Shown here one piece after another: positions 1 to 64,000 of a DNA stretch of 64,000 bases (position 1 is the first letter of the stretch; each line of letters opens with the position of its first letter). The translations under genes were made by a program, and so were the position numbers. The stretch is from Deltaproteobacteria bacterium. Its GTDB lineage: Bacteria > Myxococcota_A > Polyangia > JAAYKL01. The stretch covers positions 5,338 to 69,337 of the forward strand of contig JAUVDV010000021.1 of assembly GCA_030595125.1 (NCBI GenBank). The letters run 5' to 3'. The notes under the pieces are model-generated. The model did no database searches. It saw nothing but the letters and a program-made list of their open reading frames with translations, and was not told the DNA's origin.

Positions 1-878
1 TCATCTGTGCCCTTCAGGGCTGTGAGATAGGTTTTGAGGCTGTTGGTGATCGGGCTGTCGCCCTGTGCCGCGTGTATCTCATCGAGGAGGTCCAGCGGCA
101 TCGGAGAGGCGCTGGAGGTCCAGCTTCTGATGACCCACTCGAGTCGGTCGGGCTGTTTCAGCTCCCGCGCCAGCGTTGTGTTGAACCCGCTGATCTCCAG
201 CAGGAGCGCCACGTCCAGGGTGCCCGCCGAGATCTTGAAGTCGAAGTCCTGGATCTTGCCGTCGAGCAAGCTGGCGGCATGCTGGAATTTTTTGGCGGCC
301 AGCGCCTTCTCGATGACCTCGACCACCAGGCTGGATGTCCATCCGGAGGACGCGCCGCCCAGCTCAATGGGAATTGTTGTGTCGTCTTGGGATTTGAGAA
401 CTGCCCCGCATCCGGAGCAGTGAACATCGCCGGATCTTGAGGGTGTCCGGCATTTCCTGCACATGTGACCCGTGCCGATATCGGTGTTGCAATGCGGGCA
501 TTTTGGAGTGCCGGCCGCGATGGGGATTCGACAGGCGGGACAGTTGATCATGGCGCCGGTGGGTCTCATGGGGCGTGACGGAAAACGGCTCTCCTCGAGA
601 AAGACCATCTCGTGACTGCCCACCCGCACCCGGTCCTTGTGTTTGAGCGGCGCGGCGTCGAAGAGAGGCTCGTTGTTTACGAGGGTGCCGTTTCTCGAGC
701 CCAGGTCCTCGATGGTCGCCTCCCTGTCGGCGATGTGTATCTTGATGTGTTGCCTGGAAACCAGTGGGTCTTCCAGTGTCAGGTTGCACGACGGTGAGCG
801 ACCGATCAAGAACATCCCCGGAGCGAGGTCGATCTCCTGAAAAATGAACTTCAGTCGGTACTTCTTCTTCTTTTCCAA
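1..878 (-). CDS. FHA-domain protein with two Cys4 zinc-ribbon motifs (3'-partial, continues beyond window start)
   Basis: Manual minus-strand translation gives YRLKFIFQEIDLAPGMFLIGRSPSCNLTLEDPLVSRQHIKIHIADREATIEDLGSRNGTLVNNEPL (canonical FHA) then CPACRIPIAAGTPKCPHC and CRKCRTPSRSGDVHCSGCG. Probable TTG start at 878-876 (only in-frame start before the FHA core). No stop before position 1. Confidence 0.6.
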   Translation of the reverse strand, partial: MEKKKKYRLKFIFQEIDLAPGMFLIGRSPSCNLTLEDPLVSRQHIKIHIADREATIEDLGSRNGTLVNNEPLFDAAPLKHKDRVRVGSHEMVFLEESRFPSRPMRPTGAMINCPACRIPIAAGTPKCPHCNTDIGTGHMCRKCRTPSRSGDVHCSGCGAVLKSQDDTTIPIELGGASSGWTSSLVVEVIEKALAAKKFQHAASLLDGKIQDFDFKISAGTLDVALLLEISGFNTTLARELKQPDRLEWVIRSWTSSASPMPLDLLDEIHAAQGDSPITNSLKTYLTALKGTD

Positions 879-1007
879 TGCCCACCTGAAAAATATGGAT
901 GCATCGCTATTCTACATAGATGGTTACTGCTCGGATAGGGGGAATGGTTCACGAAGGGCGTTTTTTGTTTTGGCAGGAATCCTGCCGTTTCGTCTTTGAT
1001 GCCGCGC

Positions 1008-1150
1008 CCTGATGAGGGCGCGGTCAGGATGAGCTTGGGTCCAGTGAAGCCAGTGAAGCCACCGCCCAAGCCCGCAGGGCTTGCGAAAGCGCATCGTGGC
1101 CGCGGGTTTTATACCCGCGGGAGAAGGGCGCGGTGAACAGGCATGTCAGC
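1008..1150. repeat. REP-like multi-hairpin intergenic repeat, copy A
   Basis: Three palindromic modules (gcgccctgatgagggcgc; aagcccgcagggctt; ccgcgggttttatacccgcgg) also present at 4600-4760 and 47689-47795. Confidence 0.55.
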
Positions 1151-1171
1151 AGGGCTTGATCTAGGGGGAAT

Positions 1172-2377
1172 CTAGAAAAGGTCGTCGATGTCGTCCTTGG
1201 AGCCCTTATCTTCTTTCTTGGGCGCGGGCTCATCTTTATCTTTCTCTTTTTCTTCGCTTCCCTTCTTTTTCTTGTACTTGCCGGTGACCGAATGAGTTGA
1301 GTCGACCTTGGTTGCGCCCGGCCCCGTCTGCGCCTCACCGGTGTAGCCGTCGATCACCGAGGACTGGTGGTCGGTGAGTCCTTCCCCACCACCGGAGGTC
1401 ACCGAGTCGACCATGCTCGAGATGTCATCCGCAACCGCACCCGTGTCGCGGCCCTTGTTTGCTCGGAGATCGCCCAGGTACGTGGCCGTAATCGCTGCGG
1501 AGAAGCGGAGTCCGTAGGCGCCGAAGAAGGCTGAACGATCAATGCCGTCTGCATAGGTATCCTCGTCGCGCCATGCGACCTTGTCCAGGTCGCCCTTGCT
1601 GTCGAAGGATTCCTGGCCCTCGACCCCGAAGCGTCCCTCCAGGGAGCCGAGGAAATCCATGAAGCTGATGTCGGTCTGGAACGAGTCCTTTCGAAAAGCG
1701 CGCAGGCGCTTCCAGAAGCGACCGTCGATGAAGAAAAGGTACTCCACGTACTTTCCGGCATCCCAGACCAGCATGGATTCGTCGTTGTTATGCGTGAACT
1801 CATCGGAGATCATGTGTGACTCAAAGCCTGTGCGCTGACCCTTGAACTCCACGAAGCTCCTGGTCATCCTGGAGAGTTCCCGGATCATTTTGGTGCGGAT
1901 GGCGTCCTCTGCCAGCGCGTCTCCGGCAGCTGCGGACAGTTCTTCCGAGTAGGTATCCCTTACCCTGAACTCGAAGATGGATACCACCTTCCGGACGGTC
2001 ATGCCCCACATGAGGCCCTCCATCTGATCCGCGATTCCGTCCGTGTAGGGGATCGCCGGCGCGCTGCCGCCCTTTTTCCCCTTTTTCCCCTTCTTTTTCT
2101 TCTTTCCCTTTTTCTTGGCTTGCTTCACCGGTGGGGCCTCACCGTACTGGGAACCCGGGATTATCAGCGCCTCGTCGTCCTCCGTGAGGGCGGAGGTCAA
2201 GCTGCTTCCGCCGCCACCACCGCCGCCGATATTGGGTGCGTCGAACGGTTTGGAGTCCTTCTTGGCGTCGTCTCCCGTTGAGATCTCGACTTTCGCCTTG
2301 CCGCCTCCGCAGCCCACGGAGATGAACAGCGTGGCGATAATGACGATAAATACCTTTAACCCAGTTCTTTCGATCAT
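1172..2377 (-). CDS. hypothetical lipoprotein with Lys-rich tracts
   Basis: 401-aa ORF. Signal peptide plus lipobox (LFISVGC). Gly run and KKKGKKKKKGKKGKK tract. No recognisable catalytic motif. Confidence 0.55.
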   Translation of the reverse strand: MIERTGLKVFIVIIATLFISVGCGGGKAKVEISTGDDAKKDSKPFDAPNIGGGGGGGSSLTSALTEDDEALIIPGSQYGEAPPVKQAKKKGKKKKKGKKGKKGGSAPAIPYTDGIADQMEGLMWGMTVRKVVSIFEFRVRDTYSEELSAAAGDALAEDAIRTKMIRELSRMTRSFVEFKGQRTGFESHMISDEFTHNNDESMLVWDAGKYVEYLFFIDGRFWKRLRAFRKDSFQTDISFMDFLGSLEGRFGVEGQESFDSKGDLDKVAWRDEDTYADGIDRSAFFGAYGLRFSAAITATYLGDLRANKGRDTGAVADDISSMVDSVTSGGGEGLTDHQSSVIDGYTGEAQTGPGATKVDSTHSVTGKYKKKKGSEEKEKDKDEPAPKKEDKGSKDDIDDLF

Positions 2378-2477
2378 TACTTCCTCCTCTTTGCCGGAAG
2401 ATATTGCCTACCTATAACCGGAATGCATTTTGCGCATCTTACCATCTGTCGAGGCGACGCCAAGTGATCTTTGCGCT

Positions 2478-3695
2478 CTAGTTTGACAATGCCGCTCGTT
2501 TCCTGTCGGCCTTTACCGTGGGGAGAAGGACGCGCGCCATCTTAACCGATTGGGATTCGTCCGCGTAAAAGGTGTCCCAGGCATACTGGTACATCTTCTG
2601 GAGCTTGTCCGGCGACATCTTCGCGGGCTGAACGATCACCTCGCCGGCCGTGTAGCGTTTCCAGTCCTTGTGCAGTATCCGTCCCTGGGATTCGTAGTCG
2701 TCGAACGCCTTGGTATGGGGGAAGGGTGTTATCACCGTGAACTCGGCCAGGTCCATTTCGATTTCGAGGAGGAAGTCGACGAGTCGCTTTATGTAATCCT
2801 CATCGTGATCGTCCAGGCCCAGGAGGATTGTCCCCTCCACGAATATGCCGTGATCCTTGAGCCGTCGAATACGCTTTTTGATGAAATCTGAGGTATCGAA
2901 GACTGCCTGGTACACCCACCATTGACCCGCTTTTACGGCGGCCTCGAGCACATCGTCGTCGTCCTCCACCGGGTGCGAGATGATGTGTCGATCGAGGGGA
3001 GCCAGGGCCTCGAAGAGTTCGAGTTCCCACTTCTTGTCCTGGGCCAGGGAATTGTCGACGAAGAAGAGCTTGGAGTTGGGTATGGATTTGACCTCCTCGA
3101 CCACCTTGTCGATCGGGCGGGGGCGAAAGGACCGTCCGCCCAGATACCTGACGCAGCACGGGTAGCAGTTGAACTTGCAACCCCTCGATGCGTGAATCAG
3201 ATCGGGCATCTGCAGGCCGCGGTAGGCGTACTTCTCGCGATCGAGAATAGAGCGGCGCGCCGTCCCGACGGTCTCGATCGGGGCGGGATCGTTGAGGTAG
3301 TTGTAGACCTTGCGGAGTTTTCCGGCCTCCAGGTCGGCCAGGACTTTCTCTGTACGGCCCTCCGCCTCTCCGAGGAAAACCGAGTCCGCGTGTTCTGCGG
3401 TCTCCTCGGGGTGGAGCGCGGTTGAGATGCCTCCGAAAATCACCGGGATGCCTCGCCCTCGAAACTCGTCCGCGATCTCCCATCCTCGGGGCGCCTGGCA
3501 GGTGAGCATCATGGAGATGAACACCACGTCCACGTCCTGAGTGAAATCAATTTTTTCCACGTTCTCGTCGGTGAAGAGCAGCTCGTGCTCGTCGGGAATC
3601 GTGGCGGCAAAAACCACGGGACCGTGCGGGGGGAGGTGGAACTCTCGCTGATTGGGCAGCTTGGGCCATCTGGGGTATATCAGTCGAATCTTCAT
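2478..3695 (-). CDS. B12-binding-domain radical SAM protein
   Basis: N-terminal cobalamin-binding-like region (VVFISMMLTCQAP...GIPVIFGG) followed by a radical-SAM CxxxCxxC-type cluster (CKFNCYPCC). Start taken at MKIRLIYP. Confidence 0.7.
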   Translation of the reverse strand: MKIRLIYPRWPKLPNQREFHLPPHGPVVFAATIPDEHELLFTDENVEKIDFTQDVDVVFISMMLTCQAPRGWEIADEFRGRGIPVIFGGISTALHPEETAEHADSVFLGEAEGRTEKVLADLEAGKLRKVYNYLNDPAPIETVGTARRSILDREKYAYRGLQMPDLIHASRGCKFNCYPCCVRYLGGRSFRPRPIDKVVEEVKSIPNSKLFFVDNSLAQDKKWELELFEALAPLDRHIISHPVEDDDDVLEAAVKAGQWWVYQAVFDTSDFIKKRIRRLKDHGIFVEGTILLGLDDHDEDYIKRLVDFLLEIEMDLAEFTVITPFPHTKAFDDYESQGRILHKDWKRYTAGEVIVQPAKMSPDKLQKMYQYAWDTFYADESQSVKMARVLLPTVKADRKRAALSN

Positions 3696-3836
3696 GCACG
3701 ACTTATAGATCGACGCTTCGGTCCGGGCAATGGAGTCAGTGCGCATTTTTCACCGGAGTCCGTCATGTTTTTTTACTTATTGAACAGTGCATAATCCACA
3801 ATGCAGGTGTAGTATTTTGGCGAAGGAGGACAATAT

Positions 3837-4536
3837 GATTGGAAAAGAATTATTGTGGGGTGCGCTGTTATGCGCGGGTCTGATCGCGGCTGTGCCGTAT
3901 TTCACGGCCTGTGATGGCGGCGATGGTAGAGATAGTTCGGGTGATTCGGACGCCGACGCCGACAGTGGAACTGACACGGATACGGAATCGGATACGGAAT
4001 CGGATACGACACCCGTGTGCCCCGACTACGATTGGGGCCCGGCAAGCGGATTGACCCTCAACGAGAATATTGGGAACTGGACCTTCAACGGATACTTCGA
4101 TGAGAACGCCAACTGGGTGGTCGATCCGGAGGAGGAGGTGGAGAAAACCTTCACGATGGAGGAGATCGCCTGCTATTCTGGCGCCCAGTCGCTGGTCATA
4201 CTGCTGGATGACTTGTCGTGACCATATTGCCCTGATTGGTTCAATCAGTTTGCCCAGGTTTACGCAGAGCTATTCGCCGAAGACAACGGGGTTGTCCTCT
4301 TCGCCGTGACCTCCGGGATCGGCGCCAATTCCCCGGCCATGAACCTTGTAGCCGAGCAGGCGCGCAAGCATTTCCCGGGCGCCTATTTCACAAACACCAG
4401 GCTCCTGACCCTGACCGGCTCGGGCGCAGTTCCTTTCGGCGCCGTCATCGATCTGGAGACTCTCGAGGCCATCGAGATAGGGCCCACCAGCCCGTATAGT
4501 ATTCTCCAGGCGGTCAAGGCGGCCAACGCCAATTAG
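3837..4536 (+). CDS. TlpA/redoxin-like thiol:disulfide oxidoreductase lipoprotein, probable selenoprotein (in-frame UGA at 4219-4221)
   Basis: ORFs 3787..4221 and 4306..4536 are in the same frame, separated by a single TGA. Read-through gives ...SLVILLDDLS-U-PYCPDWFNQFAQVYAELFAEDNGVVLFAV..., matching the redoxin pattern (vvLdFWASWCGPCr..P.l..ly..y...gv.vlgv) with U replacing the first Cys of CxxC. N-terminus is a lipoprotein signal (LLCAGLIAAVPYFTAC) plus a TD-repeat linker. Confidence 0.55.
4229..4253 (+). promoter_or_regulatory. bSECIS-like hairpin downstream of UGA
   Basis: 10 nt after TGA: 6-bp perfect stem ctgatt/aatcag (4232-4237 / 4243-4248) with apical loop GGUUC, plus a 2-bp lower stem. 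Loop G lies ~20 nt from the UGA, within the bacterial SECIS spacing range. Confidence 0.45.
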
Positions 4537-4599
4537 ATAGCTAATCCTCTATCCGCTACACTTTACCTCCAGTAAATCTTTCGACCGACCTCGCACCGC

Positions 4600-4760
4600 G
4601 CCGTGAACGACGCGGCAACGATGCGGCTGCGCCGCAAGGCCGTGCGGCCTCGCGCCCGAAGTAGCCCGCAGGGCTTGCCGATGGATATGGAAGCCCGATT
4701 CAGATCGGCAGGCATCGTTGCCGCGGTGTTTACACCGCGGGCGGAGGCGGGCAGAATGAG
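4600..4760. repeat. REP-like multi-hairpin intergenic repeat, copy B (between convergent genes)
   Basis: Shares the cccgcagggcttgc and ccgcggtgtttacaccgcgg modules with copies at 1008-1150 and 47689-47795. Spurious ORFs overlap it. Confidence 0.5.
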
Positions 4761-4790
4761 TCGTGGATGGACGAGACGCTATTTTGACCC

Positions 4791-5555
4791 CTACAGGCCG
4801 AAGCACTCCCAGTCCGAGCCCATGGATGGGGTTGTCTGGCACTCGTTGTCCGAGTTGCAACCGGTGTACAGGCACTCGTTTGAAACGCAGTTGTAATTGT
4901 CCGCGTCATAGGCAGCGCCGCCGCCGCCACCGCAGTCCGCCGGTGTAGTGCAGGGGGCAGCGCAGTACGCGTAACCCGATCCGCCGGGATCCTGGCAGGT
5001 GTAGCCCGAAACCAGCTGATCGCATTCCGAGTTGTTGTTGCACCCTGTGTAGACGCACCCGTTTGAGTTGCAGTCGTAATTGTCCGCGTCGTAGGCCGCC
5101 GAGCCCAGATCGCAGTCGGCCGAGGTGCTGCAGGGTGGCAGGCAGCCGGGGATTCCCCATCCGGAATCAACGCAGACGTAGTTCATGCTGACAAAGACCA
5201 GATCGCATTCGGCGCTGGAGTTGCATCCGGTGTATTCGCAGAAACCGTCGGAGTTGCAGTTGTAGTTGTCGGCATCGGTTATTGCGTTGGAGGTTGCGGG
5301 GACGCAGTTTGCGGCCGTCAAGCAGGTTTGTGCACAGTAGGGGTTATCGGTGTCGGAGTCGGTGTCCGAGTCTGTGTCCGAGTCTGTGTCCGAGTCCGTG
5401 TCCGAGTCTGTGTCCGAGTCACTGTCGGAATCGCTATCGGAATCGCTATCGGAATCGGAACTGCTGTCTCCGGCGCCGTCGGTCTGACAGCCGAAGAAGA
5501 TCAGAGCCGTGGTCATGGAGAATGCGAGGATTCCCAAGATTGTTATCGTCTTCAT
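4791..5555 (-). CDS. secreted lipoprotein with (S/T-D)n linker and four Cys-rich repeats
   Basis: Signal/lipobox MKTITILGILAFSMTTALIFFGC, then SDSDSD...TDSDTD, then four copies of ~AADC..AYDADNY(N/D)C.SNGC.YTGCN..SEC. Start at MKTIT (5555) avoids overlap with the upstream hydrolase. Confidence 0.6.
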   Translation of the reverse strand: MKTITILGILAFSMTTALIFFGCQTDGAGDSSSDSDSDSDSDSDSDSDTDSDTDSDTDSDTDSDTDSDTDNPYCAQTCLTAANCVPATSNAITDADNYNCNSDGFCEYTGCNSSAECDLVFVSMNYVCVDSGWGIPGCLPPCSTSADCDLGSAAYDADNYDCNSNGCVYTGCNNNSECDQLVSGYTCQDPGGSGYAYCAAPCTTPADCGGGGGAAYDADNYNCVSNECLYTGCNSDNECQTTPSMGSDWECFGL

Positions 5556-5560
5556 TTCGA

Positions 5561-6388
5561 TCACTTCCCTTTCATTTCGTCCAAAAACTTCCATATGATG
5601 CGCGACGCCTCGTCTGGATTCTCTTCGACGGGGGAATGGCCGCAATTATTTATGACATGGAGTTCTCCGCCGGGGATGAGGCTTTCCAATTGCCTGCCCA
5701 CCTCCAGCGGGACCAGCGCGTCTTTCTCGCCCCAGAGGATGAGGGTGGGGCAGCTCACTTTTTCGACAATCTCGCCCACCGGTGACGGATTGGCCGTGGC
5801 CCGCAGAGCCTCGAGGGCGGACGCTCTCTTGTCGGCGAAGGTGTCGAACAGTCGGAGTACCTTGCCCCGGTCCATCCGGGAGGAATCAAAGAAAACGTCG
5901 TTCTCAAAATAGTCGACGAACATCTTGCGACCGTACATCCGAAACAATAGCTCGCCCAGAATCGGCTTGAGGGGCAGGCGTCCCTTGAGCGGGACCGGGT
6001 ACGGAAGACTGATAGCATCCACGAGCACCAGGCGCTTCACCCTGTCGGGGTATGTGGCAGCGAGTGTTATTGAGATACCCCCGCCCATGGAGTGTCCCAG
6101 GAGATCGAACCTGTCCAGGCCGAGGGAATCGGCCGTTCCGATCACCGAACGCGCGTACCCGTCCCAGGTGGGTTTGAACGTGCTGCTCGCGGTGGAGTCT
6201 CCGCAGTTCGGCAGGTCGGGGGCGATGGCGCGAATACCTTTGGGTATGCGTTCGCGCAGCTCATTGAAGGTCTCGCCGGACGCGAACAGGCCGTGGATCA
6301 TCAGGAGAGGGTTGCCCTCGCCGGATTCCGACAGGCCGATTTCTCCGTGTGGGGTGGAGATTGTCTTTTTGCTTGCCATGATGCTCAT
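5561..6388 (-). CDS. alpha/beta-fold hydrolase
   Basis: Nucleophile-elbow motif GHSMGG, catalytic His near the C-terminus (CGHSPVEENPDE). Length typical for the family. Confidence 0.75.
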   Translation of the reverse strand: MSIMASKKTISTPHGEIGLSESGEGNPLLMIHGLFASGETFNELRERIPKGIRAIAPDLPNCGDSTASSTFKPTWDGYARSVIGTADSLGLDRFDLLGHSMGGGISITLAATYPDRVKRLVLVDAISLPYPVPLKGRLPLKPILGELLFRMYGRKMFVDYFENDVFFDSSRMDRGKVLRLFDTFADKRASALEALRATANPSPVGEIVEKVSCPTLILWGEKDALVPLEVGRQLESLIPGGELHVINNCGHSPVEENPDEASRIIWKFLDEMKGK

Positions 6389-6416
6389 TGTATCGCGGTT
6401 GTTGTCTTGTGATGGT

Positions 6417-6902
6417 ATGAAACAAATCATGAGATCGGAAGCATTTAATATAGAGAGCGAGGATCAGACGCGGGAGTTCGGCGAGCGCCTCGCGGCCCTG
6501 CTCGAGCGCGGGGATGTGGTGGGGCTTCGAGGCGATCTCGGAGCGGGCAAGACTTTTCTCGTCGGAGTGGTCGCGCGGGCGGTCGGTGTGCCGGACGACG
6601 TACCGGTCAACAGTCCCACCTTCACGCTGATAAACGAGTACTACGGCGGCCGGTTCCCGCTGTTCCACATGGACCTGTACCGACTCGGGAGTCCATCGGA
6701 GCTGTACGATCTCGGTTTGTGGGAATACTACGATGGGGATGGGGTGTGCATGGTGGAGTGGTGCGATCGTTTTTCGGATCTGTGGCCGGACCAGGCGCTT
6801 GTTCTGACCATCGAACTCGGTGAGGGGGAGAATCGAACGATCCTGGCGACCGGAGAGGGGCGCGGCGCCCGGCTGGCGGAGCAGCTGGGAAAGGCCGGCT
6901 AA
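6417..6902 (+). CDS. tsaE: tRNA threonylcarbamoyladenosine biosynthesis protein TsaE
   Basis: Walker A GDLGAGKT, plus SPTFTL and FHMDLYRL motifs diagnostic of TsaE/YjeE. The long upstream extension of the ORF is antisense to the hydrolase gene. Confidence 0.75.
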   Translation: MKQIMRSEAFNIESEDQTREFGERLAALLERGDVVGLRGDLGAGKTFLVGVVARAVGVPDDVPVNSPTFTLINEYYGGRFPLFHMDLYRLGSPSELYDLGLWEYYDGDGVCMVEWCDRFSDLWPDQALVLTIELGEGENRTILATGEGRGARLAEQLGKAG

Positions 6903-6910
6903 CGTGAACC

Positions 6911-7819
6911 CTAGAGCTTGAAATCGAGATCCTTTAGAAATTCAGCCAGATTCTTCGGCAGTGGTGACTCCGGGTGCAGATCGCGGTTTCGGTCGTTTGG
7001 ATGTCGCATGACGATGGACGTTGCGTGGAGGAACATCCGCCCCGGTTCATTCACCGTTGCGTTGCCGTAGAGCGGATCGTCGACGATGGGAAAGCCCGAA
7101 ATGGCCAGATGAGCGCGGATCTGGTGCCGCAAGCCACGATGGATCGTCGCCTCCACCAGAAGAAATTCGCCGTGCTCCTCGACCGGGCGAACAAGGGTTG
7201 TGGCGGGAGTGCCGGACGGATCGCGGCGGACTTTTCTTCCTCCCCGATCGGTCGGTCCAAGAGGAAAATCGATGACCGGGGGCAGCCGGTCGCCCGTCGG
7301 TTTCACGAGGGCGGCGTAACGCTTCTCGATCTGATCGTTTCGTTGCATTTCCAGCAGGCGCTCGAAGGTCTGAGCATTTCTGGCGGCCACGAGGATCCCG
7401 GAGGTCTCTGTGTCCAGGCGATGGATCAGGCCGCTGTCGCCGGAACTCCTGCCGATGGTAGCGCATTCGGGAAAACGGGACGCGATGGCTCCGGCCAGTG
7501 TTCCCGGTTCGTTAGGGGAAAGGGGCACGGTCGGAACGCCCGGGGGTTTGACAACCGCCGCAAGGTCCGCGTCCACGTAAACTGTTTCGAAATCCAGCTG
7601 CGGATCGGGCAGGGCGGTCCAATTCTTTGGGGCCGGATCCGTGTGGATTTCCACCAGGTCGTCTTCTTTTACCAGGTCGCTCTTGCGCGCGTATCCGCCG
7701 TTCAACGTCACGCTGCCCGAGATGATGAGCCTCTGGGCGCGTCTTCGCGAGAGATCGGAGACGTTGGCCGACAGCCACACATCCAGACGCGTGGGTGAGT
7801 TCTGTCTTTCTGCGGTCAT
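6911..7819 (-). CDS. RluA-family 23S rRNA pseudouridine synthase (RluD-like)
   Basis: S4-like N-terminal domain (RLDVWLS...), catalytic HRLD motif, conserved GRMFLHATSI region. Confidence 0.8.
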   Translation of the reverse strand: MTAERQNSPTRLDVWLSANVSDLSRRRAQRLIISGSVTLNGGYARKSDLVKEDDLVEIHTDPAPKNWTALPDPQLDFETVYVDADLAAVVKPPGVPTVPLSPNEPGTLAGAIASRFPECATIGRSSGDSGLIHRLDTETSGILVAARNAQTFERLLEMQRNDQIEKRYAALVKPTGDRLPPVIDFPLGPTDRGGRKVRRDPSGTPATTLVRPVEEHGEFLLVEATIHRGLRHQIRAHLAISGFPIVDDPLYGNATVNEPGRMFLHATSIVMRHPNDRNRDLHPESPLPKNLAEFLKDLDFKL

Positions 7820-8006
7820 GGCCAGGTGGAAAGGAGGCATCGTTTGGGGAGAGTGAACTTGTGGAGGGGCATAGTCAATGAAGACCTTGTCGTACCAGAT
7901 GCGGAGTATGGTTTACAAAAAACCAATCACGTTGTTTCGAGCTTGGTGATAAAATGTCGTTAGAGAGGATGCAGCTTGTTCGGGTTTGGTTTTTTGGTGG
8001 GAAAAA

Positions 8007-9971
8007 ATGAAGAAGAAAACCCTGTTAATTTTGCTGTTCGTTTGTTCGATGGGCGTTGGGGCCGTTGCTTGCTCGAAGAGTCACGGCAACGACGATCCGG
8101 ACGGCGGAGACGCATCGACGGATACTGACACGGGCACGGATACTGACACGGATACGGGGGAGGAGTGGTGTCCGAAACTGGAGACTTCCTGCGAGGCGCC
8201 GGAAGAACTGGAGGTCTGTGATGTCGTCAAGCTGGGCGCGCCTAGGTTGATCTTCCCGCTGTCGGGCAGGCACATCAGGGATCGACGACCGCAGATTATC
8301 TGGGAGGAGGCTGACGGCGCAACGCAATACCGGCTGGAGATCGCCCGGGACCGCCAGTTTACAGATGTTGTTTATCGCTCTGCCGATAACGAGCCGTACC
8401 CAGGATACGACGACCGGCTGCATCACATCGTGAGCTGCGACCTCGACTGCGGTGTTCACTTCTTTCGCGTCAAGTCTGTGACCTCGCCCGAGTGCGAGTC
8501 GGGAGCGTCATCGTACACGTGGGAGATGTTTGTAGGCATGGCCCCCGGCGACCTCGACCGCGACGGCGTGCCGGACATTATGTACTGGAAGATCATCGAA
8601 CCCGGAGGGGAGATGCAGCCGTACCTTGTTCAGGGCTGGGCATTCTTCGACCTGGACGAGAAAGGCGGGCAGGTTGCTGAAGCGGAGAAGGTCGTGGAGT
8701 TCGAGGTTGAGGGCAGCACAATCGTGCTCAAGGGTTCTACATATCAAGGAGATGTAAACGGAGATGCCTCTACAGATGTTAGCGTGGAAATTATTTTCCT
8801 GGATGCGGCGTATGAATTTGAAACCGCAATAATTGAAACGTATGTGTTTAGCCAATTGCGTTCGGGAGTTTTACAAGGAAAGAATGATGCTATTGGATTG
8901 TTTCAAGGAAGTGTAGGACAACTTTACAATACTTTGTACTCAAACAGATATTCGGACGTCAACGGTGACGGCTATTCAGACATAGCGATTTCATTTTACG
9001 AAGATTATGGAGACACTGGATTCACAGACAAATTGTTGATTTTCTATGGGACTACTGAGACCGTTTCGGTTTTGGACTTGTCAACCGCCGACGTAGTCAT
9101 TCCGTGCCCCATAGGATGCGACTCGGATACAAACTTTGGCAGGCCGGCTAGCCAGGTAGACATCAACGGCGACGGTTTTGCAGACTTGTTCTCAGCATTG
9201 GTGGAATATTCATCCGGTATTTTCGACGCGGGATTATCACACAGCGCGATTATCTTCGGCGATGAGAATTTGCAATCGCAAGTAGATGTGATGACAGAGG
9301 GAGCCATTATTTCATCCCCTCAGTATTCGATCATCTCTGGCGTTTGGGATCTTGGGGATTCTGTATTTCTCGGAAGTGGAGCCGTCAATCCAATGGGTGA
9401 CATTGATTTTGACGGCTATCCTGAGTTGGGCGGGTACCTGCTCGATGCATATGACACAACACAATCTCCACTTGTGGAGACCGGCGGGTGGGTGGTTTTC
9501 GATGACTTTTTCGGATCAGGCCAGCATATGTTACCGGACGTGATGGATACTATTATCGTGGCAGATTTTGACACATACATTGACTATTCAAACACAGAAA
9601 CTATTAGTTTTAATCATCCTTCTGGAGATGTCGATGGGGATGGCATTGATGATTTCATTTTGCTAACAGGACAGGCAAACTCGGGTTCTCCCACTTATCC
9701 GGGACGATATTTCTATCTGTATGGTGAAGAAGACTGGGATGATTTCATCCCTTTGTCTACCATTTCTGCAAATGAGGTTATTATCCCAATCGATGCTTTT
9801 TGCTTGGTAACAACCGACATTGATGGTGACGGAATAGCAGAGTCTATTGGGGCGAGTACATCAGGGAATCACACTGTACAGCTTTCCGCATCTGGGGAAA
9901 CAGTTGAACTTAACTGGGACTGGTCGGATGCCGTCGATTTCTACGGGCCGGTAATTCCAGAAATTTACTAA
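8007..9971 (+). CDS. secreted lipoprotein with TD-repeat linker, FN3-like region and FG-GAP/VCBS-type Asp-rich repeats
   Basis: MKKKTLLILLFVCSMGVGAVAC lipobox; DASTDTDTGTDTDTDTGEE linker; repeated DVNGDGYSDIAI / DINGDGFADLF / DVDGDGIDDFIL / DIDGDGIAESIG calcium-binding-like loops. Confidence 0.7.
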   Translation: MKKKTLLILLFVCSMGVGAVACSKSHGNDDPDGGDASTDTDTGTDTDTDTGEEWCPKLETSCEAPEELEVCDVVKLGAPRLIFPLSGRHIRDRRPQIIWEEADGATQYRLEIARDRQFTDVVYRSADNEPYPGYDDRLHHIVSCDLDCGVHFFRVKSVTSPECESGASSYTWEMFVGMAPGDLDRDGVPDIMYWKIIEPGGEMQPYLVQGWAFFDLDEKGGQVAEAEKVVEFEVEGSTIVLKGSTYQGDVNGDASTDVSVEIIFLDAAYEFETAIIETYVFSQLRSGVLQGKNDAIGLFQGSVGQLYNTLYSNRYSDVNGDGYSDIAISFYEDYGDTGFTDKLLIFYGTTETVSVLDLSTADVVIPCPIGCDSDTNFGRPASQVDINGDGFADLFSALVEYSSGIFDAGLSHSAIIFGDENLQSQVDVMTEGAIISSPQYSIISGVWDLGDSVFLGSGAVNPMGDIDFDGYPELGGYLLDAYDTTQSPLVETGGWVVFDDFFGSGQHMLPDVMDTIIVADFDTYIDYSNTETISFNHPSGDVDGDGIDDFILLTGQANSGSPTYPGRYFYLYGEEDWDDFIPLSTISANEVIIPIDAFCLVTTDIDGDGIAESIGASTSGNHTVQLSASGETVELNWDWSDAVDFYGPVIPEIY

Positions 9972-10062
9972 GATCCTGAAAGAAGAAGGGCGGATGGGGT
10001 CAGTGCAAGACTCTGGTTCCTGGACCGGTTCCTGGATGAAAACGCCTGCGTTGTGATGCCGG

Positions 10063-10195
10063 GTGGACGAGTGGACTGTGGACGGAGTGGACTGTGATGG
10101 ACGGAGTGGACTGTGGACGAAGTGGACTGTTATTTGAGTGATTCGGTCTTGCTTTGAGTGTCCACACCGTCCACACCGTCCATGTTGTCCACTTG
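10063..10195. repeat. tandem 16-bp repeats followed by their inverted complement (long imperfect hairpin)
   Basis: 4x GGACGGAGTGGACTGT-like units (10063-10132), then 4x GTCCACACC-like units (10152-10190). Confidence 0.6.
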
Positions 10196-10419
10196 AGTAG
10201 GATCGAATGTCCTCGCAGTGCCGCGTCCGATCGCCGGTCCATGACATGAATTCCCATGGTCGAGCGTGGTGTATCCCCAGCGCCACAACACAAACCGGCT
10301 CGCGATTGGAAAAATACGCAAAAGAAATCATTGAGTTATTGTTTGCCTCGATGATGGTATGCTTTTTGTAGCAATGGCAGGCATCCGTGCATCTGCGCAA
10401 AGCCTCGGAGGATTTGTCC

Positions 10420-11739
10420 ATGAGGAATATTGATAATACTCGTTACTGGTGTCTTGTTGCGGCAATATCCGTGTTCTTTGTTGTATGGACCGGATGCGGT
10501 CCCAGCAAAGACGAACGCGAGCTGGAGGCGATAAAGCTCCACAGCGCGCCGGTGACCGAGGTGGTGTTCTCTCCGGACGGAATGATCCTGGCCAGCGCGA
10601 GCGAAGACGACACGGTGCGGTTGCTGGATGTGACCGACCTGCATACCAACTTCGATCCGGGATCAACCTCGACGTTCATCCCTCACGAGCTGCCCTCCAG
10701 CCCCTTTATCGGACACGGCGCCGGCTTTCACTCGCTGGACTTTTCCCCGCTTGGAGATCAGATCGCCGCCGGATGCACCGACTTCGCTTTGGGGGAGATC
10801 GTGAAGGTGTGGGATGTCGAGACTGCGGAGCGGCTGGCCGTCCTGACAGGTCATACCGGCCCGGTGCTCTCGCTTGACTACGATCCACTGGCGCAGGTTC
10901 TCGCCGTCGGCGGTGGACGCTTGCTGGAAGCGGGCGAGGTCACCGTGGGGGATTGGTCGGGAACTGCGAGTCCGGTCGAGCTCGGCGATGCCCGGGGACC
11001 GGTCACCGATGTGGCCTTTTCGCCGGACGGATCGTTGCTCGCGACGGCCTGGGGAGACGGCGTGGTGCGCGTGTGGAACGTATCGGACTGGACCCCGGCG
11101 TACGATCTTGCCGTGGATGATCATATCCCTTATTCCGTTGCATTCTCACCCGACGGCGCCCGTCTGGTCTCGGCCGGGGACGATTCCGGACCGGGGTTCA
11201 ACGGCCACGGCGGCGTCATTCGCATATGGGACGCCATCGACGGAGAGTTGCTGTCATCGATGGATCTCGGCACTACACCCATCCATGCCATCTCCTACTC
11301 ACCGGAAGGATCGCTCATCGCCGCAGGTGGAGATGCCCAGAAGATCATTGTCGTGGACGCCTGGAACTCGGAGGTGCAGTTCACTCTGCGGGGGCATACC
11401 GCGCCGGTCAACAGCCTGGATTTTTCATCCAACGGTCAGCTGCTGGCCAGCGGTGCCGACGACAACTTCATCAGGTTCTGGTACATGGGCGACATGATCG
11501 GGGAGACCTGCGATGACGGCATCGACAACGACGGCGACGGCTGGACCGACGCCGACGATCCTAATTGTACACCTGGCGACAGGGAGACCGGTTTCGGGGA
11601 CAGCGAGTGCAACGACAATATTGACAACGATGACGACGGGCTCACCGATTCGGCCGATCCCGACTGCGTGGACGGCTTTGACGACAACGAGAGCGGCGAC
11701 TCCGCAGACGCGGGTCCTGACAGCGGAGACGGTGGATAG
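10420..11739 (+). CDS. WD40-repeat lipoprotein with C-terminal Cys/Asp-rich metal-binding-like repeats
   Basis: Multiple WD40 units (SPDG...LASAS.DDTVRLWD-type); lipobox VVWTGC; C-terminal CDDGIDNDGDGWTDADDPNC and ECNDNIDNDDDGLTDSADPDC motifs. Confidence 0.75.
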   Translation: MRNIDNTRYWCLVAAISVFFVVWTGCGPSKDERELEAIKLHSAPVTEVVFSPDGMILASASEDDTVRLLDVTDLHTNFDPGSTSTFIPHELPSSPFIGHGAGFHSLDFSPLGDQIAAGCTDFALGEIVKVWDVETAERLAVLTGHTGPVLSLDYDPLAQVLAVGGGRLLEAGEVTVGDWSGTASPVELGDARGPVTDVAFSPDGSLLATAWGDGVVRVWNVSDWTPAYDLAVDDHIPYSVAFSPDGARLVSAGDDSGPGFNGHGGVIRIWDAIDGELLSSMDLGTTPIHAISYSPEGSLIAAGGDAQKIIVVDAWNSEVQFTLRGHTAPVNSLDFSSNGQLLASGADDNFIRFWYMGDMIGETCDDGIDNDGDGWTDADDPNCTPGDRETGFGDSECNDNIDNDDDGLTDSADPDCVDGFDDNESGDSADAGPDSGDGG

Positions 11740-11753
11740 AAAGGAGTGAGAGT

Positions 11754-12092
11754 GTGAAGAATTACTATAGAGCGTCTTTTTTGATGATGATGATCGTGTT
11801 GCTTTTCGCAGTGTCTGCCTGCCACGAGGAGGAGGAGGAGAGCATCTGCGATCTGTACTGCTCCGCTTCGGAGGATTGCAGCTACGTGAGCGGCCAGATG
11901 TTCAGCTGGAGTGAGTGCCAGGACCAGTGTAACGAGGCCATGGAGCGCCATGAATCGATAGGCTGCGGGGACAGGATGGCGGACTTGTACTACTGCCTGA
12001 TCGATCTTCCGTGCCCGAGCTGGAACGATTACGGGGCAAGATGCGCCGCAGAGATCGATTACCTGGACCTCTGCGTGGGTGGGACTTCTTGA
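11754..12092 (+). CDS. small Cys-rich lipoprotein
   Basis: Signal/lipobox LLFAVSAC; 12 Cys in 112 aa. Confidence 0.45.
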   Translation: MKNYYRASFLMMMIVLLFAVSACHEEEEESICDLYCSASEDCSYVSGQMFSWSECQDQCNEAMERHESIGCGDRMADLYYCLIDLPCPSWNDYGARCAAEIDYLDLCVGGTS

Positions 12093-13246
12093 CAACGCTC
12101 GCGGCCCTGTTCCGCGCATTCCTCATCGGCCTGGCGGGCATGCTGTTCTTGGCGATCCTCTGGGTTGCGTTCTGGTCCTTTTACAACCCGTTCGTGGACG
12201 TTCCAGCTCCGTTGAAGAAATCCTTTCAATCGGTTCGTGGAGACGAGACGGGGAGGGTGCTCTTTCTGGGTGACTTTGCGCCCACGGATCGCGCGCTCCC
12301 GTATCTCGAGAAGCACGGATACGGATATCCCTACTCCAAAACACTCGCGCTCCTTGCGTCCCACGACGCCGTGCTGGCAAATCTGGAAGCGCCGATCACG
12401 ACCGCGCGGAGGCCCTGGCCGCTCCCCAAAAAATATACCTACAAGATCCATCCGGACGCGGTCCCCGCAATGCAGAGCGCCGGGATCGACGTGGTGACCC
12501 TGGCCAACAACCACTCCCACGACTACGGGCGACGCGGGCTTCACGACACCCTTCGCAACCTGGCCGGGGGAGGCATCGCTCACATCGGCGCGGGCATGTC
12601 GGAAGCGGCGGCGCGGCGGGGAATTGTCATCGAGACTTCCGGCGGGCGACTTGGGGTACTTTCCTACATGCAGGACCAGTTGCAGTGGCGAGTGTGGACA
12701 GGCGCCTTCGCCATGGACGCTCCGTTTCGAAACTGGTCCGGATCCGCCCGACTCGACTATTCCGATCTACTCGAGGATATCGAAAGATTGCGTTCCGCGT
12801 CCGACGTGGTCGCCGTGGTCGTGCACTGGGGCTCGAACTACAAACCGGTGAACGATCGCCAGCGTGCCATCGGGCGGGCCTGTATCGACTTCGGCGCCGA
12901 TGTGGTGATCGGGCACCACCCTCATCAGTATCAACCCGTGGCAATGCACAGGGGACGGCCCATCGTCTACAGCGTCGGCAACTACGCATTCGGAACTATC
13001 GGCAACTCCAAAATGCGGTTCGGCATGGCTGCGGCGCTCCACCTGCGGGATGGTCGGGTCAGGGGAATCGAGTTTACCCCCTTGCTCACACAGAATCGGA
13101 TTGTGAAATATCGCGTTCGCGCGGCCAGAGGTAAATACCTCAGGTCCTTTATGCATGATTTTATTGAAGAATCAGGGGCGGAAGGGGCGACCGTAGAAGA
13201 GCGAAACGAGGTCGCCTGGCTGGAACTCGAGCGACAATTAGAATAA
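12041..13246 (+). CDS. CapA/PGA_cap-family metallophosphatase-like protein
   Basis: N-terminal TM segment then a CapA-like region (VVTLANNHSHDYG, GHHPHQYQP, VYSVGNYAFG). Start uncertain: ATG at 12041 overlaps the upstream gene, TTG at 12089 is an alternative. Confidence 0.65.
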   Translation: MRRRDRLPGPLRGWDFLTTLAALFRAFLIGLAGMLFLAILWVAFWSFYNPFVDVPAPLKKSFQSVRGDETGRVLFLGDFAPTDRALPYLEKHGYGYPYSKTLALLASHDAVLANLEAPITTARRPWPLPKKYTYKIHPDAVPAMQSAGIDVVTLANNHSHDYGRRGLHDTLRNLAGGGIAHIGAGMSEAAARRGIVIETSGGRLGVLSYMQDQLQWRVWTGAFAMDAPFRNWSGSARLDYSDLLEDIERLRSASDVVAVVVHWGSNYKPVNDRQRAIGRACIDFGADVVIGHHPHQYQPVAMHRGRPIVYSVGNYAFGTIGNSKMRFGMAAALHLRDGRVRGIEFTPLLTQNRIVKYRVRAARGKYLRSFMHDFIEESGAEGATVEERNEVAWLELERQLE

Positions 13247-13334
13247 AAAAACGACTTTCGTAGTATTTCCTTGAAAAGGAGTAAAACGAAAGTTGGCGAA
13301 AGCAAATGATTGTGGTAGGTTCCCACCCCGCTAC

Positions 13335-13365
13335 GTTGACTTGGACACGTCAATAAAGACAGTAG
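13335..13365 (+). promoter_or_regulatory. putative promoter/operator palindrome upstream of ACP operon
   Basis: TTGACttggacacGTCAA inverted repeat with a TTGACT -35-like hexamer, in an AT-rich leader ~25 bp upstream of the ACP start. Confidence 0.25.
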
Positions 13366-13387
13366 ACCGTTATAGGACAAGAGCGAG

Positions 13388-13624
13388 ATGAAAAACCGAA
13401 TTGCAGAAATCATCATCAACGAGCTTAAGCTCAAGGACGTCACCGCCGACACATTCGATCCCAACCTGGACCTCATCGAGGACCTGGGGATAGACAGCAT
13501 GGAACTGACCACTATTGTGGTTGTCTTGCAGGATGAGTTCAGCATCAAAATAGATGAGGACGATTTCGGACAACTGACCACTCTGGCCAAGATTACCGAG
13601 TACATCGGGAGCAAGAAGGGCTAG
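13388..13624 (+). CDS. acyl carrier protein
   Basis: 78 aa with phosphopantetheine-attachment motif LGIDSMEL. Confidence 0.8.
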   Translation: MKNRIAEIIINELKLKDVTADTFDPNLDLIEDLGIDSMELTTIVVVLQDEFSIKIDEDDFGQLTTLAKITEYIGSKKG

Positions 13625-13630
13625 CCGATC

Positions 13631-14641
13631 GTGGGCGTTACCTTCAAGCAGATCCTTTCCGATCCTGTAATAGACGAGCGCTGGAATAGGGTAAAAAAGT
13701 ACTTTTTCCTGCGCGAGTCCACTTACGACATGACCTGTCGTTGCAACCTCAAGTGCGAGGGTTGCTATTACTACATCGGCGACAAACAGTACGCTAAGGA
13801 CGAGATGGACACGGGCAAGTGGCGCGCGCTTCTCACTGCGGAGAAAGAGCGGGGAATCACATTCGTCGTCCTCGCCGGCGCGGAGCCGTCTCTCGTGCCC
13901 GAGCTTTGCAAGGTCTGCTACGATGTCATTCCCCTGGGCGCCATCGCCAGCAACGGGTTGAAGCCATTTCCCAAGGATATCGGATATCGGATTCACATCT
14001 CCGTATGGGGCGACGACGAGGAGTCCAAAAAGTTTCGTGGACGGGCCTGCCTCGACCAGCAACTAAAGAGCTACGGTGGTGACGAGCGGGCGGTCTTCGT
14101 CTACACGTTTACAAAGCGAAATATCGACCAGGTCGACTCGGTGGTGGAGCGAATTGCGGCGTGTGGTGGAAAGATTCACTTCAACATGTTCTCGCCGACG
14201 GGCGGCTACACGGGTGAGCTCACCATGGACGCAGACGCTTTTCACCGCACCCGCGACAAGATGCTGGAGATGCTGGATCGGTATCCGGAGACGGTCCTCT
14301 ATTCCGGTTACAACGCCGAGGTTCACACGGATCCGGAGCGCTCGCTGCACGCCCGGTTCAAGTGCCCGTACCCGCGCTGCAACCCCGACACCAGGCTGGG
14401 GCTCGGTCGCAGCTTTCGCCAGTACCGATCGGACCTGACCTGGGATCGTTCCGTGGCCTGTTGTGTGCCGGATACCGATTGCCACGACTGTCGTCACTAC
14501 GCGGCCGGATCGGCCATCGTGACGGCCCGAATGGCGCAACACGTGAGCAGCGAACTAGAATTCAAAAAGTGGCTGGACTATGTGGACACCTACCTGGCCG
14601 TGTGGGTACAGGGCTATGAAAAAGGGACCAATCTGTGCTGA
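13631..14641 (+). CDS. radical SAM protein (paralog 1), C-terminal Cys-rich auxiliary region
   Basis: CNLKCEGCYY (CxxxCxxC); GAEPSL motif; C-terminal CPYPRC...CCVPDTDCHDC cysteines. GTG start 7 nt after the ACP stop. Confidence 0.75.
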   Translation: MGVTFKQILSDPVIDERWNRVKKYFFLRESTYDMTCRCNLKCEGCYYYIGDKQYAKDEMDTGKWRALLTAEKERGITFVVLAGAEPSLVPELCKVCYDVIPLGAIASNGLKPFPKDIGYRIHISVWGDDEESKKFRGRACLDQQLKSYGGDERAVFVYTFTKRNIDQVDSVVERIAACGGKIHFNMFSPTGGYTGELTMDADAFHRTRDKMLEMLDRYPETVLYSGYNAEVHTDPERSLHARFKCPYPRCNPDTRLGLGRSFRQYRSDLTWDRSVACCVPDTDCHDCRHYAAGSAIVTARMAQHVSSELEFKKWLDYVDTYLAVWVQGYEKGTNLC

Positions 14642-15645
14642 CCATAAACAATCTCATCCAGGACGAGGACACGCGTCGCAAGTACCATGATATAAAGACC
14701 ATGGTCGGATCCAGCGGAATGCGCAGTTCCATCTACGACGTCAACAATATCTGCAATCTGCGCTGCAAGGGTTGCTTCTATTTTTCCAGCGACCAGCACA
14801 AACTGGACGACCAGAAAGATCTCGATGTGCTTCAGGCATTCATCGAAAGAGAGAAGGCGCGAGGCGTCAACTACGCCATCCTCATCGGAGGCGAGCCGTC
14901 CCTGACCCTGGATCGCCTCGACGTCTGGTACGCAAATGTAAAATGCTCATCCGCTACCAACGGCATCAAGAAGATCGAACGGGATCGCTATCCTGATATG
15001 CGCGTGGGGATTTCCCTGTGGGGCGACGAGGAAGACGAGATCAGGTTGCGCGGCAAGAACACTTTCCTCATATCCCGGCAAAACTATCGCAACGACCCGA
15101 ACGTCTATTACCTGTACACCGTCACGGCGCAGACCATCGGCCAGATGGAAACCGTAACCAAGAAGATCGAGGAAGCGGGGCTGCGGGTTCACTACCAGCT
15201 GTTTTCCAACGATCAAGGTGAGGAAGGGATGGACTGGACCGAGGATCTTTACAAGGAGGTCCGTGACAACATGGACGCGATGCTCGACAAGTATCCGCAC
15301 GTTGTCATCTCGTCCAAATACTATCACGAGGTTCTCACCACCCAGACAATGTTAGGTCGGCGTTTCGGATGGATGGAGTGCCCGTCAGTTTCTGATGCCG
15401 TGGACAATCGCGATCCTCGACCCAAGAGGCTCGCCGGTTTCAACTCCTACGGATCGGACTACAAAACTGTCCACCGTTGCTGCACCTCTGTCACCCGCGA
15501 CTGCGCCACCTGTCACGACGGCGCCGCCACCATGTCGTGGGTAATGGTCAACAAGCGCGAGCACATGACCGACCCGGTGGACTTCGCCAACTGGGTGGAC
15601 GTCACCCACATGTTTGCAAAGCTCTACGAGTATATTCCCTGGTAG
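14635..15645 (+). CDS. radical SAM protein (paralog 2)
   Basis: CNLRCKGCFY; GGEPSL; C-terminal HRCCTSVTRDCATCHDGAA; clearly paralogous to the upstream gene. GTG start overlaps the upstream stop (GTGCTGA). Confidence 0.75.
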   Translation: MLTINNLIQDEDTRRKYHDIKTMVGSSGMRSSIYDVNNICNLRCKGCFYFSSDQHKLDDQKDLDVLQAFIEREKARGVNYAILIGGEPSLTLDRLDVWYANVKCSSATNGIKKIERDRYPDMRVGISLWGDEEDEIRLRGKNTFLISRQNYRNDPNVYYLYTVTAQTIGQMETVTKKIEEAGLRVHYQLFSNDQGEEGMDWTEDLYKEVRDNMDAMLDKYPHVVISSKYYHEVLTTQTMLGRRFGWMECPSVSDAVDNRDPRPKRLAGFNSYGSDYKTVHRCCTSVTRDCATCHDGAATMSWVMVNKREHMTDPVDFANWVDVTHMFAKLYEYIPW

Positions 15646-15668
15646 TTATCGGCGGCCGCCATCATCTG
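15594..15668 (+). repeat. direct repeat (left copy) = native 3' end of radical SAM gene + 23 bp
   Basis: tgggtggacgtcacccacatgtttgcaaagctctacgagtatattccctggta + ttatcggcggccgccatcatct; near-identical copy at 16437-16511. Confidence 0.7.
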
Positions 15669-16436
15669 AATTGTAAGGTTTACCCACCACCAAACGAGAA
15701 GAGCCCTCAATCTTTATCCCGCCCAAAACCTATAGGTCGCTTGCTTGATTTCTTTGTCGGGCTCACAAGCAGTCCGATGGCCTCGAAAACGACTTTGAAT
15801 TGTTTGTCGTGGTTTTTCATTTTTATATCGATGTCGGCGAGCTTTTTTGCGAGGGCCTTGTTTGTGGACAGGATCTCGCGCAGTCGTACGAAAGTTCGCA
15901 TGATGGCGATATTAACCTGGATGGCTCGTTGGCTGTTCAAGACGCTGGAGAGCATGGCCACGCCCTGCTCTGTGAAGGCGAGGGGATAATAGCGTCTACC
16001 CCCGTGTCCTTTTGAGGTGCCAGATTGGCACCTCAAGAATTCGTCCTTTGTGAGTTGAAACATGAAATCTTCGGGAAATCTGCCGATGTTTCGTCTGACA
16101 GCTCGATTCATGACTTTTGTTTCTACCTCGTAGAGTTGTGCGAGGTCAGAATCCAAAAGGACTTTCTGTCCGCGAACGATGCGGATCAGGCTGCCGACAT
16201 GTTCAATTGGTACTATTTCGCTTTTACTCATTTCACGATTCCTACTGGTTTTTGTGAGCCCGACCAATATGGCCCGGAGACACTTCTATGAAAGTTGAGC
16301 AACATTTATGCCTGCGATGCATCCCGAGTAGAATGCTTCTGTGGAGGGGATATGCAGATCTCAATTGTTGGTCAAAAGCGGCGAAACATACGGCGCCCGC
16401 CGCCACACGCTGCCGGAACCGCCGGGGGATCGAGTG
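15669..16436. mobile_element. 768-bp insertion flanked by ~75-bp direct repeats, carrying an ORF6N-domain gene
   Basis: Bounded by the duplicated 3' end of the radical SAM gene. No integrase or transposase is visible, so this is a possible remnant of an integrative element. Confidence 0.35.
15707..16267 (-). CDS. ORF6N-domain protein (phage antirepressor-like)
   Basis: N-terminal IVPIEHVGSLIRIVRGQKVLLDSDLAQLYEVETKVMNRAVRRNIGRFPEDFMFQLTKDEF matches the ORF6N/KilA-N-like domain fold pattern. Confidence 0.65.
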   Translation of the reverse strand: MVGLTKTSRNREMSKSEIVPIEHVGSLIRIVRGQKVLLDSDLAQLYEVETKVMNRAVRRNIGRFPEDFMFQLTKDEFLRCQSGTSKGHGGRRYYPLAFTEQGVAMLSSVLNSQRAIQVNIAIMRTFVRLREILSTNKALAKKLADIDIKMKNHDKQFKVVFEAIGLLVSPTKKSSKRPIGFGRDKD

Positions 16437-16511
16437 GGTGGACGTCACCCACATGTTTGCAAAGCTCTACGAGTATATTCCCTGGTAATTGACGGCGGTC
16501 GCCATCATCTT
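16437..16511 (+). pseudogene. duplicated 3' fragment of radical SAM gene (right copy of direct repeat)
   Basis: Encodes ...WVDVTHMFAKLYEYIPW*, identical to the C-terminus of the CDS ending at 15645. The upstream part of ORF 16288..16488 is unrelated. Confidence 0.6.
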
Positions 16512-16555
16512 CCCCTTCCCCCTCGCAGGGGAAGGCCGGGATGGGGTTCATCGGC
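16506..16555. terminator. palindromic ~50-bp element (ccccttcccc...ggggaagg) immediately 3' of ABC ATPase gene
   Basis: catcatcttccccttccccctcgcaggggaaggccgggatggggtt: GC-rich hairpin. A second copy lies at 54381-54430. Confidence 0.45.
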
Positions 16556-17294
16556 GTTGGTCCTGCAAGTGACGGCATACCAGCTGTACGAACGGGCTTT
16601 CGTGCTCCGGGTCCAGGTCTCCGGGGTTGCCGGTGAATACAATCCGCCCCCCGTCCATCACGGCGACATTGTCTCCCAGACGTTGGGCCTCCGAGGGGTC
16701 GTGGGTGACGTGAATGACCGTTGACCCATGTTGTTCAAAGAGCGACGCGAAGAGGTCCAGCAAGTCATCACGCAAACCAATATCCAGATTTGACAGAGGC
16801 TCGTCCAGAAGCACGGCGTCTGGTTCGAGCACCAATGCCCTGGCAATGGCAACCCGTTGCTGCTCGCCGCCCGAGAGCCGGGCAGGGTAGCGCCGGGCCA
16901 TGTTCTCGAGATCAACCTCCGCAAGAACGCGGGCGATCCTCTTTTTCTGTTCGTCACGAGCAACGCGTCTGGATTGCAGGCCGAAAGAAAGGTTCTCCTC
17001 GACAGTGAGGTGTGGCCACAGCGCCAGGTCTTGCAAAACCACAGCGAGATTTCTTTCCTCCGGAGGTGTATGGACTCTTCCCTTATCGCTGACCACGTCG
17101 CCCCGCAGCCGTACCAGACCACGGCTCGGAGCTGCGAATCCCATTATAATTCTCAACAGAGTCGACTTGCCCGAACCCGATGGGCCAAGTAACGACAGCA
17201 CTTCGCCCCTGGAGATTTCGAGTGATATGCTATCGAGAATCTGTGTCCGGTTGTAACCAAATGACACGTCTTGCAATGCGATGACGACGCTCAT
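16548..17294 (-). CDS. ABC transporter ATP-binding protein (Fe3+/thiamine-type importer)
   Basis: Walker A GPSGSGKST, signature LSGGEQQRV, Walker B LLDEP, H-loop. Confidence 0.85.
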   Translation of the reverse strand: MSVVIALQDVSFGYNRTQILDSISLEISRGEVLSLLGPSGSGKSTLLRIIMGFAAPSRGLVRLRGDVVSDKGRVHTPPEERNLAVVLQDLALWPHLTVEENLSFGLQSRRVARDEQKKRIARVLAEVDLENMARRYPARLSGGEQQRVAIARALVLEPDAVLLDEPLSNLDIGLRDDLLDLFASLFEQHGSTVIHVTHDPSEAQRLGDNVAVMDGGRIVFTGNPGDLDPEHESPFVQLVCRHLQDQRR

Positions 17295-18874
17295 GTCCGT
17301 CTCCTTGTCCGCAGCAGAAATCCGCCCAACGCCAGCAATACGGCGGTAAGCCCGGCATGTAAGATCGACAGCGCAGCTACAACGTCTTCGGGTCCGTTGG
17401 CCTCCAGAGTGAAGATGCGAATGGGCAGGGTCTCATAGCCTGCGGGATAAAAGACCACAACCGTTTCAAGATCGCGCAGACAAAAGACGGCCGCGATCAA
17501 CCACGCCACGAAGATCCTTCGTGAATGCATGGGTATGATGATCCGTCTCAGACGCCGCAGATAGCTGCCGCCGAATGCGCAAGCGGCGTCCTCGTAATCT
17601 GGTGAACTACTGCTCAACACTGCTGCGATGGTTCGCACGCCGATCACAGAATAGCGGGCAATCATCCCCACCACCATGATCGCCGCCGTGGCGTAGACGA
17701 ATTGTGTGCCAGGGCGGTTCCAGGTCGCCACGAGTCCCACGCCCAGGACAGCAGCAGGGGTAACGAACGCCAGTACCGCAGCGCCGTCGAGAAAGGAGCT
17801 CCCGCGTTTGCGACGCGCCAACCGGTGTCCAATGATTGTTCCGAGCACGGTAATGCCGGTAGCGCCGGCCGAGGCCACGAGGAGGCTGTTGATCAGGCTG
17901 TCACCCATCCATCGGCCCAGCCCTTCGAACCCGCTCAGTCCAGCCCTTGATCCCAGCGCTGCTATCGGAACAAAACCGAGGCCGCATATTATCCATACGG
18001 CAATACTGGCCGGAGCTCTCCACCGGCCAAGGTGGAAAATATTCCCTTGCGCCGAGCGGACGCCCATCGAGGCAAACGAGCGTCGCCCGATGAAGCGGCG
18101 TTCGATGAGGAGCAGGAGCAGCGCTATCCCTAGCAATGGAAGAACCAGCGCGAAGGCCTCTCCGGGCGCATAGTCTATTCCCCCGAGACGTGTGAACACT
18201 GCGGCCGCGTATGTCTTGACACGCAAGAACATTGGCACGCCGATTTCGGAAATGCTGAGTGCAAACACTACCAGAGCCGCAAGGGCGATGACCGGCCACA
18301 TCAGAGGTATGAGGATTCGCGTGATAACCCGCGCCGGGCGTGCGACGGATCGGGCAGCCTCTTCCAGGGATGGATCGATCCCTCGCAGACCAAGCACGGT
18401 CAACCCTGTTACCACCGGAGAAAACGCAAATCCCAGAGTGCCGATGAGTCCCGCCGGGCCAAAAAACAACTGCGAGGTATTTTGCGAACCCATCGCTCCT
18501 TGTTGACCGAACAAATGAAACCAGCCCAGAGCGACGAGGAACGGGGGGATGAAAAGTGGGAAACCATGCACAAGCAGGGCGATGGGGAGTCCCATGACGT
18601 CAGTTTTTCCGAGCAGCACTCCCATGGGAATACCGATGATGAGCGCGACTGCTGTGATCGCCAGTGCCAGACCAATCGTCCTGGCGAGCAGCGTCCACGT
18701 GCGAGAGGTCCCCAGTGTGGAATCGATCAGAGACAGCCAGTCGTCTGAAGCCAGAAACTCAACCATGAGAAGAACAAGAGGCGCAAGGACAAGGGCGAGC
18801 AGACAAACAACCGCAGACGAGGAAATCAACGGCTCTTGCGCCCTTTGCCATCGCGCGCTCAGAGCCCCACCCAC
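17291..18874 (-). CDS. ABC transporter permease (FbpB/ThiP-like, duplicated TMD)
   Basis: 527 aa, ~12 predicted TM helices in two repeated halves. Overlaps the ATPase gene by 4 nt. Confidence 0.8.
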   Translation of the reverse strand: MGGALSARWQRAQEPLISSSAVVCLLALVLAPLVLLMVEFLASDDWLSLIDSTLGTSRTWTLLARTIGLALAITAVALIIGIPMGVLLGKTDVMGLPIALLVHGFPLFIPPFLVALGWFHLFGQQGAMGSQNTSQLFFGPAGLIGTLGFAFSPVVTGLTVLGLRGIDPSLEEAARSVARPARVITRILIPLMWPVIALAALVVFALSISEIGVPMFLRVKTYAAAVFTRLGGIDYAPGEAFALVLPLLGIALLLLLIERRFIGRRSFASMGVRSAQGNIFHLGRWRAPASIAVWIICGLGFVPIAALGSRAGLSGFEGLGRWMGDSLINSLLVASAGATGITVLGTIIGHRLARRKRGSSFLDGAAVLAFVTPAAVLGVGLVATWNRPGTQFVYATAAIMVVGMIARYSVIGVRTIAAVLSSSSPDYEDAACAFGGSYLRRLRRIIIPMHSRRIFVAWLIAAVFCLRDLETVVVFYPAGYETLPIRIFTLEANGPEDVVAALSILHAGLTAVLLALGGFLLRTRRRT

Positions 18875-19902
18875 TCTCGCAACCAGGGCTGTATCCTGTT
18901 CATCGTATTTGCCACTTTTGGATAGTCGACGCTCATTACCCGGATGTCTTGCGCACGCATGACACCGGGCGGTGTGGTGACGCCGCTGCGCAACGGCATA
19001 TGAGCAGCGGATTCTGCCATCTTGTGCTCCACCCGGGCATCGAGCAGGCAGTCGATCAGGAGCCGGCCCGCCTTTGCGTTGGGACCATCCCTGATGAGCA
19101 CTACCGTCGTGGGCATGAACAGGGTCCCCATACCGTCCTGGTCGGGATACACGATCGAAACAGGAACGCCTGATTGCACAGCCTGGTAGGCGTCGTCGGT
19201 GTCGGTCAATCCGAATGCAATCTCGCCTGCGGTTACAAGCCGTTTGACTTCTCCGTTGGAGCTCGCAATGCGCACGTTATTTTCTTTTATTGATTTGAGA
19301 AAGTTGCGCGCCTCATCATCACCCCACTTTGCAAACAGGGATGCCACATGCATGGTCGTCGTGCCGAAAAGCGGGTTGGCGATAGCTGTCTGTCCGCGCC
19401 ATCGGGAGTCGGCCAGATCCCGTATGGACCGGGGCATGGCGTCAGCAGTTACAAGGTTGGTGTTTACCAGCAGAACGCGTGCACGCGCTGCGAAACCGGT
19501 CCAGTTTCCGTCCGGGGATTTGAAGGTTGCGGGAAGCCCCTGAGCCCGGGCCGATGTGTATGGTTCCACCAATTTCTTGTCGATGAGCACAAAGGGGCGC
19601 ACCGGGTCACCGGACCAGAAAACGTCAGCCTGTGGTTGATTGGCCTCGGCGATCAGTCTGTTGAGAACACCGGTACTCTTGGTTTCCTCAGTGTCAAAAA
19701 CCGCTTTCACATGCAGCCCCTCGGTCTCTTCACAGTGACGGAAGATGGGTTCGGAGAACACTTGATCCACTGATGTGTACACAACGACTTGCGCGCCCCT
19801 GCTGTCCTCGCCGCAACGGCAGCCATGCCCGATGACAAGTGCAAGAAATACAAGGAGGAACATGGATGCTCTCGTATTTGGCACCGATTTTTTCATGATC
19901 AT
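18859..19902 (-). CDS. ABC transporter periplasmic substrate-binding protein (FbpA/ThiB-like)
   Basis: Signal peptide; family-1 solute-binding fold features; operon partner of the permease and ATPase. Confidence 0.75.
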   Translation of the reverse strand: MIMKKSVPNTRASMFLLVFLALVIGHGCRCGEDSRGAQVVVYTSVDQVFSEPIFRHCEETEGLHVKAVFDTEETKSTGVLNRLIAEANQPQADVFWSGDPVRPFVLIDKKLVEPYTSARAQGLPATFKSPDGNWTGFAARARVLLVNTNLVTADAMPRSIRDLADSRWRGQTAIANPLFGTTTMHVASLFAKWGDDEARNFLKSIKENNVRIASSNGEVKRLVTAGEIAFGLTDTDDAYQAVQSGVPVSIVYPDQDGMGTLFMPTTVVLIRDGPNAKAGRLLIDCLLDARVEHKMAESAAHMPLRSGVTTPPGVMRAQDIRVMSVDYPKVANTMNRIQPWLREWVGL

Positions 19903-20558
19903 TGCGCCGGAGATGGGGCTTCGCTTACCGAAAGATCATCAAACTGGGTTACTGCGTCTGCCTTTGTCCATAGCCCGATCTTGCCCGCATTGGAGAATGT
20001 AGTGTCGTGAACATCGAGATGTTTTTCGCCGTTGAGATAACACTCGATGTGGTCTTCCCGCATGACAATTTTCAGGACATGCCACGCCTCGTGATCGATG
20101 CGCAATGCAGCGCTTTCCAGTTGTTTTCGTTGGCCATCCACCACCTTGTAGACCCGGAAATTGTCCTCGAGGGGGTTGTAACGCGCGACGTAATAGTTGT
20201 TCACGTCTTGGGCGCGCCAGACAAGCCCACCACCCTGATCGACGCGGCCGGATACGGAGCGCAGCCGGACTGAAATATCAACATCCCGGTAGCTGGAATT
20301 CTCCACCAACGCGACGTTGTAGATATGGTCTTCACTTGCGGCAAGTTGCGCCAGAACATGCGATTTGCTCCGCGCGGATTCATCGGTAGCGATCTGCCAC
20401 TTGCCAATCAAAGAAGTGAACCCGGCCGGCAGTTGTTCTGCAACGTCTTCTTCAAATCCCCATTTGTGGATAGTCGTTTCGTTTTCGCCGCTCCTGTCAC
20501 CACCACATCCACCGCAGACCGACACGGTTGCAAACATTGTCAAAACCAGGACCTTCAT
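19899..20558 (-). CDS. hypothetical lipoprotein (DUF1080/laminin-G-like jelly-roll)
   Basis: MKVLVLTMFATVSVCGGC lipobox. LVWRAQDVNNYYVARYNP...HVLKIVMREDHIECYLNG resembles 3-keto-disaccharide-hydrolase-like domains. Confidence 0.5.
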   Translation of the reverse strand: MKVLVLTMFATVSVCGGCGGDRSGENETTIHKWGFEEDVAEQLPAGFTSLIGKWQIATDESARSKSHVLAQLAASEDHIYNVALVENSSYRDVDISVRLRSVSGRVDQGGGLVWRAQDVNNYYVARYNPLEDNFRVYKVVDGQRKQLESAALRIDHEAWHVLKIVMREDHIECYLNGEKHLDVHDTTFSNAGKIGLWTKADAVTQFDDLSVSEAPSPAQ

Positions 20559-20736
20559 CTTTTTACCCTTCCTTGGCCGAGAATGAAGCAGCCTACCAGT
20601 GATTGTGAAAGGACGCCAAGAGGGTGGATGGAGAGGGTGGATGAAGGATATCTTCCGGATGCTCGACCCGGGTTGCAAATCAGGATAAAAGGCCTATGGA
20701 AACAGCCTGATCGGCTTTGTTATTGGAGTAAATGTT

Positions 20737-22005
20737 TTGAGAGAACGTATGAAGACGGACATCGTTCTTTGCGGCTACGACATGATCACGCCGCTGGGCG
20801 AAGGTCTCGACGATCAGTGGGATGCGTTCGCCGCCGGAAAGTCGGGGATAGACCGGGTGGGTCGATTCGAAGTCTCGGACGACTATCCTGTCAGGGTTTC
20901 CGGCGAGGTGCCAGCGGTCGACTTTTCAAGGTACGATTTCTGGAGCGAGCGCAACGCTGCCAACTGGTTCTCGCCTGTCATTTTTCACTCAATGCTGGTG
21001 GCGCAAAAAGCGCTTTCCCATGCGGGCATGACCATCGACGACGACAACGCCGGGCGCGTGGGCATCACGTTCTCCTCGGCCATCGGCGGTCTGGATGCCA
21101 TGATCAAGGCCGAGTCCAGGCTCCAGGAGGGGCTCACCCCGCACCCGTTCACCAACCCCAACGGATGTCTCAACCTCGTGGGCGGCAAGGTGTCCATCCA
21201 CACCGGCGCCAGGGGGCCGATCTTCAGCCCGGTGGCGGCCTGCGCAACGGGGAGCGCATCGGTGGCGACGGCGGCCATGTTGCTGCAGACCGGCAGGGCG
21301 GACGCGGTGATCGCCGGGGCCTGCGATTTTCCGGTCATCCCTTCGCTCCTGGCTTCCTTCGCGTCCATGAACGGCGCGTTTCAGAGCCGCAAGACAGACG
21401 ATCGCAGTCACGACGAACCCGCCAAAGCATCGCGTCCGTTCTCGGTCGATCGGAAGGGTTTCGTGGTCTCCGAGGGGGCGGCCGCTATCCTTGTCGCCAC
21501 CCGCGGATTCGCCGACTCGAACGGCCTGCCGGTGAGGGCGGTGATAGAGGGCATCGGCATGACGTCAGACGCGAGGCACTACGTTGCGCCGGCACTACCG
21601 ACCATCACCAAGTGTATTGAGGAGGCTATTTCCGACGCGGGTGTCAGGCCTCGGGACATTCAGGCCGTCAACGCCCACGCGGCGTCCACCGGAGTTGGAG
21701 ATGCCACCGAGGTCAAGGCGCTTAAGGCGGTCTTTGGCGATGATTTTCAGCTCCCCGTTTCCGCCAACAAGTCCCAGATCGGACACACAATGGGCGCGTC
21801 GAGCGCCATCGAACTGATCATGACTTCGGAGGGTATCCGAAAATCTGCCCTGCTTCCCACGATCAATCACGAGCCCGATCCAAAGCTGGACATCGACGTT
21901 GTCTCCGAGGGTTCCCGCCCAATGGAACATCACCGAGTGCTCTCCAATTCCTTCGGCTTCGGCGGCTGCAACGTCTGCCTGGTCGTGGGAAAGGGCGACG
22001 TCTGA
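20737..22005 (+). CDS. beta-ketoacyl-ACP synthase II-like (FabF family)
   Basis: Active-site Cys (VAACATGSASV), catalytic His residues (NAHAASTGVGD, IGHTMGASS), C-terminal NSFGFGGCNV. Confidence 0.8.
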   Translation: MRERMKTDIVLCGYDMITPLGEGLDDQWDAFAAGKSGIDRVGRFEVSDDYPVRVSGEVPAVDFSRYDFWSERNAANWFSPVIFHSMLVAQKALSHAGMTIDDDNAGRVGITFSSAIGGLDAMIKAESRLQEGLTPHPFTNPNGCLNLVGGKVSIHTGARGPIFSPVAACATGSASVATAAMLLQTGRADAVIAGACDFPVIPSLLASFASMNGAFQSRKTDDRSHDEPAKASRPFSVDRKGFVVSEGAAAILVATRGFADSNGLPVRAVIEGIGMTSDARHYVAPALPTITKCIEEAISDAGVRPRDIQAVNAHAASTGVGDATEVKALKAVFGDDFQLPVSANKSQIGHTMGASSAIELIMTSEGIRKSALLPTINHEPDPKLDIDVVSEGSRPMEHHRVLSNSFGFGGCNVCLVVGKGDV

Positions 22006-22012
22006 CCGCAAC

Positions 22013-23389
22013 ATGAAAGACAAGAACAACGATCGGCTGGACGAGTTCCTGGAGCGTCCCAAAAGAGCCGTGTGGGTTGTCGCAGCCCCCATGATGGCCG
22101 GTTTCATGGTTCACGCATTCTACGCGATTGTCGACGCCGCGTTCATCGGCCGGTTGGGGCCCGAGGCCCTCGCGGCGGCCACGTACGTCGGGGCGTTCTT
22201 CTTTGCCGCCATAGCGTTCACCAACGGGCTCGCCACCGGGATAACGGCGACGGTCGCGCAGGCCATAGGCAGGAGGGACACGGAGAGAACCCACCGGCTG
22301 GCCTCCAACGGGCTCACCCTGGGGCTGTTGATCGGCGTGTTGTTCGCCGCTTCGGGGCTGCTGTTCGGCCAGGAATTGATCGCGTTGATGGGAGCGACAG
22401 GCAAGAGCGCCGATCTGGCGTGGGACTACCTGACTCCCATCTGCATAGGTATGCCGCTGTTCTTTATCTCCACCGCCGTCCGGGCCGTACTGAATGGAGA
22501 AGGTGACGCCAGGACACCGATGATCATCCTGACCATCGCCACCCTGGTAAACGTGGCCCTGGATCCCATCTTCATTTTTACGCTGGGCTGGGGTATCAGG
22601 GGCGCCGCTTACGCCACCGTGCTCGCCCAGGCCATAGCCCTGTCCTGTTTCGTCTACGTGGTCTTCATTCGCAGGCGTATCAACGCCCGTTTCCGGTTGT
22701 CTCTCATGCCGCCTAAGGCGACGTTCATCAAGGAGATCGCCGCCGTCGGTATTCCCATGACTGCGGGCCACATCATCATGGCGGCGGGGATGGGGCTCAC
22801 CAACAAGGTGGTCTCGAAATTCGGCCAGATTGCGGTCACCGGCTACGGCGCGGGCAGCAAGGTGGACATGCTTGTGGCGCTTCCTGTTCTGGGGCTGGCG
22901 GCCGCATCGGTGACCATCATCGGTATGTTCGCCGGGGCGGGTCGGGCCGACCTTGTGAGATCCACCGCGCTGTACACATTCCGATGGGCCATCACAACGG
23001 CCGTCGTGATGGGCGCTTGCGCCTTCCTCGTCTCCGGGACGCTGATCGGTATATTCACCGATGATCCAACGGCGCTCCAGATAGGCAGGGAATACATCCA
23101 CTTCACGGTGTTCGCCTATCCGTTCATGGCCTTCGGTATGACCTCGGGACGGATCCTCCAGGGGCTCGGCTTTGGAGTGCCCACAATGATCATCACGGCC
23201 CTGCGCGTCATTGTCGTCGGGGTCGGCGGATCGTACATCGCGGTGTACGGGTTCGACGCTCCCATCGAAGCGGTCTGGTTATCCTTCATCTGCGGGGGAT
23301 TCTTCGCCAATGTCCTGGCCCTTTTCTGGGTGCGACTGTACGTGTGGAAGCGCGATCCCTGCGTCCTGGCGGAAAGAGCGAGAATGTAG
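22013..23389 (+). CDS. MATE-family efflux transporter
   Basis: 12-TM protein with two MatE-like halves; starts 8 nt after the KAS stop. Confidence 0.8.
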   Translation: MKDKNNDRLDEFLERPKRAVWVVAAPMMAGFMVHAFYAIVDAAFIGRLGPEALAAATYVGAFFFAAIAFTNGLATGITATVAQAIGRRDTERTHRLASNGLTLGLLIGVLFAASGLLFGQELIALMGATGKSADLAWDYLTPICIGMPLFFISTAVRAVLNGEGDARTPMIILTIATLVNVALDPIFIFTLGWGIRGAAYATVLAQAIALSCFVYVVFIRRRINARFRLSLMPPKATFIKEIAAVGIPMTAGHIIMAAGMGLTNKVVSKFGQIAVTGYGAGSKVDMLVALPVLGLAAASVTIIGMFAGAGRADLVRSTALYTFRWAITTAVVMGACAFLVSGTLIGIFTDDPTALQIGREYIHFTVFAYPFMAFGMTSGRILQGLGFGVPTMIITALRVIVVGVGGSYIAVYGFDAPIEAVWLSFICGGFFANVLALFWVRLYVWKRDPCVLAERARM

Positions 23390-23466
23390 GCAGGACCGAA
23401 TTTTCTTTTTCCGAAATCCCGGCGTGCGATAATGATAGAGTTCAGACGAGAGAAAGAGAGGCCGGG

Positions 23467-23925
23467 ATGTCCAGGGTTCTTGTTGCGTTGCAGCTGTGTG
23501 CGTTGTTGGTTTGCATCTCGTGTGACGACGGCGAAAAAGATCCGGGGCCGTTCGTGGCGCAGGGATGGATCGCGCGGTGCGAGAACCGCTGCGATCAAAT
23601 GGAGAAATGCAATTACGATCAATTTGTTTTTGACCATGGGGATTGGGACAATTGCTACCGGGCTTGCGAATCGAGGTTGACCAGGGATGAGAATGTGCAA
23701 TTCATCGAGCAAACCCCCGATGCCTGTCTACAAGCGCTGTACAGCGATGTGAAATGCGTCTTCGCCCTGAACTGCGAGAACCTGAGCGCGTGGGAGGATA
23801 TGAGTGGCGACAGCTACCCGTGCTCGTCGGATGACAACGCCGCCGACAATGCTTGTGAGGGGATTGTTACCGATGATTTCCTGGAAGATTGTGGGTTTCC
23901 GGTGGAAACCTACACCCCGGAATAG
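23467..23925 (+). CDS. small Cys-rich lipoprotein
   Basis: MSRVLVALQLCALLVCISC lipobox; 14 Cys. Confidence 0.45.
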   Translation: MSRVLVALQLCALLVCISCDDGEKDPGPFVAQGWIARCENRCDQMEKCNYDQFVFDHGDWDNCYRACESRLTRDENVQFIEQTPDACLQALYSDVKCVFALNCENLSAWEDMSGDSYPCSSDDNAADNACEGIVTDDFLEDCGFPVETYTPE

Positions 23926-23941
23926 GGGGCTTTTGTAGGGC

Positions 23942-25048
23942 ATGAAAACAAATGAGGGAATGATGGGGATTAAATCTGAACGCTGTCTTTCAATGTTGAC
24001 CATTTCAATACTGGCAATCGTGGCGTCCTGCGGGGCGAGCGCGCCGACCGATCTCGAGACAGGGCCCACCGGACTCACATGCGAAGAAACACAAGACACG
24101 GTGGAACTAATGATGGCGGGGTGGTCAGCCGCTCACATGTCGATGTTGCAATCCGCCGCCGACAAGAGTGTGCTGGTGGTCAGATACGACGGTTGCGAGC
24201 TGGAGCTGCTGCCGGACTGTCACCTGGAGGGCGGCTACCAGGACAGGGAGACCGCTCGCTCCAACCAGAAAATTATAATCAGAAATGTCGAGGAACTCCA
24301 TGAGGAGCTTCCCCTGAACGCTTCGAGCCTGGAGGACGAGGTTGTCGATGACGCGAGCCTGGTGCTGTCATTTGTGACAGTCGGGACTCGCAGCGCAAGG
24401 ATCAGCCCCAGCAGCAAGGGAATGATCGTGGGCAACTGCGAGAGGGCAACCCATTTCGTCCGCTCCATCGTGGTGGGCGCCTACGAGCTTGGTTCAATCA
24501 GCAGCGGCGGCGACCTGGAGAAGTGTCGAGACGGCGAGGTCGACATGGACGAGATGGACTGCCAGGGGGTGGTGCAGGTGTTGTTGACTCCTCTCTTTGA
24601 AATGTCGTCGGAACGAGACGACCTGTATGGGAACGTCTCGGATACAATGAAGATGGAGGCGGCGGTGAATGCGTTCCAGTCCATGATGAAGCTCAATCTG
24701 GAAAGCGATAAGGATAGAGGTAGTGCGCAGACTGATCTGGGGGCAAAGATCCTCCGGTTGCCGGACGGTGGTTCGGATGGATGGGATGGTCTGGTCAAGA
24801 GAATACTGGTGGAGGAGTTCGACAGGGACAACTCGGGTTCGATAGACACGACAAAAGAGGTGTCGTCCATATCTTGTGACGTGTTCATCTCCCTCGATCG
24901 CTCTATCCGGGCCGGCCGGGGAGAGTCCGCTTCGCTGCGGACCACGTACGGTTTCCCCCAGCGCTTCCGCTGGGTCGGCGGCGTCCTGGGATTTGACGAA
25001 AAAGCGCGAGTCGTTGCGGACGCGCGCCTGGAGAACTGCGGATTGTAA
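23942..25048 (+). CDS. hypothetical lipoprotein with EF-hand-like loop
   Basis: Lipobox LAIVASC; EFDRDNSGSIDTTKE (DxDxSGxI..E) EF-hand-like calcium loop. Confidence 0.5.
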   Translation: MKTNEGMMGIKSERCLSMLTISILAIVASCGASAPTDLETGPTGLTCEETQDTVELMMAGWSAAHMSMLQSAADKSVLVVRYDGCELELLPDCHLEGGYQDRETARSNQKIIIRNVEELHEELPLNASSLEDEVVDDASLVLSFVTVGTRSARISPSSKGMIVGNCERATHFVRSIVVGAYELGSISSGGDLEKCRDGEVDMDEMDCQGVVQVLLTPLFEMSSERDDLYGNVSDTMKMEAAVNAFQSMMKLNLESDKDRGSAQTDLGAKILRLPDGGSDGWDGLVKRILVEEFDRDNSGSIDTTKEVSSISCDVFISLDRSIRAGRGESASLRTTYGFPQRFRWVGGVLGFDEKARVVADARLENCGL

Positions 25049-25067
25049 ATGGCGCAAGAGGTTTGAG

Positions 25068-25931
25068 ATGAAATGTCTTATTATTCTGGTGTTGACGGCT
25101 GTCATTGCAGGTTTGATACCGGCGTGCGGCGGCGGTGATGGGGGTTACGGCGTTACTGACACAGATACGGACACAGATACAGACTCAGATACCGATACCG
25201 ACGCCGACACTGACACTGACACTGATACAGATACTGACACTGACGCAGATACCGACACTGATACTGATGCTGACGCCGGTATGGATGGAAGCACAGACAC
25301 AGATACAGATACGGATACAGACACAGATACAGATACTGGTACCGACACAGGTACCGATACCGGCACGGATACAGGTACCGACACCGGTACTGACACTGGT
25401 ACGGATACGGACACGGGTTCCGACACGGACACGGGTTCCGACACGGGTACTGATCCATCGGAGGCGTGTCACCCGTCGGCGTACGGGTGGGATCCCGCCT
25501 GGGCGGCGCTGGAAGACCAGGTACTGGTTCTGACCAATATCGAGCGTGCGGCGGGGGCGGATTGCGGGACCGAGGGGGTTTTTCCTGCGGCGGGGCCGGT
25601 CACCATGGAGCCCTATCTGCGGTGCGCGGCCAGGGTTCACAGCCTGGATATGGGCACGACCGACTACTTCAGCCATCTCAGCCCGGGTGGGCCCATCGGC
25701 GACGATCCGTGGGCGCGAGGCGCCAACGCCGGATACACGGGCACAATGGTCGGCGAAAACATCTACGCCGGTTCCTCGACGACCCCCGCGAGCGTTGTGG
25801 CCGGCTGGATGGCCTCGGACGGACACTGCGCCAACATCATGAATGGTACGGCCACCGAGATGGGTGTCGGGTACGCCTACGTGGCCGGTAGCACGTGGGG
25901 GCGGTACTGGACTCAAAATTTTGGATACTGA
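25068..25931 (+). CDS. CAP/SCP/PR-1-like domain lipoprotein with long TD/TG-repeat linker
   Basis: MKCLIILVLTAVIAGLIPAC lipobox; ~100 aa (TD)n; C-terminal CAP-domain motifs HCANIMNG, GVGYAY, YWTQNFG. Confidence 0.7.
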   Translation: MKCLIILVLTAVIAGLIPACGGGDGGYGVTDTDTDTDTDSDTDTDADTDTDTDTDTDTDADTDTDTDADAGMDGSTDTDTDTDTDTDTDTGTDTGTDTGTDTGTDTGTDTGTDTDTGSDTDTGSDTGTDPSEACHPSAYGWDPAWAALEDQVLVLTNIERAAGADCGTEGVFPAAGPVTMEPYLRCAARVHSLDMGTTDYFSHLSPGGPIGDDPWARGANAGYTGTMVGENIYAGSSTTPASVVAGWMASDGHCANIMNGTATEMGVGYAYVAGSTWGRYWTQNFGY

Positions 25932-27461
25932 ATGAAAATCACAATGAAAAAAAAGAAATCAGCTCTCTTCCCGTTGACTTGTGCTTTGTTACTCGCGGCC
26001 TTCGCCTGGAACGGGTGTGGCGGTAATGACGACGAGGGGCAAGAGGCGCAGGGCCACTCGGCTTCCATTGCGGACACGGCTGCCGGCGGTGACGCGTCTG
26101 TTTCTGTTAAGCAAAAAGGGACGGTACGCAACGATGCTGATGCGCAACCGAAGAGCGACAAGGTGATCATGGTGGTGGTCGACGCCCTGCGTGCGGACGG
26201 GCTCGGCTGCTACGGGTATTCAAAGGACACATCCCCCACCATCGACAGATTAGCGAAAGAAGGGATCCTGTTCGAGCGAATGCACTCGGCATCTCCGTGG
26301 ACTGCTCCGTCGTTCGGCACTTTCTATACCGGCGTGTCACCGACCGTGCACGGGGCGGGAAGTATGCTCGCCAGGGGATCATCAAAGGGAACGACTCTGT
26401 TCGGCGTGACGGTGGGCGGCATCCGCAAGGACCTTCCAACGTTGCCTAAACTCCTGCCTGCGAAGGTTCGCAAGGGCGCCATTATCAACAACTCGTTCGT
26501 GTCAAAGGAGCTCGGGTTCGCGCGGGGGGTGGATGATTTCAACCACAAGATCGCTCATCTCACCAGGTATCGCACGGCGGACGAGGTGACCGACATAGCG
26601 GTAAAATGGCTGGAGGAGCACAAGGATGGCCCGTTCTTTCTGATGGCTCATTATTTCGATCCGCACATCCAGTACGGTCCTCCGAAGAAGTACCTGGCGC
26701 AGTTCGCGCCGGACAAACCGAGAAGGATTGCGTACCCCTTTGTGGATCACCACCCGGCGCGGGACGGCACGCTGAAGCCCAACGACGCCGAGAAGGCGTA
26801 TATTCGCGGCCTGTACAACGGAGAGGTCAGGTTCACCGACGATCAGATCGGCGTGCTCATCGGGACCATGGAGAAGATGGGGTTGATGGACGATACCTGG
26901 CTCATCATAACTTCTGACCACGGAGAGGAGCACTTCGATCACGGAAGCTTCGAGCATGGCCACCGATACGAGGAGGAGGTGGTTCGCGTTCCGTTCATCG
27001 TGAGGGCTCCGGGCGGCAAGTGGAAGGCGGGCACGCGGATTGCGGACCCGGTCTCACACGTCGATATCCTGCCGACGGTCCTCGATCTCTATTCCGTACC
27101 CTCACTTCCTCACTTCGAGGGCAGCTCCATGCTTCCCCTTGTCGACGGAAAGAAGCGCCCGGATCGCACATCGTACATGGAGTTCAACCTGTTCAAGGGG
27201 CAGCAATGCGCACTGTTCGACGGGCGCTACAAGGTCGTCTGGGATTTTCGCAGAAATCGGGCGTTCATGTACGACCTGAAAGAAGATCCCGGAGAGCTGA
27301 CAAAACTGGGGAAAGAGCACCCCATGTACGAGGGGATGCTGAAGCGCGTAAAGGCCAGGCGGGAAGAACTGACGCGACAGGCCAGGGGCAAGGTGTTCGA
27401 CAAGGGCGAGCTCTCTCAGGAAGCCGCCGATGCCCTGAAATCCCTGGGATATATAAAATAG
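25932..27461 (+). CDS. sulfatase-family (alkaline-phosphatase superfamily) lipoprotein, Thr-nucleophile variant
   Basis: MVVVDALRADGLGCYG...HSASPWTAPSF aligns with the sulfatase signature S-x-P-x-C-x-P-S-R, but has Thr at the fGly position and Phe for Arg. Confidence 0.7.
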   Translation: MKITMKKKKSALFPLTCALLLAAFAWNGCGGNDDEGQEAQGHSASIADTAAGGDASVSVKQKGTVRNDADAQPKSDKVIMVVVDALRADGLGCYGYSKDTSPTIDRLAKEGILFERMHSASPWTAPSFGTFYTGVSPTVHGAGSMLARGSSKGTTLFGVTVGGIRKDLPTLPKLLPAKVRKGAIINNSFVSKELGFARGVDDFNHKIAHLTRYRTADEVTDIAVKWLEEHKDGPFFLMAHYFDPHIQYGPPKKYLAQFAPDKPRRIAYPFVDHHPARDGTLKPNDAEKAYIRGLYNGEVRFTDDQIGVLIGTMEKMGLMDDTWLIITSDHGEEHFDHGSFEHGHRYEEEVVRVPFIVRAPGGKWKAGTRIADPVSHVDILPTVLDLYSVPSLPHFEGSSMLPLVDGKKRPDRTSYMEFNLFKGQQCALFDGRYKVVWDFRRNRAFMYDLKEDPGELTKLGKEHPMYEGMLKRVKARREELTRQARGKVFDKGELSQEAADALKSLGYIK

Positions 27462-27474
27462 GGGAGGCATCACG

Positions 27475-28983
27475 GTGAGCCAGCCGGACGGACGTACAGG
27501 GATCGGGGCAATCGATATAGGAACCACGGGGGTTCGCTTCGTGTTGTACGACGGAGAGGCAAACCCTGTTGCGTCAGCGTATCGCGAGCTGCCGCTGGCA
27601 ACGCCGAAGCCGGGATGGGTCGAGCAGGATCCGGAGGGTTTGTTGGCGGCCACATTTGCTGTGCTAAACGAAGTGCTGGGCCGGGATGATGAACAGGTGA
27701 GCGCTCTCGCCTGCATCGGGGTGACCAATCAACGCGAGACGGTGGTGGCCTGGGACAGGAATACCGGGCGGTCGCTTCACCCCGCAATCGTCTGGCAGGA
27801 TCGGCGCACGGCGAAACGATGCGAGGAGCTTCGTCAACGTGGACAGGAGAGTAAAATCCACGATCGAACCGGCCTGTCTCTCGATCCGTACTTCTCTGCC
27901 ACCAAGATCGAGTGGCTCATGGAGCACGTGCCAGGTTTGCGGAAGAGCGCCGCCGATGGAACCGCTCTGTTCGGCACGGTTGATTCGTGGCTTCTGTGGC
28001 ACCTCACCGGCGAGCACGTTACCGACGACACCAACGCGTCGCGCACGATGCTGTTCAATATCGACAAAACGGACTGGGACGACGAGATCCTTTCGCTGTT
28101 CGGCGTACCGAGATCGGCTCTTCCGAAGGTTCTTCCCAGCTTGTCGGTCTTCGGACGGATAAAGTCCGGGATGGTGGCGGCCGGGGTCCCGATCGCAGGG
28201 GTGCTGGGAGATCAGCAAGGCTCCACGCTCGGCCAGGGTGTTGTCTCACCGGGGCAGGCGCAAGTGACGTGGGGGACCGGCGCGTTTCTGTTGATGAACA
28301 CCGGTGAGCGACGAGCGCGAAGTCAATCAGGTCTCCTGGCGACGATCGCCCGGACGTCTCCGAATGAACCGACGGTCTACGCTCTGGAGGGGTCGATATT
28401 CGTCGCCGGCGCGGCGATACAGTGGCTGCGCGATGGTATGGGCCTGCTGGCCGACGCTGCCGAGTCGCAGGAGATGTCACTCAGTGTCGATTCAACCGAC
28501 GGCGTGGTCTTTGTCCCGGCGCTGACGGGGCTGGGATCTCCGTATTGGGATCCGGACGCGCGCGGTCTCATCATCGGAATCACTCGCGGCACCCGACGTG
28601 AGCACCTGGTTCGTGCTGCGCTGGAGGCCATTGCCTATCAAACCCACGACGTCGTCCGCGCGATGGAAAACGACGCCGGCAGCCCATTGTCAGAGCTGCG
28701 GGTAGGTGGCGGAGCGGCTCGGAACGATTTTCTCTGCCAGTTCCAGAGCGATATTTTGGGAATTCCGGTCATTCGCCCGCGCCACATGGAGACAACCGCG
28801 CAAGGGGTAGCGTTCGCCGCAGGAATAGCCGTCGGCCTGTGGGACGGTGTCGAAGCCGTCGCCGACTTGTGGCAGGAAGATCGCCGGTTCGAACCCACCA
28901 TGCCGCCTGAAGTTGCAAAGACACTACTCAATAACTGGACCCGCGCCGTGGAACGAGCAAAAGGCTGGGGTGGAGGGGAATAG
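27475..28983 (+). CDS. glpK: glycerol kinase
   Basis: FGGY-family N-terminus GAIDIGTTGVRF, WDRNTGRSLHPAIVWQDRRT, C-terminal GGGA...FLCQFQSDILG. Confidence 0.85.
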   Translation: MSQPDGRTGIGAIDIGTTGVRFVLYDGEANPVASAYRELPLATPKPGWVEQDPEGLLAATFAVLNEVLGRDDEQVSALACIGVTNQRETVVAWDRNTGRSLHPAIVWQDRRTAKRCEELRQRGQESKIHDRTGLSLDPYFSATKIEWLMEHVPGLRKSAADGTALFGTVDSWLLWHLTGEHVTDDTNASRTMLFNIDKTDWDDEILSLFGVPRSALPKVLPSLSVFGRIKSGMVAAGVPIAGVLGDQQGSTLGQGVVSPGQAQVTWGTGAFLLMNTGERRARSQSGLLATIARTSPNEPTVYALEGSIFVAGAAIQWLRDGMGLLADAAESQEMSLSVDSTDGVVFVPALTGLGSPYWDPDARGLIIGITRGTRREHLVRAALEAIAYQTHDVVRAMENDAGSPLSELRVGGGAARNDFLCQFQSDILGIPVIRPRHMETTAQGVAFAAGIAVGLWDGVEAVADLWQEDRRFEPTMPPEVAKTLLNNWTRAVERAKGWGGGE

Positions 28984-29016
28984 TGTGGTTGGGGTCATAC
29001 GGACCCCATCCACCAC

Positions 29017-29562
29017 CTACATCAGGCTCTCCCCTTCGGCGCAGTGATACATATCAACATAGATTTCGTATTGCCCCTCGGGACATCTCGCCAGGTACAG
29101 GTCGATGATCCTGCCGCAGCTTCCCCCCGGTCCCATGCTCCCTACCCGTGCATCGCGCGCTTGCTCGACACTCGAGAACGGGTGGAAACCGTCGTCGCAC
29201 GCCAGCTCCGCAATGTACTTGTACGAGTCAGCCGCGCCACAGATCTCCACGGGCACTTCTTTGGAGGACTTCACCATGGAGAACTGGTAAAGGCCGTGCC
29301 CCCAGCGTTGACTCGCCCTTTCGGACGTCCAGGGAATAGTGCCCATTAAACCCAGAGAGTCTGGATCCACCAGGCATGCAAACGGCCGCCCGAGGTCCAC
29401 ATTGCTCGTCGTCACGCCGTCTCTCGGCTGAGCGTCGGTCGCGGGAGGAGTTGTCTGCGAATGGGGAGTGGTCGTCTCTTCCCCTGGCGCGCCGCCGCAT
29501 CCGATGATGATGGTCAGTGTCCCGAGAACCGCCGCCAATTGAATCCGTTTGAAAAAAATCAT
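29017..29562 (-). CDS. hypothetical lipoprotein
   Basis: MIFFKRIQLAAVLGTLTIIIGC lipobox; Cys-containing C-terminal domain. Confidence 0.45.
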   Translation of the reverse strand: MIFFKRIQLAAVLGTLTIIIGCGGAPGEETTTPHSQTTPPATDAQPRDGVTTSNVDLGRPFACLVDPDSLGLMGTIPWTSERASQRWGHGLYQFSMVKSSKEVPVEICGAADSYKYIAELACDDGFHPFSSVEQARDARVGSMGPGGSCGRIIDLYLARCPEGQYEIYVDMYHCAEGESLM

Positions 29563-29584
29563 CTTCTCTGTCCCCTCTTTTTTT

Positions 29585-30538
29585 TCAAGGCCCATCCGGC
29601 CAGTCTCTGGCGCAGCGGAAGCCGGACATTATCATCCTCCACCCACCGGGATGATGAACCCTGTTGGATGCTCGCAATCCCCATGGAAAGTAATTGAAAG
29701 CGCCACCCCTCAGCACGTACTCGCAGTCGGTGGGGATGGGGTTGGAGCCGGTGAAGCCCTGCAGCCCTTCTTTTCGGAGCATGTCCTGGGTGCGTTTGAT
29801 CTCACTACAATCGGCGGGGATTCCCCTGTCGGCGGTCGGTCGCATGTATGCGTGCGGATCGTAGTGATCCGATGTCCACTCCCAGACGTTTCCCGCCAGA
29901 TCCAGATGACCGTACGGGCCGGCGCCCTTCGGTTTACTGCCCACGTTCGCAGTGACGTTTTGCAGGTGTACCGCGTGTCGTCCGGTGGGCTCCTCGTTTC
30001 CCCATGCGTACATGCGGTTGTCCGATCCTCGGGCGGCCCGCTCGAACTCCGCCTCGCGCGGCAGGCGCTTTTCCTTCCACTTGCAATAGGTGGCGGCGTC
30101 TTGTTGGGATACCGAGGATACGGGGCGCTTCGGTGTTCTGAACTCCGATTCCTGTGCGAATTTGGTTTTGGAGTTGTCGACCCTTTTGGGTTTTCGGCAG
30201 ACGCCGGCGTCCACGCACTCCATGTACGCTTTGTTGGTAACTTCGGTCTTGTCCAGGAGGAATGGGGCGACGGTGACCTGGTGCTCGGTGCGTTCGTCTC
30301 TGATGGCGCGTTTGTGGTTGAGGCCCATTGTGAATGTTCCGCCGGGGACGCCGAGCATTCCCTCGGGTGTACTATCGCCCGCCCGCTCGACAGACGCTCC
30401 CTCCAGGCTTTTCGGAACTCTCATACCGACGCGGCCTACTATTCCCTTTTTTTGTGATACGGGCTTGCCCGCCGGTTCGACGTTTTTCTTTTCCTCGGGA
30501 GGTGGCGAACTGCAGGAGACCAGAAGAAAGACACACAT
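29585..30538 (-). CDS. FGE-sulfatase (SUMF1/EgtB/PvdO-like) domain lipoprotein
   Basis: MCVFLLVSCSS lipobox; GTFTMG...VTVAPFLLDKTEVTNKAY...HLDLAGNVWEWTSD...RGGAF motifs of the formylglycine-generating-enzyme fold. The Arg-rich 5' extension of ORF 29585..31384 is out-of-frame overlap with the next gene. Confidence 0.75.
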   Translation of the reverse strand: MCVFLLVSCSSPPPEEKKNVEPAGKPVSQKKGIVGRVGMRVPKSLEGASVERAGDSTPEGMLGVPGGTFTMGLNHKRAIRDERTEHQVTVAPFLLDKTEVTNKAYMECVDAGVCRKPKRVDNSKTKFAQESEFRTPKRPVSSVSQQDAATYCKWKEKRLPREAEFERAARGSDNRMYAWGNEEPTGRHAVHLQNVTANVGSKPKGAGPYGHLDLAGNVWEWTSDHYDPHAYMRPTADRGIPADCSEIKRTQDMLRKEGLQGFTGSNPIPTDCEYVLRGGAFNYFPWGLRASNRVHHPGGWRMIMSGFRCARDWPDGP

Positions 30539-30567
30539 TGCGAATGACAGTCTGGTGAGATGAAAAA

Positions 30568-31743
30568 TCACTTCAGCGCTTCGGTGCCGGCCTTTGAGAA
30601 ATCGCGTCCCCAGCAGATGCGATCGTGGGCCTCTTTTGGAAGCGAAGTCTTGCCGTCGACGGCGAGGGAGGCAACCTCCTGCCCGACCCCGGGGCCGAGC
30701 ATGAACCCCTGACCGCACATCCCGACCGCCAGGGTGAGCCCCTCGATTTGTGGCACGTTGTCGATGATGGGAACCCCGTCCGGGGTCATTGGATAGCACC
30801 CCCGCCAGACGCGCCTGACGAGCAGGTGCCGCATCCTGGGGATCAGGGATATCATACGGGCGGCGAGGATCGGCAAGAACTCCGAGAGGGATTCCCGGTT
30901 GTTGCCGATGAAGAGATCCTTTGGGGTGTAGCAGAAGATGATCTGTCCCTCGTCGTTCTGGCCGAAGTAGAAGTTGACTGTCTTTCCATCCGGACCCGGC
31001 CGCATGTCGACCACCAGGGGTTCGAGAAAACGTTCCACGGGCGCGGTGATCCCCGCCTCGTGGGAGTCGGGTTGAACGGGGATGTCGATACCCAGAAACT
31101 CGCCGTCCTGCCGGGCGTCGGAGCCGGTTGCCACGATAACCATAGGCGCTTCGTAGCTCCCCTTGTCGGTCCTGACGCCGCGAATCTTTTTCCCGTCGAT
31201 GTTGTAGCCGATCACCTTCTCGTTGAACCGGAACTTTGCGTCCAGTTCCATGGCCGCGCGCTGGAACGCCACCGGAACCTTGAGCGGTGAGAGCTGGCCG
31301 TCGTTGGGAGAGTAGGTTCCGCCTCGCAGACCCTTGCGCTCGATCCCCGGGACCAGTTCTGCCATACCGTCCGCGTCCACCCATTTAATTTCCAGGTTGT
31401 ATTTGTGTTGAATGGGGAACAGCCCGCGAAGGGTTTTTTCGAGGGGTTCGTCGTAGACGGGGAATGCGTAGCCGCCGGTCTTCCAGCCCACGTCGCTTCC
31501 GTGGGTCTCCTTCCATGTGGACATCTGGGCGAGACTTCGACTGCAAAGGACTATCTTGGCCGGGTCGGAGTGGGTCGCGCGTATTCCGCCGATGGCTGTT
31601 TTGTTGTCCCCCTGGCCGACGGCGGGACGACGATCCAGGACCAGGACCTTCAGGCCGCGCAGCGCCAGGTTGTATGCGCTCGGGACGCCGACGCTGCCGC
31701 CGCCCACCACGATCGCGTCGTAGGTTTTAGTCGGCATCGCCAT
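30568..31743 (-). CDS. FAD-dependent oxidoreductase, DAO family (OoxB/HcnC/sarcosine-oxidase-beta/proline-DH-beta-like)
   Basis: N-terminal dinucleotide fold YDAIVVGGGSVG; DAO-type architecture; C-terminal GxGxxG...G motif. Start overlaps the upstream gene stop by 17 nt. Confidence 0.75.
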   Translation of the reverse strand: MAMPTKTYDAIVVGGGSVGVPSAYNLALRGLKVLVLDRRPAVGQGDNKTAIGGIRATHSDPAKIVLCSRSLAQMSTWKETHGSDVGWKTGGYAFPVYDEPLEKTLRGLFPIQHKYNLEIKWVDADGMAELVPGIERKGLRGGTYSPNDGQLSPLKVPVAFQRAAMELDAKFRFNEKVIGYNIDGKKIRGVRTDKGSYEAPMVIVATGSDARQDGEFLGIDIPVQPDSHEAGITAPVERFLEPLVVDMRPGPDGKTVNFYFGQNDEGQIIFCYTPKDLFIGNNRESLSEFLPILAARMISLIPRMRHLLVRRVWRGCYPMTPDGVPIIDNVPQIEGLTLAVGMCGQGFMLGPGVGQEVASLAVDGKTSLPKEAHDRICWGRDFSKAGTEALK

Positions 31744-33796
31744 CTTCCTTGTGTGCAAAAGCTCCCAGCGGGATTTCAGCCACCAGGGGTCGGTTGGTTC
31801 CCGGAGTGATTTCGTCGAGGACCACGCCTTCCTCCCTGAAGATGCGGTAGACCAGCTCCGTGCACGTCTTCCCGCCGCAGCCGCCCATGCTCGGTCTGGC
31901 AAGGGCCTTGAGCTGGTTGATGTCCTTCACTCCGGCCCGGATCTCCTTGACGATTTCGCTCTTCTTCACGCGTTCGCAGCGGCAGACTATGGGGTCGTCG
32001 TCGTCGTCCGGGAGCAGCGGATCCACCGGGACGGAGGGCCCACGGATTGTGAAGCCGGCCACTTTGAGGCGCTCCTCGAACGGCACCTCTACCATCAACA
32101 GGCGTCGGCGATCTTGATCGGGACGCTCCCGAACGGCCAACACCTTGCCCTCGCCGATGATGTTGCCGTCGAAATCGACCGTCTTGACGTCGCCGCCAAG
32201 TGGGATCATGTCGTCGCTGTACTCGAAGGGAAGCATCAGCAAGGCTGTTTTCTTTTGTGGATCGTAGTCCTCGCAGACGAGGTTGATCGCCAGCCCCGGG
32301 CACAGGGTCACGCAGTTGCCGCAGCCGAGGCAGCCATCTGTGTAGCGCGGGAGCCCCATGATGCCCTCCATCTCGATGAGGTTTTCGGGGCATGCCTCCG
32401 TGCACGGGTTGCACGGAATCTCCTGGACGCATCGGATGACCGGGTAGACTCGTTCCCCGCCTTTCGGGATCTCCCAGGCTTCGACCTCTCCGGGCTTGCT
32501 GCGCAGCACCTCGGCCAGAGGTTCCCAGTGCTCGGGGATGTCCAGGGGAACCCCCAGATCTCTGGCTATCTTGCGGCCGATTATTCTGCCCGAGAAGATG
32601 GCGGCGGAGGCCTCGGCGACTTCTTCAGAATCTCCCGCGGCGTACACATTGAGGCCATACTCACGTGCCTTGATGAGGATCTCGTCCACCGACGCCAGCC
32701 CCACGGCGATGAGCAGGGTGTCGGCCTCGAAGGTCTTCTCGGTGCCGGCGATGGGTTGGAACCTCTCGTCCACCTGCGCGATGGTGACTTTTTCCAGATG
32801 CGTTTCGCCCCAGGCCTTGACCACCGTGTGGCTGGTCCAGATGGGGACGCCGAATCTCTTGAGCTTGTCCGCGTGAACCTTGTACCCACCGCACTCGGGA
32901 AGACCCTCCACCAGGCCCACCACGTCTATTCCGGCCTGGAGCGCGTGGTAGCCGCCGATGAGCCCCACGTTTCCGCCGCCGAGGATGAACAGCTTTTTGG
33001 ATGCTCCGATCAGGTCGCGATTGACAAGGGTCTGGAACGCGCCGGCGCCGTATATCCCGGGGAGGTCCGCTCCGGGGAATGCCAGTGATTTTTCTCTGGC
33101 GCCCATGGCGATGAGGACGTTTTTCGGGGTGACGAGCTTGTACCCGCCGGGAGTGGAGACCCCGACCTTGCCGTCCCAGAATATTCCCACGGCGGTGGTG
33201 TCGGTCCAGATCTGGATGTCGGGTAGATCGTCCAGCGCGTCGGTCAGAAGGTGACCGATATCAATTCCACGGGTGCCCGCCCAGCAGTCGGCCACGGATC
33301 CGAAGAAACCGTGGGTCTGGAGGGTGAGTTTGCCGCCGAGTTCCGGCTTGTCGTCCACTATCAGAACGTCGATTCCCACTTTGCCCAGCTCCACGGCTGC
33401 GCTCAGGCCCGCAGGTCCGCCGCCGATGATGAGAACATCGACCTCCACGTCCGGGGGGCGATGAAGGGACTTCACCTGATCGTCTGCGGGAAGGGGAGGG
33501 TTCCCCTGCGCGCTTGCGACCTCCATGCCGGGCTTAACCGCGACCATGCACGACTTGACGGCCCGGCCGTCGGCCAGGACCGTGCACTGGGAGCATTGTC
33601 CGTTGGCGCAGAAGATGCCCTGCGGCCCCCCGTCGCGATGGTGGCGCCCGAAAATAGAAATTCCCGAGGCGAACAGCGCCGACGCGATCATCTCGCCGGG
33701 GCGGGCTTTCAAGGATTGCCCGTCGAAGGTGAAATCGACGGTTCCGTCTGGCAACGGCTCCAGAATCGGATGGGATTGGATGCGTCGCTGGGTCAT
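31727..33796 (-). CDS. multidomain FAD/NAD(P)-binding iron-sulfur oxidoreductase (SoxA/OoxA/HcnB-like): [2Fe-2S] + two Rossmann folds + 2x[4Fe-4S] + BFD-like [2Fe-2S]
   Basis: N-terminal Fer2_4-like GIFCANGQCSQC; DVLIIGGGPAGLSAA and LFILGGGNVGLIGG; ferredoxin insert CNPCTEACP...CLGCGNCVTLCP; C-terminal CRCE...CGGKTC. Confidence 0.75.
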   Translation of the reverse strand: MTQRRIQSHPILEPLPDGTVDFTFDGQSLKARPGEMIASALFASGISIFGRHHRDGGPQGIFCANGQCSQCTVLADGRAVKSCMVAVKPGMEVASAQGNPPLPADDQVKSLHRPPDVEVDVLIIGGGPAGLSAAVELGKVGIDVLIVDDKPELGGKLTLQTHGFFGSVADCWAGTRGIDIGHLLTDALDDLPDIQIWTDTTAVGIFWDGKVGVSTPGGYKLVTPKNVLIAMGAREKSLAFPGADLPGIYGAGAFQTLVNRDLIGASKKLFILGGGNVGLIGGYHALQAGIDVVGLVEGLPECGGYKVHADKLKRFGVPIWTSHTVVKAWGETHLEKVTIAQVDERFQPIAGTEKTFEADTLLIAVGLASVDEILIKAREYGLNVYAAGDSEEVAEASAAIFSGRIIGRKIARDLGVPLDIPEHWEPLAEVLRSKPGEVEAWEIPKGGERVYPVIRCVQEIPCNPCTEACPENLIEMEGIMGLPRYTDGCLGCGNCVTLCPGLAINLVCEDYDPQKKTALLMLPFEYSDDMIPLGGDVKTVDFDGNIIGEGKVLAVRERPDQDRRRLLMVEVPFEERLKVAGFTIRGPSVPVDPLLPDDDDDPIVCRCERVKKSEIVKEIRAGVKDINQLKALARPSMGGCGGKTCTELVYRIFREEGVVLDEITPGTNRPLVAEIPLGAFAHKEDGDAD

Positions 33797-35502
33797 CGGT
33801 CCGCCTGCCTTTCCGCATCAGAGGCAGCCGCCGGGTCGGAGGCCAGAACGGGTTGCACGTGAGAGTTTCTCCAGGAGCCTTTGCGCAACAGGAGGAGGTA
33901 CTGGATCAACTCCGAGAGATCGCCCGTCTCGACAATATCGATGTCGTTGTCCTGAGCAGTTGTCAGGCGCTCGCGAAGGATCGCGATCTCTTTTGGGGGA
34001 AGCGCGAGTTGCAGATTGATCTGGGGCATCGGCCCGATGTGAACGCCCCTTGATTTGCTTGCCTCCAGATCTTTGCCGAGTATCGCCGGGAGTCGCGCAG
34101 GCTCAAGCAGGTGCCCCAACAGGATATCGAGATACGGAATGGCGCCTGCGTCGACGGAGCCTTTCGCCGATTTTGCTGCCGGGATCTCGTGGCTGTCGAG
34201 CCAGGCTTTTCCGTCGATGCTCAGCTCGTCGCGTTCGCATAGCCATCGGGTGACGGCCAGGGCGTCGTCCATTCCGTCCAGGGCATGATCGATCGGGAGA
34301 GTGGTTTTCAGGGGTGTTGGATCCGTGGCTTTTAAAAAATCCGCGATGGCGATGGTCGGCCCCTGCAGTCCGGGCAATGGCTCCACGAATTGCACACGTC
34401 CCTCGCCGAGGCCCACAAGACGGGCCAGGCGCTCCATCTGCTTGACTGTGTAACGCGCGTGTTTTTCCGATCCGTCCAGTTTGCATGTGGACTCGTGTCT
34501 CCCCATGACCAGTACCCCGTCATGACCTCTGGCGAGGGCGCCGATGAGCATTGCCGGGGTCACGCCCCCCACGCAGGGAAGCTCCATCACGTGTGCTCCG
34601 TCGGGGATAGTGGGCGAGGTCGGGATTTTGAGGGCAGACCTGCCGCACGCGATAACAAGGATACCCCCTGAGTTTTTGGGAAGATCCCTTGATGCGCGCG
34701 GTTGGGCTATTGCGCCGGTCGGGCACGCGGCCACGCAGACACCGCAGCCCCGGCACGCCTCCCGATCGATCGTGGAGACCGGCATTGCTCCTTTTTGCAG
34801 GACCACACGGGGAACTCGAAAGGGGCACGCCTCTTCGCAGGCGCCGCAACCCCGGCATTTTTCTGTCTCCACGCCGCAGACCGCGACGGGGAACTCCCGC
34901 TCCCAGATCTCGTAGACGCCGCCCTCGCGCCGATCCTTTATGTGCCCGGTGGGACACACGGAGGCACAGGATCCGCACCCGACGCAATCCTCGGGGGGCT
35001 TGTTGTCGAAGGTTCCGACCACCTTGTCGGAGCCCCGGTTAAGGGTTGAGATCGCGCTGGTGGCGTAGGTTTCGCAGACCCGGGTGCACATCCCGCACAG
35101 GATGCAGGTTTCGTCGCCCTCGGTGAAACGGGACTCGACGACGCCGAGCTTGAGCGCGAGCTTGCGAATCTCGGGGACGTTCGGGCAGCGGGCGAGCAGG
35201 GCCTCCATGGTCATGCGGCGGTATTGCACGACCTCCTGTGAGGCGGTGCGAAAGACCATCCCCTCGTTCACCGGGTAGTTGCACGCCGTGACAAATTTAC
35301 TCCATCCGTCGCGAACGTGCTCCACGATGCAAAGCCTGCAGGCGCCCGCCGGTTCGAGGGCGTCGTGATGGCAGAGGGTGGGGATGGAGATTCCCATGCG
35401 AGACGCCACGCTCAACAGGGAGGCGCGGTACGGAGCGGATATTTTGTGACCGTCGATGGTTATGGAAACAAGCTTTGTGGATTTATTGTCCATCGTGTTC
35501 AT
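33793..35502 (-). CDS. NuoG/HndD-like [2Fe-2S]/[4Fe-4S] protein fused to an MvhD/FlpD-like domain
   Basis: N-terminal ISIPTLCHHDALEPAGACRLCIV (NuoG-type 2Fe-2S); several CxxCxxCxxxCP clusters; ILVIACGRSAL...ELPCVGGVTPAMLIGALARGHDGVLVMGRHESTC matches the MvhD fold pattern. ATG at 35502 overlaps the nuoF-like TGA (ATGA). Confidence 0.7.
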   Translation of the reverse strand: MNTMDNKSTKLVSITIDGHKISAPYRASLLSVASRMGISIPTLCHHDALEPAGACRLCIVEHVRDGWSKFVTACNYPVNEGMVFRTASQEVVQYRRMTMEALLARCPNVPEIRKLALKLGVVESRFTEGDETCILCGMCTRVCETYATSAISTLNRGSDKVVGTFDNKPPEDCVGCGSCASVCPTGHIKDRREGGVYEIWEREFPVAVCGVETEKCRGCGACEEACPFRVPRVVLQKGAMPVSTIDREACRGCGVCVAACPTGAIAQPRASRDLPKNSGGILVIACGRSALKIPTSPTIPDGAHVMELPCVGGVTPAMLIGALARGHDGVLVMGRHESTCKLDGSEKHARYTVKQMERLARLVGLGEGRVQFVEPLPGLQGPTIAIADFLKATDPTPLKTTLPIDHALDGMDDALAVTRWLCERDELSIDGKAWLDSHEIPAAKSAKGSVDAGAIPYLDILLGHLLEPARLPAILGKDLEASKSRGVHIGPMPQINLQLALPPKEIAILRERLTTAQDNDIDIVETGDLSELIQYLLLLRKGSWRNSHVQPVLASDPAAASDAERQADR

Positions 35503-37355
35503 TTTCTGCTGATCGCGTCCCTGGTACAGGCGGACAGGCATGCTCCGCATTTGATACAGCCTGTCGTGTCGATAGTGTGAGTCTGTTTCTTGTCGCCCGC
35601 GATCACGTCTTTTGGGCAGACCTTGACGCAGGCGTGACAGCCGTCGCACAGCTCGGGATCGATGGAGTAGGTTATGAGCTCCACGCAGATGCCGCCCGGG
35701 CAACGGCGCTCCACGATGTGCGCCTCGTACTCGTCCCGAAAGTGGAGAATTGTGCTCAGAACCGGATTCGCGGCGGATCCGCCGAGGGCGCAAAGGGATG
35801 AGGTGGACATCCACTCTCCCAGCTCCTCGAGGATCTCGATGTCCTTCATTTCACCCTTGCCTTGAGTGATGCGGTCGAGTGTATCGAGAGCTGTTTTCAA
35901 CCCTTCCCTGCAGGGCACGCACTTGCCGCAGGACTCCTCCTTGAGAAAGTGGATGAAGTACCTGGCCACGTCCACCATGCAGGTGTCCTCGTCCATGACG
36001 ATCATGCCGCCGGAGCCCATCATGGAGCCGACCTCGGTCAGCTTCTGAAAATCCACCTGGAGATCGAGCATGCTCTGGGGGATACAGCCGCCGGAGGGCC
36101 CGCCGGTTTGCACCGCCTTGAACTTCTTGCCTTTCGGGATTCCGCCGCCGATCTCGTAGACGATGTCGCGCACGGAGATGCCCATTGGCACCTCCACGAG
36201 GCCCGTGTTGTTAATCTTTCCCACCAGCGAGAAGATCTTTGTGCCCTTGCTCTGTTCCGTTCCCACCGAGGCGAACTTGTCCGCTCCGTTCTCGATGATC
36301 TCCGGGACGTTTGCCCAGGTTTCGACGTTGTTGAGCGTGGTGGGAAAATCGAACAGGCCGTGCTCCACCGTGTGAACATACTTTGCCCTCGGTTCGCCGG
36401 AACGACCTTCGAGGGAAGCCATCAGGGCGGTGGACTCGCCGCAGACAAAAGCTCCGCCGCCCCGACTGATCCTGATATCGAACGAGAAGTCCGATCCGAG
36501 AATATCATCGCCGAGGAGCCCCGCGTGGCGCGCTTCATCGAGGGCGTCGATCAGTCGCTCAACTGCCAGGGGGTATTCGTGGCGCACGTATACGATGCCC
36601 TCTTTCGAGCCGACAGCGCGCGCGCCGATGAGCATTCCCTCGATGACCGCGTGGGGGTTGCCCTCGAGGAGACTCCGGTCCATGAAGGCGCCGGGATCCC
36701 CCTCGTCGGCGTTGCAGATCACGAACTTGCGCTCGCCGAGCGCATCGAGGCACGACCGCCATTTCCGGCCTGTGAGGAACCCGCCTCCACCGCGTCCCCG
36801 GAGCCCCGATCGGGTAACCTCCTCGATAATCTCGTCGGGTTTCATCTTGAACAGGGCCTTCTCGATGGCCGCATATCCGCCAATCGAGAGGTAATCGGTG
36901 ATGTCCGTCGGATCAATGTACCCGTTGTGAGCGAAGACCAGACGATGCTGCCTGGCGTAAAATGGGATGTCTTGCTCGTGGGCGATTCGATCGCCGCTCA
37001 CAGGTTCCTTGTACAAAAGTTCATCGATGATCTCGCCTGCGGCCACGGTTCGTTCGATGATCTTCTTGACGTTGCGGATCTTGACCTTTGGGTAGAACAC
37101 ATTGCTCGGCCTTACCACCACGATGGGGCCCTGCTCGCAAAAACCATGGCAGCCTGTCACCACAAGCTTGAACTCCGAAGCGAGGCCCTGGGCTTTTAGC
37201 TCCTCGCGCACCTTGTCGGCGACCTCCTTGCATCCTGCGGCCTGGCAACCGGTTCCGCCGCAGACGGTCACACTCTTGCGCATGGATGGATGGGTGACGG
37301 ACACTTTTTCCCTGATCTCCACGAGGGCTTTCGCGGTGGGGATCCTCTCGATCAT
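35499..37355 (-). CDS. NuoF-like NADH-binding FMN/[4Fe-4S] flavoprotein with N-terminal thioredoxin-like [2Fe-2S] and C-terminal 2x[4Fe-4S] domains (HndC/HydB-type)
   Basis: GRGGGGF NADH/FMN motifs, SLCALG-type cluster, N-terminal CGGTGCQAAGC, C-terminal CDGCHACVKVCP...CIKCGACLSAC. Confidence 0.85.
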   Translation of the reverse strand: MIERIPTAKALVEIREKVSVTHPSMRKSVTVCGGTGCQAAGCKEVADKVREELKAQGLASEFKLVVTGCHGFCEQGPIVVVRPSNVFYPKVKIRNVKKIIERTVAAGEIIDELLYKEPVSGDRIAHEQDIPFYARQHRLVFAHNGYIDPTDITDYLSIGGYAAIEKALFKMKPDEIIEEVTRSGLRGRGGGGFLTGRKWRSCLDALGERKFVICNADEGDPGAFMDRSLLEGNPHAVIEGMLIGARAVGSKEGIVYVRHEYPLAVERLIDALDEARHAGLLGDDILGSDFSFDIRISRGGGAFVCGESTALMASLEGRSGEPRAKYVHTVEHGLFDFPTTLNNVETWANVPEIIENGADKFASVGTEQSKGTKIFSLVGKINNTGLVEVPMGISVRDIVYEIGGGIPKGKKFKAVQTGGPSGGCIPQSMLDLQVDFQKLTEVGSMMGSGGMIVMDEDTCMVDVARYFIHFLKEESCGKCVPCREGLKTALDTLDRITQGKGEMKDIEILEELGEWMSTSSLCALGGSAANPVLSTILHFRDEYEAHIVERRCPGGICVELITYSIDPELCDGCHACVKVCPKDVIAGDKKQTHTIDTTGCIKCGACLSACTRDAISRK

Positions 37356-37903
37356 GACTGCCCCTCGTCTTTTGCGGACTGCTCGAGCTTATCCAGCAGC
37401 TTTTTCATCTTGTTGACGTTCATGTGACCGTGATGAATGTCGTTGACCTCCACCACCGGACCGATGGCGCAGGCTCCCACGCAGCCGACGCTCTGGAAGG
37501 TGAACTCACCGTCCACCGTGGTGTCCCCGGGTTCTATGTCCAGCTCGCGTTTGACAGTTTCGAGGATGAGCGGAGCCTGACGAACATGGCAGGCGGTTCC
37601 CATGCAAACGCGAACCAGATTGCGTCCGCGGGGCACGAGGCTCAACACGTTGTAGAAGGTGGCCACCGAGTAGACCTGTGCGGCGGGGATCTGAAGCCGG
37701 GCGGAGACCTCTTTCAGCGCGTCCGTCGGCAGGTAACCGAACTCGGTCTGTACGTCCTGGAGAATCATGACCAGGCTGGTTCGGTCGACAGGGTATCTCG
37801 AGAAAATCCGTTCGAGCATCTGGTATTCCTTGCTCTTTGAATGCCAGCCGTATGTAGGGTCGTATATCAGATCGGACGCACGCTTGTCGTGATCATTTGA
37901 CAC
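37352..37903 (-). CDS. NuoE-like (24-kDa, HndA-type) thioredoxin-like [2Fe-2S] ferredoxin
   Basis: CMGTACH...CVGACAIGPVVEV four-Cys motif; ATGA overlap with the nuoF-like start. Confidence 0.8.
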   Translation of the reverse strand: MSNDHDKRASDLIYDPTYGWHSKSKEYQMLERIFSRYPVDRTSLVMILQDVQTEFGYLPTDALKEVSARLQIPAAQVYSVATFYNVLSLVPRGRNLVRVCMGTACHVRQAPLILETVKRELDIEPGDTTVDGEFTFQSVGCVGACAIGPVVEVNDIHHGHMNVNKMKKLLDKLEQSAKDEGQS

Positions 37904-38057
37904 AGGGGAAAAACATATCTGCTCGGTGATAATTGTATAAAACTTTGTGACTCTGTATCATTATTTACGCGTCCAATAGACAACTAATGTCCAGTGCTCA
38001 ATTTGTGTTGGGAAATGGGTCGAGTCGCTTCCCGAATGGGAGCTCAAGGAGAAAATC

Positions 38058-40478
38058 ATGTATCTGCGTGTTTTTATTCCGGTATTTCTGGGGATTATCG
38101 TCGGATGGATGGGGTGTTCGGACGGTGGTGGAGGGTTCGATTTCGACCTGGATGGCGGCGGTGATACAGACACCGACGGAGATACCGACGGAGATACCGA
38201 CGGCGACACCGACGGCGACACCGACGGTGATACCGACACGGACACCGACACGGACACCGACACGGACACGGATACCGACACGGATACCGACACAGATACC
38301 GACACGGATACCGGCACAGATACCGGCACGGACACGGGCACCAGCACCGGATTCGACCCCACGGCTGATACAGACGGAGACGGAATCTCGGATGTGGACG
38401 AGGGGATAGCGGTGTTGCTCGACACAGACTCCGACGGAACTCCGGACTACCTGGACACGGACTCGGACGGTGACGGCATCCTGGACGTCGACGAGGCGGG
38501 CGACGGAGATGTGAGCACGGCGCCACTCGACAGCGATTCGGACGGCACGCCTGATTTCCAGGACACGGACTCGGACGGTGATGGCATCCTGGATTCCGTC
38601 GAGGGCAGCGGCGATAGCGATTCGGACGGAACTCCGGATTACCTGGACCTGGACTCGGACGGTGACGGCATCCTGGATTCGGTGGAGACCGATGGCGACG
38701 CTGACAGTGACGGCACGCCGAACTACCTGGACGACGATTCGGACGGAGACGGTATTCCGGATTCGGTGGAGACCGACGCCGATGCGGATTCGGACGGTAC
38801 GGCCAATTACCTGGATCTGGATTCGGATGGCGACGGTCTGTGGGACATTGTTGAGGCGGGTTCGAATCCGCTCATCCCGCAGGATACGGACGGCGACGGC
38901 ACGGCCAATTACCTGGACACGGATTCGGACGGAGACGGGTTGTCGGACAGCCTGGAGGTGATGTACGGCCTGAATCATCTGTCGATAGACACGGACGGAG
39001 ATACCATCTCCGACACGTACGATGGTTTCATGGACACTGACAGCGACGGCACAATCGACGGCCTGGACATGGACACTGACGGCGACGGGATCCCCGATTC
39101 GGTCGAGGCGGGGGACTCGATCCTCTCGACCCCGCCGGTTGATTCGGATGGTGACGGCCTGCCGGACTTCCAGGATCTGGACTCGGACGGGGATCTCCTG
39201 CCTGACGCGGCCGAGCTTGCTGCGGGCACGGATCCCACCGACCCCGACACGGACGGCGACGGCGCCAGCGATTTTGTGGAGGTGGCCGCCGGGACGGATC
39301 CCCTGGACGACGCCGACAATCCTGCCGCCAGCGGGGACTTCGTGTTCATAATGCCATACAACGGCACCGCAACCCCGGCGTACGACACGCTGGACTTCTC
39401 CTCAGATTTGCAAAAAGCGGATCTCTACTTCCTGGTGGATGTGTCCGGCTCCATGGTCAGCATCCTTGACAACATCAAGACCAACATGGCCACGGTCATC
39501 ACCGATGCCACCGCGACGATTCCGGACCTGCAGACCGGAATTGGATCCTTCCTTTACGCTGAATGCGCGAGCTACAAGGTCTACGATCATCGGCTGGACA
39601 TTCAGGCGAGCCCGGCAGTGGCGGCGTCAACCTTCCCCTCGTATAGCACGACCTACGAGTCATGCGGTGGATGCTGCTCCGAGCCACCCCGTTCCGCAAT
39701 GTACTGCGCGGCGACCGGGTTCGGCACCAGTGAGGCCGCTTCGGCGGGAGTTTCAGTTCCATCTGGAATTCCCAACGAAGTGAGTTGCGCCAACGAGCCG
39801 GGAGCGTGCGGGACAGGATACCTTGGCTATCCATGCTTCCGTCCCGGCGCGCGTCCCATCATTGCGGTTGTGACTGACGAGGGCTTCACCCAGTACACCG
39901 GAACCACCCAGGCGGCCACTATCGCCGCCCTCAATGCCATTGGAGCCAAGACCCTGGGGCTCTACGGCGTGGGTTCCTGGGGATATGCCGGGCGCGACGC
40001 CATGGAGATCTTCATGCTGGCTCAGGGGTCGGTGGACTCCTTCGGCAACCCACTGGTTTTTGATGCAACGTCTTCAGCTTCTTCGGTCATTGTAAACGCC
40101 ATCGAGGCGCTCGCCGAGGTCCCGATGGATCTCTGGGCTTACGGGACCGACAATTACGACGGGATAGATAGCTACGGTCTGAACGACACGGTGGACACGG
40201 TCTCCGAGTTCATCGACTACCTGGAGACCACCGATACCGGTGTTATCTGCACTACCTGGCCCACGTACGATGATGACGGCGACAGTCACGATGACACGCA
40301 CCTGCAGGTGGATCCGGGCAACAGGGTCTGCTGGGACATCCACGTCAAGGACAACGTGACGGTTCCCGCAACCACGTACCCGCAGATCTTTACCGCAACC
40401 ATCCATGTGTGGGGAGACGGCGTCACCGAGGTGGACACGCGCACGGTCTTCTTCCTGGTGCCCCCGACTATCGGGTAG
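38058..40478 (+). CDS. secreted lipoprotein: (TD/GD)n linker, ~20 thrombospondin-type-3 calcium-binding repeats, C-terminal vWA-like domain
   Basis: VGWMGCSDGG lipobox; DTDSDGDGILDSVE-type TSP3 repeats; vWA MIDAS start YFLVDVSGSM. Confidence 0.7.
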   Translation: MYLRVFIPVFLGIIVGWMGCSDGGGGFDFDLDGGGDTDTDGDTDGDTDGDTDGDTDGDTDTDTDTDTDTDTDTDTDTDTDTDTDTGTDTGTDTGTSTGFDPTADTDGDGISDVDEGIAVLLDTDSDGTPDYLDTDSDGDGILDVDEAGDGDVSTAPLDSDSDGTPDFQDTDSDGDGILDSVEGSGDSDSDGTPDYLDLDSDGDGILDSVETDGDADSDGTPNYLDDDSDGDGIPDSVETDADADSDGTANYLDLDSDGDGLWDIVEAGSNPLIPQDTDGDGTANYLDTDSDGDGLSDSLEVMYGLNHLSIDTDGDTISDTYDGFMDTDSDGTIDGLDMDTDGDGIPDSVEAGDSILSTPPVDSDGDGLPDFQDLDSDGDLLPDAAELAAGTDPTDPDTDGDGASDFVEVAAGTDPLDDADNPAASGDFVFIMPYNGTATPAYDTLDFSSDLQKADLYFLVDVSGSMVSILDNIKTNMATVITDATATIPDLQTGIGSFLYAECASYKVYDHRLDIQASPAVAASTFPSYSTTYESCGGCCSEPPRSAMYCAATGFGTSEAASAGVSVPSGIPNEVSCANEPGACGTGYLGYPCFRPGARPIIAVVTDEGFTQYTGTTQAATIAALNAIGAKTLGLYGVGSWGYAGRDAMEIFMLAQGSVDSFGNPLVFDATSSASSVIVNAIEALAEVPMDLWAYGTDNYDGIDSYGLNDTVDTVSEFIDYLETTDTGVICTTWPTYDDDGDSHDDTHLQVDPGNRVCWDIHVKDNVTVPATTYPQIFTATIHVWGDGVTEVDTRTVFFLVPPTIG

Positions 40479-40691
40479 AGGATCCCGCACGCTTCAGTCG
40501 ATAGATGCCCCAGATAACGAGGATTCCCCCCGGAATAGCCAGGAACACTCCGTTATTGGTTCCGATGAGCGCGAGCTTCCCGGACAGGCCGCCCACGATG
40601 AACACCAGGCCGATGATGATGTTGAGGATGCCGCCGATCTTCATGTTCTCAAGCTATAGGATTTTGGACGGGGCTACAATATGAGGCGGTT

Positions 40692-42341
40692 CTATTCCAG
40701 GTACCCCAGCGCCCGCAGGGCCTCCACCTCGTCTTCGTTGAGTTTTGCCCTGATGGGAGAGGGGGCGTCTTTCGCCGTTCTGGAGGCGCGTTCGGTTTTA
40801 ATTATTCTGCTGAGCATGGTCTCGACGACGGCGAATCTGTTGGGACTTTTTCCCTTCGCGAAGGTGTGACTGATCAGGTTTTTGGCCTCCAGGGGGTCCT
40901 TTTTTATGTTGTACAGCTCTTTCTTTTTTGTGCGCTCATCTCGAATGAGCTTGAAGTCGCCGTGCCGCACGGAGACGCGATTGGACTTGGCCTGGGGGCG
41001 GTAGGTCTCCGACACCGCCGGGCGCATGCCGATGTCCCCCAACGGCCACAGATTTTTGCCCCGGATGTCGGGGGGCGACCCAAAACCGAAAAAGTGGCCT
41101 ATGGTCGGAAGTAGATCGATGTGCCTCACGGGTTCCGAGATCCGCCTGCCGGCATTTGTTTTATTCGGGAGGGCAATGATCAAGGGAACGTGGACGAGGC
41201 TTTCGTAGAGACGCTGGACGTGCTCGAAAACACCGTTGCGTTCGCCGAGTTCCTCTCCGTGATCCGATGTGAGCACGACCATGGTGTTGTTCCACAGGCC
41301 CAGAGTGGTCATACGCTCGAAAAGCGCGCCGATCTGCTCGTCCACGTAGGCGGTTTCTTCCGCGTAGCCCTGTCGTTTTTGCTCCACGGAAAGCATGAAG
41401 TGACTCTTGACGCGGATGGTGTGGGTTGCGGGTTTTTGCCCGTTGGTAACTATAATGGCAGCGCTTGAACGGGCCTCGAGAATCCTGCCGTCACCAGGTT
41501 TCTTTGCCTCGCGTCCCCATTCGTCGCTGAATTTTAGCGAGAGGCTCTTTGGGAACTTCCAGCGGGACAAGTGTATCCTGTGATCTCCCTTCGACGTGAA
41601 CACCACCGTGTTTTCGCCGGGGCGAAGAGCGAGCTCGATGTGGTGGTATCTGCCGTCGATGAGAATCGGTTTGATCGGATTTTCGTTGAGGGTGATCTCC
41701 GCGTTCTGGTACCAGCTCGGCGGAACGTACGGGCCATGGGGATCGGAGTAGTGAGCGAGGAGGAAGAACGGCCTGGATGAATTGTCGTCGAGCCACGGGA
41801 GCATCTCCGCGTTCATCTCACCGGCGGTCTTCCACCAGTAATGGGGAAACTCCTCGTGTATCGTGTCGAAACCCTGGAGAACCTTGTACTTGCTCTTCAA
41901 TGCTTCGAGGCTGATGAACGCGGTGGTTGCGCAGGAGCGACCTTTGAGGATCTCCGCCAGGGTATCGTATTTCTGTCGCAGTACGTCGGCGTTGTTGTGC
42001 ACCCCGTGTTGCGACGGCAGCATTGATGTGAACATGGATGCGTGGCTCGGTCCCGTGATGGGTGCGTGGGCGTACGCCTGTTCGAACAGAACACCCCGCT
42101 TCGCGAGGGCCTCCATGTTGGGGGTCGCGGTGGGTCCGCCGTGAAGCGCGATCTGGTCCGCGCGCAGGGTGTCGACGACAATGAGGAGGAGGTTTGCGGG
42201 GCCGTTCTTGGGAGGAAGGTGGTTTTCACCGCCACCGCATGACGCAAGGGCCGAAGCGGTCAGCATTACCATGGCCGTAAGCAGCTTTGCACCGACATGT
42301 GTGCGAGCGGGACAAGAGCGTTCGTTCCGGGTAGTCATCAT
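40692..42341 (-). CDS. sulfatase-family (AP superfamily) lipoprotein, Thr-nucleophile variant
   Basis: LLLIVVDTLRADQ...HAPITGPSHASMFTS: Thr at the fGly position and His for Arg; lipobox LASC. Confidence 0.7.
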   Translation of the reverse strand: MMTTRNERSCPARTHVGAKLLTAMVMLTASALASCGGGENHLPPKNGPANLLLIVVDTLRADQIALHGGPTATPNMEALAKRGVLFEQAYAHAPITGPSHASMFTSMLPSQHGVHNNADVLRQKYDTLAEILKGRSCATTAFISLEALKSKYKVLQGFDTIHEEFPHYWWKTAGEMNAEMLPWLDDNSSRPFFLLAHYSDPHGPYVPPSWYQNAEITLNENPIKPILIDGRYHHIELALRPGENTVVFTSKGDHRIHLSRWKFPKSLSLKFSDEWGREAKKPGDGRILEARSSAAIIVTNGQKPATHTIRVKSHFMLSVEQKRQGYAEETAYVDEQIGALFERMTTLGLWNNTMVVLTSDHGEELGERNGVFEHVQRLYESLVHVPLIIALPNKTNAGRRISEPVRHIDLLPTIGHFFGFGSPPDIRGKNLWPLGDIGMRPAVSETYRPQAKSNRVSVRHGDFKLIRDERTKKKELYNIKKDPLEAKNLISHTFAKGKSPNRFAVVETMLSRIIKTERASRTAKDAPSPIRAKLNEDEVEALRALGYLE

Positions 42342-42402
42342 TGAAGTAGGTGTATCTTACCGCCGCTTCGGATTCCACTTCTTTGGAGGGGCCGGCGTTT
42401 TA

Positions 42403-43479
42403 CTAGATCTCGGTGAAGGTGACGCTGAGGGCATTCACGGTGTTTGCCGCGGCCTCGCTTACCACCAGGTAGGCGTAGGAATCCGAGCTGCTAGTTCCGA
42501 GGATCTGCAGCAATTCGGGATTCTCGGCCGATTGTACGCAGGAATTGGCATTGCAGGAATCGACCTCTCGCAGGGTCACGTTGGAGGAAGTGGTCTCGGC
42601 CACACCGACTGATAATCCGGCCGGAATGCGCACCAAGAACCAGATGTCCTCGCCGCCGCCGCCATCGCCGCAGTTGGTCCCTCCCGAGAACGTTCCCGTG
42701 AAGTCGGTCCAGAGACCGCTCCATGTGAGTGGATACGTGCCCACGTAGATGATCTGCTCACATCCCTCGGACAGACAATACATGTAGTTGCTTGACGAGA
42801 CGTATCCGCAGGTGCCGCTGCAACTGAGAACTGACAGCGAACTCGTGGTGCTGTTGCACCAGATCGTCTGGCTCAGATCCTGGGTGCAGCAGCCGTAGTA
42901 CCAGGGGTTGGGAGAGATGGGCGAGAACGCCCAGGCCGCAGCGTCGCAGGCGGATGGGGGCGGTTCGGGACAGCACACGACCTCGGTCTCCACCAATGCA
43001 GTCATTTCACACTGTGACAGCGTCGTATCCGTATCTGTATCTGTATCGGTGTCCGTGCCTGTGTCCGTGCCTGTGTCCGTGTCGGTGTCTGTGTCGGTGC
43101 CTGTGTCGGTGCCTGTATCGGTTCCGGTGTCTGTTCCGGTGTCCGTGCCGGTATCTGTGCCTGTATCCGTGCCGGTGTCCGTGCCGGTATCCGTGCCGGT
43201 GTCTGTTCCGGTATCCGTGCCGGTGTCCGTGCCGGTATCCGTGCCGGTATTTGTGCCCGTGTCGGTATCGGTGTCCGTGTCGGTATCTGTATCGGTGTCC
43301 GCGTCGGTATCCGTATCGGTGTCCGTATCGGTGTCCGCGTCGGTGTCCGTGTCGCCGTCCGTATCGGTGTCTGTGTCGGTTGCTCCTGCATCCATTTTGA
43401 ACGACGGGAGCTCCCCACTACATCCGATCACCAGGAGCCAGACAAAGAAGATGGTGAAAATACGAAAAAAAGCTTTCAT
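42403..43479 (-). CDS. lipoprotein with ~130-aa (TD/TG)n linker and Cys-rich C-terminal domain
   Basis: FFVWLLVIGCSG lipobox; long TDTDTD/TGTDTG run; CCPEPPPSAC...YYGCC. Confidence 0.55.
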   Translation of the reverse strand: MKAFFRIFTIFFVWLLVIGCSGELPSFKMDAGATDTDTDTDGDTDTDADTDTDTDTDTDADTDTDTDTDTDTDTGTNTGTDTGTDTGTDTGTDTGTDTGTDTGTDTGTDTGTDTGTDTGTDTGTDTGTDTDTDTDTGTDTGTDTDTDTDTDTTLSQCEMTALVETEVVCCPEPPPSACDAAAWAFSPISPNPWYYGCCTQDLSQTIWCNSTTSSLSVLSCSGTCGYVSSSNYMYCLSEGCEQIIYVGTYPLTWSGLWTDFTGTFSGGTNCGDGGGGEDIWFLVRIPAGLSVGVAETTSSNVTLREVDSCNANSCVQSAENPELLQILGTSSSDSYAYLVVSEAAANTVNALSVTFTEI

Positions 43480-43637
43480 TGCACTCCTCCTGGCGCCGGC
43501 CTCACGCGAGGCTTATAGAAATTCCATTTCAATGATAACACAATATTTCAACGCCGTATCCACATAGCGAGCTGGAAATGGCAGGCCTCTCATGATATCC
43601 ATCGAGCAACAGCCCTACAAAACAGAAGAAGCGGTAA

Positions 43638-45026
43638 ATGGAAAAACGGGAACACGATTTGCTGGTAATCGGTGCGGGGCCTGGTGGTTATGTCGCCGCC
43701 ATTCGCGCCGCTCAACTCGGAATGGATGTGGCCTGCACGGAGAAATACGAGCGCCTCGGGGGAACGTGCCTCAATGTGGGGTGCATACCGTCAAAGGCGC
43801 TCCTCGAATCCAGTGAGCGGTATCAAGAAGCGACCGCGGGCATGGATGCTCACGGGGTGGTGATCGAGGGAGTTCGCCTCGATCTGGCCGCGATGATGAA
43901 GCGGAAGGAAACGATCATCGCCAACTTGACCAAGGGCGTGGCGTTCCTGTTCAAGAAAAACAAGGTGAGTCGCTATATCGGCAGGGCGCGACTGACCGCC
44001 GATCGCGCCGTGATCGTCGATGGAGAAACCCCCGTGGAGATCCGCGCCAGGAACATCATTATCGCGTCCGGAAGCATGGCGTCGACAATACCCGGGGTGG
44101 ATCTCGACGACGATCTCATCGGCACGAGCACCGAGGCGCTGTCCTATTCGAGCGTTCCCAAGCGGTTGGTGGTAATCGGTGCGGGAGTCATTGGGCTGGA
44201 GTTGGGTTCCGTATGGAATCGCCTCGGTTCGAATGTGACCGTAGTGGAGTACATGGATCGCGTGCTGCCCGAGATGGATGCGGAGATCTCCAGACACGCC
44301 CACCGATTGCTCAAGAGGCAGAAGATCAATTTCCTTCTGGGCGCGCGGGTCACCGGGGCAAAAACGAGTGGGGACGAATGTGTGGTGGATATCGAGGGTG
44401 CGGAGCCCCTGCGCGCCGACCGGGTACTGGTTGCGACGGGACGGTCGCCTCGCACGGAAGGTCTCGGGTTGGACGAGGCCGGAGTGAAGCTGACCGACAA
44501 TGGCCGTATAAAGGTGGACGGTGATTTCGCAACGAGCGTGCCGGGTGTTTTTGCGATAGGTGATGTCATCGGGGGAGCGATGCTGGCCCACAAGGCGTCC
44601 GTCGAGGGCGTCGCGTGCGTGGAGCTGCTTGCGGGAAGAAAAGGACATCTGGACTACGGTGTGATCCCTTCGGTGGTGTACACGCGGCCGGAGATCGCGT
44701 CGGTGGGAAGCACCGAGGGACGCCTGGAGGAGGAGAGGATCCCGTTCAAGAAGGGGGTTTTCTCGTTCAAGGGGAATGGCCGGGCCATGGCCCACGGCTT
44801 GAATGATGGTCTGGTAAAGGTGCTCGCTCACGGTGAAACCGGCGCGCTGCTGGGCGTACATGTTATCGGTCCATGGGCCGGAGAGTTGATCACCCAGGCT
44901 GCTGTGGCCATGTGCGGGGGAATGACGGCAGCGCAGCTGGCGGGTATCTGCACCGCTCACCCGACCCTGTCGGAGGCGATTAAAGAAGCCGCGCTTGACG
45001 TGGACGGCGAGGCTATTCACGCGTAG
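43638..45026 (+). CDS. lpdA: dihydrolipoyl dehydrogenase
   Basis: VIGAGPGGYVAAIRAAQLG, redox-active GGTCLNVGCIPSK, second Rossmann VIGAGVIGLE, C-terminal HAHPTLSE. Confidence 0.85.
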   Translation: MEKREHDLLVIGAGPGGYVAAIRAAQLGMDVACTEKYERLGGTCLNVGCIPSKALLESSERYQEATAGMDAHGVVIEGVRLDLAAMMKRKETIIANLTKGVAFLFKKNKVSRYIGRARLTADRAVIVDGETPVEIRARNIIIASGSMASTIPGVDLDDDLIGTSTEALSYSSVPKRLVVIGAGVIGLELGSVWNRLGSNVTVVEYMDRVLPEMDAEISRHAHRLLKRQKINFLLGARVTGAKTSGDECVVDIEGAEPLRADRVLVATGRSPRTEGLGLDEAGVKLTDNGRIKVDGDFATSVPGVFAIGDVIGGAMLAHKASVEGVACVELLAGRKGHLDYGVIPSVVYTRPEIASVGSTEGRLEEERIPFKKGVFSFKGNGRAMAHGLNDGLVKVLAHGETGALLGVHVIGPWAGELITQAAVAMCGGMTAAQLAGICTAHPTLSEAIKEAALDVDGEAIHA

Positions 45027-45056
45027 ACTGCCGGGGCGAAACAAAAGGAGTGAACG

Positions 45057-45251
45057 ATGAGCAATCTTGCAAAGGTTTCGATTGTGATGCTGGTGGGAGC
45101 CCTCTTTGCGATTTTTTTCGGGTGTATGTCGAGTGGAACCCGCGATGACATAGAGTGGGAGGATGCGGCCGTCGACAGCGGATCCGATATCGATACTGAT
45201 ACTGATACTGATACGGACACGGATGCCGATGCGGGACCGGATGCCGGGTGA
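45057..45251 (+). CDS. small lipoprotein with TD repeat (possibly N-terminal module of the adjacent same-frame ORF)
   Basis: Lipobox FFGC then DIDTDTDTDTDTDAD; ends at TGA, in frame with ORF 45264..45632. Confidence 0.3.
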   Translation: MSNLAKVSIVMLVGALFAIFFGCMSSGTRDDIEWEDAAVDSGSDIDTDTDTDTDTDADAGPDAG

Positions 45252-45263
45252 TATGGGGGCTAC

Positions 45264-45632
45264 GTGAACGATTTCCAGCCTATCGTACCCGGTATTGTGG
45301 AAAGCCCAGGAGACAGTTCAGCATCAGCGCAGCCCCCGTACAATCCCTGGAAGCGCCCGCGCCCCTACGTGGTGTTCGGTCTCGGAATGGGCGCCGCCTC
45401 TATGCTTTTTCTGTGCATATTGCCCCACGCAGTGATTGCGGGCTGGTTCGCGCTGGCGTTGGGGATCCCGGCCGTGCTGGTTGCAAAAGAGGAAATTCGG
45501 CGACATCCGGAGGCGCAGAGTGTGCCGTTCATTGTCTGGGGAAAGCGCACGGGCAAGGCGGGTATCATCATCGGGCCGGCGACCGCACTGATATGGATAC
45601 TGATCATCGCGGTGGCGGGCATTAATTTCTGA
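45264..45632 (+). CDS. small membrane protein (DUF4190-like)
   Basis: Two or three TM helices; no catalytic motif. Confidence 0.45.
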   Translation: MNDFQPIVPGIVESPGDSSASAQPPYNPWKRPRPYVVFGLGMGAASMLFLCILPHAVIAGWFALALGIPAVLVAKEEIRRHPEAQSVPFIVWGKRTGKAGIIIGPATALIWILIIAVAGINF

Positions 45633-45643
45633 GAGGTTTTTTT

Positions 45644-46198
45644 ATGGATGTATTCGAAGCCATGGCGGATCGCCGCAGCGTTCGTAAGTTTACATCGGCG
45701 CAGGTGGACCAGGCAGATCTGGACAGGATCCTGGAGGCGGGGCGGATGTCCGCTTCATGGGCCAATACCCAGTGCTGGGAGATCGTCCTGGTGCGAGATT
45801 CAAAGATGAAAGAGAAACTCGCCGACACTCTGTCGGAGCACAACCCGGCGAGGAAAGCGGTGGTCCAGGCCCCTGTCGTGATCGTGGCTTGCGGCAAAAA
45901 AGGAAAGTCCGGATGCAAGAAGGGCGAGCACACAACCGTGCTGGGTGACTGGCTCATGTTCGACGTGGCCTTGTTCCTGAGCAATGTGACTCACGCGGCC
46001 CACGCTCTTCGGTACGGCACAGTTCACGTTGGTTTATTCGATCAAGATGAGGTGGCTCGATTGCTGAGCGTCCCGGACTATGTGCAGGTTGTAGAGATCG
46101 TTCCCCTGGGCAGGCCACAAGATCCTTCAAAGAATGCGCCGCCTCGAAAAGACATCCGTGAGTTTTGCCGCGAGGAGAATTTCCAGGGAAGCTCATAA
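45644..46198 (+). CDS. nitroreductase-family protein
   Basis: RRSVRKF and SASWANTQCWE motifs typical of the NfsB/Frp fold. Confidence 0.8.
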   Translation: MDVFEAMADRRSVRKFTSAQVDQADLDRILEAGRMSASWANTQCWEIVLVRDSKMKEKLADTLSEHNPARKAVVQAPVVIVACGKKGKSGCKKGEHTTVLGDWLMFDVALFLSNVTHAAHALRYGTVHVGLFDQDEVARLLSVPDYVQVVEIVPLGRPQDPSKNAPPRKDIREFCREENFQGSS

Positions 46199-46203
46199 GC
46201 GCC

Positions 46204-47673
46204 ATGATGAAACTACGCAGACTGGCCCCGGCATTTATTGCACTCTCTTTGGCGGTGTTTGCCTTCGCGACCCCCGCATCGCGAGCGCAGAATCTACCGG
46301 CGGGTTCGCGAAACACGGATGCGCTGCGACAGACCCTGTCCAGGATCGCGCAGAGAGTTCCGGGAAACGGTGTGGTTGGCGTGGCGGTGATGGATGTAAC
46401 GACCGGCGCGGAGATCTTTGCCAGGAACGGCGACGAGTTGCTCAACCCGGCGTCCAATGCCAAGATCGTCACCGCGGCGTGTGCGCTGAAGATCCTCGGT
46501 CCCGAGTATCGGTTTGAAACGAGCCTTCACGGAAAGAGAGACGGGGCAGCTATTCGCGGGGCGATTTACATCAAGGGCCACGCGGATCCCACCCTGTCCA
46601 CCCTGGATCTGCGCAAGATGGTCGACGTCTTGCGGGAGATGGGAGTCCGGCGGGTTGAGGGCGGTGTGGTGGTGGACGACACTTACTTCGACGGTGAGAA
46701 TCTACCGTACGCGTTTGACCAGCAGCCCAGGGAGGACAACAAATTCCGGTCTCCGGTGGGCGCGGTCTCGCTGAACCATAACGCATTGAGTGTTGTCATT
46801 CGTCCCGGTCCGACCGGAATGGTCAAGGCGCGGGTCAAGCTGGATCCGCCCGGGTACGCCGTTCTGACCAACGACACAATCACGGTGGGGCAGGGTGCGC
46901 ACAATCCCAAGATATCGGCGATTTCTTTCGAGGGGCGCACCCGGGTGCGCGTGTGGGGTTCGGTTCCCCTGGGCGCCAGGCCGGTAACCTATTTTCGGAG
47001 AATCGACAATCCGTCCCTGTTTACCGGGCATGGATTGAGGAATGTGCTCGAGAAGGCGGGGATCTCGGTAGGCGGCGACGTTCGCGTGGGACCTCTTCCC
47101 CCGGGGACGCCTCGGCTTGCATCAAATTTGTCGGAACCCCTGTCCTCGATCCTGTTGGAGACGGGCAAGATGTCCAACAACTTCGTCACCGAGATGGTGC
47201 TCAAGACCATCGGCGCGCAGACCGGGGAGATGCCCGCCACCTGGGACGCCGCCACGTCGGCGGTCGAAAAGGTGCTCGAGGAGTGGGGTCTTCCCGCCGG
47301 CAGCTACACCTACCGAAACGGCTCGGGACTATTCGACGCAAATCTGTTTTCCGCGCGGCAATTCGTCAAGGTGTTGAGGAGTGTTTATCTGGACAGCGGG
47401 GTGAGGCCGGAGTTCTTGTCGCAGCTCGCCACCGGCGGTGTGGACGGGACCATCAAGTCCCGGTATCGCAAGGAGTCAGTCAAGCGACGTGTGCGGGCAA
47501 AGACGGGAACCCTCTCTGATGTCGCGGCCCTGTCGGGTTATGTGATGGATCACCAGGGGCGCAACCCCATCGCCTTCTCCATTCTGGTCAACAAGGCTCC
47601 TGGGTACGTCTCGGCATCGCGTGGCTACCAGGAAGATATCGTCACCGCGATTGCAGAATATCTGAATCCTTGA
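46204..47673 (+). CDS. dacB: D-alanyl-D-alanine carboxypeptidase/endopeptidase (PBP4, peptidase S13)
   Basis: Signal peptide; active-site PASNAK(I/L) motif (S-x-x-K); SGLFD/SNN-like and KTG motifs. Confidence 0.8.
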   Translation: MMKLRRLAPAFIALSLAVFAFATPASRAQNLPAGSRNTDALRQTLSRIAQRVPGNGVVGVAVMDVTTGAEIFARNGDELLNPASNAKIVTAACALKILGPEYRFETSLHGKRDGAAIRGAIYIKGHADPTLSTLDLRKMVDVLREMGVRRVEGGVVVDDTYFDGENLPYAFDQQPREDNKFRSPVGAVSLNHNALSVVIRPGPTGMVKARVKLDPPGYAVLTNDTITVGQGAHNPKISAISFEGRTRVRVWGSVPLGARPVTYFRRIDNPSLFTGHGLRNVLEKAGISVGGDVRVGPLPPGTPRLASNLSEPLSSILLETGKMSNNFVTEMVLKTIGAQTGEMPATWDAATSAVEKVLEEWGLPAGSYTYRNGSGLFDANLFSARQFVKVLRSVYLDSGVRPEFLSQLATGGVDGTIKSRYRKESVKRRVRAKTGTLSDVAALSGYVMDHQGRNPIAFSILVNKAPGYVSASRGYQEDIVTAIAEYLNP

Positions 47674-47688
47674 GGCAACTCCGGTCTT

Positions 47689-47795
47689 TATGCCGCGCCC
47701 TGAATAGGGCGCGGTCAGGATGACTGAAGCCCGGTGGGCTTGCGCGGAGCGCATCCTGACCGCAGCATTCATGCTGCGGGAGAAGGGCTTGGTAC
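47689..47795. repeat. REP-like multi-hairpin intergenic repeat, copy C (between convergent dacB and dipeptidase genes)
   Basis: gccgcgccctgaatagggcgcggtcaggatga...aagcccggtgggctt...ccgcagcattcatgctgcgg gagaagggc; third hairpin shows compensatory changes relative to copy A. Confidence 0.55.
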
Positions 47796-47807
47796 GCTTC
47801 CTCCGTC

Positions 47808-49457
47808 TCAGTGATCGTCTTCCGGTTCGCCCGGTAGCTTTATTGACTTGTAGAATCCGCCGCGCTCCTTGACGATACGTTTTCGCCAGTGCTCGGGATA
47901 CGGGGGATGAGTGGCCTTGCCGTTCGCGTCTTTAACGTTTCCGTCGAGGTACTTGTAAAGGAGAAATTCTCCGAGCTTCCTCCACTTCGACAAGGTCTTC
48001 TCGGATTGTTTTCTGGAGTACCTGGTGAGGTAGTTTCGCGCCGCGTCGGGCGCGTTTTTGAACATGCCGACGGCGGTTCTGTCCACGCGGGGTATATCGG
48101 ATAAGAAACCGCCCTCCAGTTCGCGCTGCACTTTTTGGATGTCAACGATCATGTCGCTGTATCGCAAGTACGCGAAGTTGGAGACGAAGTTGAACACCCA
48201 GAACGCCGAGTCCCAGGTGAAGTGATGGAAATCACCGTTGCCCACGGCGAAGGGTTTGGGGGCCTCCTTGATGCCGCAGTACATGGGGACGTAGACTGTG
48301 CTGTAAGTGTCATCCACGCTGAACCACAGGATCCCGCCGATGGGATCCGGAAGCCACGATCGCGCCTGGGCGATAAAGGAGAACCCGGTTTGCTGGGTGG
48401 ATGTGGCCCGCTCGTTGAAGTACTCCTCACCTTCGTGCTCCCAGAAGAGCGGTCGCCATCGGTAAGGAAGGCTGTACGGTCCCGCGCCGACGCCCTTTGT
48501 GAGATCCAGATCCGTTCCCTCGAAATGATCCCTCATCAGCTCCATCACATCCCTGGCGGACAATTTCTTGTCGGGAGTGATCCATAGCGGCAGCGGCCTG
48601 GCGCCCTTCTTTCCCTTGACGTAGTTGGAGGAGAAGTTCTTTGACGGCGCGATCCTCTTGAAAAACGCCCACACCCTTGCTTCGCAGATTCGCAGTTTCC
48701 TGAAGGTCATGGGCGAGTAGGCGTCCATGAAGCTGAAGTCCTTGTCTACTCCGTCAAACCAGCCCATGTCCCGGGCGAAGGAGATCACGTCTCGCGCGTA
48801 CAGGGTGTTCTTGTTGTTGAGCGGGAACTTCCCGATGCGCGCCTGGTTGGCGTGGGCGCTCACGTATCCGTCCGGAATCCTGCGGGCGACCCACACGGCT
48901 CCCCTGTCCTTTTCGCCCTTGCCGATCATGTCCATTATCCAGACCTCGTCGGGGTCCGAGATGGAGAACGACTCCCCCGAGCTGGCGTAGCCGTACTTCT
49001 CCACGAGGCCTGTCATGATCTTGATCGCCTCGCGGGCGGTTTTGGCCCGCTGCAGGGTGATGTACATGAGGCTCCCGTAGTCGACGATCGCGTCCGGGTG
49101 GATGTGCTCCTTGAGCTCCTTGCGCCCGCCCCAGGTGGTTTCCCCAATAGCGACCTGGTGCTCGTTGATGTTGCCCACCACCGAGTAGGTTTGCGGGATC
49201 TGGTCGATCACCCCCAGAAACTTGCCCGTGTCCCACTCGTAAACCTCGAGCTTTTCGCCCGGAAGGTGCAGGGCGGCGGGGGTGTAATAGAGTTCTCCGT
49301 ACATCGAGTGGGAGTCCGCGGCGTAGGAGATCATCGTGGATCCGTCGGTGGAGGCCTTTTTTGAAATGAGGAAGTTGGTGCACGCCCGGGCGTCGTTCGT
49401 CCAGAGGGTGGCCAGGAGGAGAACGCCAATAATTGTGGATATGGTGATGTTCTTCAT
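47808..49457 (-). CDS. peptidase C69-family dipeptidase
   Basis: Signal peptide ending ARA immediately followed by nucleophile Cys (CTNFL); conserved C69 blocks. Confidence 0.8.
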   Translation of the reverse strand: MKNITISTIIGVLLLATLWTNDARACTNFLISKKASTDGSTMISYAADSHSMYGELYYTPAALHLPGEKLEVYEWDTGKFLGVIDQIPQTYSVVGNINEHQVAIGETTWGGRKELKEHIHPDAIVDYGSLMYITLQRAKTAREAIKIMTGLVEKYGYASSGESFSISDPDEVWIMDMIGKGEKDRGAVWVARRIPDGYVSAHANQARIGKFPLNNKNTLYARDVISFARDMGWFDGVDKDFSFMDAYSPMTFRKLRICEARVWAFFKRIAPSKNFSSNYVKGKKGARPLPLWITPDKKLSARDVMELMRDHFEGTDLDLTKGVGAGPYSLPYRWRPLFWEHEGEEYFNERATSTQQTGFSFIAQARSWLPDPIGGILWFSVDDTYSTVYVPMYCGIKEAPKPFAVGNGDFHHFTWDSAFWVFNFVSNFAYLRYSDMIVDIQKVQRELEGGFLSDIPRVDRTAVGMFKNAPDAARNYLTRYSRKQSEKTLSKWRKLGEFLLYKYLDGNVKDANGKATHPPYPEHWRKRIVKERGGFYKSIKLPGEPEDDH

Positions 49458-49569
49458 GGGGCAGACCTTAACTTGGGGGAAGGATGCTTTTCAAGGCCTG
49501 GTAAGCACAAAGGCGCTTGAATACTGCCTGCTCCCCGGCGTCCAAATTATTGAACGCACAAGGCGGGAA

Positions 49570-50271
49570 ATGAAAGGGATTGCCATGAAAACCGGTCGAA
49601 TGGAGGTCTTTGCCAGGGGGTTGAAACGAGCGGGGACGCTGGGAACTTTCGGGGTCTTTTTCGCGTTGCTTTGTGGTGCCCTGCTTGTAAGCGGTCAGGT
49701 TTCCGCCAATGGTCACGCGATCATCGGTAGAGATGCGGTTCTCGATGACCTCGACGACGCGCTTGCGATCATAGGCCAGCTGGAGTTTCAGTCGCAGGCT
49801 TGTCACGGTGGCTCTTGCGTGCGCATGAACAAGAATATTTCAAAGCTCGAGCGCAAACTTCGAAGACTCAAAAAGCACATTCGCCGTGCCCCGTCTCGTC
49901 GACACAATGCCAATGTCGATCTTCGCCACGACGTTTTTCCATATGGCCAGCCTGCCGCCGGGCCGGTGCATCGTGTTATCGACAGGGCCTCGTTTTCTGC
50001 CCTCCTCGCAGTCATGCGTGACGAAAGTTTTGCCGACGACAAGCTGCGTGTTGTCAGGCAAGCGGCCCGCGACTCCTACTTTATGGTGGACCACGTTCTT
50101 CGCATTCTCGACCTCTTCTCTTTTGGAGATGACAAGCTCAAGGCGCTGAAGATGTTGGCGCCACGCATCTACAACCCCGCGCAGAGTTTTCGTGTTTACG
50201 AGGCTTTTGATTTCGACAGCGACCGCGACAGGGCCGCCGAGATTCTCGGGCGCAACGCCCATCGACATTAG
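49570..50271 (+). CDS. DUF4476-domain protein (secreted)
   Basis: C-terminal FADDKLRVVRQAARDSYFMVDHVLRILDLFSFGDDKLKALKMLAPRIYNP pattern; N-terminal signal/TM segment. Confidence 0.55.
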   Translation: MKGIAMKTGRMEVFARGLKRAGTLGTFGVFFALLCGALLVSGQVSANGHAIIGRDAVLDDLDDALAIIGQLEFQSQACHGGSCVRMNKNISKLERKLRRLKKHIRRAPSRRHNANVDLRHDVFPYGQPAAGPVHRVIDRASFSALLAVMRDESFADDKLRVVRQAARDSYFMVDHVLRILDLFSFGDDKLKALKMLAPRIYNPAQSFRVYEAFDFDSDRDRAAEILGRNAHRH

Positions 50272-50280
50272 CGCGTTGCT

Positions 50281-50505
50281 CGAAAAATGGGGTCACGAAA
50301 AATGGGGTCACGAAAACGAAAAATGGGGTCAAAACCCTCCACTTGACATATAGGTTTTGAGAACCTACCCATCTAACCGATTGGTCATTCTTAAGTGTCT
50401 GTGTTCATACACTAAACAAACGTTTAGCTCGGATTCTTGGAAATTTTGACCATGAAGATCTACGGTTAATGCCACTTTATATGTCAAGTGGAGGGTTTTG
50501 ACCCC
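50281..50505. repeat. AT-rich island with three ~15-bp direct repeats (gaaaaatggggtca) and 28-bp perfect terminal inverted repeats
   Basis: IR arms 50333-50360 (ggggtcaaaaccctccacttgacatata) and 50478-50505 (exact reverse complement), enclosing 117 bp at ~35% GC in a ~62% GC background. Confidence 0.6.
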
Positions 50506-50522
50506 CCCCTGGCGAATAGCTC

Positions 50523-51737
50523 CTACGGACAATTAGCCGGAACCGGCGTGCATGTGTCGTTGCGGTTGTCGTGGATATTTATCGTATTGGGCACGTAATC
50601 GAGCTGGTCCAGCAGGTCGCACGTTTCGCAGTCGAAAAGGTTATCGTTGTGCCGGATCCAGATCTCCTTACCCACCGAGGTGATCCCGCCAAGACCATCC
50701 AGGTTGGTAATGGCGGGGCTGCTTGAAATTTCCAACGCCCAACCCACCGAGGTGATCTCGCTCAGGCCGTCAATGTCGGTCAGGGCGTAGTTGTCATCCA
50801 TCCGCAAGCTCCCGGCCACCGAGGTGATCCCGCTCAGCCCGTCAATGTTTTCGAGAACTTCGTTGAAATAGAATTCCAGGCGCCCGACCACCGAGCCGGT
50901 AATGCCGCTCAGCCCGTCAATGTTTGTGAGGGCAAAATTATACCAAATACTCATGTCTCCATCCAGCGAGCCTGTGATGTTGCTCAGGCCGTCAAGGTTG
51001 GTGAGGGCGTAGTTGCATTCAATCCACAAGCCCCCGCCTACCGAGGTGATCCCGCTCAGGCCGTCGAGGTTTGCAAGGACCGGGTTGCCGCCGTCCGGAC
51101 TCATTTCGCCGCTGCTGCCGGAAAAACAGAATCCAATTGTCAAGTTCCCACCCACTGAGGTGATGCCGCTCAGGCCGTCCAGGTTTGTGAGGGCGTCGTT
51201 GCCATCGATGCTCAGGCCCCCTCCAATCGAGCCGGTGATCCCGCTCAGGCCGTCCAGATTGGTGAGGAATCTGTTGTCGCCGATGCTCAGGCCCCCGCCC
51301 ACCGAGGTGATGCCACTCAGACCGTCCAGGCTTGTGAGGGCGTTGTTCCTTGAGATATACAAGCCGCCCACCGAGGTGATGCCACTCAGATCGTCAAGGT
51401 TTGTAAGGCCTGGGTTGCCGCCGCTATAATAACCATCAATTACCAGGCCCCCGCCCACCGAGGTGAGGCAAATCAACTCGCTCAATTCGGTGCACGAAGG
51501 GCACTCGATTGTAAGGTTTCCCGAGATCGATGTGTATCCCGCGAGGGTTGCGACATCAGAATAATTGATTATCTCAAAATCGCCGCTGTACTCTCCCAGG
51601 TTGCACTCGATCGGGCCGGTATCGGTATCGGAGTCGGAGTCAGTGTCGGTCGTCCCACTGTCTCCGATGGACGAAACGTGCGAACAGCCGGCGAAAACCA
51701 GCGCCAGGATCAACAAGAGATATTTGATATCGATCAT
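50523..51737 (-). CDS. secreted lipoprotein with ~12 leucine-rich-like 22-aa repeats (LTNLDGLSGITSVGGxLxIxxN)
   Basis: LALVFAGC lipobox; TDTDSDSDTDTG linker; periodic L..L..L.GL..I..V.G.L.I repeats (receptor-L/LRR_5-like). Confidence 0.65.
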   Translation of the reverse strand: MIDIKYLLLILALVFAGCSHVSSIGDSGTTDTDSDSDTDTGPIECNLGEYSGDFEIINYSDVATLAGYTSISGNLTIECPSCTELSELICLTSVGGGLVIDGYYSGGNPGLTNLDDLSGITSVGGLYISRNNALTSLDGLSGITSVGGGLSIGDNRFLTNLDGLSGITGSIGGGLSIDGNDALTNLDGLSGITSVGGNLTIGFCFSGSSGEMSPDGGNPVLANLDGLSGITSVGGGLWIECNYALTNLDGLSNITGSLDGDMSIWYNFALTNIDGLSGITGSVVGRLEFYFNEVLENIDGLSGITSVAGSLRMDDNYALTDIDGLSEITSVGWALEISSSPAITNLDGLGGITSVGKEIWIRHNDNLFDCETCDLLDQLDYVPNTINIHDNRNDTCTPVPANCP

Positions 51738-52060
51738 CACGGCCCGCCTCCATCTGTCGGGATGATCATATCATTTTTGGGACACAAAAAACTGATTACA
51801 CGCCGATGACGGCAAGTCCCATGGCTCGTGCGGCGCTTGCGAGCATCTTGTCGTGGGTGGCCATGGTCAGCTTGATGCCTCTAATATCGCGATAGGCGAG
51901 CGCAGTTGAAAGATGGATGGCATCCAGAGTGCCCAGGGGCGTGGGAAAAGACGACGAGGCTCTGGAGAAGAATCGAGATAGACCTTCATCGATCAGAACG
52001 TTCTTTCATGAGCGCCTGCAGGCTGCGAGGGGAGGACATCGTTCTGGTCGGAATGCGGTA

Positions 52061-54715
52061 TCAACCTGGCCACCACAGGTCAATAACGGTCTCGATCAGG
52101 CCGGGATCTTTCGAAGGCCGGTCGCCGACGGTATCGCATCCGCAGCCGTCATCGCCGCTGCCGGGGGGACTCTCGATGACGGAGATGTGCGCCAACGCTT
52201 CGGCGAAGAGGCCCGTGTCATCCCGAACCCTGGCCTTCAGGATATACTCGCCGATCTCTTCGAAGGTCACCTCTCTGTTGGAGGCGGCGGTGTAGTCGTC
52301 ATCCCAGGTGCCGTCGTAGTCGTCATCCCACTTGATCTGGAGCTGGCTCTCATCGCTGTCTTCGTCCTGGACCACAACTTCAATTACCATTGGCTTTCCT
52401 GCAAAGGCTTCCCCCGGGACCAGGCTGACGGTGGGCGCCACGCCGTCATTTGATACGCCCAGCGCGCCGGCGGCGTTCAGTCTCCCCCAGCCGTAGGCAT
52501 AGTTGGGAACATCGCCCACCATGTCGTCCACGTGCGCGCCGTCCCTGATGGCCTGCGTTGCGTCGTCGCCTACGATTCCGATCTGTGCCAGCATCGCCGT
52601 GACGCCGGTTACGTGGGGACCGGCGCCGGACGTTCCACCGAACGGAGCTACCGCGCCGTGCGGGACGACGTCACCGCCGGAGGCCTGTCCGTGGGCGGTG
52701 GCTGCCCATGGGTTGTCAGGGGCGGTGATGTCCGGCTTTTGTCGTCCGTCGATGGTCGGCCCCTGGCCGGAGTAGTAACGCACTTCACCGGGATCACCCT
52801 CCGCGTAGAACCACGGTTCTTCCGGTGTGGTGGGGTGTCCGGTATGCGCGCCGATGGCGATGCAGGTCTCCGAGGTCGCGGGCCAGCCGATGGTCCTGTC
52901 ATCTGTGGCGATGCTCTCGTCCCATGCCACGCCTACTCCCCAACTGGAAGTGTTGTCCGACAGATATGCATCGATATTCAGATCGCCAGCGCCCTGTTCG
53001 ACTGCGCTCAGCAACCAATCGCCCAGGGGGATTTCACTGGCAGAGCTATCCGCATACAAGATGACCTCATGAAAACGGGTCCCCTTCACCGTCTCCAGAT
53101 AGCTATGATAATACTGCGCGCCGCCGCTCAGCGGGCCGGTCTCCATGGTCGTTGTCAGGACGATGGGATCGCCGACGGGCGGAGTCAGGGTCAGGAGTGC
53201 GTCACCTATCCCTCGGAGGTTGATCGAGAGGTTGATGTAGTAGAGTCCTTGAAGGTTTGAAACTTCGAAGGCCGCCTGCTGCGAACCTCCCGATGGGAGT
53301 TCCATGCGCGTATGCTTGCGACCGCCGCCGGTGTTTCCGACGGGGCAGGTGTGCGTCACCCCGTCTGATACGGTGGATTCATCGACCATCACGGAGGTGA
53401 TGTCCGTTCCGTCGAGTGGCTCGCCGTACCAGTTGGCCCGCTCGTGCAGAACCACGTCGGCGCCCTCCGAGAGCACCCATGTGAGTCCCGTGCCGCCGTA
53501 TCCGGCGTCCATGTCAACTGCGAGCATGAGATCCACGCCCGGCGCCACGCCGACCCATCGCCGGCCTGCCAGGGGAACATCGCCCGCGATGATGGACATC
53601 ACTCCGGTGGCGTGCCCTGCCGCAGAGAAGACATCCGATTCGTTCAGGAAGTTGGTATCAAACTCCGCCAGATCCACACCCCGTTCGTAGACGCGATCAA
53701 TCGTCTCGTAACCGGAGTAGTTGAAGAAATGGAAAACCTTTGCGATCTTCGAGGTGCCCAGCCGCGCAACCCGCTCGCCCTTGTCGAGGATCCCGTTCGC
53801 GTTGAGATCATCGGGTACGAAGAGCGGTTCTCCCAGTGCAGGGGTTTCGTCGTCAAATCCGTTGGCTGCGCCGTAGTCGCGCTCGCCGTTGGCGTTCTCG
53901 TCAATGTAAAGCCAATCGATGGCGGGTTCAAAGCCGTCCTCCCGCGCATCGACAGGGTAACCGTATTGGAGCATGACCGTCTCCGAGCGCAGCAGCAGGC
54001 CGGTTTCGTTCAGCGCGACGCCGTCGCCGTCAAGGTCGATCGCGTCGATACCGGGGGTAAACGCCTCGTCGCCGTCCACGTCGATCCAATCGAAATACCC
54101 CGCGTCGGCGCGGAAGAACTGGGGGTGAAAGATATCGGCGTTCGTATCTATGTTCGCCACGAGGATTCCTTCTCCGGTGAGCAAGTCCATGGTCGGTTGG
54201 CTTCCCCAGGCGGCCTTCAATCCTATCAAATCCGCGCTGTGATCCATCGGAGCAGGCCCCCGTGCCGGCGCGGACACTATTTGTTGCACGTGGGATAATC
54301 GGGACAGCGCCTGCAGGGCGTCGCGGTCCACTGTCGCCGGGACGAACTGCCTGTAATGTAAAATGCCTTTAAAGCGGTCTCCATCATCTTCCCCTTCCCC
54401 TACCTCAGGGGAAGGCCGGGATGGGGTTAGTTTTCGGAGGTGCGCGCCGGCCGCCTCCAGTGAACAGAGAATTTCACTAGTGGCCGGTGTGTCCAGACGG
54501 ATCACCACCGGTACCAGGTTCGCGTAACGCACACATGCAGCTTCGTCTATGGACGGACCGTGCACCATCCGGGGCACAGCGTGCTCGATTTCGAGCAGAA
54601 CCCTCGAATCCACCTTTGTCTGGATCAGATTCTCGGCGTCGGACTGTGCCCATGCTGTGTTTGCGGCAAGTAGCAAAATGGCTGATAAAGCTAGGTTTTT
54701 GTGCATCGCTGACAA
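52061..54715 (-). CDS. subtilisin-like serine protease (peptidase S8) with I9-like propeptide and inserted TSP3-like Asp loops
   Basis: Signal peptide; Asp region VANIDTN; His region AGHATGVMSIIAG; Ser motif GTSGAGPHVTGVTAML. Confidence 0.8.
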   Translation of the reverse strand: MSAMHKNLALSAILLLAANTAWAQSDAENLIQTKVDSRVLLEIEHAVPRMVHGPSIDEAACVRYANLVPVVIRLDTPATSEILCSLEAAGAHLRKLTPSRPSPEVGEGEDDGDRFKGILHYRQFVPATVDRDALQALSRLSHVQQIVSAPARGPAPMDHSADLIGLKAAWGSQPTMDLLTGEGILVANIDTNADIFHPQFFRADAGYFDWIDVDGDEAFTPGIDAIDLDGDGVALNETGLLLRSETVMLQYGYPVDAREDGFEPAIDWLYIDENANGERDYGAANGFDDETPALGEPLFVPDDLNANGILDKGERVARLGTSKIAKVFHFFNYSGYETIDRVYERGVDLAEFDTNFLNESDVFSAAGHATGVMSIIAGDVPLAGRRWVGVAPGVDLMLAVDMDAGYGGTGLTWVLSEGADVVLHERANWYGEPLDGTDITSVMVDESTVSDGVTHTCPVGNTGGGRKHTRMELPSGGSQQAAFEVSNLQGLYYINLSINLRGIGDALLTLTPPVGDPIVLTTTMETGPLSGGAQYYHSYLETVKGTRFHEVILYADSSASEIPLGDWLLSAVEQGAGDLNIDAYLSDNTSSWGVGVAWDESIATDDRTIGWPATSETCIAIGAHTGHPTTPEEPWFYAEGDPGEVRYYSGQGPTIDGRQKPDITAPDNPWAATAHGQASGGDVVPHGAVAPFGGTSGAGPHVTGVTAMLAQIGIVGDDATQAIRDGAHVDDMVGDVPNYAYGWGRLNAAGALGVSNDGVAPTVSLVPGEAFAGKPMVIEVVVQDEDSDESQLQIKWDDDYDGTWDDDYTAASNREVTFEEIGEYILKARVRDDTGLFAEALAHISVIESPPGSGDDGCGCDTVGDRPSKDPGLIETVIDLWWPG
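54381..54430. repeat. second copy of the ~50-bp ccccttcccc/ggggaagg palindromic element, lying in-frame inside the S8 protease propeptide-linker coding region
   Basis: ccatcatcttccccttcccctacctcaggggaaggccgggatggggtt; translated in the gene frame as SRPSPEVGEGEDDGDRFKG. Confidence 0.55.
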
Positions 54716-54888
54716 CGCGTTCTGCCAATGTGGGGCGAAAATGCCCCAATGTTTGGCTTTAATTCAACATTTGCATAAACCGTTCCACGGGCATTTAGAT
54801 TCTTCGATACACTTGGTTTACCATTAGGGTTTAAAATGCTGGTATCGATGTTGGTGCGAACAATGCAATTTTGGGGAAGGTAGCAATT

Positions 54889-55707
54889 ATGAAAATACTG
54901 TTTTTGCATTTGTGTCTGGTTGTTCTCGTGACCCTGTCTGTTTCCTGCGCTAAAAGCGTGCTTGAGCCTGGATCGGGCAGCTCCGATTCCGATTCGGACA
55001 GCGATTCCGATTCTGACACCGACACCGACACCGACTCTGACTCCGACACGGACACGGATTCGGACACGGACAGCGACACGGACACCGACACCGACTCCGA
55101 TACGGACACGGACACAGACACCGACACGGATACCGACACAGACACCGATACCGATACCGACACGGGTACGGATACCGGCACCGACACCGGTACGGATACC
55201 GGCACCGACACGGGTACGGATACCGGCACGGGAACGCTGGTCTGCATAGATTTCGATGGTTCATCCGCCCCGAGCACATTCTCTTCGACAACCGCTCTGA
55301 GTACGGCTTATTCGGGCCTCGGTGTGACCTTTTCGGGGCCATCCGTCGGAAGTGGCGGGGCCATTTTGAATGAAGCAGGAGGTTTTGGCGTTTCCGGACA
55401 CAGTTCGCCAAACTTCGTGGCTTTCAATTCGGGCGCGCCTCTTTCGGGCGGAGGAATTCCCATTGGGCCCGAGACGATTCAGTTCACTACACCCGCAACT
55501 TCAGTCAGTGTCTGGGTGGCTGCCAGTAGTGGAGGTACAGTTACGATGACGGCATACAATGGTGTCGGCGGCGTTGTGGACACCGATACAGGCTCGCTTT
55601 CATCCAGCGTAACCGAGTACCAGACGGCCGGAGCAGGAATCGACCATGTTGTTCTTCAGACTACTGTTGCAGTCTGGGTTTTTGACGACCTGTGTTTTGT
55701 CAATTAG
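54889..55707 (+). CDS. lipoprotein with ~100-aa (SD/TD/TG)n linker and C-terminal beta-rich domain
   Basis: MKILFLHLCLVVLVTLSVSC lipobox; SDSDSD...TDTDTD...TGTDTG. Confidence 0.55.
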   Translation: MKILFLHLCLVVLVTLSVSCAKSVLEPGSGSSDSDSDSDSDSDTDTDTDSDSDTDTDSDTDSDTDTDTDSDTDTDTDTDTDTDTDTDTDTDTGTDTGTDTGTDTGTDTGTDTGTGTLVCIDFDGSSAPSTFSSTTALSTAYSGLGVTFSGPSVGSGGAILNEAGGFGVSGHSSPNFVAFNSGAPLSGGGIPIGPETIQFTTPATSVSVWVAASSGGTVTMTAYNGVGGVVDTDTGSLSSSVTEYQTAGAGIDHVVLQTTVAVWVFDDLCFVN

Positions 55708-55790
55708 TTGTTCGGTTACTTTAAATAAAAGTAAGGCACGTTTTGGTTGGGGCGAGGGGAAAGTAGCTGTACACTTTCCCGACGGTAAGA

Positions 55791-56345
55791 ATGCTGAGAG
55801 CTGTTACTTTGGAAGCAGACTCAAAAAACGAGGCCCGCAAAGATCCCAATGAAAAGGGGCTCCTGCGTCGCATCGTGTCGAAGCTCCTGGATATCGTCAG
55901 GCAGAAGGATCCTCCACACAAGATTGCGCTGGGCCTGGCCCTTGGCATCTTTGTGGGGTTCCTTCCGATCATGGGGATCCAGATGGTGGTTGTGTCCCTC
56001 ATCGCGATCCCGCTCCGGGCCAACCTCAAGGGCGCCCTGGTGGGCGTATGGATGAGTAACCCTCTCACGTTCATTCCTCTGTACTACGGCAACTACCTCT
56101 TTGGTCGAATATTCGTTTCAACCCAGGCGGTGGGGTGGAAGGAGTTCGCCGGGACTATCACCCACGCCTCCGACTGGAGCTGGACGACCATCCGATCGAG
56201 TCTTGCAAATCTGGTGGACATGGGCTCCGATATTCTATTGCCCTTGTGGGTGGGCTCCGCCATCCTGGCCGTGCTCTTCAGCATTCCCGTTTACTTTTTT
56301 ACATACCGTTTTGTAGTCACGTATCGCGCACGCAGGGCGATTTAG
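55791..56345 (+). CDS. DUF2062-domain membrane protein
   Basis: ALGLALGIFVGFLPIMGIQMVVVSLIAIPLRANLKGALVGVWMSNPLTFIPLYYGNY pattern characteristic of DUF2062. Confidence 0.55.
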   Translation: MLRAVTLEADSKNEARKDPNEKGLLRRIVSKLLDIVRQKDPPHKIALGLALGIFVGFLPIMGIQMVVVSLIAIPLRANLKGALVGVWMSNPLTFIPLYYGNYLFGRIFVSTQAVGWKEFAGTITHASDWSWTTIRSSLANLVDMGSDILLPLWVGSAILAVLFSIPVYFFTYRFVVTYRARRAI

Positions 56346-56366
56346 AACGAGGAGGGATACCAAGAC

Positions 56367-56924
56367 ATGCTGCCCACGAAAAAGGAAATCACCATCGACG
56401 CGGACAAGTGCACCGGCTGTCACGGTTGCGAGATGGCATGCTCCATCAAGCATTTTCTGGTGTGCGGAACGCACTACTCCCGGATTCGCATCCAGGAGTT
56501 TCGCGAGGTCAACACTTTCGTCCCAATCAAGTGTCAGGCATGTGAGGACGCGGCGTGTATGGAGGTCTGTCCGATGACAGCGCGCGTTCGACAGGAGAAC
56601 GGCGCCGTGGTGACCGATCCGCTCAAGTGCATCAGTTGTCACGTGTGTATCCAGGCCTGCCCGTTCGGAGCGGTGGTCGTGAATCCCACCGACGGCAAGA
56701 CCATGAGCTGCGATCTCTGTGACGACGACCCCATGGGACCCTGGTGTGTCAAGGCGTGCACCATGCAGAAGGCGTTGCGGTTCGTGGACGCAAGGGACGC
56801 GGCCCGGGGCAGAGCCAGGGAATGGGCTTCAAAGTTGAAGGTCGAGTTCCAGCCGCCGGGATCCGCGCAGGAGGAGACGGAGTTCGAGTTTAGTTTCTGC
56901 ACGGATGGGGGGAAGGAGCAATGA
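56367..56924 (+). CDS. 4Fe-4S dicluster ferredoxin (AOR electron-transfer partner)
   Basis: CTGCHGCEMAC, CQACEDAACMEVCP, CISCHVCIQACP, CDLCDD...C motifs; stop overlaps the AOR start (ATGA). Confidence 0.75.
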   Translation: MLPTKKEITIDADKCTGCHGCEMACSIKHFLVCGTHYSRIRIQEFREVNTFVPIKCQACEDAACMEVCPMTARVRQENGAVVTDPLKCISCHVCIQACPFGAVVVNPTDGKTMSCDLCDDDPMGPWCVKACTMQKALRFVDARDAARGRAREWASKLKVEFQPPGSAQEETEFEFSFCTDGGKEQ

Positions 56925-58975
56925 TGCACGGATTTATGGGACGCAGACTCAGGCTGGATATGACCAGGCTAACATACGAGATCGAAGATCTCCCCTCCGA
57001 CTATTACCAAAAATGGATCGGTGGGCGCGGCATGAACTCGGAGGTTGTGTACAACGAGACGTGGCAGGGCATGGATCCGTACGATCCGGCCAACCCGCTG
57101 TGCTTTGTGTGCGGTGCCCTCGGAGGAACCTTCGCGCCGTTGTCGGGCAGGGTAACGGTGAGTACGCGCTCGCCCATGACATGCTCCGTCATGGGGACCG
57201 ATATTCACGGGCACGGCGACACCAACATGGGCGGTTCGTTCGGGCCAATGATGAAGTACGCCGGCTACGATCAGATCATCGTCAAGGGGCGGGCGGACAG
57301 GCCCACATGGGTAGTCGTCAACGACGACAAGGTCGAGTTCCGCAGCGCTCACGGTCTGTGGGGAATGGAGGTCAAGAAGGCCACCCTCAAGATCATGAAA
57401 GAGCTGGACGATCCGGACGTCCGCGTCTCCATTATCGGCCCCGCCGGGGAGAAGATGGTGCGATTCGCGTGCGTCATGAACTCCTTCAGCGCTTCCGGCG
57501 GAAGGACCGGGATGGGTGCGGTGATGGGGTCCAAGAATCTCAAGGCCATCGCGGTCAAGGGTTCGAAACCGGTGACCATCGCGCAGCCCGATGAGTTTAT
57601 CAAGGCGGCCTGGGCGTTGCGCGAGAAAGTTCACGTGTCGCCGTCGGCCATCCGCAGGCGTTACGAGGGGACCATGGACCTGTTCGACGCGGGCAACGAC
57701 ATCGGTATCAGCGCCCACAAGAATTGCTCCACGGGCTACATGAAGGACATCGAGAAGATATTCGGCGGGGTCCAGTGGGCCGATGAGTTCCTGTTTCGGC
57801 GCAAGGCGTGCTGGTCGTGCCCGGTGGCGTGCGGCAGGTACACCTACATAAAGGAAGGCAAGTGGGCGGGCTTCCATTGTGGTGGCCCCGAGATGGAGAG
57901 CGTATGCGCTTTCGGACCGAGAATCGACTCCACGGACGTGGCGGGGGTAAACGTGCTGTGCGGTCAGGCAAACGAGCTGGGCATGGACAGCATCTCTGCG
58001 GGCGCGGCTCTCTCGTGGACCATGGAGGCGTTTGAGAAGGGCTACATCACAGAGAAGGATACGGGTGGAATCAGGCTGGAGTGGGGGGACATCGAGACCT
58101 CCATGAAGGTGCTCGATATGATAGCCCGCAGGGAGGGTTACGGCGATCTACTGGCCGAGGGCAACATTCGCGTGGCCGAGAAGCTCGGCGTGGGCATGGA
58201 TATCGTGCCCCACTGTCGCGGTCTCGAGCATATCAGCGTCGATCCGAGGATCGCGCTGGGGTTCAGCCTGGGATACGCCATGTCCACCCGCGGATCGGAC
58301 CACCTCAAGAACTACTCCTGCCTGGAGTTTCCCGGTTGTGCCCAGAGCCGCGCGTACCAGATCGATGAGATCTTCGACGCCGACGGGGCAAAGAAGTTCT
58401 GGGACAACTTCCCTTCCCAGATGTACGAGATCGACACCAAGCCCGAGTTGTGCACCTGGTCCGAAAAGAACAAGTGCGTGTCCGATCTCGTGGGATGCTG
58501 CTGCCAGGCCATCGGATCGTGGGGAGGCGCCGGAGATTGGAAGGAGGCGTACACCCCCATGTTCCGTTACGCCACGGGTCTCGATCTGAGCGACGAGGAG
58601 ATCTTCCTGGGCGCGGAACGGGTGATCAACATCGAGCGCGCTCACTGGTGCAGGGACGGAAGCGCCCGGCAGGACGACACCCATATCGACCGCTATTTCG
58701 ACGAGGGCGTGGCGGATGGTCCGTACAAGGGGATGAAGCTCGATCGCGATGAATGGGCGTGGGCACAAACCGAGTACTACAAGTTCCACGGATGGGACAG
58801 GGACGGGTTCATCAGTCCTCAGAAGGCCACAGAACTCGGCATCGAGAACATCATTCCCGACATGGAGGTCGGCAAGAAGATCTACAACGCCTGGCTGGAC
58901 GAACACGGCCTTCGGCCCAAACCCAAACCCAAACCCAAGGCCAAACCCAAAGCCAAAAAACGTACCCGCAAGTAG
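56921..58975 (+). CDS. aldehyde:ferredoxin oxidoreductase (tungsten/molybdopterin AOR family) with Lys/Pro-rich C-terminal tail
   Basis: AOR N-terminal domain (YYQKWIGGRGMNSEVVY...GALGGTF), pterin-binding E..H and C-ligand regions, ending RPKPKPKPKAKPKAKKRTRK. Confidence 0.85.
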   Translation: MMHGFMGRRLRLDMTRLTYEIEDLPSDYYQKWIGGRGMNSEVVYNETWQGMDPYDPANPLCFVCGALGGTFAPLSGRVTVSTRSPMTCSVMGTDIHGHGDTNMGGSFGPMMKYAGYDQIIVKGRADRPTWVVVNDDKVEFRSAHGLWGMEVKKATLKIMKELDDPDVRVSIIGPAGEKMVRFACVMNSFSASGGRTGMGAVMGSKNLKAIAVKGSKPVTIAQPDEFIKAAWALREKVHVSPSAIRRRYEGTMDLFDAGNDIGISAHKNCSTGYMKDIEKIFGGVQWADEFLFRRKACWSCPVACGRYTYIKEGKWAGFHCGGPEMESVCAFGPRIDSTDVAGVNVLCGQANELGMDSISAGAALSWTMEAFEKGYITEKDTGGIRLEWGDIETSMKVLDMIARREGYGDLLAEGNIRVAEKLGVGMDIVPHCRGLEHISVDPRIALGFSLGYAMSTRGSDHLKNYSCLEFPGCAQSRAYQIDEIFDADGAKKFWDNFPSQMYEIDTKPELCTWSEKNKCVSDLVGCCCQAIGSWGGAGDWKEAYTPMFRYATGLDLSDEEIFLGAERVINIERAHWCRDGSARQDDTHIDRYFDEGVADGPYKGMKLDRDEWAWAQTEYYKFHGWDRDGFISPQKATELGIENIIPDMEVGKKIYNAWLDEHGLRPKPKPKPKAKPKAKKRTRK

Positions 58976-59094
58976 GGGCGATGCCGGCAAACATATTCCC
59001 AATTCGTGCCCCCCTGAATGTGTTAATATCGTCAAATACAAAAACAAAGATGGTGGCGACAGGAATTCGCCGCGCTTCATGGGGAGGAAATCTC

Positions 59095-62000
59095 ATGTCT
59101 TCGATTTTCCGAAACACGATGGTCCGGTTGTCCGTGCTCGGGTTGGTGTTGGCGATGGTGGGATGCGCGGACGAAGAGGATGACGGCTCCACTGGCGGCG
59201 GTGCCGTCGGGGGCAGCGCGGTAGTCGACGACCAGGCGCTCGCGGATGCGCCGGACGTGTCGGCGCCGTTCGACATCTCGGCGGTGATCCGCCAGGTGCA
59301 CTTCGCGTTTCGACCCGACGGCGACGGGTTCAAGGGTGGGCACGACACCTACTCGGTACGAGTGGATCGGAAGGGCGCGATCACGGTGACACCGTACATC
59401 GCACAGGAGAACATCGTCGCGGGTGCCCCGGCCACCTTCGAGACCGTGTCCGTGGAACGGCGCCAGGGTCGGCTCGACTTCGTCGCCGCCTCGCCGACGG
59501 GTCGACAGGACGGCGGGCTGGAGATGCCACGCGGCCCGGCGCGGGAGATGCTCAAGAACTCCGAAGAAGGCGTCGAACAGAGCTGGAGCTTCGAGAGCGA
59601 GCCGGCAGGGGACGGCGATCTGACGATACGGGTTCGCGTCACCGGCATGGATTACTCCGACCGAACCGAGCACGGACTTCATTTTCAGGACAGCGGGACC
59701 GGTCTGGGATTCAGGTACGGCAACGCGACCTGGATCGATGCCGAGGGAAACGAAACCCGTGTGATACCGGGGTATCGAAACGGTGAGGTCGTGATGTCGG
59801 TGCCGGCGGAGGTGCTCGCTGTCTCGAGCTATCCGGCAGTGCTGGATCCCGTGATCGGTCCAGAGTTCGGGATGGACCAACCGGTTTATACTCCTACGTA
59901 CTACGATCAAGACTTTCCCAAAATCGGGTCGGACGGGAGCGATTATTTCGTCGTTTGGCGGGACAACCGTGCCAACGACAGGTCGATTATAGGGACGCGA
60001 GTTACTCCGGCGGGAGTGGTTCTCGATCCGTACGGAATCGATATATCGCTGAGCACCCAAGGCCAGAATTCCCCTGCCGTCGCCTTCGGCGGAACTCACT
60101 ACCTGGTGGTCTGGAGGGATTCGCGCAATCCGAGTTATGACATCTACGGCGCCCGGGTCGATACCAACGGTGTCGTGCTCGACGAGGAAGGTATTCCGAT
60201 CTCGACGGCGCCGGGCCATCAGGACTTACCTCGTATCGCCTACGACGGCTCCAGGTTCCTGGTGGTCTGGGAAGACCAGCGAGACTACGCGACTACCCAG
60301 GATGACATCTACGGCGCCCGGGTCGATAATGCCGGTGTCGTGCTGGACACCGGCGGGATCGCCATATCGACGGACACAGACTATCAGCGGTCCCCGGCAG
60401 TCTCGTGCGGCGGGACCAGCTGCCTGGTCGTCTGGAATGACAACCGCGCCGACTCCAATTCGAGCTGGGATATCTATGGGGCCAGGGTGACCACCACTGG
60501 AACCGTCCTCGACCCCGCAGCCTTCTCCATCTGCGAGCATGTGCACGACCAAGACAGCCCAACCGTTGCGTTCGACGGGACCAACTACCTGGTGGTGTGG
60601 AGGAGAAACAGCACCGTGTATGGGGCCAGGGTGGCCCCGGACGCCAGCGTGTTGGATAGCGATGGTTTCGTCATCTCGACGCTGTCGACCGGCTATTATC
60701 CAGCCGTCGCGTTCTCAGGAGTTGTCTATCTGGTGGTCTGGGTTTGGGGCGGTGATATTCGCGGAGTCCGGGTCAGCACCGGCGGCAGCGTGCTCGACGC
60801 GGCAGATATCGTCATCTCTGCGGCGCCCAGCACCGAGCTATATCCGGAGGTCGCGTCGGCCGGAGGCGGTTTCCTGGTGGTCTGGCAAGACGACGACGGC
60901 TTCTGGCCCACCGGGCTCGACATTTTTGGAGCGCGGGTCGGCGCCGACGGCGCCGTCCTCGATCCGACGCCGATCGAGATCGCACAGGGTGCCAACGACC
61001 AGGAGAGCCATGCGGTGGCCTACGGCAGCGACATGTATCTGGTCGTCTGGAGGGACAACCGTAACTACCCGGTCACCGACGACGATATCTACGGCGTTCG
61101 CGTCGACAGCTCCGGGACCGTGCTCGATCCCACGGGAATCGCGATCTCGACTGCGGCCGACGAGCAGGACAGTCCTGCGGTGGCCTTCGACGGGGTAAAC
61201 TTCCTGGTCGTCTGGGACGACAATCGGGTCGGATACCAGGTCAAGATATACGGGACCCTGGTCGGCACTGACGGGGTCGTCGACGAGGTGGACGGCTTCT
61301 ACATTGCACACTACAGCAGCGTCTTTGATGCCGACTGTTTCAACCCTGACGTGGCGTTCGACGGAAACGTTTACCTGGCTGTCTGGCAGGTAGAGAGTGC
61401 TCTAGTGTATGGCAGGACGATCAGCACCGAAGGCGCGCTTCTCGGAGAGCATTTCCCTATCAGCGATAGCAGCGGCGACGACCAGTGCAATCCCAGGGTC
61501 GCGGCCAACGGCGCGCAGTTCCTGGTCGTCTGGGATGACGAGCGCAACTTCTCGACCAACGGCTGGGACATATACGGCGCCAGGGTGAGTTCGATCGGCG
61601 GCGTCCTCGACACCGTCCCGATTCAGATCTCGGACGTCATGAGCGATCAACTGTCACCATCGATCGCCGCCGACGGAACCAACTACATGGTCGTCTGGGA
61701 CGACAAGCGCTTCTCGGCCAACCCCGACATCTACGCCGGCAGGCTCGACACCAGCGGCAACGTTCTGGACGGTATCGGGGTCGCCATCGCGGCCACCGTC
61801 GGATCACAGACGTCGCCCACCGTCGCATTCGACGGGACGGATTTTGTCATCGCCTGGCAGGACGGACGCAACTACAATACCACCGGGTACGATATCTGGG
61901 GGGCCCGAGTCGATTCGTCGCTGACGGTCCTCGATCCGGCGGGGATCGAGCTCTCGGCGGAGAACTTCATGGAGTACCATCCCGAGCTCGCCTCCAACGG

Positions 62001-63993
62001 GGCGGGCACCTCGCTGCTCACATACAAACGCCATCTGGCGGACCTATTCAACCAACGCGTCAGGGCCAGGTTCTTCGACAACCAGAGCAACCTTCCCAAC
62101 GGCGATTCGTGCTCGGGCGACGGGATGTGCCTCAACGCCCACTGCGTCGACGGGGTCTGCTGCGACATCGAGTGCGGGGGCAACGATTTCACCGACTGCC
62201 AGGCGTGTTCGATCGCGACTGGAGCGGCGGTCGACGGCGTCTGCGCCACCCTGGCGATCACGCACGAATGCCGTCCCTCCACCGGAGACTGCGATGTAGC
62301 AGACTATTGCGACGGGACGAACACGGACTGCCCGGCCGATGCGATCCTGGAAAGCGGAGAGAGTTGCGACGATAGCGACGATTGCACCCACACCGACGGC
62401 TGCCAGTCCGGGGGCGTCTGCCAGGGGACGGCGTACACCTGCACCTCCGAGGATTGCCTGGCGCGCGCCTGCGATGGTGTCGGTGGCTGCAACGATACGC
62501 CGCTACCCGATACCACTATTTGCGGCACCGCGGCCTGCACGGCGGATTACTGCGTCGGTTTGACGTGGCATGATTATGGCGCCACCTGCGACCTGTACTG
62601 CGACGGGTTCGGAGCATGCGAATCCACCTGCACCTGCACGCCTGCAGACACGGTCTGTGACGTGGGATCGAGCAACGAGTGTTGCGCTGCCCAGTGCGAC
62701 GACGTGGCCGGCTGCTCGACAACGGCCGGGGCATGCGCCGACACCTGCGGCACCACGCTGCTCGCGGTCGGACGCACCTGCGCGGGGTGCGGCGCCAATA
62801 ACGCCGACGGCACGTGCGGCGGCGGCACGGCGTACGACTGCAACGGTACCGTTCACTCTCTGTGTCAGGAGATCTCGTGCGGCGGCACGACCTACTACTG
62901 CACCGAGGTGGGGAGCGTCTGGCAGTGGCGCACGGCAACAGCGTGCGACGACGGCGACGATTGCACGTTCACCGATATCTGCAGCGCAAGCGCCTGTAGC
63001 GGCACCGCGTACACCTGCACCTCCGAGGACTGCCTGACGCGGACCTGCGATGGCGTCGGCGGCTGCAACGTGACGCCGCTACCCGATACCACCATCTGCG
63101 GCACTGCGGCCTGTACGGCGGATTACTGCGTCGGTTTGACGTGGCACGACTATGGCGCCACCTGCGACCTGTACTGCGATGGGTTCGGCACATGCGAATC
63201 CACCTGTACCTGCACACCGGCAGACACGATCTGCGACGTGGGATCGAGCAACGAATGTTGCACGGCCCAGTGCGACGACGTGGCCGGTTGTTCGACAGCG
63301 GCCGGGGCCTGCGCTGACACCTGCGACCCCGCGCAGCTCTCGGTCGGAAGCACCTGCGCGGGGTGCGGCGCCAACAACGCCGACGGCACCTGCGGCAGCG
63401 GCGCGGTGCTGGAGTGCAGCGGAACAACCCACACCGAGTGCGAGTCGGCATCGTGTGACTCCACGACCTACTACTGCACCAACCTTGTATCCACCTGGGA
63501 GTGGCGCGATGCGCCGGACTGTGACGATGGCGATCCGTTTACCTACGACGACGTCTGCGGCGACGGAGGTGTCTGCGCGGGTGAGGTGGACGCCGGGACG
63601 GACACAGACACGGACACGGACACAGACACGGATACAGACACCGATACAGATACGGACACTGACACCGACACAGACACCGATTCCGACACAGATACCGATT
63701 CCGATACGGACACCGATTCCGATACAGATTCCGACGGCTGCACCAATGGCGCCACCCGGTGCGCCGAGGACATCGTCCAGCATTGTGAGAACGGAACCTG
63801 GAACGACTGGAGCGACTGCGTCGTCCAGGGGATGACCTGTGTCATGATCGATGGTGTGGCCCAGTGTGTAGGCGACGACGGCAGCGGCAAGGACTCGGAC
63901 TCCTGCGGATGCCGTGCGATCGGTGGTGGTTCTTGGGAAGGCAAGAGCTTCAACCTGATTACCTTACTGCTGCTGGTGTTGTTAGGAAACTGA
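59095..63993 (+). CDS. giant (1632-aa) secreted lipoprotein: >=13 copies of a ~47-aa DIYGARVD...VLD...PAVAFDG.NYLVVW repeat, two tandem ~195-aa Cys-rich modules, TD linker, MYXO-CTERM-like tail
   Basis: MSSIFRNTMVRLSVLGLVLAMVGC lipobox with SD ggagg upstream; periodic repeat; Cys-rich CDDxDDCT.TD.C...TAYTCTSEDC modules; C-terminal ...CGCRAIGGGSWEGKSFNLITLLLLVLLGN. Confidence 0.7.
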   Translation: MSSIFRNTMVRLSVLGLVLAMVGCADEEDDGSTGGGAVGGSAVVDDQALADAPDVSAPFDISAVIRQVHFAFRPDGDGFKGGHDTYSVRVDRKGAITVTPYIAQENIVAGAPATFETVSVERRQGRLDFVAASPTGRQDGGLEMPRGPAREMLKNSEEGVEQSWSFESEPAGDGDLTIRVRVTGMDYSDRTEHGLHFQDSGTGLGFRYGNATWIDAEGNETRVIPGYRNGEVVMSVPAEVLAVSSYPAVLDPVIGPEFGMDQPVYTPTYYDQDFPKIGSDGSDYFVVWRDNRANDRSIIGTRVTPAGVVLDPYGIDISLSTQGQNSPAVAFGGTHYLVVWRDSRNPSYDIYGARVDTNGVVLDEEGIPISTAPGHQDLPRIAYDGSRFLVVWEDQRDYATTQDDIYGARVDNAGVVLDTGGIAISTDTDYQRSPAVSCGGTSCLVVWNDNRADSNSSWDIYGARVTTTGTVLDPAAFSICEHVHDQDSPTVAFDGTNYLVVWRRNSTVYGARVAPDASVLDSDGFVISTLSTGYYPAVAFSGVVYLVVWVWGGDIRGVRVSTGGSVLDAADIVISAAPSTELYPEVASAGGGFLVVWQDDDGFWPTGLDIFGARVGADGAVLDPTPIEIAQGANDQESHAVAYGSDMYLVVWRDNRNYPVTDDDIYGVRVDSSGTVLDPTGIAISTAADEQDSPAVAFDGVNFLVVWDDNRVGYQVKIYGTLVGTDGVVDEVDGFYIAHYSSVFDADCFNPDVAFDGNVYLAVWQVESALVYGRTISTEGALLGEHFPISDSSGDDQCNPRVAANGAQFLVVWDDERNFSTNGWDIYGARVSSIGGVLDTVPIQISDVMSDQLSPSIAADGTNYMVVWDDKRFSANPDIYAGRLDTSGNVLDGIGVAIAATVGSQTSPTVAFDGTDFVIAWQDGRNYNTTGYDIWGARVDSSLTVLDPAGIELSAENFMEYHPELASNGAGTSLLTYKRHLADLFNQRVRARFFDNQSNLPNGDSCSGDGMCLNAHCVDGVCCDIECGGNDFTDCQACSIATGAAVDGVCATLAITHECRPSTGDCDVADYCDGTNTDCPADAILESGESCDDSDDCTHTDGCQSGGVCQGTAYTCTSEDCLARACDGVGGCNDTPLPDTTICGTAACTADYCVGLTWHDYGATCDLYCDGFGACESTCTCTPADTVCDVGSSNECCAAQCDDVAGCSTTAGACADTCGTTLLAVGRTCAGCGANNADGTCGGGTAYDCNGTVHSLCQEISCGGTTYYCTEVGSVWQWRTATACDDGDDCTFTDICSASACSGTAYTCTSEDCLTRTCDGVGGCNVTPLPDTTICGTAACTADYCVGLTWHDYGATCDLYCDGFGTCESTCTCTPADTICDVGSSNECCTAQCDDVAGCSTAAGACADTCDPAQLSVGSTCAGCGANNADGTCGSGAVLECSGTTHTECESASCDSTTYYCTNLVSTWEWRDAPDCDDGDPFTYDDVCGDGGVCAGEVDAGTDTDTDTDTDTDTDTDTDTDTDTDTDTDSDTDTDSDTDTDSDTDSDGCTNGATRCAEDIVQHCENGTWNDWSDCVVQGMTCVMIDGVAQCVGDDGSGKDSDSCGCRAIGGGSWEGKSFNLITLLLLVLLGN

Positions 63994-64000
63994 CAAGGCC

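What the first reader, a model, noticed from the sequence alone, without database searches (positions are those of the whole stretch)
1008..1150. Dispersed REP-like element with three hairpin modules showing compensatory base changes (3 copies: 1008-1150, 4600-4760, 47689-47795)
All three copies sit at gene 3' ends (two between convergent genes) and share ordered modules: gcgccctgaWWagggcgc; aagcccgcagggctt or gcccggtgggc; and a third stem that differs in sequence but preserves pairing (ccgcgggtttTATAcccgcgg vs ccgcagcatTCatgctgcgg vs ccgcggtgtTTacaccgcgg). Structure-preserving covariation argues for selection on RNA/DNA secondary structure (REP/BIME-like terminator-stabiliser elements or a small ncRNA family), not chance similarity.
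Basis: seen in the sequence. Interest (0 to 1): 0.55.

Follow-up and report, generated by a model that had tools for sequence, protein, structure and literature searches.

The report
REPIN-like mobile palindromic repeat family
The three GC-rich hairpin clusters are copies of a small mobile DNA repeat, made of two inverted palindromic units, that related genomes carry on both sides of a single-strand-DNA (Y1/IS200-type) transposase gene; the element is real but belongs to a familiar kind, found here in an uncultured myxobacterial lineage.

Summary
All three copies exist at about the stated coordinates, far above chance (covariance-model E 6e-19 to 2e-15), and their hairpins covary.

Each copy is a head-to-head doublet of one roughly 75-100 nt unit: hairpin B, hairpin C, an 8-nt linker CATCNTNN, then a REP-like hairpin CCGCG...CGCGG. 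Module 1 is the REP hairpin of an inverted left unit.

- **Spread:** 15 genuine matching loci in five Myxococcota MAGs (a 16th, in Pseudorhodoferax, is a chance match) and 8 metagenome contigs, none in viral contigs or Rfam.
- **Position:** at least 11 of about 14 separate intergenic sites lie between convergent genes.
- **Mobility:** two window copies are absent from close relatives. Copy 3 is missing in a strain 97% identical in flanking DNA. Copy 2 is a 251-nt insertion relative to MAG CSMAG_2956.
- **Transposase link:** in four related contigs a 137-144 aa Y1 HUH transposase (Pfam Y1_Tnp) is flanked by inverted copies of the same units. One has REP hairpins differing by 0-2 bases from the window's.

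Verdict: a REPIN/REP-BIME-like non-autonomous element moved by an IS200-clade Y1 transposase. It is a new member of a known kind, not a terminator or ncRNA family. Interest is low to moderate.

The parts
983..1165 (+). Copy w1: a full doublet (inverted left unit plus right unit, with tails)
   Evidence: Covariance-model hits at 1065-1139(+) 81 bits and 983-1085(-) 26.1 bits. The tail GGTGAACAGGCATGTCAGCA is shared with L008 and L034. DNA fold z -4.1.
1002..1023 (+). w1 P1: the REP hairpin of the inverted left unit (CCGCGCCCT-GATG-AGGGCGCGG).
1024..1031 (+). w1 left linker TCAGGATG, the 5' strand of stem P2. It pairs with 1092-1099 (CATCGTGG): 6 Watson-Crick pairs, one T·G and one G·G mismatch.
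1069..1081 (+). w1 central hairpin B (AGCCC-GCA-GGGCT), shared by both units.
1082..1093 (+). w1 hairpin C (TGCG-AAAG-CGCA)
1092..1120 (+). w1 linker CATCGTGG plus REP hairpin P3 (CCGCGGGT-TTTAT-ACCCGCGG).
4534..4784 (+). Copy w2: a 251-nt insertion relative to the empty site in CSMAG_2956. It folds end to end into one long hairpin.
   Evidence: Empty site in L035 and L036. Fold z -5.4. L011 and L016 are 251-nt copies at other loci, 96.8% identical to each other.
4576..4654 (-). w2 inverted left unit: B' GGCCGCACGGCC, C' TGCGGCGCAGCCGCA, linker CATCGTTG, REP CCGCGTCGTTCACGGCGCGG
   Evidence: 44.9 bits, E 8e-10; alignment A4
4659..4760 (+). w2 right unit: B 4663-4675, long C hairpin TGCCGAT...ATCGGCA, linker CATCGTTG, REP P3 4721-4740
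   Evidence: 67.1 bits
47674..47807 (+). Copy w3: the whole spacer between the DacB and C69 peptidase stop codons. Strain L021 has only 18 nt here.
   Evidence: Covariance-model hits at 47724-47798(+) 76.9 bits and 47674-47744(-) 24.6 bits. Fold z -4.8.
47693..47714 (+). w3 P1: the REP hairpin of the inverted left unit (CCGCGCCCT-GAAT-AGGGCGCGG)
47715..47722 (+). w3 left linker TCAGGATG. Together with the two flanking GG/CC pairs it forms a perfect 10-bp stem P2: GGTCAGGATG (47713-47722) with CATCCTGACC (47752-47761).
47728..47753 (+). w3 hairpins B (AGCCC-GGT-GGGCT) and C (TGCGC-GGA-GCGCA)
47752..47779 (+). w3 linker CATCCTGA plus REP hairpin P3 (CCGCAGCA-TTCA-TGCTGCGG)
   Evidence: This stretch matches the REP flanking the L034 transposase at 96.8% over 31 nt.

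Best explanation
Each copy is a REPIN-like, non-autonomous mobile DNA element.

**Anatomy**
- It consists of two copies of one unit joined head to head in inverted orientation.
- The unit reads: hairpin B (AGCCC-NNN-GGGCT), hairpin C (TGC...GCA), linker CATC(C/G)T(G/T)(A/G), REP-like hairpin (CCGCG-variable-CGCGG), tail.
- The whole element is therefore an imperfect palindrome. It can fold as one long hairpin, or as a "clover" of P1, P2 (linker paired with linker, enclosing B and C) and P3.

**Shown**
- The doublet architecture and the covariation of the hairpins.
- Dispersal to many intergenic sites in several Myxococcota genomes.
- Presence/absence of two of the window's copies in close relatives.
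- In related genomes, a lone Y1 HUH transposase gene of the IS200/IS605 sequence family flanked by inverted copies of the same units.

**Inferred**
- The Y1 transposase, acting in trans, recognises the REP hairpins with their 5' linker in single-stranded DNA (for example the lagging-strand template). It then excises and reinserts the doublet, as described for RAYT/REPIN and IS608.
- Pairing is conserved because the enzyme needs the hairpin.
- Copies accumulate between convergent genes because insertions there are least harmful.

Any effect on transcript 3' ends would be secondary.
For: 1. **Inverted doublet.** Every strong + unit has an adjacent weaker unit on the opposite strand. This holds in the window (44.9, 26.1 and 24.6 bits) and in 10 further loci. 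The left and right linkers match at 8 of 8 positions in L003 and the w2-type copies, and at 7 of 7 right-aligned positions in w3/L001.
2. **Covariation.** 98.7% of cells pair, 6 pairs show double changes, and 0 of 500 shuffles reach the score. At least 10 variants of the REP stem top all stay paired.
3. **Family spread.** 15 genuine loci in 5 MAGs, 7 of them distinct loci in CSMAG_220, plus 8 metagenome contigs. L011 and L016 are 96.8% identical over 251 nt at different loci of one genome.
4. **Mobility.**
   - L021 is 97.3% identical in flanking DNA, with an identical DacB protein, yet has an 18-nt spacer where the window has 134 nt.
   - L035 and L036 (88% identical flanks) have 7 nt where the window has the 251-nt w2.
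   - Contigs L022 and L035 end at or near element boundaries.
5. **Transposase link.**
   - L030: ORF 817-1251 (Pfam Y1_Tnp 69.6 bits; HUH motif HVHLL; catalytic YIRNQ aligned to IS608 TnpA) lies between two identical doublets.
   - L032: unit(-), tnpA, two units(+).
   - L031: two REP(-), tnpA, three REP(+).
   - L034: doublet, tnpA, unit(+). Its REP hairpins differ by 0-2 bases from window P1 and P3.
6. **Context.** At least 11 of about 14 separate sites lie between convergent genes.
7. **Lineage restriction.** No copy was found in 67 kb from relatives whose DacB is 71-77% identical.
8. **Match to published definitions.** The REPIN/RAYT descriptions fit, including asymmetric excision footprints and a "clover" fold (PMC3337134 abstract; PMC3116915).
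Against: - No Y1 transposase gene is present in the 64-kb window or in the roughly 97 kb held from the closest MAGs (motif scans). The link therefore rests on related, not identical, genomes.
- At the place orthologous to L034, CSMAG_220 (L015) has a doublet but no tnpA.
- The transposases fail NCBIfam's RAYT model (19-31 bits against a cut-off of 80). They pass the IS200/IS605 model instead.
- No target-site rule or duplication could be defined. The L021 empty site carries an element-like remnant that I could not reconstruct as a single event.
- The copy number in the source genome is unknown.
- Transposition itself is inferred, not observed.
- At the orthologous site, w3 differs from the CSMAG_220 copy by only 2 of 134 nt, while the flanks differ by 9.3%. 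This hints at an additional constraint or at homogenisation.
Confidence: 0.8

Rival explanations
1. The copies are MITE-like deletion derivatives (left end plus right end, as in PATEs) of an active IS200-type insertion sequence. On this reading they are ordinary selfish elements of a currently transposing IS, not REPINs served by a domesticated, single-copy RAYT.
For: - All four flanked transposases pass NCBIfam's IS200/IS605 model (62-77 bits, cut-off 55) and fail the RAYT model.
- Their PDB sequence matches are IS608 and ISDra2 TnpA; E. coli TnpA-REP is not among the matches at E<=1.
- In L032 the layout is unit(-), tnpA, unit(+). That is exactly a doublet with a gene in its centre, so a doublet looks like an internal deletion.
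- The tnpA contigs are mostly very short, as expected for repeated sequence.
Against: - By established knowledge, IS200/IS605 ends are not inverted repeats of each other. Here the flanking units are inverted, which is the RAYT hallmark.
- The tnpA genes on long contigs are lone genes among housekeeping genes, without tnpB. They carry clusters of 2-3 tandem REPs on their sides.
- Bertels 2017 describes an IS200 "Group 3" that behaves like a RAYT: abundant flanking 16-mers and no duplication.
- The tnpA copy number per genome could not be tested.
Confidence: 0.2
2. The elements are primarily functional RNA structures selected in transcripts: 3' UTR stabilisers, terminators of convergent genes, or a family of small RNAs.
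For: - Most copies sit just after stop codons between convergent genes.
- The predicted folds are very stable.
- w3 is 98.5% identical to its CSMAG_220 orthologue, while the flanking genes are 90.7% identical.
- By established knowledge, E. coli REPs stabilise upstream mRNA, so a secondary role of this kind is plausible.
Against: - No T/U tract follows any hairpin on either strand. The terminator scan finds nothing inside the elements.
- There is no Rfam hit, even at E<=1.
- w1 is antisense to both neighbouring genes, and L015 lies between divergent genes.
- G·T (4) and A·C (3) mismatches are balanced, so neither strand is favoured.
- Two copies are dispensable in close relatives.
- Near-identical copies sit at unrelated loci.
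- The association with a transposase.
Confidence: 0.08
3. The similarity is chance or GC-rich low complexity: ordinary independent terminator-like hairpins.
For: - The window is 54-63% G+C.
- The short motif GCGGGAGAAGGGC, allowing 2 mismatches, is not above chance.
Against: - Covariance-model E-values down to 6e-19.
- The ordered arrangement is shared across 23 genuine loci.
- A 24-base pattern is expected about 0.1 times in 596 Gb but was found 17 times, 16 of them inside Myxococcota MAGs.
- Identity reaches 96.8% over 251 nt between unlinked loci.
Confidence: 0.01

Closest known systems
REPIN / REP-BIME elements with their RAYT (TnpA-REP) Y1 transposases. Examples are Pseudomonas fluorescens SBW25 GI-GIII REPINs and E. 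coli REP/BIME (Bertels & Rainey 2011, PMC3116915; PMC3337134; Bertels 2017, PMC5581495).
   Same: - GC-rich imperfect palindromes with a conserved short sequence directly 5' of the hairpin foot.
- Two palindromes in inverted orientation, forming a longer hairpin or a clover.
- Extragenic, dispersed and also tandemly clustered (L010, L031, L032).
- Presence/absence between strains, with an imperfect footprint.
- A small Y1 HUH transposase gene flanked by inverted copies.
- Copies conserved at orthologous sites.
   Different: - The repeating unit is compound: three hairpins in about 75-100 nt, against a single 20-40 nt REP.
- The sequence 5' of the hairpin is CATC(C/G)T(G/T)(A/G), not GTAG.
- The host is an uncultured Myxococcota lineage, not Gammaproteobacteria.
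- The transposase scores as IS200/IS605 and fails NCBIfam's RAYT model.
- A larger 251-nt subfamily (w2 type) carries extra outer palindromic arms.
IS200/IS605-family insertion sequences (IS608, ISDra2) and their non-autonomous derivatives (PATEs)
   Same: - The transposase sequence family (NF033573 and PF01797 both passed).
- HUH and catalytic Tyr motifs align with IS608 TnpA.
- The ends are hairpins.
- No target duplication is seen.
- There is a weak trend for one strand to lie on the G-rich strand, the lagging-strand template (14 of 19 loci).
   Different: - The units flanking tnpA are inverted copies of each other, which classical IS200/IS605 ends are not.
- No tnpB gene is present.
- The tnpA genes seen on long contigs look single and embedded among housekeeping genes.
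- REPs occur in multiple tandem copies beside the gene.
Other modular palindromic intergenic repeats: pneumococcal BOX, enterobacterial ERIC/IRU, Neisseria Correia elements, Stenotrophomonas SMAG
   Same: - Size of 100-250 nt.
- Modular, stable hairpins in an intergenic location.
- Subfamilies that differ by inserted or deleted modules.
   Different: - Those families either have classical terminal inverted repeats with a TA duplication (Correia) or no known transposase (BOX, ERIC).
- No sequence similarity to them was tested or is claimed.
- Here a Y1 transposase association is shown.

Membership tests
REPIN / REP-RAYT system | A REP: a short GC-rich imperfect palindrome with a conserved short sequence immediately 5' of the hairpin | tested here: met
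   The hairpin is CCGCG-(3-4 variable paired bases)-loop-CGCGG, always preceded by CATC(C/G)T(G/T)(A/G). The motif differs from the classical GTAG.
REPIN / REP-RAYT system | [quoted passage not shown] | tested here: met
   Opposite-strand unit pairs occur at all 3 window copies and at 10 or more other loci. Folds are shown.
REPIN / REP-RAYT system | Extragenic and dispersed at many sites | tested here: met
   All copies are intergenic. There are 3 in this 64 kb and at least 7 distinct loci in MAG CSMAG_220 under a strict 24-base pattern.
REPIN / REP-RAYT system | Tens to hundreds of copies per genome | not testable with these tools
   Only the window and loci of at most 21 kb are available, and the single scan of genome contigs has been used.
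REPIN / REP-RAYT system | A Y1 (HUH) transposase gene flanked by the same REPs in inverted orientation | tested here: met
   Seen in L030, L031, L032 and L034. In L034 the REP hairpins differ by 0-2 bases from the window's. This was not seen in the source genome itself.
REPIN / REP-RAYT system | The transposase belongs to the RAYT sequence family (NCBIfam NF047646 REP_Tyr_transpos) | tested here: not met
   Scores of 19-31 bits against a cut-off of 80 for all four proteins. E. coli TnpA-REP is not among the PDB hits at E<=1.
REPIN / REP-RAYT system | The transposase is single-copy and vertically inherited, like a housekeeping gene | tested here: inconclusive
   On long contigs it is a lone gene among housekeeping genes. 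L034 and L015 share flanks, but L015 lacks the gene. Copy number per genome is unknown.
REPIN / REP-RAYT system | Mobility: insertion or excision polymorphism | tested here: met
   w3 is absent in L021 (97.3% identical flanks). w2 is absent in L035 and L036.
IS200/IS605 insertion sequence or its MITE (PATE) | A Y1 TnpA of the IS200/IS605 family | tested here: met
   NF033573 scores 62-77 bits against a cut-off of 55. PF01797 scores 69.6 bits against 23.
IS200/IS605 insertion sequence or its MITE (PATE) | Left and right ends carry different sub-terminal hairpins on the same strand and are not inverted repeats of each other | tested here: not met
   The units on the two sides of tnpA are inverted copies of one another (L031, L032).
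IS200/IS605 insertion sequence or its MITE (PATE) | Insertion 3' of a fixed tetra- or pentanucleotide, without target duplication | tested here: inconclusive
   No duplication is seen at w2. Across 3 w2-type junctions no common target could be defined.
Intrinsic (Rho-independent) terminator | A GC-rich hairpin followed directly by a T/U tract | tested here: not met
   The scan finds no terminator-like site inside any copy. The only nearby site (971-987) lies next to P1, outside the hairpins.
Any described RNA family (Rfam 15) | A match to a curated covariance model | tested here: not met
   No hit at gathering thresholds across the whole window. No hit in w1 or w2 at E<=1 over 900-4900.

The most novel reading that the evidence does not exclude
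This could be an independent, Myxococcota-specific domestication of an IS200-clade Y1 transposase, separate from the gammaproteobacterial RAYT groups. It would come with an unusually complex three-hairpin REP unit. On this reading the doublets are kept by the host for a function, such as insulating convergent transcription or binding a nucleoid or replication protein. The main hint is that w3 is 98.5% identical at its orthologous site while its flanking genes are 90.7% identical.
Probability: 0.2. Interest if true: 0.55.

Novelty: new member of a known kind. Interest (0 to 1): 0.3.

Why it matters
**Annotation**
- These repeats break assemblies. Several contigs end at them.
- They create spurious ORFs, for example a 45-codon ATG-to-TGA frame across w1 and ORF 4603-4896 across w2.
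- They can supply new stop codons: w2 provides the TAG of the neighbouring gene.

**Biology**
- The result extends REPIN-like doublets with a flanking Y1 transposase to an uncultured Myxococcota lineage. My two full-text searches found no description of REP/RAYT systems in myxobacteria.
- The transposase sits on the IS200 side of the IS200/RAYT divide, which bears on how often such transposases were domesticated.

It is not a new principle. It gives a clean, testable case with defined hairpins, linker variants and two natural empty sites.

Tried and rejected
- **Known RNA family.** Rfam gave nothing at gathering thresholds or at E<=1.
- **Phage or plasmid origin of the window.** Megablast of 1-12000 found nothing in either collection. 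The element pattern is absent from viral contigs.
- **A conserved small ORF.** w1 reads as a 45-codon ORF (ATG at 1000 to TGA at about 1135), but w3 has a stop at codon 6, so it is not coding.
- **Integron attC sites.** The elements are imperfect palindromes at gene 3' ends in one orientation. However, no RYYYAAC/GTTRRRY core sites can be read in the sequence, and the neighbours are convergent housekeeping genes. Rejected by inspection.
- **SECIS element for the neighbouring candidate selenoprotein.** Bacterial SECIS elements lie directly after the UGA, and the other copies are not next to such genes. Rejected.
- **More copies in the window.** The weak covariance-model hits at 35294-35389 and 21222-21283 lie in coding-like sequence.
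- **Empty site for w3 among DacB orthologues.** Relatives at 71-77% identity (L017-L019) do not conserve synteny downstream, so they are uninformative. They do show that the family is absent from 67 kb of those genomes.
- **Exact-protein look-ups of the window's radical SAM gene.** Both failed.
- **Regex scans for a RAYT.** The first patterns required Y..NP and found nothing. They would also have missed the real YIRNQ motif. The transposase was found only by reading L030.
- **L005 (Pseudorhodoferax).** A chance match inside a gene, with no hairpin.
- **P0125.** Its contig could not be fetched.

Full report

Yes. The three stretches share an ordered set of hairpins (alignment A1).

- The motif AAGCCCGNNGGGCTTGC (up to 2 mismatches) matches all three copies on the + strand. 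Four matches were found against 0.19 expected; the fourth is the reverse-strand read of copy 1's palindrome.
- GCGCCCTGANNAGGGCGC is exact in copies 1 and 3 only.
- GCGGGAGAAGGGC with 2 mismatches is not above chance.
- Each copy folds more stably than all 200 dinucleotide shuffles, on both strands (z -3.3 to -5.4).
- Rfam has no family for the copies, either at gathering thresholds over the whole window or at E<=1 over 900-4900.

**2. What is the anatomy?**

I scanned one genome per GTDB species with the 24-base pattern AGCCCGNNGGGCTTGCN{3,33}GCATCNTNNCCGC. It returned 16 loci.
- Fifteen are genuine, and all come from "Deltaproteobacteria", Myxococcales or Polyangia MAGs. Seven are distinct loci in CSMAG_220, a close relative of the source.
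- The sixteenth (Pseudorhodoferax) is a chance match inside a gene.

I built covariance model R1 from 16 units (A2). It recovers the three window copies at 81, 76.9 and 67.1 bits. Next to each of them it also finds a weaker match on the opposite strand: 983-1085, 4576-4654 and 47674-47744, at 26.1, 44.9 and 24.6 bits. The same pairing appears in the other loci.

Each element is therefore a head-to-head doublet of one unit. The unit reads:
- hairpin B: AGCCC-NNN-GGGCT
- hairpin C: TGC...GCA, of variable length
- an 8-nt linker: CATC(C/G)T(G/T)(A/G)
- a REP-like hairpin: CCGCG-variable-CGCGG
- a tail

- Module 1 is the REP hairpin of the inverted left unit.
- Module 2 is the central hairpin B.
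- Module 3 is the REP hairpin of the right unit.

The two linkers pair to form a long-range stem, P2. It reads GGTCAGGATG/CATCCTGACC in w3 and GGCAACGATGC/GCATCGTTGCC in w2, which is three compensatory pairs between the two copies. As single-stranded DNA, w2 folds end to end into one hairpin. w1 and w3 fold as P1, P2 (enclosing B and C) and P3.

**3. Is there covariation?**

Yes. The counts were made on 30 distinct units (A4).
- 98.7% of cells form standard pairs.
- 6 of 16 pairs change on both sides, in 35 cells.
- 0 of 500 shuffles reach the covariation score, and sliding the partners by 1-3 columns abolishes it.
- The stems of B were fixed by my search pattern in the right-hand units. The left-hand units, hairpin C and the REP stem top were free to vary.
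- The stem of C occurs as GC/GC, CGAT/ATCG, TCC/GGA, GAGC/GCTC and GGC/GCC.
- The REP stem top occurs in at least 10 versions, all paired.
- Non-Watson-Crick pairs are balanced: 4 G·T against 3 A·C. Neither strand is favoured as an RNA.

**4. What is the genomic context?**

All copies are intergenic.
- w2 and w3 lie between convergent genes.
- w1 lies between two minus-strand genes and is antisense to both.
- Across the loci, at least 11 of about 14 separate sites are between convergent genes, at least two are between tandem genes, and one (L015) is between divergent genes.
- No hairpin is followed by a T tract, and the terminator scan finds nothing inside the elements.

**5. Are the copies mobile?**

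Two natural empty sites were found.

*w3.* Contig L021 encodes a DacB protein identical to the window's and is 97.3% identical in flanking DNA. There the stop codons of DacB and the C69 peptidase are 18 nt apart, against 134 nt in the window.
- The more distant CSMAG_220 (L001, flanks 90.7% identical) has w3 with only 2 differences in 134 nt.
- Loss in L021 is therefore more parsimonious than gain.
- The 18-nt spacer GGGCTTGCGCGGTGAATG contains 12 nt of the element core, so it looks like a footprint.
- Bertels & Rainey also reported excision footprints that do not span the whole REPIN (PMC3116915).

*w2.* In CSMAG_2956 (L035, and L036 from a read-run assembly; flanks 88% identical) the two convergent genes are separated by 4 nt. 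The window has a 251-nt insert (4534-4784) lying between the last sense codon and the old TGA, and the insert supplies a new in-frame TAG.

*Other evidence.*
- Two further 251-nt copies in CSMAG_220 (L011, L016) sit at unrelated loci and are 96.8% identical to each other.
- Relatives whose DacB is 71-77% identical show no copy in 67 kb.
- The pattern is absent from viral contigs.

**6. What moves them?**

A metagenome scan with the same pattern gave 8 more loci, again as doublets.

In L030, two identical doublets flank a 144-codon ORF.
- Pfam Y1_Tnp scores 69.6 bits (cut-off 23).
- NCBIfam IS200/IS605 scores 66.7 bits (cut-off 55).
- The HUH motif HVHLL and the catalytic YIRNQ align with IS608 TnpA.

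Its homologues show the same arrangement.
- **L032:** unit(-), tnpA, two tandem units(+).
- **L031:** two REP(-), tnpA, three REP(+).
- **L034:** doublet, tnpA, unit(+).

In L034 the hairpins are very close to the window's.
- Its CCGCGCCCTTATGAGGGCGCGG-TCAGGATG and its CATCCTGA-CCGCAGCATTTATGCTGCGG each differ from window P1 and P3 by 0-2 bases.
- L034 also shares both flanks with L015 of CSMAG_220, which has a doublet but no tnpA at that place.

The flanking units are inverted relative to each other, with the linker side facing the gene. That is the RAYT/REP arrangement and not that of classical IS200/IS605 ends.

All four proteins fail NCBIfam's RAYT model (19-31 bits against 80). Bertels et al. 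2017 describe a RAYT-like "IS200 Group 3" lying between the two families (PMC5581495). Whether these proteins belong there was not tested.

**7. Mechanism**

*Shown:* the doublet architecture, hairpin covariation on both strands, dispersal, gain and loss between close relatives, and flanking of a Y1 transposase gene.

*Inferred, from established knowledge of IS608 and of E. coli TnpA-REP:*
- The transposase recognises the REP hairpin plus its 5' linker in single-stranded DNA.
- It cuts nearby and moves the doublet in trans.
- Pairing is maintained because the enzyme needs it.

A weak trend supports this. The full unit lies on the G-rich strand in 14 of 19 loci. That fits a preference for the lagging-strand template but is not significant.

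The high conservation of w3 at its orthologous site could mean selection, homogenisation, or slow decay of a structure-constrained sequence. It keeps a host function possible.

**8. Comparison and verdict**

The element works like a REPIN/REP-BIME and meets most of the defining features. Two qualifications apply:
- The transposase belongs to the IS200/IS605 sequence family, not to the curated RAYT family.
- The transposase was not seen in the source genome itself.

The element differs from known REPINs in three ways:
- a compound three-hairpin unit
- a different 5' motif
- the host phylum

My two literature searches found no description of such elements in myxobacteria.

It is a new member of a known kind. 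Interest is 0.3.

Noticed in passing
window 3787-4536 (+), TGA at 4219-4221: This is a candidate selenoprotein. An in-frame TGA sits in a U-P-Y-C motif (LVILLDDLS*PYCPDWFNQFAQ) of a secreted, thioredoxin-fold-like protein. The TGA and the protein on both sides are conserved in CSMAG_2956 (L035, 88% DNA identity). A hairpin CUGAUUG-GUUC-AAUCAG starts about 13 nt after the UGA and could be a bacterial SECIS. Gene callers split the gene in two.
   Followed up: partly
window 3930-4020, 5333-5460, 25110-25500, 38120-38410, 42990-43420, 54950-55300: Many predicted secreted or lipoproteins carry long (Asp-Thr/Asp-Ser/Gly-Thr)n low-complexity linkers, encoded by 12-18 nt periodic repeats. The same feature appears in the related contigs L018, L019, L032 and L034.
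   Followed up: no
window 38418-39285; 50655-51475 (-); 60057-61857: There are three sets of in-gene tandem repeats. The first has 84-108 nt units encoding D-x-D-x-D-G calcium-binding-type (thrombospondin type 3-like) motifs. The second has 72-75 nt units on the minus strand. The third has about 165 nt units containing a conserved '(F/Y)LVVW' motif, inside a protein of more than 1700 aa that runs off the window.
   Followed up: no
L004 (CSMAG_220), about 726-1010: This copy has a duplicated B module with a 58-nt insertion. It is flanked by a 23-26 nt direct repeat (CGCGGTGGCTATTTCTTGCGGAT) that includes the stop-codon region of the neighbouring gene. This could be an unusually long target duplication or a local rearrangement.
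   Followed up: no
L010 2281-2596 and L007 1-134 (Polyangia MAG BLK3-3.bin.217); L034 60-180: There are tandem arrays of whole + units with a 105-nt period, at least 3 copies, running into contig ends. In L034, three 58-nt tandem copies of a truncated REP arm lie upstream of the doublet. Both are BIME-like clustering.
   Followed up: no
window 1041-1058: There is a 9-nt tandem duplication (CCAGTGAAG x2) inside the left C' hairpin of w1. The CSMAG_220 relative L004 has a single, different version there.
   Followed up: no
L015 (CSMAG_220) 260-441 against L034 1-1080: These are orthologous places, with shared left flank and a shared downstream lipoprotein gene at about 72% identity. L034 carries the Y1 transposase between repeat units. 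CSMAG_220 carries only a doublet fused to an extra inverted REP arm. This suggests loss (or gain) of the transposase gene at a conserved site.
   Followed up: partly
all loci of at least 3 kb: The strand carrying the full, high-scoring unit has positive GC skew in 14 of 19 loci. All three window copies are on the G-rich strand. This is a weak hint (one-sided p about 0.03) of an orientation bias relative to replication.
   Followed up: partly
window 971-987 (+): A terminator-like hairpin with a T-rich tail (TGGCAGGAATCCTGCCG TTTCGTCTTT) sits directly left of w1 on the + strand, although both neighbouring genes are on the minus strand. It could belong to the element's left tail or be a chance match.
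   Followed up: no

What the first reader, a model, noticed from the sequence alone, without database searches (positions are those of the whole stretch)
3837..4536. Probable selenocysteine-containing TlpA/redoxin-like lipoprotein (U-P-Y-C motif) with bSECIS-like hairpin, split into two ORFs by the caller
ORFs 3787..4221 and 4306..4536 share a frame and are separated only by TGA (4219-4221). Reading through gives one thioredoxin-fold protein in which UGA sits exactly where the first Cys of the CxxC redox motif belongs: ...LVILLDDLS-U-PYC-PDWFNQFAQVYAELFAEDNGVVLFAV..., compared with TlpA/ResA ...vLdFWASWCGPCr.e.P.l..ly.ey...gv.vlgv. A hairpin lies 10 nt downstream: 6-bp stem CUGAUU/AAUCAG, loop GGUUC. 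Geometry and G-containing loop are compatible with bacterial SECIS elements. Thiol:disulfide-oxidoreductase-type selenoproteins are known in anaerobic Deltaproteobacteria, so the family is not new. This instance is unannotated, lipid-anchored with a TD linker, and sits next to a divergently transcribed B12-radical-SAM gene. It also implies the genome encodes Sec machinery.
Basis: partly seen in the sequence, partly recalled or inferred. Interest (0 to 1): 0.8.

Follow-up and report, generated by a model that had tools for sequence, protein, structure and literature searches.

The report
New selenocysteine thioredoxin-fold lipoprotein family
One gene (3835-4536) that gene callers split at an in-frame TGA almost certainly encodes a membrane-anchored, exported redox protein with selenocysteine in its active site; it founds a small, unannotated family of a well-known kind of selenoprotein.

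Summary
A single reading frame runs from ATG 3835 to TAG 4536 and is interrupted only by TGA 4219-4221. Every relative found has the same TGA: 12 distinct DNA sequences and about 20 protein clusters that end one residue before it. In all of them the frame continues into homologous sequence. Full-length relatives have Cys at exactly this column (CPYC, CPNC, CPSC, CALC, CQAC, CIFC, CPPC).

No Pfam or NCBIfam model covers the family, and only 22 clusters were found among 5.8 billion. TGA is an ordinary stop for 12 Pfam-supported genes in the window.

Sec machinery (selA, selB, selC, selD) was not found in the window and could not be searched in the rest of the genome. The substrate is unknown. 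Verdict: a well-supported new selenoprotein family of a known kind, of moderate interest.

The parts
3824..3829 (+). Ribosome-binding site AGGAGG, 5 nt before the start codon
   Evidence: Read directly from the sequence. Orthologues start at the same ATG.
3835..4536 (+). Complete selenoprotein gene: 233 codons including Sec129, with stop TAG at 4534-4536
   Evidence: Single frame with one internal TGA. The same structure is found in L001-L008, L010, L011, L013 and L015-L017.
3835..3912 (+). Lipoprotein signal peptide ending in the lipobox F-T-A-C (Cys26, TGT 3910-3912)
   Evidence: Identified by inspection of the sequence. A lipobox Cys preceded by a hydrophobic stretch is kept in family members such as GLAAC, VLAAC, LALSC and GLPAC. 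No signal-peptide predictor was available.
3913..4011 (+). Acidic, low-complexity Asp/Thr/Ser/Gly linker (residues 27-59)
   Evidence: The model has pLDDT below 55 here. Length varies between orthologues.
4012..4533 (+). Thioredoxin-fold domain (residues 60-233) of the peroxiredoxin/ResA/TlpA structural type
4219..4221 (+). In-frame TGA, read as Sec129, the first residue of the U-P-Y-C redox motif; the partner Cys132 is at 4228-4230
   Evidence: Invariant TGA in 12 distinct sequences. It aligns with Cys in 7 of 8 full-length homologues in alignment A3, and P0025 (CPPC) is one more. Further clusters end exactly before this column.
4232..4248 (+). bSECIS-like hairpin: 7-bp stem (4232-4238 paired with 4242-4248) and a GUU apical loop, or a 6-bp stem with a GGUUC loop; 17 or 16 nt lie between the UGA and the loop
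   Evidence: for the fold. Covariation: 90.5% of cells paired, 5 of 7 pairs with compensatory changes, 0 of 500 shuffles reaching the observed score. RNAalifold predicts the same helix. Consensus criteria are from PMC13188914.
4306..4536 (+). The 'second ORF' of the gene callers, which is an artefact; it is the C-terminal part of the same protein
   Evidence: Called starts differ between orthologues (products of 83, 97 and 76 aa). No Shine-Dalgarno sequence precedes 4306. Residues 130-157 lie upstream of that start and align with the Cys homologues.
2478..3746 (-). Divergently transcribed B12-binding radical-SAM gene; a neighbour, not shown to be a functional partner
   Evidence: Pfam Radical_SAM and B12-binding matches. 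Synteny is kept only in close orthologues.

Best explanation
Window 3835-4536 is one gene for a lipoprotein. It has an N-terminal signal peptide with a lipobox Cys, an acidic flexible linker, and a thioredoxin-fold domain of the ResA/TlpA/peroxiredoxin type. The redox motif is Sec129-Pro-Tyr-Cys132.

During translation the UGA at 4219 is recoded as selenocysteine. The hairpin 10 nt downstream (4232-4248, with a G-first apical loop) acts as a bacterial SECIS element. It would bind SelB carrying Sec-tRNA(Sec) and so compete with release factor 2.

The finished protein is exported, lipid-modified at Cys26 and tethered on the extracytoplasmic face of a membrane. There the exposed selenolate, in the position of the attacking N-terminal Cys of a CxxC motif, attacks a disulfide or another oxidised sulfur in a substrate. 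Cys132 resolves the resulting selenenylsulfide. This makes the protein a selenium-dependent thiol-disulfide reductase or exchanger, analogous to ResA, TlpA and CcmG.

Shown here:
- the single conserved frame;
- the conserved TGA;
- Cys in homologues at the same column;
- the covarying hairpin;
- the fold.

Inferred:
- actual Sec insertion;
- export and lipidation;
- a structural disulfide between the invariant Cys62 and Cys113;
- the direction of electron flow, the electron donor and the substrate.
For: (1) TGA is invariant in 12 distinct DNA sequences whose proteins are down to about 30-40% identical to the window protein. It is always followed in frame by x-x-Cys and, where the contig reaches far enough, by about 100 homologous codons.

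(2) Searches of 1.84 and 5.8 billion proteins found full-length homologues with Cys at that column: CPYC, CPNC, CPSC, CALC, CQAC, CIFC and CPPC. They also found 8 clusters at 50% identity and 10 further clusters at 90% identity that end exactly one residue before it. The Sec form L011 and the Cys form P0007 are 56% identical.

(3) In the 70 codons upstream of the TGA, variable sites among close orthologues fall at codon positions 1/2/3 as 4/3/25. Downstream of position 4306 the counts are 4/3/12. The 28 codons in between have no stop codon or indel.

(4) The hairpin is 90.5% paired across the alignment, against 14-43% when the 3' partners are slid by 1-3 columns. Five of 7 pairs have compensatory double changes. 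The covariation score is 0.517 against 0.238 for shuffles, with 0 of 500 shuffles reaching it. RNAalifold finds the same helix on its own. The compensatory changes even alter amino acids (D..NQ, G..NL, S..SS, G..SQ). The W-F dipeptide, whose codons TGG TTC supply the GGUUC loop, is kept in 10 of 12 Sec forms but only 2 of 9 Cys-type forms.

(5) The geometry meets the bSECIS consensus: loop of 3-9 nt, stem of 4-16 bp, G in the first two loop positions, 16-37 nt spacing (PMC13188914).

(6) The one Cys-form DNA available (L018) has no hairpin in that register.

(7) TGA terminates 12 Pfam-supported genes in the window, so the organism has no genome-wide TGA reassignment.

Against: No selA, selB, selD or tRNA-Sec was found in the 64-kb window or the fetched loci. 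The rest of the genome could not be searched, so the organism's ability to make Sec is assumed, not shown.

In the window sequence the hairpin is thermodynamically weak. The hairpin alone is -6.3 kcal/mol. The 47-nt context is -9.7 kcal/mol with z = -0.79 against shuffles.

Two of the 12 Sec forms (L011, L012) do not keep the hairpin in register and offer only alternative stem-loops.

The absence of a hairpin in Cys forms rests on a single sequence. Rfam has no match.

Confidence: 0.85

Rival explanations
1. The UGA and hairpin direct insertion of cysteine rather than selenocysteine. This would use a tRNA-Sec-like tRNA-Cys with a UCA anticodon (selC*) and a second SelB copy (selB*), a system described in some deltaproteobacteria.
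For: PMC5389517 reports selC* tRNA-Cys(UCA), selB* and cysS* in Syntrophobacterales and Desulfobacterales, and shows opal-to-Cys translation in an E. coli test system. The nearest named relatives of this window are MAGs labelled 'Deltaproteobacteria bacterium'. All the sequence evidence (conserved UGA, SECIS-like hairpin, Cys homologues) fits this reading equally well.
Against: No selC*, selB* or cysS* gene is seen in the window. In PMC5389517 the genomes with selC* also carried the full Sec apparatus, so ordinary Sec insertion remains the default. Decoding of natural targets as Cys by this system has not been demonstrated.
Confidence: 0.05
2. Two separate genes, or a disrupted pseudogene. Translation stops at TGA 4219, giving a 128-residue lipoprotein, and the downstream part is untranslated or made from its own start at 4306.
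For: Automatic gene callers annotated it this way in every assembly. The window hairpin alone is not statistically unusual.
Against: A nonsense mutation would not be kept at the same codon in 12 divergent sequences and about 20 clusters with the downstream frame intact. Cys homologues are single ORFs spanning both halves. Half a thioredoxin fold, cut between strand 1 and the active-site helix, would not fold. Called downstream starts differ between orthologues, and no RBS precedes 4306. The stem covaries.
Confidence: 0.04
3. A genuine selenoprotein, but acting as a peroxidase (a peroxiredoxin-like Sec enzyme that reduces peroxides at the membrane surface) rather than as a thiol-disulfide oxidoreductase.
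Confidence: 0.15
4. TGA is reassigned genome-wide to a sense codon (for example Gly or Trp), so no special recoding signal is needed.
For: One family member (P0015) has Trp at this column.
Against: Twelve genes in the window with Pfam-supported domains end in TGA. No other in-frame TGA has coding-like sequence on both sides. P0015 has also lost the second Cys (WQNS), so it is a degenerate member.
Confidence: 0.01

Closest known systems
ResA / TlpA / CcmG (DsbE) extracytoplasmic thiol-disulfide oxidoreductases (TlpA-like family, Pfam Redoxin/AhpC-TSA clan)
   Different: Sequence identity is only about 10%. The protein is below the Pfam gathering thresholds and has no NCBIfam match. Sec replaces the first Cys. 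The motif is [ST]-U-x-x-C-P rather than W-C-x-x-C. There is an extra invariant Cys pair (C62, C113). The anchor is a lipobox plus acidic linker rather than a transmembrane helix. No cytochrome-maturation or CcdA/DsbD genes lie nearby.
Known thioredoxin-fold UxxC selenoprotein families listed in PMC13188914: Prx-like thiol:disulfide oxidoreductase (PF00578), thiol:disulfide interchange protein (PF13098), thiol-disulfide isomerase-like and TlpA family (cd02966), Redoxin family (PF08534)
   Same: Same fold class and the same UxxC placement of Sec. The same type of evidence applies (Sec/Cys pairs plus a bSECIS). The source organisms are labelled Deltaproteobacteria, and anaerobes formerly classed there are among the richest in selenoproteins.
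   Different: This family does not reach the thresholds of PF00578 or PF08534, and none of the NCBIfam selenoprotein models matches it. Membership of cd02966 could not be tested because CDD was not available. In the samples found, Sec forms outnumber Cys forms, whereas the review says Cys homologues are usually far more abundant.
E. coli fdhF-type bacterial SECIS element
   Same: A hairpin immediately downstream of the UGA, inside the coding region, with a small apical loop starting with G followed by U, and the minimum allowed spacing of 16-17 nt.
   Different: The stem is short (7 bp) and, in the window sequence, AT-rich. No bulged U is evident. SelB binding is untested. No Rfam model matches.

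Membership tests
Bacterial selenoprotein gene (Sec-UGA with bSECIS) | In-frame UGA conserved among orthologues, with coding sequence conserved on both sides | tested here: met
   TGA is invariant in 12 distinct sequences and the frame continues for about 100 codons. The codon-position pattern of variable sites is given.
Bacterial selenoprotein gene (Sec-UGA with bSECIS) | Cys-containing homologues that align Cys with the UGA | tested here: met
   P0007, P0008, P0010, P0011, P0012, P0023 and P0025 have CxxC at that column, and P0009 has CxxT.
Bacterial selenoprotein gene (Sec-UGA with bSECIS) | Downstream stem-loop fitting the bSECIS consensus: loop 3-9 nt, stem 4-16 bp, G in the first two loop positions, 16-37 nt from the UGA, MFE <= -7.5 kcal/mol | tested here: met
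   7-bp stem, GUU loop and 17-nt spacing. The 47-nt region folds at -9.7 kcal/mol, but the bare hairpin is only -6.3 in the window, against -8.3 to -14.0 in L005, L017, L013 and L016. Covariation is shown.
Bacterial selenoprotein gene (Sec-UGA with bSECIS) | Genome encodes selA, selB, selC (tRNA-Sec) and selD | not testable with these tools
   None was found in the 64-kb window or the fetched loci.
Bacterial selenoprotein gene (Sec-UGA with bSECIS) | Selenium actually incorporated at the UGA position | not testable with these tools
   This needs 75Se labelling or mass spectrometry.
TlpA/ResA/CcmG-like thiol-disulfide oxidoreductases | Thioredoxin fold with the ResA/TlpA/peroxiredoxin-type extensions | tested here: met
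TlpA/ResA/CcmG-like thiol-disulfide oxidoreductases | C-x-x-C redox motif at the N-terminus of helix 1, and a conserved Pro before strand 3 | tested here: met
   U129-P-Y-C132 lies between strand 119-126 and helix 132-150. P200 is invariant in alignment A4. Its cis conformation cannot be tested.
TlpA/ResA/CcmG-like thiol-disulfide oxidoreductases | Sequence match to the family models (Pfam AhpC-TSA PF00578 or Redoxin PF08534) at the curated threshold | tested here: not met
   The window protein scores 13.7 bits against a cut-off of 26. The best family member reaches E = 4e-5 for AhpC-TSA and 0.003 for Redoxin. No NCBIfam model matches. The PDB profile search found nothing meaningful.
Peroxiredoxins (AhpC-TSA / BCP) | Active-site signature PxxxTxxC(U) | tested here: not met
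   The residues before U are ILLDDLS in the window and V(G/A)D(T/S)(T/S) in relatives. There is no Pro at -7 and no Thr at -3.
Bacterial lipoproteins | Signal peptide ending in a lipobox [LVI][ASTVI][GAS]C | tested here: inconclusive
   The N-terminus is MIGKELLWGALLCAGLIAAVPYFTAC, with Phe at -3, which is atypical. Relatives have canonical boxes such as LAAC, LALSC and LAGC. No predictor was available, so this is by inspection only.

The most novel reading that the evidence does not exclude
The conserved UGA and SECIS-like hairpin may be decoded as cysteine rather than selenocysteine. This would use the selC* tRNA-Cys(UCA)/SelB* system described in some deltaproteobacteria. The family would then be a natural target of SECIS-directed Cys recoding, for which no natural targets have been demonstrated. 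A milder novel reading is that this is a lipid-anchored, exported selenoprotein family in which the Sec form is the majority state rather than the exception.
Probability: 0.05. Interest if true: 0.7.

Novelty: new member of a known kind. Interest (0 to 1): 0.4.

Why it matters
The finding corrects a systematic mis-annotation. In every public assembly this gene is split into two "hypothetical proteins".

It also adds a selenoprotein family that no Pfam or NCBIfam model covers. The family has an unusually clean, covariation-supported SECIS element, so it is useful for training selenoprotein and SECIS finders.

It predicts that this uncultured lineage, labelled Deltaproteobacteria, has the Sec trait. 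It also predicts that the cell places a selenol-based redox protein on a membrane surface outside the cytoplasm. That is a testable example of selenium use in the cell envelope.

It does not change the understanding of how Sec is encoded.

Tried and rejected
- **Rfam:** the gathering-threshold search of the whole window and the E <= 10 search of 4100-4400 gave no hit.
- **Pfam and NCBIfam:** scans of the read-through protein gave only sub-threshold hits.
- **PDB profile search:** it gave spurious FimA hits at E about 0.007 and a thioredoxin-like protein at E = 1.3, which is uninformative.
- **Single-sequence AlphaFold:** the model was poor, with pLDDT 44.6.
- **Structure job inputs:** X at the Sec position was accepted.
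- **Foldseek against afdb50:** the library was unavailable.
- **Metagenome scan:** The narrower A5 returned only one new locus.
- **Genome collection scan:** it found only two MAGs.
- **Sec machinery:** tRNA scans of the window and 11 loci found no tRNA genes, and Pfam annotation of about 50 window ORFs found no SelA, SelB or SelD.
- **Other recoded TGAs in the window:** none has coding-like sequence on both sides.
- **Conserved gene neighbours across the family:** the radical-SAM neighbour is restricted to close orthologues, and the upstream lipoprotein of L013/L015 has no homologue in the window.
- **Promoter and terminator scan:** uninformative.
- **DNA for Cys forms:** DNA for the Cys form P0007 and for the Sec forms P0017 and P0019 could not be fetched.

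Full report
**The observation**

On the + strand an ATG at 3835-3837 is preceded by AGGAGG at 3824-3829. It opens a frame that runs to TAG 4534-4536 and contains one internal stop, TGA 4219-4221.

The translation is MIGKELLWGALLCAGLIAAVPYFTAC, then an Asp/Thr/Ser-rich linker, then a domain of about 175 residues containing ...LVILLDDLS-[TGA]-PYCPDWFNQF.... The Sec position is residue 129 and the partner Cys is residue 132.

Ten nucleotides after the TGA lies CUGAUU-GGUUC-AAUCAG (4232-4248). ViennaRNA closes one more G:C pair, giving a 7-bp stem with a GUU loop. So the description is accurate, apart from the start coordinate (3835, not 3837).

Taken alone, the hairpin is not remarkable. The 47-nt region folds at -9.7 kcal/mol with z = -0.79 against dinucleotide shuffles, and the bare hairpin is -6.3 kcal/mol.

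**Is the TGA conserved?**

A word-indexed search of 5.8 billion proteins with the read-through sequence found only five relatives. Four are N-terminal pieces of 123-124 aa that end exactly at the TGA. One is a C-terminal piece.

Their contigs (L001-L008, plus L010 from the genome collection) all show the same structure: TGA at the same codon and the frame continuing to a common C-terminus.

An exhaustive HMMER search of 1.84 billion cluster representatives found more distant relatives of two kinds:
- Full-length single ORFs have Cys at the TGA column: P0007 CPYC, P0008 CPNC, P0010 CPSC, P0011 CALC, P0012 CQAC and P0023 CIFC. P0009 has CQAT and P0015 has WQNS.
- Seven short proteins end one residue before that column (...GDT[ST]).

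For five of the short proteins DNA could be fetched. Each ends in TGA, followed in frame by x-x-Cys and, where the contig is long enough, about 100 homologous codons. A metagenome scan added one more such locus, L017.

A profile search then found only 22 clusters in all. Every one that carries a name is called 'hypothetical protein', and none has a Pfam domain. They include ten further N-terminal pieces ending at ...GD[ST]T and one more Cys form, P0025 with CPPC. In the alignment the unknown residue X aligns with Cys in 7 of 8 full-length homologues.

This Sec/Cys pairing, with conservation on both sides of the UGA, is the standard computational signature of a selenoprotein (PMC13188914).

**Is the hairpin a SECIS element?**

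The 12 distinct Sec-form sequences were aligned without gaps on the TGA. Ten keep a hairpin in the same register with different arm sequences:
- CUGAUU/AAUCAG (window clade)
- CAGGUU/AACCUG (L005)
- CAGAUU/AAUCUG (L008)
- CGAGCU/AGCUCG (L013, L015)
- CUGGCU/AGCCAG (L016)
- CUGACU/AGUCAG (L017)

The pair counts are as follows:

| Measure | Observed | Control |
|---|---|---|
| Cells paired | 90.5% | 14-43% when the 3' arm is slid by 1-3 columns |
| Pairs with compensatory double changes | 5 of 7 | - |
| Covariation score | 0.517 | 0.238 +/- 0.041 in shuffles (0 of 500 as high) |

RNAalifold predicts the same helix without being told.

The compensatory changes occur both within the close clade and between clades, so they represent several independent events. 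They also force amino-acid changes (D..N-Q, G..N-L, S..S-S, G..S-Q), which shows that selection acts on the RNA.

The loop GGUUC is encoded by Trp-Phe (TGG TTC). W-[FY] is kept in 10 of 12 Sec forms but only 2 of 9 Cys-type forms. The one Cys-form gene whose DNA was available (L018) has no hairpin in that register.

Three caveats remain. L011 and L012 do not keep the in-register hairpin and offer only alternative stem-loops 21 and 29 nt downstream. The window's own stem is AT-rich and weak. Rfam has no matching model.

**Alternatives to Sec**

A genome-wide TGA reassignment is excluded. Twelve window genes with Pfam-supported domains end in TGA, and no other in-frame TGA has coding-like sequence on both sides.

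A pseudogene or two-gene arrangement is very unlikely for four reasons:
- The TGA and the downstream frame are conserved in every relative.
- Cys homologues are single ORFs.
- The downstream start codons chosen by gene callers are inconsistent (products of 76, 83 and 97 aa), and no RBS precedes 4306.
- The break would cut a thioredoxin fold between strand 1 and its active-site helix.

One alternative is not excluded. SECIS-dependent insertion of Cys by a tRNA-Sec-like tRNA-Cys(UCA) with a second SelB has been described in some deltaproteobacteria (PMC5389517). I give it about 5%.

The main gap is that no selA, selB, selD or tRNA-Sec lies in the window or the fetched loci. The rest of the genome could not be searched.

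The only organism label available is 'MAG: Deltaproteobacteria bacterium', from the two genome-collection hits. Anaerobes formerly classed as Deltaproteobacteria are reported to be among the organisms richest in selenoproteins (PMC13188914).

**What the protein is**

Sequence models barely see it. For the window protein, AhpC-TSA gives E = 0.063 and Thioredoxin_4 gives E = 0.12. Three of 9 family members hit AhpC-TSA (best E = 4e-5) and one hits Redoxin. No NCBIfam model matches, including the selenoprotein-specific ones.

An AlphaFold2 model built on the 9-sequence alignment is confident in the domain (pLDDT about 90 for residues 61-233, pTM 0.70). Its order of elements is strand 119-126, U129-x-x-C132, helix 132-150, strand 152-159, helix 169-177, strands 201-206 and 211-216, and helix 220-232.

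The peroxiredoxin PxxxTxxC signature is absent. The [ST]-U/C-x-x-C-P motif at the start of helix 1 and the invariant Pro200 before strand 3 are the thioredoxin/ResA arrangement.

Two further Cys residues (C62, C113) are invariant. They may form a structural disulfide, which would fit an extracytoplasmic location. This is an inference.

The N-terminus looks like a lipoprotein signal peptide. Relatives have canonical lipoboxes followed by acidic linkers. This was judged by inspection, because no predictor was available.

**Mechanism proposed**

SelB carrying Sec-tRNA(Sec) would bind the hairpin as the ribosome reaches UGA 4219 and insert Sec. The protein would then be exported, lipidated at Cys26 and held on a flexible acidic tether at a membrane surface.

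There the Sec129 selenolate, in the position of the nucleophilic Cys of a CxxC motif, would attack substrate disulfides. Cys132 would resolve the selenenylsulfide, and an unknown reductant would recycle the enzyme.

The conserved frame, the TGA, the Cys pairing, the covarying hairpin and the fold are shown. Sec insertion, localisation, catalytic direction and substrate are inferred. A peroxidase role is a live alternative, at about 15%.

**Genomic context**

The divergent B12-binding radical-SAM gene (2478-3746, minus strand) is confirmed. With the flanking genes it is syntenic in the close orthologues.

Distant members have other neighbours:
- L011 has a steroid-dehydrogenase-like membrane protein.
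- L013 and L015 have an overlapping upstream Cys-rich lipoprotein.
- The Cys form L018 has FGE-sulfatase and glycyl-radical genes.

So no functional link to the radical-SAM enzyme is supported.

**Comparison with known systems, and novelty**

Thioredoxin-fold UxxC selenoproteins are the commonest kind of bacterial selenoprotein. Several TlpA-like, Redoxin-like, Prx-like and DsbA/DsbG-like families are already listed (PMC13188914).

This family works like those but is not a sequence-level member of any model I could test. It is rare (22 clusters), it is annotated only as hypothetical fragments, and in the available sample Sec forms outnumber Cys forms. Membership of CDD cd02966 could not be tested.

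I therefore rate it a new member (a new family) of a known kind. The evidence is strong, but it would not surprise a specialist.

**Scores**

- Interest: 0.4.
- Confidence that this is a genuine recoded UGA with a SECIS element: about 0.85.

Noticed in passing
window 4216-4218 and the equivalent codon in L001, L005, L006, L008, L010-L013, L015-L017: The codon immediately before the Sec-UGA is always NCG (TCG or ACG) in 12 of 12 Sec-form sequences. The Cys-form gene L018 has AGC there. This may be a context effect on recoding versus termination, or shared ancestry combined with GC3 bias.
   Followed up: no
window 1172-2377(-), 4791-5645(-), 7986-9971(+), 58753-63993(+): Several other predicted lipoproteins or secreted proteins in the window carry long Asp/Thr/Ser-rich acidic repeats (DTDTDSD...). 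These sit right after the lipobox Cys or, in the 1746-aa protein, near the C-terminus. They include a DUF7478 protein and an FG-GAP protein. This appears to be a lineage-wide architecture, not something special to the selenoprotein.
   Followed up: partly
window 56367-58975(+): A Fer4_11 ferredoxin-like gene (56367-56924) is followed, with a 4-nt overlap, by a 684-aa ORF (56921-58975). By eye the ORF resembles a tungsten-type aldehyde:ferredoxin oxidoreductase. The longer minus-strand ORF 56969-57877 is spurious: its GC is highest at codon position 1. The 684-aa ORF was not scanned against Pfam.
   Followed up: no
window 31727-37903(-): A cluster encodes a Fer2_4/Pyr_redox_2 protein, a poly-ferredoxin with an MvhD/FlpD domain, and a NuoE-like 2Fe-2S thioredoxin-like ferredoxin. 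HdrA and MvhD families have known Sec forms, but there is no in-frame TGA here.
   Followed up: partly
L001 10802-12480 and L002 3581-4689: An AbiEi/AbiEii toxin-antitoxin pair sits immediately downstream of the selenoprotein gene in the L001/L002 lineage. It is absent at that position in the window and in L006, so this is a variable insertion point.
   Followed up: no
L013 5315-6004 and L015 5280-5987: In two distant Sec-form loci the gene lies just downstream of a 229/235-aa Cys-rich lipoprotein with an acidic linker and no Pfam match; in L013 the two genes overlap by 4 nt. The two copies are 38% identical to each other, and there is no homologue in the window. It could be a partner or substrate in that sub-clade.
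   Followed up: partly
window 13631-15645(+): Two tandem, overlapping radical-SAM genes of 336 aa each, in addition to the B12-binding radical-SAM gene next to the finding. Sulfatase and FGE-sulfatase genes lie at 25932-27461, 29585-31384 and 40692-42341. An FGE-sulfatase gene also neighbours the Cys-form homologue in L018.
   Followed up: no

What the first reader, a model, noticed from the sequence alone, without database searches (positions are those of the whole stretch)
3837..63720. Lineage-specific family of at least 10 lipoproteins sharing a post-lipobox (Thr/Ser/Gly-Asp)n linker encoded by (GACACN)n microsatellites
Genes at 3837, 4791-5555, 8007, 25068, 38058, 42403-43479, 45057, 50523-51737, 54889 and 59095 all start with a lipoprotein signal followed by 10-130 residues of TD/SD/GD dipeptide repeats before unrelated functional domains (redoxin, Cys-rich, FG-GAP, CAP, TSP3-vWA, LRR, propeller-like). 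The linker is encoded by near-perfect hexanucleotide tracts (gacacggacacc...) that are prime substrates for slipped-strand length variation. They also generate long stop-free antisense ORFs (SVSVSV/PVSV/CRCR) that mislead ORF callers. The repeated acidic linker may be a surface-display spacer or a Ca2+/metal-binding stalk; its density of 10 genes in 64 kb is striking.
Basis: seen in the sequence. Interest (0 to 1): 0.65.

Follow-up and report, generated by a model that had tools for sequence, protein, structure and literature searches.

The report
Acidic Thr-Asp tethers on lipoproteins
Ten genes in this window encode membrane-anchored lipoproteins carrying long, floppy, negatively charged Thr-Asp repeat spacers, a local flavour of the disordered leash that related bacteria put on most such proteins, so it is real and striking but not a new kind of system.

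Summary
Nine genes encode a lipoprotein signal with a lipobox Cys, then a 9-23 residue Gly/Ser/Asp pre-linker, then an 8-118 residue TD/SD/GD/TG dipeptide tract, then an unrelated folded domain. The tenth (g10) is a lipoprotein, but its TD tract lies about 1,480 residues downstream, as an interdomain linker.

Three parts of the interpretation need correcting.
- This is not a homologous family. CAP and DUF7478 homologues from Myxococcota-like organisms are nearly all lipoproteins with 16-110 residue low-complexity tethers of many flavours (TD, SD, GE, EP, PDADPNA, G/S).
- The DNA is not a near-perfect hexamer microsatellite. Perfect period-6 runs are at most 21 nt, Asp codon use matches the background, and the detectable periodicity is 12-36 nt.
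- All units are multiples of three, so frameshift phase variation is excluded.

Tract length and register do change quickly between strains.

Best explanation: an intrinsically disordered, polyanionic spacer between the lipid anchor and binding or adhesive cargo. It is probably also relevant to lipoprotein trafficking.

One locus (g6) keeps the same promoter, signal peptide and tether as two relatives but carries a different cargo. This is either cargo shuffling at the tract or an assembly collapse.

Verdict: new variant of a known kind, moderate interest.

The parts
3835..4536 (+). g1. Lipoprotein (Cys26) with a 35-residue acidic tether (GDSDADADSGTDTDTESDTESDT). The cargo has an in-frame TGA at 4219-4221 inside the motif LLDDLS-U-PYC.
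   Evidence: no Pfam or PDB sequence match for the cargo
4791..5555 (-). g2. Lipoprotein (Cys23) with a 38-residue SD/TD tract (5346-5459), followed by the Cys-rich DUF7478 domain.
   Evidence: (PF24290, 3e-40)
8007..9971 (+). g3. Lipoprotein (Cys22) with a 14-residue TD/TG tract (8118-8159), followed by FG-GAP repeats.
   Evidence: the exact protein is in the public collection on a 71,140-nt NCBI contig
25068..25931 (+). g4. Lipoprotein (Cys20) with a 100-residue TD/TG tract (25155-25454), followed by a CAP/YkwD domain.
38058..40478 (+). g5. Lipoprotein (Cys20) with a 60-residue GD/TD/TG tract (38160-38339), followed by TSP3 repeats and a vWA-like domain.
42403..43479 (-). g6. Lipoprotein (Cys20) with a 118-residue TD/TG tract (43027-43380), followed by a rare Cys-rich cargo. 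The cargo differs from the one at the syntenic locus in two relatives.
45057..45251 (+). g7. A 64-residue mini-lipoprotein (Cys23) that is essentially only a tether (TD tract 45195-45230). Relatives have 62 residues.
50523..51737 (-). g8. Lipoprotein (Cys18) with a 14-residue TD/SD tract (51615-51656), followed by roughly 25-residue LTNLDGLSGITSVGG-type repeats.
   Evidence: no Pfam or PDB sequence match
54889..55707 (+). g9. Lipoprotein (Cys20) with an 84-residue SD/TD/TG tract (54982-55233), followed by a beta-sandwich domain resembling carbohydrate-binding modules.
   Evidence: (pLDDT about 50 across the tether, 98 across the domain)
59095..63993 (+). g10. A 1,632-residue lipoprotein (Cys24). 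Its 46-residue TD/SD tract (63598-63735) is an interdomain linker near the C-terminus, ahead of a small Cys-rich module and an SCGC motif plus hydrophobic tail.

Best explanation
The TD/SD/GD/TG tracts are intrinsically disordered, strongly polyanionic tethers. Each joins the lipidated N-terminal Cys to a folded extracytoplasmic cargo domain. The cargos are mostly disulfide-rich and look like binding or adhesion modules.

The alternation of Asp with a small hydroxylated residue or Gly, with almost no Lys, Arg or hydrophobic residues, should give an extended, soluble chain that does not stick to anionic membrane surfaces. Contour lengths are about 9-49 nm, calculated as tether length times 0.36 nm per residue. 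That holds the cargo away from the membrane.

By analogy with E. coli, the disordered segment after the lipid anchor probably also helps handling by the lipoprotein trafficking machinery.

Selection acts on composition and disorder, not on sequence or length. Tracts gain and lose in-frame units of 6-36 nt and drift out of register between strains. The TD flavour is one dialect of a tether that Myxococcota-like bacteria place on most lipoproteins, and the same material is reused as an interdomain linker.

Shown here: the anatomy, composition, predicted disorder, positional rule, fast turnover, and the generality across homologues. Inferred: the spacer function, the cellular location, and the trafficking role.
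For: Anatomy.
- Nine of ten tracts begin 9-23 residues after the lipobox Cys.
- Tethers are 26-135 residues, net charge -6 to -43, with 0-2 basic residues.
- In the AlphaFold2 model of g9, residues 22-115 have no secondary structure and pLDDT of about 46-54, next to a pLDDT 98 domain.

Generality.
- Most of the 120 listed homologues of the g4 CAP domain are lipoproteins with 16-104 residue linkers. These are mostly acidic or G/S/T-rich, almost free of Lys/Arg, and of many flavours. The closest full-length homologue, at 69% identity, uses (GE)n.
- 90 of the 120 listed homologues of g2's DUF7478 domain are lipoproteins. Their linkers have a median length of 51 residues (range 0-110) and 1.7% Lys+Arg.
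- In a public-genome scan for (TD)10-coding DNA, 51 of 65 tract ORFs from MAGs labelled Myxococcota or Deltaproteobacteria have a lipobox Cys within 60 residues upstream (median 16). In other taxa the figure is 2 of 59.

Selection on the protein rather than the DNA.
- Asp codons are GAC 0.59 / GAT 0.41 in tracts and 0.61 / 0.39 in background genes.
- Perfect period-6 runs are at most 21 nt.
- Between two strains, the g6 signal-peptide DNA is 97% identical and the tract 74%. Third codon positions are 42% identical, yet the TD reading is kept.

Other support.
- The same material serves as an interdomain linker in g10 and in the 666- and 640-residue proteins of L002 and L122.
- None of the nine has Lys at +2, the residue that marks inner-membrane lipoproteins in Myxococcus xanthus (PMC3222651).
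- About half of E. coli outer-membrane lipoproteins have a disordered N-terminal linker longer than 22 residues, and it is needed for optimal Lol trafficking (bioRxiv 10.1101/2021.01.05.425367).
Against: - There is no experimental or localisation evidence. Whether these proteins sit in the periplasm or on the cell surface is unknown.
- The regular alternation of Asp is stricter than a pure spacer needs. That leaves room for cation binding or a modification motif.
- Tract lengths come from short-read MAG assemblies, which break or may collapse at these repeats. Absolute lengths are therefore uncertain.
- Five or six other candidate lipoproteins in the window lack TD tracts. One (1172-2377) has a basic K/G-rich linker instead. 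The tether flavour is not universal even within this genome.
Confidence: 0.7

Rival explanations
1. The tract is a divalent-cation (Ca2+/Mg2+/metal) binding polyanion. The alternating Asp side chains would chelate cations. This could stiffen the stalk, cross-link it to LPS or exopolysaccharide, or buffer ions at the cell surface. It is not exclusive of the spacer reading.
For: - Asp makes up 36-50% of the tracts, in strict alternation.
- In g5 the GD/TD tract runs directly into TSP3 repeats, which are Ca2+-binding by established knowledge of that family.
- The closest MAGs are named CSMAG. I take that to mean cold-seep, but this was not verified.
Against: - No known Ca2+-binding profile matches the tracts themselves.
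- Homologous lipoproteins use non-chelating flavours at the same position, such as G/S-rich or PDADPNA. This argues that acidity is common but cation binding is not required.
- No binding test is possible with these tools.
Confidence: 0.2
2. The tracts are hypermutable contingency loci. Slipped-strand mispairing at the hexanucleotide repeats would switch or tune expression, or vary surface antigens.
For: - Lengths differ between strains.
- There is some excess of identity at 12- and 24-nt lags in g2, g5, g6 and g9, with z of 2-3.9.
- TRF detects period 12-36 arrays with up to 100% matches over short stretches.
Against: - Every unit is a multiple of three, so no frameshift on/off switching is possible.
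- Perfect period-6 runs are only 11-21 nt.
- Adjacent-unit codon identity is at or below the synonymous-shuffle expectation: z = -2.8 for g5 and -2.9 for g6.
- The varying part is a featureless spacer, not an epitope-bearing domain.
Confidence: 0.07
3. The tracts are modification sites forming a mucin-like stalk. Thr or Ser would be O-glycosylated or phosphorylated, as the staphylococcal SD repeats are glycosylated by SdgA/SdgB.
For: - Thr+Ser make up 36-50% of the tracts.
- The tracts score against the SD-repeat region of the Sdr/Clf models.
Against: - No glycosyltransferase or kinase was found among about 50 window ORFs scanned with Pfam.
- The Sdr/Clf scores are at most 54 bits against cut-offs of 999-2500, which reflects composition only.
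- Homologues substitute GE, EP or Gly-rich linkers that lack hydroxyl residues.
Confidence: 0.1
4. The tracts act as recombination joints. Because many genes share near-identical TD-coding DNA, homologous exchange within tracts would swap cargo domains behind a fixed promoter, signal peptide and tether.
For: - At the g6 locus the window, L002 and L122 share flanking synteny at 86-89% nt identity. The signal-peptide and upstream region aligns at 92% mean column identity.
- The segment from the tract to about 10-40 nt past the stop codon is replaced by an unrelated cargo.
- The window's cargo-sulfatase adjacency is reproduced in two independent assemblies: L125 at 100% and L124 at 96%, the latter from another sample.
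- A paralogue of the cargo, 46% identical, sits behind a different signal peptide in L090.
Against: - This is a single case.
- The middle 141 nt of the g6 tract (43193-43333) is bridged only by the MAG contig. Collapse of two tandem TD genes during assembly could mimic a swap.
- The 3' junction lies outside any TD repeat, so a second, unexplained crossover is needed.
Confidence: 0.2
5. The tracts are an artefact of assembly or of reading a non-coding microsatellite in frame.
For: - Short-read contigs break inside the tracts.
- Seven of the ten proteins are not found as exact sequences in the 15-billion-protein collection.
Against: - The tracts are in frame between a signal peptide and Pfam-supported domains.
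- They recur in independent assemblies and samples.
- They recur in hundreds of homologues.
Confidence: 0.02

Closest known systems
Intrinsically disordered N-terminal linkers of Gram-negative outer-membrane lipoproteins (E. coli RcsF, NlpD, Pal; El Rayes et al., bioRxiv 10.1101/2021.01.05.425367)
   Same: - A disordered segment longer than 22 residues immediately follows the lipidated Cys and precedes unrelated folded domains.
- In that study, length and disorder mattered rather than sequence.
- The window's tethers are 26-135 residues and are predicted to be disordered.
   Different: - The tethers here are dipeptide-repeat polyanions, up to about 135 residues long and up to -43 in net charge.
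- They are present on 9 of roughly 16 candidate lipoproteins in 64 kb.
- No trafficking experiment exists for this lineage.
Ser-Asp (SD) repeat region of staphylococcal Sdr/Clf MSCRAMM adhesins
   Same: - An X-Asp dipeptide repeat serves as a stalk between an anchor and a ligand-binding domain.
- It is encoded with mixed synonymous codons in higher-order units rather than as a pure hexamer.
- Its length varies between strains.
- The tracts hit the SD region of these models.
The biology of SD repeats is recalled from established knowledge and was not tested here.
   Different: - The organisms are Gram-positive.
- The repeat is C-terminal, next to an LPXTG wall anchor, not N-terminal next to a lipid anchor.
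- Ser rather than Thr dominates.
- Scores are far below the family cut-offs (at most 54 bits against 999-2500), so there is no homology.
Pro/Thr- or Ser-rich interdomain linkers of secreted glycoside hydrolases, and the tether regions of Borrelia surface lipoproteins (from general knowledge)
   Same: These are low-complexity, fast-evolving, length-variable linkers joining modular extracytoplasmic domains. The TD tract of g10 and the internal tract of the L002/L122 proteins play this interdomain role.
   Different: The composition here is acidic TD rather than PT or ST, and the location is predominantly right after the lipobox.
MYXO-CTERM / myxosortase surface-sorting tag of Myxococcota (PMC11980579)
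   Same: g10 and the subtilase at 52061-54715 end with an SCGC or GCGC motif followed by a hydrophobic stretch. In M. xanthus TraA, a disordered region lies next to the tag.
   Different: There is no Arg-rich tail and no NCBIfam match even at E<=10. The tag is C-terminal and unrelated to the post-lipobox tracts.

Membership tests
Bacterial lipoproteins (Lgt/LspA substrates) | N-terminal signal peptide with a hydrophobic core ending in a lipobox [LVI][ASTVI][GAS]-C | tested here: met
   All ten ORFs show such a sequence, with Cys at residue 18-26. This rests on pattern inspection only. No dedicated predictor was available, and lipidation cannot be tested.
Disordered N-terminal lipoprotein linkers (El Rayes et al.) | More than 22 disordered residues between the lipidated Cys and the first folded domain | tested here: met
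   Tethers are 26-135 residues in g1-g9. For g9, AlphaFold2 gives pLDDT 46-54 and no secondary structure across residues 22-115.
Disordered N-terminal lipoprotein linkers (El Rayes et al.) | Linker required for efficient Lol-dependent transport to the outer membrane | not testable with these tools
   This needs fractionation of linker-deletion variants.
Staphylococcal Sdr/Clf SD-repeat adhesins | Whole-protein match above the NCBIfam cut-off, with an A domain, an SD region and an LPXTG anchor | tested here: not met
   Best scores are 16-54 bits against cut-offs of 999-2500, and only over the repeat region. No LPXTG motif is present at the C-terminus (by inspection).
Phase-variable contingency loci (simple-sequence repeats) | Long perfect tandem repeat whose unit changes shift the reading frame or the promoter spacing | tested here: not met
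   Units are multiples of 3 and lie within coding sequence. Perfect period-6 runs are 11-21 nt. Adjacent-unit identity is not above synonymous shuffles.
Bacteroidota lipoprotein export signal (LES) | K-(D/E)2 or Q-A-(D/E)2 type motif at positions +2 to +5 (motif recalled from the literature, not re-read here) | tested here: not met
   Positions +2..+6 read DGGDG, QTDGA, SKSHG, GGGDG, SDGGG, SGELP, MSSGT, SHVSS and AKSVL.
MYXO-CTERM proteins (for g10 only) | Cys-containing signature motif, then a transmembrane helix, then an Arg-rich tail; match to TIGR03901 | tested here: not met
   An SCGC motif and a hydrophobic stretch are present, but the protein ends ...LLLLVLLGN without Arg. There is no NCBIfam hit at E<=10.
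   The cargo domains belong to different Pfam families or to none. Cargo domains of the ten proteins match only their own relatives in the held loci. Tether flavour varies freely among homologues of a single cargo.

The most novel reading that the evidence does not exclude
The TD-coding tracts may double as portable recombination joints. They are shared by dozens of genes per genome, so cargo domains could be exchanged behind a fixed promoter, signal peptide and tether. That would give these uncultured Myxococcota-like bacteria a cassette system for diversifying their tethered binding proteins. The g6 locus would be the first caught example: the same N-terminus as in two relatives, a different cargo, and both flanks syntenic.
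Probability: 0.15. Interest if true: 0.6.

Novelty: new variant of a known kind. Interest (0 to 1): 0.4.

Why it matters
Disordered linkers behind the lipid anchor have only recently been shown to matter for lipoprotein trafficking, and only in E. coli.

This lineage offers an extreme natural series. Pure polyanionic dipeptide tethers of 26-135 residues sit on more than half of the candidate lipoproteins in the window. The same cargo families carry quite different tether flavours in related organisms. That makes it possible to test directly which property the envelope machinery and the cargo need: length, charge, or simply disorder.

There is also a practical side. The tracts fragment short-read assemblies and generate long antisense ORFs. 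Lipoprotein inventories of such MAGs are therefore likely to be incomplete or mis-called.

Tried and rejected
- Literature search for TD, Thr-Asp or DT repeat terms: nothing relevant found.
- Metagenome scan with a degenerate DNA pattern of the conserved g6 signal-peptide region: 0 hits. No extra strains could be added that way.
- Exact-sequence look-ups of the TD proteins, of alternative starts and of the antisense ORFs. Only g3, g7 and ordinary neighbours are in the collection. The claim that antisense ORFs mislead gene callers could therefore be neither confirmed nor refuted.
- Homology search with the g6 cargo: a single partial hit. No alignment was available for a structure prediction of that domain.
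- Profile and PDB sequence searches for g1 as a redoxin and g8 as LRR: no matches.
- Rfam scan and tRNA scan of the window: nothing found.
- SECIS check for g1: a hairpin sits at the expected distance, but its folding energy is not distinguishable from shuffles, z = -0.6.
- MYXO-CTERM membership for g10 and the subtilase: no HMM hit.
- Comparing g5 linkers with L002. The full-length L002 gene turned out to be a tandem paralogue (82% identity). The true orthologue there is truncated, so it was not used as strain-level evidence.


Full report
**Source of the window**

The window comes from a 71,140-nt NCBI contig. It belongs to an uncultured bacterium whose close relatives are two MAGs labelled 'Deltaproteobacteria bacterium':
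- CSMAG_2956 (GCA_030621515.1; loci L002, L025, L074, L090)
- CSMAG_220 (GCA_030591725.1; loci L122, L101)

Named homologues of two cargo domains come from Myxococcota or from MAGs labelled Myxococcota or Deltaproteobacteria. Examples are Archangium, Nannocystis, Lujinxingia, Polyangiaceae and Kofleriaceae.

GC content is 55-63%. The genes between the lipoproteins are ordinary chromosomal ones: TsaE, a pseudouridine synthase, dihydrolipoyl dehydrogenase, NuoE/F-like and MvhD-containing Fe-S proteins, aldehyde:ferredoxin oxidoreductase, sulfatases, an FGE-sulfatase, a MATE pump and glycerol kinase. The TD genes are therefore scattered through a normal chromosome region, not clustered in an island.

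**Checking the observation**

The DNA pattern (GAYACN)4 occurs 48 times, against 0 in 100 dinucleotide-preserving shuffles.

All ten ORFs open with a hydrophobic signal ending in a lipobox-like motif, with Cys at residue 18-26. In nine of them (g1-g9) a short Gly/Ser/Asp-rich pre-linker of 9-23 residues is followed by the dipeptide tract. The tract is 8-118 residues and the whole tether 26-135 residues. Tethers carry 7-44 acidic residues, 0-2 basic residues and 1-5 hydrophobic residues. In seven of the nine, a Cys follows within a residue or two of the tether's end, which I take to mark the start of the folded domain.

Pfam supports four cargos: DUF7478 (g2), FG-GAP (g3), CAP (g4), and TSP3 with a weak vWA match (g5). 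'Redoxin' (g1), 'LRR' (g8) and 'propeller' (g10) are not supported by any profile or PDB sequence search.

For g9 I built a 56-sequence alignment and predicted the structure. Residues 1-21 form a helix. Residues 22-115 have no secondary structure, with pLDDT of about 46-54. Residues 116-272 form a beta-sandwich at pLDDT 98, whose nearest solved folds are carbohydrate-binding modules and the Bacteroides protein BtuJ.

- g1 starts at 3835 and reads through an in-frame TGA to 4536.
- g7 is a 64-residue protein that is little more than a tether.
- The g10 tract lies about 1,480 residues after the lipobox, between Cys-rich modules.

The window also has five or six candidate lipoproteins without TD tracts. 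These start at 2377(-), 11754(+), 23960(+), 29562(-), possibly 30571(-), and 42272(-). One of them has a basic K/G-rich linker.

**The DNA is not a hexanucleotide microsatellite**

- The longest perfect period-6 run in any tract is 11-21 nt.
- Asp codon use in the tracts (GAC 0.59 / GAT 0.41) equals that of 18 background genes (0.61 / 0.39). Thr codons are more evenly mixed than in the background.
- Against 2,000 synonymous-codon shuffles per tract, identity between adjacent units is not elevated. In g5 and g6 it is significantly depressed (z = -2.8 and -2.9).
- Identity at lags of 4 or 8 codons is elevated in g2, g5, g6 and g9 (z of 2-3.9). TRF likewise reports period 12-36 arrays.

Expansion therefore proceeds in 12-36-nt blocks. 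Every unit is a multiple of three, so frameshift switching cannot occur.

**Variation between strains**

- g7 differs by exactly one 6-nt unit between the window/L123 and L002/L122/L003. It also shows synonymous changes concentrated in the tract.
- The g6 tract is about 118 residues in the window, about 190 in L002 and about 170 in L122.
- Between the window and L123, the g6 signal-peptide DNA is 97% identical and the first 156 nt of the tract 74%. Third codon positions are 42% identical, while the amino acids stay TD.

One caveat applies to all lengths. Short-read contigs regularly end inside these tracts, so absolute lengths in MAGs are uncertain.

**How general is the feature?**

I searched three cargo domains without their tethers.

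- CAP domain (g4). Most of the 120 listed homologues are lipoproteins with a low-complexity linker of 16-104 residues. The linkers are mostly acidic or G/S/T-rich, with Lys+Arg typically 0-5%. Flavours include TD, SD, GE, EP/PE, poly-D and T/S-rich. The closest full-length relative (69% identity) has (GE)n where g4 has (TD)n.
- DUF7478 (g2). 90 of 120 homologues are lipoproteins. Their linkers have a median of 51 residues (range 0-110) and 1.7% Lys+Arg, again in many flavours including non-acidic G/S ones.
- The g9 beta-sandwich. This is a widespread module, with 832 representatives at E<=0.001. It mostly sits behind ordinary signal peptides, and only a couple of homologues show TD-type tethers.

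In MAGs labelled Deltaproteobacteria, Myxococcales, Myxococcota, Polyangia or Nannocystaceae, 51 of 65 tract-bearing ORFs have a lipobox Cys within 60 residues upstream (median 16). In clearly different taxa the figure is 2 of 59. That sample is not exhaustive.

The positional rule therefore holds well beyond this genome. The TD tract is one dialect of a general tether, not the signature of one protein family.

**Mechanism**

The best-supported reading is a disordered polyanionic leash between the lipid anchor and the cargo.

Established work shows that about half of E. coli outer-membrane lipoproteins carry a disordered N-terminal linker longer than 22 residues. [quoted passage not shown] In Myxococcus xanthus, Lys at +2 marks inner-membrane lipoproteins (PMC3222651). 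None of the nine TD lipoproteins has it, which weakly favours an outer-membrane or surface destination.

The cargos are CBM-like, FG-GAP, TSP3/vWA, CAP, Cys-rich modules and LRR-like repeats. They look like binding or adhesion modules, which fits a 'fishing-line' arrangement. These last steps are inference.

Rivals:
- Cation binding is plausible and not exclusive, but it is untested. It is not required by homologues with non-acidic tethers.
- O-glycosylation has no support from gene context.
- Contingency-locus behaviour is contradicted by the DNA analysis.

**The g6 locus**

The window, L002 and L122 are syntenic on both sides of g6, with dihydrolipoyl dehydrogenase upstream and a sulfatase downstream at 86-89% nt identity. 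They share the promoter region, the signal peptide and the pre-linker.

From inside the tract to about 10-40 nt beyond the stop codon, however, the window carries a 207-residue Cys-rich cargo. Both relatives instead carry an unrelated cargo of about 450 residues with its own internal TD linker.

The window's cargo has a 46%-identical paralogue behind a different signal peptide elsewhere in CSMAG_2956 (L090). Two independent assemblies reproduce the window's cargo-sulfatase adjacency. L125 is 100% identical over 39254-43192, and L124, from another sample, is 96% identical over 41956-43013.

Only the middle 141 nt of the tract (43193-43333) is bridged solely by the MAG contig. There are therefore two possibilities: cargo was exchanged at the tract, or two tandem TD genes were collapsed during assembly. 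I give the swap itself slightly better than even odds. As a general diversification mechanism I rate it at about 0.15-0.2.

**Comparison with known systems and verdict**

In function, the tracts resemble three known things: the disordered linkers of proteobacterial lipoproteins, the SD-repeat stalks of staphylococcal adhesins, and the PT/ST linkers of modular secreted enzymes. They are not members of the Sdr/Clf family, since scores are at most 54 bits against cut-offs of 999-2500. They do not fit the Bacteroidota export-signal motif, and they are not contingency loci.

I found no paper describing Thr-Asp tethers on lipoproteins. The search library is incomplete, so this is absence of evidence only.

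The finding is a real and unusually dense example of a compositional variant of a known kind of element. It is of moderate interest, with one sub-observation (the g6 cargo replacement) worth a long-read check.

Noticed in passing
window 4219-4221 (within g1, 3835-4536 +): An in-frame TGA occupies the first position of a CxxC-like motif (LLDDLS-TGA-PYC-PDW), and the frame stays open for 105 more codons. This suggests a selenocysteine-containing, thioredoxin-like lipoprotein. A 7-bp hairpin (CUGAUUG-GUU-CAAUCAG) starts 13 nt downstream, but its folding energy is no better than shuffles.
   Followed up: partly
window 42376-43024 versus L002 6331-7740 and the corresponding segment of L122: The cargo domain of g6 is replaced relative to two syntenic relatives, while the promoter, signal peptide, tether start and downstream sulfatase are conserved. 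The middle 141 nt of the tract is bridged only by the MAG contig.
   Followed up: partly
window 10063-10192 (intergenic, between g3 and the WD40 gene): An array of about eight GTGGAC-containing 16-nt units is followed by 4-5 inverted GTCCAC units. The arms are up to 19 nt long and 89-94% complementary. The function is unknown; it could be a binding-site array.
   Followed up: partly
window 52061-54715 (-) and 63850-63993 (+): The 884-residue subtilase ends ...GDDGCGCDTVGD..., and g10 ends ...SCGCRAIGGG...LLLLVLLGN. Both have a GCGC-type motif plus a hydrophobic stretch, reminiscent of MYXO-CTERM. They lack the Arg-rich tail and have no NCBIfam match at E<=10. g10 would then carry both an N-terminal lipobox and a C-terminal tag.
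   Followed up: partly
window 58916-58957: A (CCCAAA)7 repeat encodes a basic PKPKPK... tail at the C-terminus of the aldehyde:ferredoxin oxidoreductase (56921-58975).
   Followed up: no
window 45249-45266: g7 and the following 122-residue membrane protein (45264-45632) are in the same frame, separated only by one TGA and four codons. Relatives keep the same two-gene arrangement.
   Followed up: no
L002 3-1160 and 1337-3775: CSMAG_2956 carries a tandem duplicate of g5. The copies are 92% and 82% identical to the window protein, which is present once in the window.
   Followed up: partly
window 1172-2377 (-): This lipoprotein has the opposite linker flavour: poly-Gly followed by K/G-rich basic low complexity (KKKGKKKKKGKKGKKGG). 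The same genome therefore uses more than one tether type.
   Followed up: no
whole window: About 16 of roughly 55-60 ORFs look like lipoproteins, which seems an unusually high local density. Separately, seven TD lipoproteins are absent as exact sequences from the 15-billion-protein collection, although neighbours from the same contig are present.
   Followed up: partly
window 50281-50316: A perfect 15-nt tandem repeat (CGAAAAATGGGGTCA x2.4) lies in the intergenic region downstream of g8.
   Followed up: no
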